From a virus: a stretch of DNA of 14,940 bases. Shown one piece after another: positions 1 through 14,940 of this stretch. The DNA is taken from positions 1-14,940 of IMG/VR virus record IMGVR_UViG_3300032225_000936. One strand, given 5' to 3'. The position numbers were made by a program, and so were the translations under genes. Below the pieces are notes generated by a model that was not told where the DNA came from, searched no databases, and worked only from the letters and a program-made list of their open reading frames with translations. How positions within the stretch are numbered: position 1 is the stretch's first letter; each line of letters starts with the position of its first letter.

Positions 1-123
1 AAATAGGCCCACGTGCTTATTTTAAGGGTTTATAGCACATAGGCATAATAATTTTGTTTTATTGTGGCTGTTTTGGCGTGTTGTTTAGTTATGAAATTCT
101 GTAAGTAAAAAAAGCTGTACCGG
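1..123. repeat. Left copy of an exact 123-bp terminal direct repeat (= 14818..14940); circular-closure overlap or short DTR
   Basis: Base-by-base comparison by eye: aaataggcccacgtgcttatttt...aaaaagctgtaccgg occurs at both window ends. It contains the last 35 nt of the fibre gene, a 76-nt intergenic spacer and the first 12 nt of the portal gene. Confidence 0.95.
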
Positions 124-1414
124 CAGCATTTAATCTAGTTGAAAATCGGGCTGACGTTAATGGTGAAATAGTAGCGCTTCCTGTTGATCCACTTGGCGCA
201 TTATTATTAGTGCCTGACGTTAAAGTAATTGTTCCAGCACCGCCATTTATGTAAGTCCAGTCAACGCAAGCATTGACACCGCCTAACCAAACACCAGTGG
301 CACTCAAACTAGAAAATGACGGTAAAGACGTATTTTGCGCTCCGCTAGGTGACGACGTTACCCACTCACCTAATAATTGTGCGGCTGTAATTGATGTAGT
401 TACGCCGGGCGGTACCGCTCTAAGGTTATATTGGGTCCCGGACTTTATAGGATTACTTACTGTTGGGTTTGTATCAGTTACAACGACTGTACCTGTCCCA
501 GTTATTGTTTGTAATTTGCCAGTTGTTACGGTATTTGCTGTTAAATTGGCGCCGTCTAAAACGGTTAAACCGGTTGTAACGCCTGTACCGCCTTTAGTGG
601 TGTCAATAGTTGACGCGTCATTAAGTAAAATACCCGTGGTCGTTGGTAATGTGTGGTTACTTGTGCCTGAGCTACCTTTAATTAGTTGTACGCCAGTTGT
701 GTTAGTTATTGCGATTGAACCGCCAGCATTTCCCGACGCGCCTAAAGTCAAATTTCCATTACTCGAAACATTTATTCCATTACCAGTACCACTAACCGTA
801 ATTGAACCATTACTTACAGATAAACCAGTACTAGGTGCTGAACCACCCGGACCACCAACACCCAAACCCTGCGCATAAATTCCGCCATTGATGTTATAAC
901 CAACAAAAGAATTAGCTAATGATGAGCCGTTAGTTTCGGCCATAGGTGAACGCTGGGACCAATTAGTAGCGTCATTATTCGGCGTCGTTGTGCCTGAGCC
1001 GTCATTTCTGCGTATGTAGTAAATTAGGGCGTACGTTACATAGTCGCCTTTTGCGTAAGTTCTGCCAGATACCCAGTCGCTGGCCGCAGCTGTTGAGTCT
1101 CCACCGGTGGCGCCTGTATCACCCTTAGACGCTGTTAAAGTCCAATGGGTAGGGTCAGCCGACGGGATTGTTGAGCTAGTGACGGCCAAAATACACACAT
1201 AAGTTGAGCCATTATAAACAACAACGTCATAAGGTAAATAACTTGTATTTATTACCCAAGCGTTTCGGTAGTTAAAACCTTGACCGGGTGCGCCTGCTGA
1301 ACCACTATCACCTTTTGGCCCAGAGATACCGGCTATTTGTTCGCTAATAATTACTGGGCTTTCAGTAATTGCAAGGTCTGTAATGTTGTCTACGACGCTA
1401 ATTATAAAACTCAT
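89..1414 (-). CDS. Tail fibre / receptor-binding protein with a collagen-like segment and two CBM5/12-like motifs
   Basis: 441-aa ORF with an ATGA start/stop overlap to the upstream gene. It has an N-terminal G-X-Y run (GISGPKGDSGSAGAPGQG). Two W..Y..(G)D.V.Y.....P....W motifs follow (NAWVINTSYLPYDVVVYNGSTYVC...PTHW and SDWVSGRTYAKGDYVTY...ATNW). The rest is a long G/S/T-rich region typical of phage fibres. Confidence 0.75.
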   Translation of the reverse strand: MSFIISVVDNITDLAITESPVIISEQIAGISGPKGDSGSAGAPGQGFNYRNAWVINTSYLPYDVVVYNGSTYVCILAVTSSTIPSADPTHWTLTASKGDTGATGGDSTAAASDWVSGRTYAKGDYVTYALIYYIRRNDGSGTTTPNNDATNWSQRSPMAETNGSSLANSFVGYNINGGIYAQGLGVGGPGGSAPSTGLSVSNGSITVSGTGNGINVSSNGNLTLGASGNAGGSIAITNTTGVQLIKGSSGTSNHTLPTTTGILLNDASTIDTTKGGTGVTTGLTVLDGANLTANTVTTGKLQTITGTGTVVVTDTNPTVSNPIKSGTQYNLRAVPPGVTTSITAAQLLGEWVTSSPSGAQNTSLPSFSSLSATGVWLGGVNACVDWTYINGGAGTITLTSGTNNNAPSGSTGSATISPLTSARFSTRLNAAGTAFFTYRIS

Positions 1415-1752
1415 TGTGTAACCTGTGCCTGTACGCTAAAAGTACCTTGAACCAAACGGACTACATAGGTACCGCTAGTTAATTCCAAATCGTACAAGTA
1501 GTTACCCTCTTTTATGGCGCCTGTTTGGGCTGCCGTCGCAACAATAGAAACTTTGCCGTCATTTGTAAGCGCGGTTATACCTGATCCTGTTGCAAGGGTT
1601 AAAACTGGCGCTGTATCTGCGTAACGCCTAACCTGCATTTTGGCCGTGTAGCCTGTCCAATTTACCGCCGTACCATTATTGGTAGCTGTAAAAGTTTTAT
1701 CTAACGTGGCGCCCTGAAAACAGACTATTTCGTATTCGGCTGGTGTAAGCAT
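1411..1752 (-). CDS. Hypothetical virion-associated protein (beta-rich), coupled to the fibre gene
   Basis: 113-aa ORF starting 9 nt after the TerL stop. Its TGA overlaps the fibre ATG (ATGA). The sequence has the alternating pattern of a beta-sandwich (YTAKMQVRR...GNYLYDLEL...GTFSVQAQV). No recognisable catalytic motif. Confidence 0.7.
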   Translation of the reverse strand: MLTPAEYEIVCFQGATLDKTFTATNNGTAVNWTGYTAKMQVRRYADTAPVLTLATGSGITALTNDGKVSIVATAAQTGAIKEGNYLYDLELTSGTYVVRLVQGTFSVQAQVTQ

Positions 1753-1761
1753 ATTGGCATT

Positions 1762-3219
1762 TTATACCACACTAATACCAACGGTGGCTTTAGGTGTTGC
1801 CGCGTGTCCAAGTGCCATAGTAAAAGCTACGGCGGCGCTAATGTCTTGTACGGCCGCTTTTCGGGCTATTCGCCAGCCACCGTCACTACTTGGGCGACGT
1901 GCGCAAGCCGCTAAATGTGTTGCTAATACATCTTGTCCCGGGTGAATAATTAGCCCAGCGTTCATACTACTTAAAGTAATGTCGCAATAGGTACTAAATG
2001 CGGTGCTAGCCCAAGCGGTAGGCGCCACCGGTACACCGACTTTCGCTAAATGTGGGGCTATGTGTCCAGCGGTTTTGGGGTCAAACGCTAAAGCCCTAGC
2101 ACTATACGTTCTAGCTAGGTGGGCAATATCGCCAGCAAGTTCCAAGTCATTTAGGCCGCCGTCCTTTTCCCAACGTGTCAGGAATACGGCGTATTTGTCG
2201 CCGCGCTTTTGTACCGCAATTAGAAAAGCAGCTGTACGCGTAAAATTAAGGTCAAGTCCGAAATAGGTTTCATACCCTGTTTCTAGTTGTAGTGTTTCGT
2301 CTAATCCTGCGTTAAATTCGTTTAAGTTGTAAGGGCTGTCTATGCTTTCAACCCACATACACAACATTTCCGTTTTAACCGCTTCCGGTGTATCTCTAGC
2401 TGCGGCGTCTTGTAAAGCGTCCAAACTAACGGTATGCCCAAGTGCTGGGTTAGCCGCTTGCCAAGCCTTAACGTCATCTACGGCACTATTTGGCGGTGCG
2501 CTCCACTCATACCACCCTAAACGTTGGCTTTCAAACGTTAAAGCCCTTGCCCTTAGATCATTTAATACCGTTGAATTGGCGTCACCAGCGTTCGAAGTTA
2601 TGTAGGTTTGCCCCGACGTCGCACGCGTTAATGGTGTTGCCGCGGTCCAAGCGTCCGCCTTAATTTCCCTAAGTTCGTCCACATAAAGTAAATCAGCTGT
2701 TGCGCCACGTGGCCCCTCGCTAGTTGCTGCCCTAATACCGTATTTGCGGATACGTTTACAAGGCCCGGCACACGCTTTAGGGTAATGGTGACAATAAATT
2801 TCTAATTCCTCTTGGCCGTTAGTACGCGAAACCCTTTTTATCCTTTTCATTAACCACGGCAAACTTTCCGCCATATCCACGACTTGCTTAAATGTATCTA
2901 ACGCCAGTTGTCTATTTTGGGCCATAGCCACTATTGAACCCTCACCAAAAATGTAAAGCCCGGCCAAAATTCTCATACGCATTAAGTGAGTTTTTCCCTG
3001 TTGCCGGGCAACCAACACACCACAAGTTTTACGCACATAAGCGCCGTTATTGTCAAGAGTTAAAGCGTCGTTAAGTACGTATTCTTGCCACGCCATAAGC
3101 GGCGCACCTAGATCACTTGCTAATTGACTTACTAACGGCCCTAGTGTTCGTCCGTTTAGGCTTGGGCTTGCTATTCGTGGGACTGATGAGCCGTAAATAG
3201 GCTTCGTTGTATTGTTCAC
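1762..3219 (-). CDS. terL: Terminase large subunit
   Basis: 485 aa. Walker A-like VARQQGKT, Walker B-like LLYVDEL and the nuclease-domain pattern FGLDLNF. The N-terminus (TLGPLVSQLASDLGAPLMAWQEYVLNDAL) resembles the conserved ..GP.v..la...G..L.pWQ lead-in of Terminase_1-type TerL. That favours the GTG start at 3219 over the ATG at 3096. The GTG start gives a 107-nt overlap with the upstream ORF. Confidence 0.9.
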   Translation of the reverse strand: MNNTTKPIYGSSVPRIASPSLNGRTLGPLVSQLASDLGAPLMAWQEYVLNDALTLDNNGAYVRKTCGVLVARQQGKTHLMRMRILAGLYIFGEGSIVAMAQNRQLALDTFKQVVDMAESLPWLMKRIKRVSRTNGQEELEIYCHHYPKACAGPCKRIRKYGIRAATSEGPRGATADLLYVDELREIKADAWTAATPLTRATSGQTYITSNAGDANSTVLNDLRARALTFESQRLGWYEWSAPPNSAVDDVKAWQAANPALGHTVSLDALQDAAARDTPEAVKTEMLCMWVESIDSPYNLNEFNAGLDETLQLETGYETYFGLDLNFTRTAAFLIAVQKRGDKYAVFLTRWEKDGGLNDLELAGDIAHLARTYSARALAFDPKTAGHIAPHLAKVGVPVAPTAWASTAFSTYCDITLSSMNAGLIIHPGQDVLATHLAACARRPSSDGGWRIARKAAVQDISAAVAFTMALGHAATPKATVGISVV

Positions 3220-3508
3220 TACTGTTTATTTCCTCAACCTTGCTACTGCTTTTATCTCTTGCAAGCGGTGTAAGTTTTAACTCTTTTAACAGGCTTTCAA
3301 ACTTGCTAACTAGGCTGGCAAGCTTGTCCAAGTCCTCGCCACTATCCAAAATTGCGTCAATAAGTATTGCTAACCGCTGGGCCATACATACGGCGGCGCT
3401 GTCGGCGTCGGTAATCCATTGTGACGCTGCCTGTAAAGAGTTCCCCATTTTGTCAGCAATAGCGCCGGGTGAAACTGGTTCAATGCTGGGTGTAATTGGT
3501 TTAGCCAC
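3113..3508 (-). CDS. terS: Terminase small subunit (P27/Terminase_4-like)
   Basis: The ORF is open from a TTG at 3586. The best-supported start is GTG 3508, with AAAGG 6 nt upstream, lying 2 nt after the HNH stop. The helical protein ends with the ..LKELKLTPLAR.. motif typical of P27-family small terminases. It sits between HNH and TerL. Confidence 0.65.
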   Translation of the reverse strand: MAKPITPSIEPVSPGAIADKMGNSLQAASQWITDADSAAVCMAQRLAILIDAILDSGEDLDKLASLVSKFESLLKELKLTPLARDKSSSKVEEINSSEQYNEAYLRLISPTNSKPKPKRTNTRAVSKSISK

Positions 3509-3510
3509 GG

Positions 3511-3810
3511 TTAGCCTTTGGCCGTTGGTGGGTCGAATCGGAGCGTCGGGGAGAGAGAACAGAAGGGAGGGGTCTGGGGTGTCCAATCCTTAGAAAAAAC
3601 CGTATGCTTATCAGATTTGGCCCGGTTACAACGCCTACAAGCTGCGACTAGGTTGGTATGGTCATTAGTTCCACCCTTTGCTACTGGTATTACGTGGTCT
3701 ACCTCTGTTGCTTCGTCTCCACAATAGTTACAAGTTCTTGCGTCGCGTCTAAGTATTTGTTCTCGTACTGTTCGCCAAGCGCGGCTACTACCGTTGCGTT
3801 TACTTGTCAT
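3511..3810 (-). CDS. HNH endonuclease (terminase-associated)
   Basis: 99 aa with CNYCG...DHVIPVAKGGTNDHTNLVAACRRCNRAKSDK, i.e. the two CxxC pairs and the His/Asn/His core of the HNH motif. It lies directly upstream of TerS/TerL, as in HK97-like cos phages. Confidence 0.9.
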   Translation of the reverse strand: MTSKRNGSSRAWRTVREQILRRDARTCNYCGDEATEVDHVIPVAKGGTNDHTNLVAACRRCNRAKSDKHTVFSKDWTPQTPPFCSLSPTLRFDPPTAKG

Positions 3811-4108
3811 AGTTTGGGTCTAACTCTTTTAATAGGTTTGTTAGTGCTTCGTGATATCTGTCTATTTGGTCTATTAGTTCGTCTAGGTGATCTATTAGTT
3901 CTGTTACTAGTTTTTCGTTTTGTGGCTTTTCCATTGTTTTGGCTTTCGTTATGCCCGGTAAGGCTTGGGTGGGCAGAGCAAGGCCTATTGTTAAGCCTTG
4001 CCCCAGTTTTGCCCGTATAAGGGTGGTTTGGGTTTTCGCAAGGGTCCGTATGGACAATAGCGCCGTGTAATTAGGCGCACTTGTTGTTGTATGGGCTATT
4101 CGGTTCAT
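3800..4108 (-). CDS. Small acidic coiled-coil protein; start uncertain (ATG 4108 or more likely ATG 3934)
   Basis: The C-terminal 44 aa (MEKPQNEKLVTELIDHLDELIDQIDRYHEALTNLLKELDPNYDK) look like real coding sequence and overlap the HNH start by 11 nt. The N-terminal 58 codons are T/L/A-rich and low in complexity. They coincide with inverted repeats and a promoter-like element, so they may be non-coding. Confidence 0.5.
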   Translation of the reverse strand: MNRIAHTTTSAPNYTALLSIRTLAKTQTTLIRAKLGQGLTIGLALPTQALPGITKAKTMEKPQNEKLVTELIDHLDELIDQIDRYHEALTNLLKELDPNYDK

Positions 4109-4303
4109 ACAATCACGCCTAATTTCTACTCTGTTTAGAGTCTGTTTGTCTGGTAAGCAGCCAGACTAAGTAACGCCCTCAAACGGCGGTTTAACCTAGT
4201 GCTAGTAGGTCAGACTGTTATACTTAGTCCTAAAGTTGGTAACTTGGGGAAGCTGCCGCACTATTTAGGTCCAGTCGTGGTGGCTGGGCCTTTATAGTTT
4301 CGG

Positions 4304-4531
4304 TTACTTGCCGGTTTTCTTTTTTACTATCTTTTCTGCCTTTTCACAAGCAAGACACGACTTGTCTAACGCATACACCCAGCTACCGCATTTATCGCAA
4401 CGGCCTAAAAGGTCTTGTATGTGATCTAATACCTTTTTTATTTTGGTATCTTGCTTGGGGTTGTCAGCTACTACACGTTGCCTAAGTTGTAATAATGCTG
4501 CGGTATAGCCTGCGTCGTATTCATTCGTCAT
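4304..4531 (-). CDS. Small zinc-ribbon protein (CxxC...CxxC), function unknown
   Basis: 75 aa containing CDKCG...(12)...CLAC and a lysine-rich tail. It is the last gene of the early module. Confidence 0.7.
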   Translation of the reverse strand: MTNEYDAGYTAALLQLRQRVVADNPKQDTKIKKVLDHIQDLLGRCDKCGSWVYALDKSCLACEKAEKIVKKKTGK

Positions 4532-4661
4532 TTGTAATAATTTTTCTAATAGTTTTGTTAACTATTGCTAATTCCTTGCGCAATTCTTTAATGGTATCCA
4601 CCAATTCCAGCGCCCAGCGTGCGTCTACATTTGAACGTTTTTGCAATTCGTCATAATTCAT
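4521..4661 (-). CDS. Small hypothetical protein (46 aa, helical), not in the supplied ORF track
   Basis: Translated by hand: MNYDELQKRSNVDARWALELVDTIKELRKELAIVNKTIRKIITNDE*. There is a GAGGA Shine-Dalgarno 4-5 nt upstream of ATG 4661. It fills an otherwise empty 149-nt gap and overlaps the next start by 11 nt. Confidence 0.55.
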   Translation of the reverse strand: MNYDELQKRSNVDARWALELVDTIKELRKELAIVNKTIRKIITNDE

Positions 4662-4680
4662 AAAATCCTCTGGAAAGTAA

Positions 4681-4866
4681 TCACTCATTATCGGGGCCCA
4701 GTCTTTCGCCGTGAATTGTTTGGGCTATTGTGGCGTTTTCCTCTAGCAATTTAACTAGCGACTGGTAAAGGCAGCTTGGGCAGAATTTGGCGCCTGCTAT
4801 TACGCCGTCCGGACAGGGCTGAGTATTGTCCCAAGCCCTAATAATTGCATCTCTTAAAGTAATCAT
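4681..4866 (-). CDS. Small hypothetical protein (61 aa)
   Basis: The track ORF starts at GTG 4875. ATG 4866 forms a TAATG stop/start overlap with the upstream gene and is preferred. It contains three Cys (CPDG...CPSC). No recognisable family. Confidence 0.6.
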   Translation of the reverse strand: MITLRDAIIRAWDNTQPCPDGVIAGAKFCPSCLYQSLVKLLEENATIAQTIHGERLGPDNE

Positions 4867-5525
4867 TAGTTCCACGCACTTTCTGGGTCTGGGTTATTTG
4901 GTTTCTTGCCTGCGACGTATCCAGCCGCCTTTAATTCCTCAATAAGTTTTGACGCGTTATAACTGTCTAATTTTTCGTCTGGGCTTATTCCTAAACGTGC
5001 CTTGTATTCGTCTACGTAAGCGGTCATAGCGCTAAAAGAATAGTTAAACAACGACTTTATGAGTCCGTATTGCTTTTCTGTCATTTCTTTTAGGCCGTAG
5101 TTTCCACCGGTCAAGGCTTTACTTGTGTCTGGTAGCGGTATACGGTCCGTTGGCACTCCCCAAGCTTCGGTTTCTGGTTCTTGTCGTGCTTGCGCGTTTT
5201 CTACCTCTTGCTTGGTGGCTATTGACTTACCTAAACCAATACCTAAAGCACCAATGGCGCGGCCCCAAGCCGACGTTTCAAGGTTCATTAGTTCGCTGCC
5301 ACGTGTGTAAGTTGTTTTACCCTCTGCAAGTTCGGCAGCTGTACCAATACCGGGCCTAACGTCGTCTGGTGTTCGGTAAGCGTAGGCCACTCCCCAAATG
5401 TATAAGTGGTTATGATCCATAACGCCGCGGTATTCAAATTGAATACTCCCAGTAGGAAAGGCCTTGTAAAACTCTTGTAAACGCTCTTTAACGTCTACAT
5501 AGTCGCCTAAATTAAAGCCGCTCAT
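4866..5525 (-). CDS. Putative ssDNA-annealing / ssDNA-binding protein (Rad52/Sak-like)
   Basis: 219 aa with an ATGA overlap to the upstream gene. The segment NLETSAWGRAIGALGIGLG resembles the E-[TS]-x-A-x-x-R-A-x-x-x-x-G-[IV]-G helix of Rad52/Sak-type phage annealing proteins. This was recognised by eye only. Confidence 0.4.
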   Translation of the reverse strand: MSGFNLGDYVDVKERLQEFYKAFPTGSIQFEYRGVMDHNHLYIWGVAYAYRTPDDVRPGIGTAAELAEGKTTYTRGSELMNLETSAWGRAIGALGIGLGKSIATKQEVENAQARQEPETEAWGVPTDRIPLPDTSKALTGGNYGLKEMTEKQYGLIKSLFNYSFSAMTAYVDEYKARLGISPDEKLDSYNASKLIEELKAAGYVAGKKPNNPDPESAWN

Positions 5526-5902
5526 AGTCGGCCCTCGCGCTCTAAACGATAAATCCGCATTTTAATGCCTTGATAATTTCGGCCTAATTGTTCTGCTAAT
5601 TGTTCAAAAGTCATATGGCCTTTTGAGTGTCCATAAATTAGGGCTAAATCGTCTTTACGTGTCCATTTGCGGTTAGTGTATTTACCTTTTGCAGGTTTTA
5701 CCTTTTCTGGCGCTGGTTCAGCTGGAAACAACGAAAGTAGAGTGGCGTTAGTATCTTTTGCTAATTGTGCGACTTGTGGCGCCTGTGTTGGTTCTGTTTC
5801 TGTTTCAGCTGTTGGTACTTGGGCCATAAGTAGGCCTACAAGTACGCTAGGTGGTAATTGTTCTAATGTTTCCCTGTTTAGAGTTACTGTTATCTGTTCC
5901 AT
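5522..5902 (-). CDS. Putative DNA-binding protein (C-terminal Myb/SANT-like or HTH domain)
   Basis: 126 aa. The C-terminus (RKWTRKDDLALIYGHSKGHMTFEQLAEQLGRNYQGIKMRIYRLEREG) has the W..(E/D)D..L.....G..........L spacing of Myb/SANT-type helices. The middle of the protein is P/E/T/A-rich. Confidence 0.4.
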   Translation of the reverse strand: MEQITVTLNRETLEQLPPSVLVGLLMAQVPTAETETEPTQAPQVAQLAKDTNATLLSLFPAEPAPEKVKPAKGKYTNRKWTRKDDLALIYGHSKGHMTFEQLAEQLGRNYQGIKMRIYRLEREGRL

Positions 5903-5911
5903 AACGTTTAC

Positions 5912-6145
5912 CTAGTCCTTTATCCCTAGATCGCGACGAACGGCGTCGTCTATTGGTGTGTCTGAGTACGTACACTCTGGTTTGTTGTAAATCTTGTCGT
6001 AACTCCATAACATCAGCACAAAAGCGCCGCCAGTTATGAAAATTGTCTTAAATGGTGCATTGTCTAGCCCGGTTATTGCCATACCTAGCGTTATTGCTGC
6101 GCCTAAATGTGCTACGTGTAGCGCTTTTTTAATTGGTGTTGCCAT
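5912..6145 (-). CDS. Small membrane protein (two predicted TM helices)
   Basis: The track ORF starts at 6181. ATG 6145 is preceded by AGAGGAGCAGAAAAA, a strong SD at about 8 nt. The hydrophobic spans are HLGAAITLGMAITGL and IFITGGAFVLMLW. Confidence 0.7.
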   Translation of the reverse strand: MATPIKKALHVAHLGAAITLGMAITGLDNAPFKTIFITGGAFVLMLWSYDKIYNKPECTYSDTPIDDAVRRDLGIKD

Positions 6146-6311
6146 TTTTTCTGCTCCTCTTAGTTGCTGGCACTTCGACATCTACGTAATAACGGACTAT
6201 GCGCCCTTGCCGGTGGGTTTGTATTTTCCCAGCCTTTTCCCAGTTGGCTAAAGTGTTTTTAGTTACCTGTAAAAGGGCGCTAGCTTGCTCCGCTGTTAGT
6301 AGTTGTTTCAT
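6129..6311 (-). CDS. Excisionase/MerR-type helix-turn-helix DNA-binding protein; first gene of the early module
   Basis: 60 aa. LLTAEQASALLQVTKNTLANWEKAGKI......GRIVRY matches the Xis-family HTH pattern (lT..eaA..L.vs..Tl......G.i......Gr...y). Confidence 0.75.
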   Translation of the reverse strand: MKQLLTAEQASALLQVTKNTLANWEKAGKIQTHRQGRIVRYYVDVEVPATKRSRKNGNTN

Positions 6312-6355
6312 AGTCCCTACTTTAGTGGTATTGGGTTGAATTGTGTCAAGTTTGG

Positions 6356-6541
6356 TTAAAGTTTCGGCGTGTTGTTTTTATTTGCAAGTTCAGGATTAAG
6401 GAAACCCATTAGCCCAGCTACTACGGCGCCAACAATACTTCGATAATCTAAAGCAAATTGTGTAGCCTGCCAGGACGCAAGAAAAGCAACAAGGCCAAAC
6501 GCTACGGGTTTAGGTAAATTATTCATTTTCGTAACTTTCAC
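6356..6541 (-). CDS. Holin-like small membrane protein
   Basis: 61 aa with two hydrophobic segments (PVAFGLVAFLASW and IVGAVVAGLMGFL) and a polar, charged C-terminus. It has a GTGA overlap with the M23 peptidase gene and is the last gene of the late operon. Confidence 0.6.
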   Translation of the reverse strand: MKVTKMNNLPKPVAFGLVAFLASWQATQFALDYRSIVGAVVAGLMGFLNPELANKNNTPKL

Positions 6542-6945
6542 TTTAAGGCCGTAGTTGGGTCTACGGCGTCTACGGCGTAACGATAAGGGTAAACTCTCGC
6601 TTCTAAATGTAAATGTGGGCCTTTACTGTTGCCACTAATGCCACTAAGCCCAATACGTACACCCTGTTTAATGTGTGTGCCGGGCTTAAAATCGGCTTTT
6701 GCTTTTAAGTGTGCATAAATAAAGCGGTGGTAGCCGTGTTGGATCACTAAATGGTTTCCGTAGGCTTTTCCCCAGTTGGTGGCGACTACTACGCCGTCAC
6801 CTACGGCATAAACTGGCGTACCAATATCAGCTGCGTAATCGGTGCCGGTGTGATATCCGCAAGACCAAGCGGTTCCGTGTTCCCCAAATTTACAAGTCAC
6901 TACACCATTTTTTATTGGTTTGGTAAAAGGTACATTTTTAGGCAT
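6538..6945 (-). CDS. M23 (LytM-type) peptidoglycan metallo-endopeptidase; lysin
   Basis: 135 aa with the HxxxD motif (HTGTDY) and the HxH motif (GPHLHLE), plus the GD-G-V..A and GN.V.I.H blocks typical of Peptidase_M23. It has a TAATG overlap with the upstream gene. Confidence 0.9.
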   Translation of the reverse strand: MPKNVPFTKPIKNGVVTCKFGEHGTAWSCGYHTGTDYAADIGTPVYAVGDGVVVATNWGKAYGNHLVIQHGYHRFIYAHLKAKADFKPGTHIKQGVRIGLSGISGNSKGPHLHLEARVYPYRYAVDAVDPTTALK

Positions 6946-7448
6946 TAGACGGTGTAACTTCCTGTGATAGTCCAGTAATCGTTAGACGTAATTGTTACGG
7001 GTGTACCTTGCGCAAATTGGGTTAGTGTTGTGCCGTTTGAAAGGTACGGTTTAGCAAAATTGGATTGAATTCTTACTTGTGTTGGGTAATAGTTGCCGGG
7101 TGCGTCGTCCCAAAAAATACCGTTTACCCATTTTGGGCTTACGTAACTGTTGTTGGCTACTGGTAGCGAAAATTGAATTCCGCCGTCGCCTTTGACACCG
7201 TTGCCGACACTAAATTTAATTTCAAAATGCACTTTATCGCTGACACGTTGATAGCGGCCGATTATGGTGCCTGTTCCTAGCGTCCAGTTAGTCGTCCCGC
7301 CGTCGGTGCTAATGGTTGGTGTGTATGTTTGCCAAGCGCCTAAAATGGCGTCTACGTCGCTTCCAAGATTGCTAATCGCTGTGGCACCGTTTCGGACTAA
7401 ATCGGTGCTTACAGGAATTCTAAAACCATTGTTTGTTGTTGTTGCCAC
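6945..7448 (-). CDS. Minor tail / putative receptor-binding protein
   Basis: 167 aa with a GTG start in a TAGTG overlap. The N-terminus (GFRIPVSTDLVRNGATAISNLGSDVDAIL) resembles the conserved N-terminal motif of Gram-positive and actinophage tail-fibre or minor-tail proteins. The remainder is beta-rich. Confidence 0.5.
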   Translation of the reverse strand: MATTTNNGFRIPVSTDLVRNGATAISNLGSDVDAILGAWQTYTPTISTDGGTTNWTLGTGTIIGRYQRVSDKVHFEIKFSVGNGVKGDGGIQFSLPVANNSYVSPKWVNGIFWDDAPGNYYPTQVRIQSNFAKPYLSNGTTLTQFAQGTPVTITSNDYWTITGSYTV

Positions 7449-8614
7449 TAGATAACATCACTCCATTTAGTTGTTGCCGTTGCATAAGTGGCCCACGTTT
7501 CCGTTGCGCCAACGTTATACCACATAGTGTAAGGCTTGGTTTCTATGTAATCGGATAGGAAAAGGGTTAAAATTCGTTGGTTTCTTGCAAGGCTCCACGT
7601 GTAGCCCTCGATAAAGCCGTTAAATGTTGCCCCAAATTGGTTCGGTACGGCCACACTAATACGTTGCCCAGTTCGGGCAAGGATTAGTTTATTCCTTAAC
7701 GTGTCGTCTAATGCTGGGTTTTCTAAGTTAATTTGGCAGCTAGTAAGGCGTGGCCGTGGGTAAGCGCGTGACGCTAAAAGTATTTGGGCTTGCGTATTGG
7801 CGTCGCTTTTATTGTGTAATTCTGTTTGCCTAGTTGCTGATAAGGCGCCAAACGTTGCTTTACTTGTTGTGTCTGTGTATGTGTCGCTTGTGCTGCCACT
7901 TGTTGCACCAAATGAAAGGTTTATGGAATTAGCAATAGTCGTAACAGACTGGGTAGTGCCTAAACTTGTTGCTAATACTTGACTAGCATTTAGCCCAAAA
8001 CTATCGCTACGATCTATACGCGTTTGATAACTTTCGTATTTAATCGTTTCTAAATCCTCGTATAAAAGGCCCATACCCGACTGGGCGGCGTTTTGCATAA
8101 TTTCAAGCACTGAAAAGCCTTTTTTATTTGCTGGGGCTATTTCGTAAGCGCCCGGGGTTTCGATAGCAAAATACGGCCAAGTGCTGTACGTGGCGGCTTC
8201 CGCTATTCGGTCACCTTCTTTTTTGCTAGTAAATGCCGCCGACGTGTCTAAAACATCACGCTGTAATCGTGTTAAAGGTCCAGTAGCTGTTAAAACGTAT
8301 TCAATGAGTCCGTTTCCATTTTGCCAGTTGGTTACGTTTTGGCTTACGTCGGTTACATAACCAATAAATACATAATTTAATAATGTTGCTGCTAGGTCGT
8401 CGTCTACGGCCCACGTCACAATATCGCCTATGGCTATTGCTGGCGGTGTTGGGTTATCTTGGCGTAATGAGTATGAACACGTAAAAGTGCTTGGGCTTGG
8501 TTGGTCTGCTAAGTTTTGGCGTCCGTAGGTCGCGCTTACGCTGTAAATGTCGGCTACGTCGTCTAGTATGTGAAAACCGACACTTAGGTAATTACTTGGG
8601 CTGGGTATAGACAT
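7448..8614 (-). CDS. Distal tail protein-like (Dit / siphovirus tail component)
   Basis: 388 aa immediately after the tape measure, with a TAATG overlap. Position and N-terminal pattern (..SVSATYGRQNLADQPSPSTFTCSYSL) are consistent with Sipho_tail-type proteins. Confidence 0.55.
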   Translation of the reverse strand: MSIPSPSNYLSVGFHILDDVADIYSVSATYGRQNLADQPSPSTFTCSYSLRQDNPTPPAIAIGDIVTWAVDDDLAATLLNYVFIGYVTDVSQNVTNWQNGNGLIEYVLTATGPLTRLQRDVLDTSAAFTSKKEGDRIAEAATYSTWPYFAIETPGAYEIAPANKKGFSVLEIMQNAAQSGMGLLYEDLETIKYESYQTRIDRSDSFGLNASQVLATSLGTTQSVTTIANSINLSFGATSGSTSDTYTDTTSKATFGALSATRQTELHNKSDANTQAQILLASRAYPRPRLTSCQINLENPALDDTLRNKLILARTGQRISVAVPNQFGATFNGFIEGYTWSLARNQRILTLFLSDYIETKPYTMWYNVGATETWATYATATTKWSDVI

Positions 8615-9849
8615 TATATGGCTACCCTGTTTACATTTACCGTACCTGTCCTAATGCTTGACTGTTGCAAAAGGTTTTCAATAGTTCGGCGTGCGCTTTC
8701 AGCGTCCACTATGCCATTTAGGTTAATAACTGTTTGACGTCCACGTGCATACGATCCGCCGCCGCCACCGTTAGGCCTTGTGGGTGGTGGTGTATTACTT
8801 CCAAAAGGGTCACTAATTTTATTGCCTAAGTTATACCCAAAATTAAAGAATTTATTTATGGTGTTTAGGCCGCCTTTGATGTAACCAATAGCCGTAGCAA
8901 GTCCTCTAATGGCTGCGGCAACGTTATTTAATACGTCGGCTAGGGTCTGCATATTCTCTGCAAAAGTTTTAACTTGTCCATTGCCTTTAGTGGTAAATGC
9001 TTCAAATAAAAGTTTAATAGCTGTGCCAATTTCACCTATGGCTTTACCAATATTGTAAGCCGGACCTTTACCTTTACCGCCAGTAACACCGTCAATAATT
9101 TGCGTAAATGCTTTGGCAATTTTGGGCAAGTATTTTTCGGCTAAAGGTTGAAAAGCGGTTAAAATTGACGTACCGATAGTTTCTTTAGCTTCGTTAATTC
9201 GCTGTTTGAAAATGTCCATTTTGCCTGCGAGAGTATCCGCATTTGCGGCAGCGGCACCCCCAAACGTTTTACCCATAATTTTGGTTGCCGCGGTTAAATC
9301 TTTAGTCTTAATAATTGTGTCAGATAATGGCACACCAAGTTTTTTAAGTGCCGACAGGTTCCCATTTTGTGCGCGAGATAACGCCTGTGTCACGCTGTCC
9401 AAACTTTTACCGGTCCCGGCTGAAACGTCTAGCGCAAGACTTAATAAATCTTGGGCTTTTGTTACGTTGCCTGTGGCTCTGGTTAATCGTGCAAGGGCTG
9501 GGCGTAATTTGTCGTCAGCTATACCGTAAGCAAATTGGGTTTTGGTTATGTATTTTTCAACGGCTTTAACTTGCTTATCTGTCGCTTTTGTTGTGTTTTT
9601 AAGTGTTACTTGTAATTGCTTTTGACTTTTCTGGTCCTCAATGGCGGCTTTTACGGCGTCCACACCATAAGCGACGGCAAGTCCAGCAACGGCAACGCCA
9701 GCAAGTACGGCACTTTTGCCTATTTTTTTCATACTAGACGTTATGGAACTACTAAATGAATTAGTTTGGCCAGACGCTTTTTTAAGGCCTTTACTGAAAT
9801 TGTCCGTATCAGCTAATAAATTGAGTTTAAGCGTTCTAATGTTTGCCAT
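8614..9849 (-). CDS. Tail tape measure protein
   Basis: 411 aa, largely helical and A/K/L/T-rich, with a hydrophobic segment (AVLAGVAVAGLAVAYGV) and a glycine run near the C-terminus (PNGGGGGSY). It sits downstream of the chaperone. Confidence 0.85.
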   Translation of the reverse strand: MANIRTLKLNLLADTDNFSKGLKKASGQTNSFSSSITSSMKKIGKSAVLAGVAVAGLAVAYGVDAVKAAIEDQKSQKQLQVTLKNTTKATDKQVKAVEKYITKTQFAYGIADDKLRPALARLTRATGNVTKAQDLLSLALDVSAGTGKSLDSVTQALSRAQNGNLSALKKLGVPLSDTIIKTKDLTAATKIMGKTFGGAAAANADTLAGKMDIFKQRINEAKETIGTSILTAFQPLAEKYLPKIAKAFTQIIDGVTGGKGKGPAYNIGKAIGEIGTAIKLLFEAFTTKGNGQVKTFAENMQTLADVLNNVAAAIRGLATAIGYIKGGLNTINKFFNFGYNLGNKISDPFGSNTPPPTRPNGGGGGSYARGRQTVINLNGIVDAESARRTIENLLQQSSIRTGTVNVNRVAI

Positions 9850-9853
9850 TTTT

Positions 9854-10378
9854 TTACCATTTCTTTTTAATAATTTTATCCATTGTGGCTAAGAAATCGC
9901 GCCTAATTTGTGGTTGTGCTTTTCTTAGTGTTGGAAAGATAAAGTAACCGCGGCTTCCTGACTTGAAACGGCCAGAATAAGCCGGGAATTTACATCCGCC
10001 TTCTGGAAAAGTATTAGGTCCGGGCTTTACCGCGCCAAACTCTGTACCAAATAATAATTCGCCATAAGTGGGTTTAGGGTTATTTGGTGTTGCCTTACGA
10101 CTAACTGGCGCTTTACGCGCTCCACCAACGGTAATACTGGGTACACGATCCTTATTTGCTTTTAGGCTTCGGGCTACCATTTGGGCTTGGCGTGGGTTAG
10201 GTGCGTATACGGCGGCGTGCTGTATCTTTTGCACAAGGTTACCCACCATACGCTTATTATTTTTACGTAATTGTTCTTGGGCTTCCTTAGGCATTGTGCG
10301 AAACGCTGCCATAAGGGTTTCGTAGTCCTCTTGGTCTAATTCGACTTTAACTGTTATTCGGTCTGCACTATTCGGCAT
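9854..10378 (-). CDS. HK97 gp10-family-like head-tail joining / tail completion protein (atypical position)
   Basis: 174 aa. The layout ..ELDQEDYETLMAAFRTMPKEAQEQLRK....LVQKIQ...(insert)...YGELLFGTEFG.....FIFPTLRKAQPQIRRDFL..MDKIIKK follows the gp10-like pattern (l..l......lr.a.......i...a......EfG.......pfl.pa). Confidence 0.45.
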   Translation of the reverse strand: MPNSADRITVKVELDQEDYETLMAAFRTMPKEAQEQLRKNNKRMVGNLVQKIQHAAVYAPNPRQAQMVARSLKANKDRVPSITVGGARKAPVSRKATPNNPKPTYGELLFGTEFGAVKPGPNTFPEGGCKFPAYSGRFKSGSRGYFIFPTLRKAQPQIRRDFLATMDKIIKKKW

Positions 10379-10741
10379 TTTCCAATAACTCCCAAGCGGT
10401 TTTTAGGTCTGTCATACTCCAAGTTTTTAAGTCTTGTAATGGCAAACCTGTGTTTATTGCTAAATCTACAAGGGCGCGGCTTACGCTTCCTTGTCTATGG
10501 CTTTTGGGAAATCGTCTAGCACCTCAAAATTGGCTAGAGTTTTTACCCAGTCTTTATAGTCTTTTGCGGTTTCACTAGCTAGCCATAAAGCGTAAGTTAT
10601 TACTTTCGTACTTCCGTCGGCTATTTTGTCTTGTGCTTGGGATACGGTTAGGCCTAATTCGTCCTCTAACCGTACCCAAATCCAAGCCTGATCTAGGTTT
10701 ACCGTCGTTTCGGTATTTGCGTTATTTAGTTTGACTTTCAT
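10368..10741 (-). CDS. Candidate -1 frameshift product of the chaperone gene (gpG-T-like, 124 aa)
   Basis: The slip site is C_CCA_AAA (10508..10502). The -1 frame has a TGA 6 codons upstream of the site and no plausible start of its own. It stays open for 44 codons (SHRQGSVSRALVDLAINTGLPLQDLKTWSMTDLKTAWELLENAE*). It ends 11 nt inside the next gene, filling the 102-nt gap. Confidence 0.5.
10481..10741 (-). CDS. Tail assembly chaperone (gpG-like), zero-frame product
   Basis: 86-aa acidic protein between the major tail protein and the tape-measure region. It contains a slippery heptamer 6 codons before its stop. Confidence 0.6.
   Translation of the reverse strand: MKVKLNNANTETTVNLDQAWIWVRLEDELGLTVSQAQDKIADGSTKVITYALWLASETAKDYKDWVKTLANFEVLDDFPKAIDKEA
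10502..10508 (-). promoter_or_regulatory. Candidate -1 programmed ribosomal frameshift heptamer CCCAAAA (X_XXY_YYZ)
   Basis: In the zero frame this reads TTC CCA AAA GCC, so C_CCA_AAA fits X_XXY_YYZ exactly. Confidence 0.45.
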
Positions 10742-10761
10742 TTTCCTGCTCCAGTTTCTGT

Positions 10762-11175
10762 TTAGGACTTGGTGACGGTTCCGCCAGCAATTTTAAACGT
10801 TAGTGTTGTTGTTAGTGCGTCGGTGCTTGCGCCACCTACGTTTGGCTTTTCTGGGTATACGTTGCCGCTAAATGTTTTGCCACCTGTTTTGGTTAGGAAA
10901 CTGAAAGCAAGTACGGTATTTGGTGCGCTGGCCGCTGCCGCGTAAAGTGCGTCACAGACTGACGCTGTACCGGTGCCGGTGCTGTCCCAGTCCTGATAAA
11001 GTTCAACGGTTAGCGTGGCGTCGGTGCTAATGTAAACGTCTGTTTGGCCGCTAATTGGTTCAAGTGTTGCGCGGTTAATGGTTTCTGCCAGTAGTACGTT
11101 ACTAGCTACGTCCTTGTAAGCGACGCCGCCAATAGTGATAACTAGGCCCTTGCCTGTTGTAAATTCTCTTGCCAT
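10762..11175 (-). CDS. Major tail (tube) protein
   Basis: 137 aa and beta-rich, with a strong SD (TAAGGAG, 8 nt spacing). It lies between the tail-terminator-like gene and the chaperone. Confidence 0.65.
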   Translation of the reverse strand: MAREFTTGKGLVITIGGVAYKDVASNVLLAETINRATLEPISGQTDVYISTDATLTVELYQDWDSTGTGTASVCDALYAAAASAPNTVLAFSFLTKTGGKTFSGNVYPEKPNVGGASTDALTTTLTFKIAGGTVTKS

Positions 11176-11180
11176 TGTTA

Positions 11181-11543
11181 TTACTCCTTAGTAATGAGTT
11201 GGGTTATAACTAGATCACTAGTTAAATATTCGGTGCTGCCTACTTCGGCGTTTGTTGGTTGTGAAAAGTCCCCAACACTAACCCAGTCTGGCAATTTGCT
11301 AAATACTGTTTCTATCATTTTTTCCAAGTTTACTAATGCCGCTTGGTTATCGTTGTTAATGACCATTAGTGTTACTTGAAAATTTGCTAACGTCGTTACG
11401 GAATTTACAATATTTACATACGGTGAACCCGGCACAATAACGACGGCTGGCGCTATCATTGTTTCGTTTGGGTAGGAATACACAGAGTAACCGCTACTTT
11501 TTAGAGCTGCGGCTAATGCTGTACGTGTTTTGGTTAAACTCAC
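11181..11543 (-). CDS. Tail terminator / tail completion protein (DUF3168- or gpU-like)
   Basis: 120 aa with a GTGA overlap to the connector gene. The pattern ..AL.....V.....E...AP.VVIVPG......(x)..F.V.L.V resembles DUF3168-type tail terminators. It sits just upstream of the tube gene. Confidence 0.5.
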   Translation of the reverse strand: MSLTKTRTALAAALKSSGYSVYSYPNETMIAPAVVIVPGSPYVNIVNSVTTLANFQVTLMVINNDNQAALVNLEKMIETVFSKLPDWVSVGDFSQPTNAEVGSTEYLTSDLVITQLITKE

Positions 11544-12106
11544 CCTACAAAACCGCCCATATTCATATACGGCGCCAATAAACCTAAAACCCTAGTTAGC
11601 AAACTACGGCCTAAACGGTGTGGCGCTGGCGTGAAATCTACCGATTGAATAGTGCCGCCTGGGCTTGTTCGCTGTTGAAAAATCTCAACGGCAACGGCTA
11701 AAGCGGCTTCGCGTACGGCTGGCACAAGGTCGTATAACGTCGTTTGGCTTGCCAATTTAACTTTTGCGAAAGGTTTAACTTTTTGTGTAACTAATTGTGC
11801 TTGTGTAAAAGTTACCTGAAACCACCTAATACCAATATCGGTTATGGTTTTGGTTCCATTAAAGTTGCCTGAAAGTCCACTAATAATAACGTTGTCGCCA
11901 ATGTTAAAACTGTGGTCTGTGTACGTGTAGTAGGTTATGACGTTTTTGTTATCTGCTTCGTAACCCCAGATACTAGAAACGTTGTAATCTAAAAGGCCGT
12001 CTACTAGCTGGTCTGCCGCGTCTGCTACTTGTTGCAACATTTCGTCAGGGTATAAAGTACCGACGCCAAGTGTTACCCTGAATTCGTCTAAATCTACTTT
12101 TGCCAT
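11540..12106 (-). CDS. Head-tail connector / adaptor (gp6-like) with extra internal and C-terminal segments
   Basis: 188 aa. The N-terminal helix (LDEFRVTLGVG...DEMLQQVADAADQLVDGLL) and a later helix (VPAVREAALAVAVEIFQQRTSPGG) match the gp6-like connector pattern. A beta-rich segment of roughly 85 aa lies between them. The SD is AAAGGA at 8 nt. Confidence 0.55.
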   Translation of the reverse strand: MAKVDLDEFRVTLGVGTLYPDEMLQQVADAADQLVDGLLDYNVSSIWGYEADNKNVITYYTYTDHSFNIGDNVIISGLSGNFNGTKTITDIGIRWFQVTFTQAQLVTQKVKPFAKVKLASQTTLYDLVPAVREAALAVAVEIFQQRTSPGGTIQSVDFTPAPHRLGRSLLTRVLGLLAPYMNMGGFVG

Positions 12107-12129
12107 TGTTTGGGTCCTTTTAGGTGGGT

Positions 12130-12163
12130 GGCTGGCGGTTAGGGAACAGGCTAACCGCCAGCC
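12130..12163 (-). terminator. Perfect 13-bp stem / 8-nt loop hairpin directly after the capsid gene (attenuator or mRNA-stabilising stem-loop)
   Basis: ggctggcggttag (12130..12142) and ctaaccgccagcc (12151..12163) are exact reverse complements. The hairpin starts 14 nt after the capsid gene stop. There is no U-tract on the transcribed strand, so it is not a canonical intrinsic terminator. Confidence 0.5.
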
Positions 12164-12176
12164 GGTCTAAGGGTTA

Positions 12177-13709
12177 TTAAGCGACGTTAAAGCGGCGTAG
12201 GCCTGCGGCACGCTTAATAATGGTTGCTAGGTAGCCGTGTAGAGAAACCTCAATTTGTAGAGAGTTAATCTGGTTTACCTGTAACATACGTGGCGCCTGT
12301 TCGTACACGCCGATTGAGTCAGGCGCAATAATGAAAGCGCTGTCGTCAATGGTTGTTGCAACCATAGCGTTATCTACGTATAGATCCAAGCCAAATACGT
12401 TACCGCGGTTTGAACCTACGGAAACGGTTCCGCCTGCGTTTTGTGGCATAGCGGCGTTAAAGATTGGGCGTCCTGTGCTGTCTGCTGCGTTTAGTAGCAA
12501 TTCCCATTGTGACGCGCCAGCAACGTAAGCGTTAGCAAAATTGCCTGTGCCTGCGTATGCTGCCACGGCTTCCTTACTTGCGAAAGCCTGCAAACCTGCG
12601 ACGGTTGCTGCGGTTACGGTTGCCTGTGTACCGCCTGAAACAATAGCTGCGATTACGCCTGCGTTTGTTGCTTTAGCGTATGCGGCTACCATTTCGTTCA
12701 TTAGTTCGTTGTAAAACGTTGGGGTGCCTTGTAAGTCCAACAATTCAACGCTAAAAGTATTCATACCTGCGTACTTGACGGCGGTGCCAGTTAGGTAGGT
12801 TGATGTAATACCGGTTTCACTTGGTGCCGCGTTTTCCGCTGTTGTTGCAACGGTTGGGACGGTACCAATTTTAGGAATTGAAATGGTGTTACCTACGAAA
12901 CGGTGAGCGGTTGCGCCACCTAGTGCTTCGATAGTTGGGCGGCCAAACTTACGCTGTGCGCTTCCTACTACTTCGTTAAAGTATTCGGTTGGGTTAAAGC
13001 CCGGGTTGGTGCTTAGGGTGTCGTCAGCTGCCATAACGTACTGGCGGCTTTCGTCGTTGCCGCGTGCGGCTTTAATGGTGTGTTCTAGGTACGTTGCGCC
13101 GCTGTTGATTGGGCTACGTGGTGCGGTAAGGATAGGTGCTGCTGCCTGTACGACTGGCGCTGCGGCGGCTTCTACTTCCTCGATTGTTGCTTCTGACACG
13201 GTGGTTTTCTCCTCTTGTGTGTCGTCGGGTGTAGTTTCGGCCGCTACTTCTGTTTCGCTGGCCGCTACGTTTGTTACTTGCGCGTCGCTAAACGCGGGAC
13301 TGTGGACTAATGAAACTTCCACAATTCGGGCGGCGGTTACGTGCATAACTCCGTCGTTCATTGTGTAGTTGTCAATTTGGGCGCCAACACTTAGGCCGTC
13401 ACGTAAGCCGTCGGCGGCTTCTACAAGTGCGTCGCTTCCAGCTGTTGTATTGGAAACCTTAAAAGTGCCTGTAATTCCGCCGGGTGTTACCTGAAATTCG
13501 ATTGCTTTACCGATAGGGCGCTGTGCGTCGTGCTGTAATAGAAATTTAACCGGCTTAGGGTCTGGGCTTGTAATAGATCCCATTTCAAATACGACTGGGC
13601 CAGCCGACGTATTTCCAGTTTTACCAAAAGGCACTACTAGGCCTGTAATCTGTCGGGTATTTTCGTTTGCTCCCATAATGTGGGCAGCAAAAGTAATAAA
13701 TTTATTCAT
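12177..13709 (-). CDS. Prohead protease (HK97 gp4 / S78-like) fused to an HK97-fold major capsid protein
   Basis: A single 510-aa ORF. Residues ~1-150 carry protease blocks (FLLQHDAQRPIGKA, DGLRDGLSVGAQI, EVSLVHSPAFSDAQV). An acidic, Ala-rich linker covers ~150-205. Residues ~205-510 look like an HK97-type capsid protein (..YLTGTAVKYAGMNTFSVELLDLQG.PTFYNELMNEM..). The SD is AGAGGAAG. Confidence 0.85.
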   Translation of the reverse strand: MNKFITFAAHIMGANENTRQITGLVVPFGKTGNTSAGPVVFEMGSITSPDPKPVKFLLQHDAQRPIGKAIEFQVTPGGITGTFKVSNTTAGSDALVEAADGLRDGLSVGAQIDNYTMNDGVMHVTAARIVEVSLVHSPAFSDAQVTNVAASETEVAAETTPDDTQEEKTTVSEATIEEVEAAAAPVVQAAAPILTAPRSPINSGATYLEHTIKAARGNDESRQYVMAADDTLSTNPGFNPTEYFNEVVGSAQRKFGRPTIEALGGATAHRFVGNTISIPKIGTVPTVATTAENAAPSETGITSTYLTGTAVKYAGMNTFSVELLDLQGTPTFYNELMNEMVAAYAKATNAGVIAAIVSGGTQATVTAATVAGLQAFASKEAVAAYAGTGNFANAYVAGASQWELLLNAADSTGRPIFNAAMPQNAGGTVSVGSNRGNVFGLDLYVDNAMVATTIDDSAFIIAPDSIGVYEQAPRMLQVNQINSLQIEVSLHGYLATIIKRAAGLRRFNVA

Positions 13710-14829
13710 TTGGTGTGCTTCCTCTTGGTGCTAGGTCTTCCATTTGTCGGGCTTCGTCTATTGAAATTATTCCTGCGTCCAATAGTTTTACTATGGTGTC
13801 TACGCGCTCTGTTGGGTTTCCGCGTAGAAAGTCGTCCAGTTCAAACTCTACGTACTGGCCACGTGGGGTAATGTCGTCCTGACTTAGGCGGCTTTCCACT
13901 ACGTCTAAGTAAATGCGTAGGCTGAAATCTACAAGGCTTCGACGCTCTGCGGAAACGTTGCTATATGTGGCGCTGGCGCTTTCGGCGTTGATGTACCACG
14001 CTGGTATGCCTACGGCTCTGGCAATTTCGCTAGCCGTGTAGGCCCGGGCTTCCACTAGCTGTAATTGGGCGCTGTCGAACCCGACTATATCCAAGTTAAT
14101 TGGGCCCTCAACATAGGCGGTTGATCTAGTGCGGCGTGCTTGTTTGAAAGCGTTTAATAGGCTTTCTTTTTGGTCCTCTGGTAAATTCATACCTTCGTTG
14201 CGTAATACCATTTGCGGTACTGGTTCCATAGCCATACGCAAGGCTGCGTTTTCTAATTCAATAGCGGTTTTAATGGTTCGCCCAGCCCGATTAAGTAGGC
14301 CCTCGTCTGGTCCCCAAAATACAATTAGTGAGCCAATACCGTTAAAGGGTACGCCTACACCGTCTACGGTCCATTGTTGGATTACTTGGGTGTTTGGGTC
14401 TGTACGCATTGTTACGCGTGTTGGGTCTACACGTCGGCCGTTACTTATGCGCCCGTCCTCTAGTGTGACGCTTAAAACTTGTAAATAGGCGACGCCGTAG
14501 AATAAAAGGTCGTCCAATATCCAAGCCAGCGTATTTGATCGCGGTAATGCTGGGTCTGGCTGTTTGATAAATGGACGGTTAGGAATTTGTGTTTCGGTGT
14601 TTTCCTGATAAGTGGAAAGCGGCAGCGTAGCTATTGTTCCTGCAATAATGTTTCTGGCCCGGGCTATTGCCGGTACTGTCATAGCGTCAGCACGTGAAAC
14701 TAGGGCATAATTGGCCCAGCCCATATTATTTACGTACGGTTCTATTGTGTTGGATACGGCCGCGGTAACGTCAGCGTTACGCATAGGTGCTAACTCTGTT
14801 TGTAAACGAAATGCACTAAATAGGCCCAC
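13702..14829 (-). CDS. Portal protein (HK97 family)
   Basis: 375 aa with typical Phage_portal blocks (TVPAIARARNIIAGTIATLPL, FYGVAYL, SEIARAVGIPAWYI, FELDDFLRGNPTERVD, IISIDEARQMEDLAP). The GTG start at 14829 is the first possible start after an in-frame TAA and lies inside the terminal repeat. No SD is visible. Confidence 0.9.
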   Translation of the reverse strand: MGLFSAFRLQTELAPMRNADVTAAVSNTIEPYVNNMGWANYALVSRADAMTVPAIARARNIIAGTIATLPLSTYQENTETQIPNRPFIKQPDPALPRSNTLAWILDDLLFYGVAYLQVLSVTLEDGRISNGRRVDPTRVTMRTDPNTQVIQQWTVDGVGVPFNGIGSLIVFWGPDEGLLNRAGRTIKTAIELENAALRMAMEPVPQMVLRNEGMNLPEDQKESLLNAFKQARRTRSTAYVEGPINLDIVGFDSAQLQLVEARAYTASEIARAVGIPAWYINAESASATYSNVSAERRSLVDFSLRIYLDVVESRLSQDDITPRGQYVEFELDDFLRGNPTERVDTIVKLLDAGIISIDEARQMEDLAPRGSTPNE

Positions 14830-14940
14830 GTGCTTATTTTAAGGGTTTATAGCACATAGGCATAATAATTTTGTTTTATTGTGGCTGTTTTGGCGTGTTG
14901 TTTAGTTATGAAATTCTGTAAGTAAAAAAAGCTGTACCGG
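14818..14940. repeat. Right copy of the 123-bp terminal direct repeat (= 1..123)
   Basis: Identical to 1..123. This implies a 14,817-bp unit genome. Confidence 0.95.

Follow-up and report, generated by a model that had tools for sequence, protein, structure and literature searches.

A moderate-GC, 14,817-bp tailed-phage genome with predicted cohesive ends, distantly related to small actinophages

The window analysed here (14,940 nucleotides of IMG/VR record IMGVR_UViG_3300032225_000936) carries, as had been noted, an exact identity between bases 1..123 and 14818..14940, and computation shows that 123 nucleotides is the longest exact terminal overlap. Removing one copy leaves a unit of 14,817 bp with a GC content of 45.6%, of which 14,338 bp (96.8%) are occupied by 25 genes (Table 1). 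The original prediction of a complete, self-closing tailed-phage genome of siphovirus type is borne out by the public contig L003 (JGI 3300037994, 14,904 bp), which contains the same 14,817-bp unit without a single mismatch. L003 is broken at window position ~4799, with an overlap of its own of 87 bp, and because this break lies elsewhere than that of the window, this independent contig reads through the 14940/1 junction, where the sequence is continuous.

All ORFs backed by homology are encoded on the minus strand, in line with the earlier claim for the whole gene set. Long plus-strand ORFs sit inside conserved genes and are conserved below the level of the sense frame; being nested and less conserved, they are regarded as shadow ORFs. 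The five gaps of more than 40 nt that had been listed are correctly positioned when the longest ORFs are used, except that 10379..10480 proves to be coding. If the portal gene starts at the ATG at 14784, the gap across the junction is ~121 nt (14785..14817 plus 1..88). Pfam and PHROG matches uphold the earlier calls of HNH, TerS, TerL, portal, protease-capsid fusion, tape measure and M23 lysin. The labels "terminator", "tube" and "holin" stand by position (the last also by its hydrophobic segments), profile and PDB sequence searches returning nothing above noise for these three, and "connector" finds a weak profile match. Roles given to the 120-, 137-, 174-, 167- and 61-aa proteins are positional.

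Table 1. Features of the window (cos features are read on the minus strand).
Feature	Coordinates	Strand	Basis
Assembly overlap, first copy	1..123	.	Identical to 14818..14940; crossed once by L003
Fibre-like protein, 441 aa	89..1414	-	Pfam CBM_5_12, E 1.5e-7, aa 52-91
113-aa protein	1411..1752	-	PHROG 1084, E 7.5e-24
Large terminase (TerL), 485 aa	1762..3219	-	Pfam TerL_nuclease, E 5e-11; Terminase_6N
Small terminase (TerS), 131 aa	3113..3508	-	Pfam Terminase_6, E 1.6e-8
HNH endonuclease, 99 aa	3511..3810	-	Pfam HNH, E 6e-14, aa 27-68
Predicted cos site	3555..3589	-	Homology to relatives' contig ends; good to ~2 nt
Predicted cos left end	~3563 (TCTGTTCTC), then conserved TCTCCCC 3554..3548	-	Homology
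Predicted cos overhang, about 14-15 nt	3578..3564 (CCCAGACCCCTCCCT)	-	Homology
Predicted cos right end	~3579 (...GGATTGGACAC)	-	Homology
102-aa ORF	3800..4108	-	52% identical in L004
Largest intergenic gap, 195 nt	4109..4303	-	Upstream of 102-aa ORF, HNH and terminase genes
Three small early ORFs, 64, 55 and 75 aa	4304..4875	-	Conserved only in closest relatives
Early protein, 219 aa	4866..5525	-	Predicted Rad52/Sak/ERF SSAP-like fold, aa 6-115
C-terminal winged-helix/HTH-like protein, 126 aa	5522..5902	-	PHROG 323, E 1.7e-8, aa 67-125
Small protein, 77-89 aa	5912..6181	-	Two hydrophobic segments; conserved in close relatives only
MerR-like HTH DNA-binding protein, 60 aa	6129..6311	-	Pfam HTH_17, E 1.7e-6
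Intergenic gap, lysis versus early genes	6312..6355	-	Perfect TTGACA at 6349..6344
Holin candidate, 56-61 aa	6356..6541	-	Follows lysin; hydrophobic segments
Endolysin, M23 peptidase, 135 aa	6538..6945	-	Pfam Peptidase_M23, E 1.4e-24
Putative small receptor-binding/minor tail protein, 167 aa	6945..7448	-	PHROG 13571, E 2e-4; follows hub
Tail tip/baseplate hub (Tal), 388 aa	7448..8614	-	AlphaFold2 and Foldseek
Tape measure, 411 aa	8614..9849	-	PHROG 991, E 7e-15
Conserved virion protein, 174 aa	9854..10378	-	Between chaperone and tape measure; at least 48 loci
Tail assembly chaperone G/GT	10368..10741	-	Sequence reading; conserved slippery site
Putative major tail (tube) protein, 137 aa	10762..11175	-	Immediately upstream of frameshifted chaperone
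Conserved virion protein, 120 aa	11181..11543	-	Position and family conservation
Putative head-tail adaptor, 188 aa	11540..12106	-	PHROG 5938 connector, E 3.5e-4 (weak)
G+C-rich hairpin, 13-bp	12130..12163	-	Directly 3' of capsid gene, in gap 12107-12176
Prohead protease (S78) and HK97-fold major capsid fusion, 510 aa	12177..13709	-	Pfam, PHROG
Portal, 360 aa	13702..14784	-	Pfam Phage_portal, E 5e-41
Assembly overlap, second copy	14818..14940	.	Exact identity; L003 comparison

The packaging genes are arranged in the order HNH-TerS-TerL, and the genes for the 113-aa protein and the 441-aa fibre-like protein (CBM5/12) intervene before the portal gene, which does not come directly after TerL. The last ~20 codons of the HNH gene cross the predicted cos site. 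The GTG start of TerS at 3508 agrees with the JGI call in L003, and the TerS ATG of relatives lies ~60 nt from the left end. TerL and the 3' end of TerS share 107 nt; the TerL N-terminus is conserved in relatives from residue 5-9, and the TerS frame is also open and conserved there. For the portal protein, the ATG at 14784 is favoured because alignments with homologues begin at residue 1-3 of the 360-aa protein. A GTG at 14829 would give a longer portal protein extending into the repeat. The family portal profile matches Toulouse (E 1e-120) and Penoan (E 4e-114).

In the capsid fusion, Pfam Peptidase_S78 covers aa 17-151 and PHROG 2263, a major head protein, covers aa 14-506 (E 5e-64). The capsid domains PF05065/PF25209 are present in its homologues, and its best tblastn matches are annotated "major capsid and protease fusion protein" in Arthrobacter cluster AN. 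The 70-nt gap that follows folds at -27 kcal/mol; its hairpin is absent from the terminator list because it lacks a T-run, and probably acts as a transcript 3' stabiliser or attenuator. The putative adaptor is conserved family-wide, with Pfam Phage_connect_1 detected in two family members (E 0.016). By position, the 120-aa protein would be a head-closure or tail-terminator protein; one member of its family matches a PHROG "tail terminator" (E 0.002), just as one relative of the 137-aa protein matches a PHROG "major tail protein" (E 0.005). Neither protein has a PDB sequence match.

Read directly, the "gap" at 10379..10480 codes for the part that a -1 frameshift adds to the tail chaperone, and this extension is conserved. 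Chaperone G comprises 86 aa (10741..10481) and contains the slippery heptamer C_CCA_AAA at 10508..10502, from which the -1 frame is open to a TAG at 10370..10368. The heptamer is found in 63/63 distinct relatives, and an extension of 43-49 aa is conserved in all but one of the relatives listed. The 174-aa protein has no match in INPHARED GenBank records, PDB, Pfam, PHROG or NCBIfam, and hhalign comparisons with HK97 gp10 and SPP1 gp16.1 are not significant; a motif resemblance hints at a tail-completion protein like HK97 gp10. The tape measure assignment is strengthened by matches to six further tape measure PHROGs, together with a weak one to Pfam TMP_2, and the protein has an N-terminal hydrophobic segment at aa 47-63.

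The AlphaFold2 model of the 388-aa protein (pLDDT 83.6, pTM 0.83, from a 45-sequence alignment) gives 61 PDB matches at E<=0.001 in Foldseek, headed by baseplate hubs, VgrG, Mu gp44, T4 gp27 and the 80alpha baseplate (E 4e-15 to 1e-10), and its family profile matches Toulouse gp13 (E 3e-7). The earlier "Dit-like" label for this gene was rejected in favour of the predicted Tal/gp27/Mu gp44 hub fold, and no Dit was identified in the 14,817-bp unit. The 167-aa product of the next gene is putatively the receptor-binding protein: PHROG 13571 is a "virion structural protein" family, and a PHROG "minor tail protein" is matched by 6/46 pooled sequences in which four gene families are mixed (best E 0.0014).

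The 113-aa gene, which only a subset of the family has, opens an accessory cassette located between TerL and portal. Its product also matches PHROG 3304, "L-shaped tail fiber protein assembly" (E 3e-12), and has homologues in cyanophages, pelagiphages and phages of Methylophilales, Limnohabitans and Streptomyces. The 441-aa protein gives a weak match to the tail fiber family PHROG 5073 and one to a Chitinase A1 chitin-binding domain (E 0.0025), and tblastn of aa 25-93 retrieves minor tail and tail fibre proteins. Only its N-terminal 44-152 aa are kept in relatives, the C-terminus being variable.

For the endolysin, the family profile finds the lysin peptidase gene of Toulouse (E 2e-30). Profile searches give no family match for the holin candidate, and no spanin-like gene is seen. 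The gap at 6312..6355 is a candidate early promoter on account of its TTGACA; in a consensus promoter scan of the whole window, the number of sites is not above chance. Besides HTH_17, the 60-aa protein matches MerR and MerR_1 weakly, and its profile matches Toulouse gp21, "MerR-like HTH". PHROG 323, matched by the 126-aa protein, is "transcriptional regulator, D5-like"; Pfam HTH matches to this protein are weak. The largest early gene encodes the 219-aa protein, for which 1,483 homologues were found and which, judging by its modelled structure, looks like a Rad52/Sak-type annealing protein. It has no Pfam match and no PDB structure match at E<=0.001. AlphaFold2 predicts its N-domain (pLDDT ~90) as a helix, three strands and a helix, and the top PDB matches in Foldseek are 80alpha Sak, human RAD52 and yeast Mgm101 (probabilities 0.94-0.99, E 5e-3 to 5e-2); BFVD adds an "Essential recombination function protein" (E 1e-5) and a "DNA repair protein Rad52/59/22" (E 7e-5). 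Zinc-ribbon-like CxxC...CxxC motifs occur in the 75-aa early ORF. The gap at 4109..4303, a candidate late promoter or regulatory region, has a counterpart of ~200 nt in L004, an unremarkable fold (z = -1.4) and no Rfam or tRNA match. Assignment of a lytic lifestyle derives solely from the absence of an integrase or repressor match.

Our best guess at the host, a weakly supported one, is a freshwater actinomycetotal bacterium. Relatives of small-actinophage type and relatives of the early gene are phages of Gram-positive hosts, and Actinomycetota account for 3/6 MAG bins in which family contigs occur (among them Nanopelagicaceae, with 44.8% GC), bearing in mind that MAG binning partly tracks base composition. 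Against this host, no whiB gene is present, the remaining bins include Pseudomonadales and Bacteroidetes, and the closest binned relative (75% capsid identity) lies in a "Burkholderiaceae bacterium" MAG, which would suit a Gram-negative freshwater betaproteobacterium such as Polynucleobacter as host of the same phage. The GC content of Polynucleobacter is ~45%, close to that of the unit, and homologues of the 113-aa cassette protein occur in phages of Gram-negative plankton. We nevertheless consider such a host unlikely: the backbone genes and their order are common to actinophages, the N-domain of the early protein occurs in phages of Gordonia, Bacillus and Lactobacillus, a spanin candidate is lacking, Actinomycetota make up half of the bins, and the binning of free-phage contigs is weak evidence either way.

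Homology with relatives suggests that the real termini are cohesive (cos) ends between the HNH and TerS genes, with an overhang of ~14-15 nt. Exactly 9 nt ahead of TCTCCCC, 40 of 105 distinct family contigs start; at the right end, five contigs stop 15 nt past GCGTTTTTT, at ...CAC. Illumina adapter sequence is fused onto the cos-site contig ends in L041 and L054, and in junction-spanning contigs of the family the 14-nt CCACAGACTCCCTT lies between the two ends. Both physical ends are present in five relatives, whose lengths range from 14,737 to 15,624 bp (14,737, 14,759 and 14,828 bp among them). Across the cos site the HNH frame is open in 48/49 distinct junction-spanning relatives, with its stop 51-60 nt into the left end. 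The position given for the window is transferred from relatives with 48-50% identical capsid proteins, closer relatives all being junction-spanning. The overhang is probably 3', since the 14 nt are missing from the blunt contig ends on either side. Against this stand two contigs, L149 and L176, whose sequence begins precisely with the 14-mer.

Circular assembly with arbitrary break points in two assemblies could also be produced by headful (pac) packaging of a circularly permuted genome without fixed ends. This possibility is very improbable given the extreme pile-up of contig ends among relatives, so many of which begin at one base, the matching right ends and the adapter fused directly to both ends. 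Moreover, an HNH gene adjoining TerS/TerL is the arrangement of HK97-type cos phages, and circular assembly of cos phages is expected from reads of replicating or annealed DNA.

The 123-bp repeat is an assembly signature and not a physical terminal repeat. Physical ends in the family are cohesive and lie beside HNH/TerS. An overlap of exactly 123 bp recurs in the unrelated family contig L044, as would result if the k-mer size of the assembler was fixed; both 123 and 87 occur as maximum k settings of MEGAHIT. That the repeat is instead a true direct terminal repeat, with a linear virion genome beginning at base 1, might be suggested by its exactness and its location partly within the intergenic region between the fibre gene and portal, but the identical genome in L003 crosses this sequence once and breaks elsewhere with an overlap of different length, L044 shares the length, and none of the relatives ends here as against 40 contig starts and five ends at the HNH/TerS site, making this reading extremely unlikely. 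We give equally little credence to a prophage remnant, a satellite or a self-closing sub-fragment of a larger phage, which the very small size and lack of replication enzymes might evoke, because a full packaging, head, tail and lysis set is present, homology searches and family loci yielded no integrase, host genes, host flank or larger parent phage, megablast gives no nucleotide-level match to any deposited phage, among 203 family loci, none of those covered over at least 13 kb extends past the phage gene set, MAG-binned contigs carry phage genes only, and the five relatives with both physical ends are 14.7-15.6 kb long.

The window is thus very probably one full turn of a 14,817-bp genome plus a 123-bp assembly overlap, from an uncultured, probably lytic, cos-type phage with a long non-contractile tail. 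Its virion DNA would most likely be linear, with cohesive ends at ~3563-3579 in the 3' end of HNH, ~55 nt upstream of TerS; after injection, annealing of these ends would close the circle and restore the full HNH reading frame. Transcription of all genes would be unidirectional. The early genes, from 6311 down to 4304, would provide small DNA-binding proteins and the Rad52/Sak-like annealing protein. There is no polymerase, primase or helicase gene in the genome, so replication must rely on the host replisome, and concatemers would probably be formed by recombination-driven replication. The late unit would comprise, in order, the 102-aa ORF, HNH, TerS and TerL, followed by the head, tail and lysis genes. 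The capsid protein brings its own maturation protease as an N-terminal fusion, and the tail would be built from the small putative tube protein, the frameshifted G/GT pair, the tape measure, the gp27-like hub (Tal) and the 167-aa putative receptor-binding protein. In the TerL-portal interval, the lineage of this phage has the accessory fibre cassette in addition. Concatemers would be cut at cos by HNH, TerS and TerL, and lysis would depend on the M23 peptidase and the small membrane protein.

Homologues of the capsid protein number at least 4,986 in public data, most of them on contigs of 14-16 kb; among the homologues listed, the longest contigs cluster at 14-16 kb, with a few at 17-19.6 kb. 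The lineage is very large, of moderate GC, and known only from metagenomes. Its GC content (44-51%, versus 60% for Toulouse and 68% for Penoan) places it outside the high-GC actinophage clusters, in agreement with the original prediction. The suggestion that the genome sits at the lower size limit was overstated, RRH1 (14,270 bp) being smaller, and Kavagutti et al. (2019) described 155 freshwater phage genomes of <15 kb, the smallest of 13.5 kb ("miniphages"). This is a tidy minimal tailed phage that sets no size record and represents no novel type of virus, within a large group of ~15-kb metagenome phages that has been sampled already. Profiles of its portal, capsid fusion, TerL, lysin peptidase, HNH, hub and MerR-like HTH proteins match those of Toulouse and Penoan, and the gene order is the same; these sequence comparisons show a distant kinship between this moderate-GC phage and small actinophages whose protease and capsid are fused, for example Arthrobacter cluster AN.

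The first 123 bases of the window are exactly those of its last 123 (1-123 and 14818-14940), no longer exact terminal overlap being present, and these identical ends therefore define a unit of 14,817 bp with a GC content of 45.6%. An exact look-up of the capsid protein returned the JGI contig Ga0372598_1652960 (L003; sample 3300037994, ENA ERZ21844627; 14,904 bp), which matches the unit with 0 mismatches, is broken at window position ~4799, and has an overlap of its own of 87 bp. Because this contig is broken elsewhere and runs uninterrupted through 14940/1, the point at which the window begins is arbitrary. The window is a complete genome that closes on itself, as claimed in the original prediction, and continuity across the junction, which that prediction had looked to reads to provide, is given by this independent contig. 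A different family contig of 15,810 bp (L044) also shows an overlap of exactly 123 bp, and an overlap of fixed length in unrelated contigs is expected where a de Bruijn assembler has followed a circular path; we take 123 and 87 to be maximum k values used with MEGAHIT.

Other readings of the unit were considered. A true terminal repeat is rejected because the identical genome was also assembled with another break point and an 87-bp overlap. A prophage or satellite is rejected because no bacterial flank, integrase, or larger parent phage was found in phage records, family loci, or MAG-bin contigs. In particular, a close match to a larger known phage, raised at the outset as evidence that would count against a complete genome, did not appear when the whole unit was compared by megablast with 50,697 phage records, a search that gave no match at all. 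Among the family loci covered over at least 13 kb, none reaches past the set of phage genes. The contigs on which the listed capsid homologues lie are, at their longest, mostly 14-16 kb, though a few measure 17-19.6 kb.

Once the starts had been refined, 25 genes accounted for 96.8% of the unit. All of the long ORFs with homology support lie on the minus strand, in agreement with the original reading. Long plus-strand ORFs do exist, but we regard these as shadow ORFs, and reject antisense genes, because they sit within conserved genes and their conservation is always below that of the sense frame. A tRNA scan and an Rfam search of the window gave no match. Family matches uphold the initial calls of HNH endonuclease, TerS, TerL, portal, protease-capsid, tape measure, and M23 lysin, and the features are collected in the table. 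The JGI gene calls for the identical contig L003 cut TerL to 444 aa, omit the HNH gene, and give the portal as 340 rather than 360 aa and the tail-hub protein as 323 rather than 388 aa; homologues favour the longer form of the last two proteins.

Principal features of the genome, in window coordinates
Feature	Position	Strand	Basis
Portal	13702-14784	-	Pfam Phage_portal, E 5e-41
S78 protease fused to major capsid protein	12177-13709	-	Protease by Pfam; PHROG 2263 major head protein, E 5e-64, full length
Tape measure	8614-9849	-	Tape measure PHROGs
M23 peptidase	6538-6945	-	Family match
HNH endonuclease	3511-3810	-	Family match
cos right end	~3579	-	Aligned to relatives' site, ±~2 nt
cos overhang	~3578-3564	-	Aligned to relatives' site, ±~2 nt
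cos left end	~3563	-	Aligned to relatives' site, ±~2 nt
TerS	3113-3508	-	Family match
TerL	1762-3219	-	Pfam TerL_nuclease, E 5e-11; Terminase_6N, E 1e-4
113-aa protein, PHROG 1084	Between TerL and portal	-	Homologues in cyanophages, pelagiphages, Streptomyces and Methylophilales phages
441-aa fibre-like protein with CBM5/12 module	Between TerL and portal	-	Minor tail and tail fibre proteins matched by aa 25-93

In place of read mapping, terminus analysis was carried out by proxy, using the positions at which contigs end across the family. Among the first 80 IMG/VR relatives, 15 contigs share a first base that is exactly 333 nt upstream of where TerL is projected to start, and ~10 more begin within 65 nt of that point, all of these starts lying 9 nt before a conserved TCTCCCC motif. 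When IMG/VR was scanned for this motif as a pattern, 40 of the 105 distinct motif-bearing sequences were found to begin at exactly that base. Five contigs with the common left start (14,737, 14,759, 14,828, 15,619, and 15,624 bp) also share a right end, ...G(C/A)CAC, located 15 nt past GCGTTTTTT; one of the five, L054, carries 11 nt of adapter beyond that end. Illumina adapter is joined straight onto the start of the family contig L041 (bases 1-10, CTTCCGATCT) and onto the end of L054 (last 11 bases, AGATCGGAAGA), and adapter fused to phage sequence marks true DNA termini because it arises only there. The adapter remnants in these two contigs are also a contamination of public IMG/VR records. 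The pile-up of contig starts, the matching right ends, and the adapter fusions show that the family has cos ends beside the HNH and TerS genes; these fixed cohesive termini are seen in the relatives, and in the window they are placed by alignment of the conserved site. Headful packaging is rejected given that so many starts fall on one base, that right ends are shared, and that adapter is found on both termini. The circular assembly reflects reads of annealed or replicating DNA.

Contigs that span the junction contain, between the right and left ends, a single copy of the 14-nt sequence CCACAGACTCCCTT, and two contigs begin exactly at the first base of this 14-mer, which is compatible with the same boundaries. 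Neither blunt end carries the 14-mer, for which the simplest account is a 3' overhang lost in end repair, and it is from this loss that we infer the 3' polarity. The gene lying over this site is that of the HNH endonuclease, whose stop is only 3 nt before the TerS start (3508). In the window, cos comes after the catalytic domain (aa 27-68), with the final ~20 codons extending into the left end. In 48 of 49 distinct junction-spanning relatives (L020, L044, and L047 among them) the HNH frame likewise spans cos, ends after 51-60 nt of the left end, and encodes a conserved tail peptide. The frame of this tail varies at third-codon positions (GAY CCN CCM), a pattern suggesting constraint at the level of the protein. 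Because the frame runs over cos, the HNH gene is complete only after the ends join; linear virion DNA carries it in two pieces. The TerS and TerL genes share 107 nt (3113-3219), which they read in different frames, both of them conserved in relatives.

Two of the original readings of the tail genes need to be replaced. The region 10379-10480, taken initially for a gap, is coding: the chaperone ORF contains C_CCA_AAA at 10508-10502, and the -1 frame is open from there to 10368. The same heptamer is present in 63 of 63 distinct relatives and, with one exception among those listed, is followed by 43-49 aa of conserved -1 extension; the site reads as a classical programmed frameshift that is predicted to yield the G/GT chaperone pair. 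Similarly, the product of the gene after the tape measure (7448-8614) had been called Dit-like. AlphaFold2 modelling with 45 homologues (pLDDT 83.6, pTM 0.83) gave a structure that matches T4 gp27, Mu gp44, VgrG, and the 80alpha baseplate in Foldseek at E 4e-15 to 1e-10, and the predicted fold is that of a baseplate hub (Tal) rather than Dit. No gene was matched to Dit by sequence in any scan of the window, and a divergent Dit may be present among the 120-, 137-, 167-, and 174-aa proteins. These four proteins, together with one of 61 aa, are kept across the family and are named only by position or weak matches.

Pfam, PHROG, and NCBIfam scans of the small virion proteins in family members gave weak hints only, and scans of the same three collections found no sheath-like family. 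The terminase, portal, and HK97-fold capsid place the window among the tailed phages (Caudoviricetes), and a long non-contractile tail is predicted from the tape measure with its frameshifted chaperone and, as negative evidence, from the missing sheath. PDB sequence searches were negative or returned noise both for family profiles of the 174-, 137-, 120-, and 188-aa proteins and for the single proteins encoded at 7448-8614 and 4866-5525. Moreover, hhalign comparisons of family profiles with HK97 gp10, gp6, and the tail terminator and with SPP1 gp16.1 were not significant, and the 174-aa protein had no tblastn match in phage records. Homologues of the capsid protein carry PF05065/PF25209. A perfect, G+C-rich hairpin of 13 bp with no T-run follows the capsid gene at 12130-12163. 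In a distant relative, L208, the putative tube gene occurs twice in tandem (5355-5711 and 5779-6135).

TerL was originally placed directly before the portal, but two genes lie between them, encoding the 113-aa and the 441-aa fibre-like proteins. This cassette (89-1752) occurs in only part of the family (for example in the loci L004, L044, L054, L071, and L085); in the other layout the portal follows within ~200-300 nt of TerL. The fibre-like protein is ~440 aa in length across the family, with a conserved N-terminus and an otherwise variable sequence, and a PDB search with 89-1414 was the only exception to the negative results, giving a match to a chitin-binding domain. The cassette may specify a fibre of either the tail or the head.

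The early genes (6311-4304) specify a MerR-like HTH protein, a small protein bearing two hydrophobic segments, another whose C-terminal region is winged-helix-like, and a 219-aa protein; three tiny ORFs complete the block. The gene for the two-segment protein (5912-6181) overlaps the HTH gene by 53 nt, and its product may act as a partner of the holin or in superinfection exclusion. The 219-aa protein (4866-5525) is the best conserved of the early products, with 1,483 homologues, and its N-terminal domain is also found in Gordonia, Bacillus, and Lactobacillus phages. This domain is modelled confidently by AlphaFold2 as a helix, three strands, and a helix. The top Foldseek matches in the PDB are 80alpha Sak, human RAD52, and yeast Mgm101 (E 5e-3 to 5e-2, TM 0.3-0.4, none at E 0.001), and viral models in BFVD named ERF and Rad52/59/22 match at E 1e-5 to 2e-4; many proteins of "uncultured Caudovirales phage" also share the fold. 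Pfam and NCBIfam, including Rad52_Rad22 and ERF, gave no match to the sequence even at E<=1. On the basis of the modelled fold, we consider the 219-aa protein to be a probable single-strand annealing protein. Shorter homologues (P0251, P0256, P0262-P0264, and others) have a C-terminal PF25690 domain, that of mycobacteriophage L5/D29 gp49. Gordonia phage Kuwabara also has a homologue of this early gene, but its surroundings were uninformative. Pfam, PHROG, and NCBIfam scans of the window found no polymerase, primase, or helicase, and replication would thus rely on the host. Consensus scans for promoters and terminators gave no more sites than in shuffled sequence and for that reason are not used as evidence; the 195-nt gap at 4109-4303 is not special in its folding (z = -1.4).

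Several lines of evidence bear on the host. Family loci of at least 13 kb have 44-51% GC, which sets them apart from the soil actinophages. The relatives L209 and L210, in which the gene order is the same, have 71-72% GC, so that the wider family spans ~44-72% GC. A scan of GTDB genomes with the single capsid protein gave no match, and a profile scan of GTDB found only free phage contigs inside MAG bins. Six family contigs lie in such bins (L085, GCA_010022615.1 RGKS01000007.1; L206, JBMTBW010000024.1; and L207-L210), the labels of which are Burkholderiaceae, Nanopelagicaceae, Pseudomonadales, Bacteroidetes, Acidimicrobiia, and Actinomycetota. Because these contigs carry phage genes only and are free, the bins reflect composition and coverage, not integration. 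Our best guess, toward which the gene content tips us slightly, is that the host is a freshwater actinobacterium, given the actinophage kinship, the relatives of early genes in phages that infect Gram-positive bacteria, and the fact that no spanin candidate is seen in the window. The main alternative is a Polynucleobacter-like host. The contig in the Burkholderiaceae bin has 75% capsid identity, that in the Nanopelagicaceae bin has 46% identity and 44.8% GC, and those in the Actinomycetota and Acidimicrobiia bins each have ~71-72% GC. A motif search of the window and all family loci found no whiB. A literature search by sample identifier turned up no stated habitat; several of the IMG sample numbers may denote lake metagenomes, which provides a lead. 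We know of no phage that has been isolated on acI. Returning to the actinobacterial host, it is a rather unlikely extension that the lineage would comprise globally abundant, uncultured, near-minimal siphoviruses of streamlined freshwater Actinomycetota such as the Nanopelagicaceae (acI), trimmed in three respects: a separate Dit is missing, protease and capsid protein are fused, and the HNH packaging gene becomes intact only once the cohesive ends are joined.

As a single genome the window adds little, because an identical sequence is public, relatives number in the thousands, and both small actinophages and ~15-kb freshwater phages have been described. It does serve as a clean and fully closed reference for the layout of a minimal siphovirus, with 25 genes and none for replication enzymes, in which the capsid has its own protease, the tail tip is built on a hub without a recognisable Dit, and the HNH gene sits astride cos. 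The additions made here are the physical ends, the frameshifted chaperone, the assignment of a hub rather than Dit, the Rad52-like early protein, and the HNH gene across cos. Should the host prove to be an actinobacterium abundant in fresh water, the lineage would matter for lake bacterioplankton ecology, and it would offer a convenient model for the fewest parts of a long-tailed phage and for the capsid size (T=3 or T=4) that holds ~15 kb.

Homologues of the capsid protein are numerous in sequence databases (at least 4,986 at E<=1e-10, and 454 IMG/VR loci). By tblastn, the capsid fusion matches 104 records, mostly of Arthrobacter cluster AN, Microbacterium, Gordonia, Curtobacterium, and Rhodococcus phages, at ~40% identity in the protease part only, and none of the actinophage capsids covers at least 80% of the window protein. 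Family profiles detect Toulouse and Penoan through the portal (E 1e-120), the capsid fusion (1e-76 and 1e-102), and the lysin peptidase (2e-30), and TerL, HNH, hub, and MerR-like HTH also match. Only ~8 of the 25 genes are detectably shared with Toulouse, at the level of profiles and with protein identities of 24-40%, and relatedness at the level of a cluster would call for similarity in nucleotide sequence or for a shared gene content of ~35% or more, the value discussed in the literature. With ~8 of 25 genes shared at profile level and no nucleotide similarity, the window is a distant relative and belongs to no named cluster. The early suspicion that the genome stands apart from the high-GC actinophage groups thus holds for the named clusters, but kinship at profile level does exist.

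The closest parallel in layout is cluster AN (genus Decurrovirus; Toulouse, 15,319 bp, Decurro, and Maggie), members of which also have genomes of ~15 kb and the same order of small genes/TerS, TerL, portal, fused protease-capsid, adaptor, tube, chaperone, and tape measure, continuing with a large hub, a ~170-aa protein, lysin peptidase, holin, HTH proteins, and HNH last. Toulouse, like the window, has no annotated replication enzymes, and cohesive ends whose 3' extensions are 9-13 bases long occur in many Arthrobacter phages. Cluster AN differs in having 60% GC, one leftward gene, and a two-gene lysin. The window, by contrast, has 45.6% GC, its fibre cassette separates TerL from the portal, a gene for 174 aa precedes the tape measure, the lysin has a single domain, and HNH extends over cos. 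Other small actinophages with a fused protease-capsid (Rhodococcus phage RRH1, Gordonia cluster CW, small Microbacterium phages, and Curtobacterium phage Penoan, 15,303 bp) share with the window the fusion and the 14.3-19.7 kb size class, and Penoan has the gene order of the window with profile matches in portal, capsid, TerL, and HNH; unlike the window, however, these phages have high GC and come from cultured soil or wastewater hosts.

The genome had been placed at the lower size limit for this architecture, which does not hold. The 109 actinophages of 14,270-19,679 bp include RRH1, the smallest at 14,270 bp, and since RRH1 is smaller the window is not a size minimum; RRH1 and bIL311 have been discussed as candidates for T=3 or T=4 capsids. 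A freshwater-specific peak at ~15 kb has also been reported, with 155 complete miniphages below 15 kb, the smallest of 13.5 kb (Kavagutti et al. 2019, Microbiome 7:135, PMC6802176). The window fits this class of complete tailed-phage genomes (<15 kb), which is a size class and not the lineage of the window; those miniphages that were assigned to Actinobacteria were recognised by whiB, a gene not seen in the window or in the family loci examined. The window is a well-formed member of an already-sampled group and no outlier in size. Finally, as in HK97, the HNH gene is at the right end, adjoining cos and TerS/TerL, and the capsid has the HK97 fold with an S78 protease, but HK97 is larger (39.7 kb) and encodes protease and capsid separately. 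A further difference is that the HNH frame itself crosses cos in the window family, in which packaging at cos would, by analogy with HK97, be assisted by the HNH protein.
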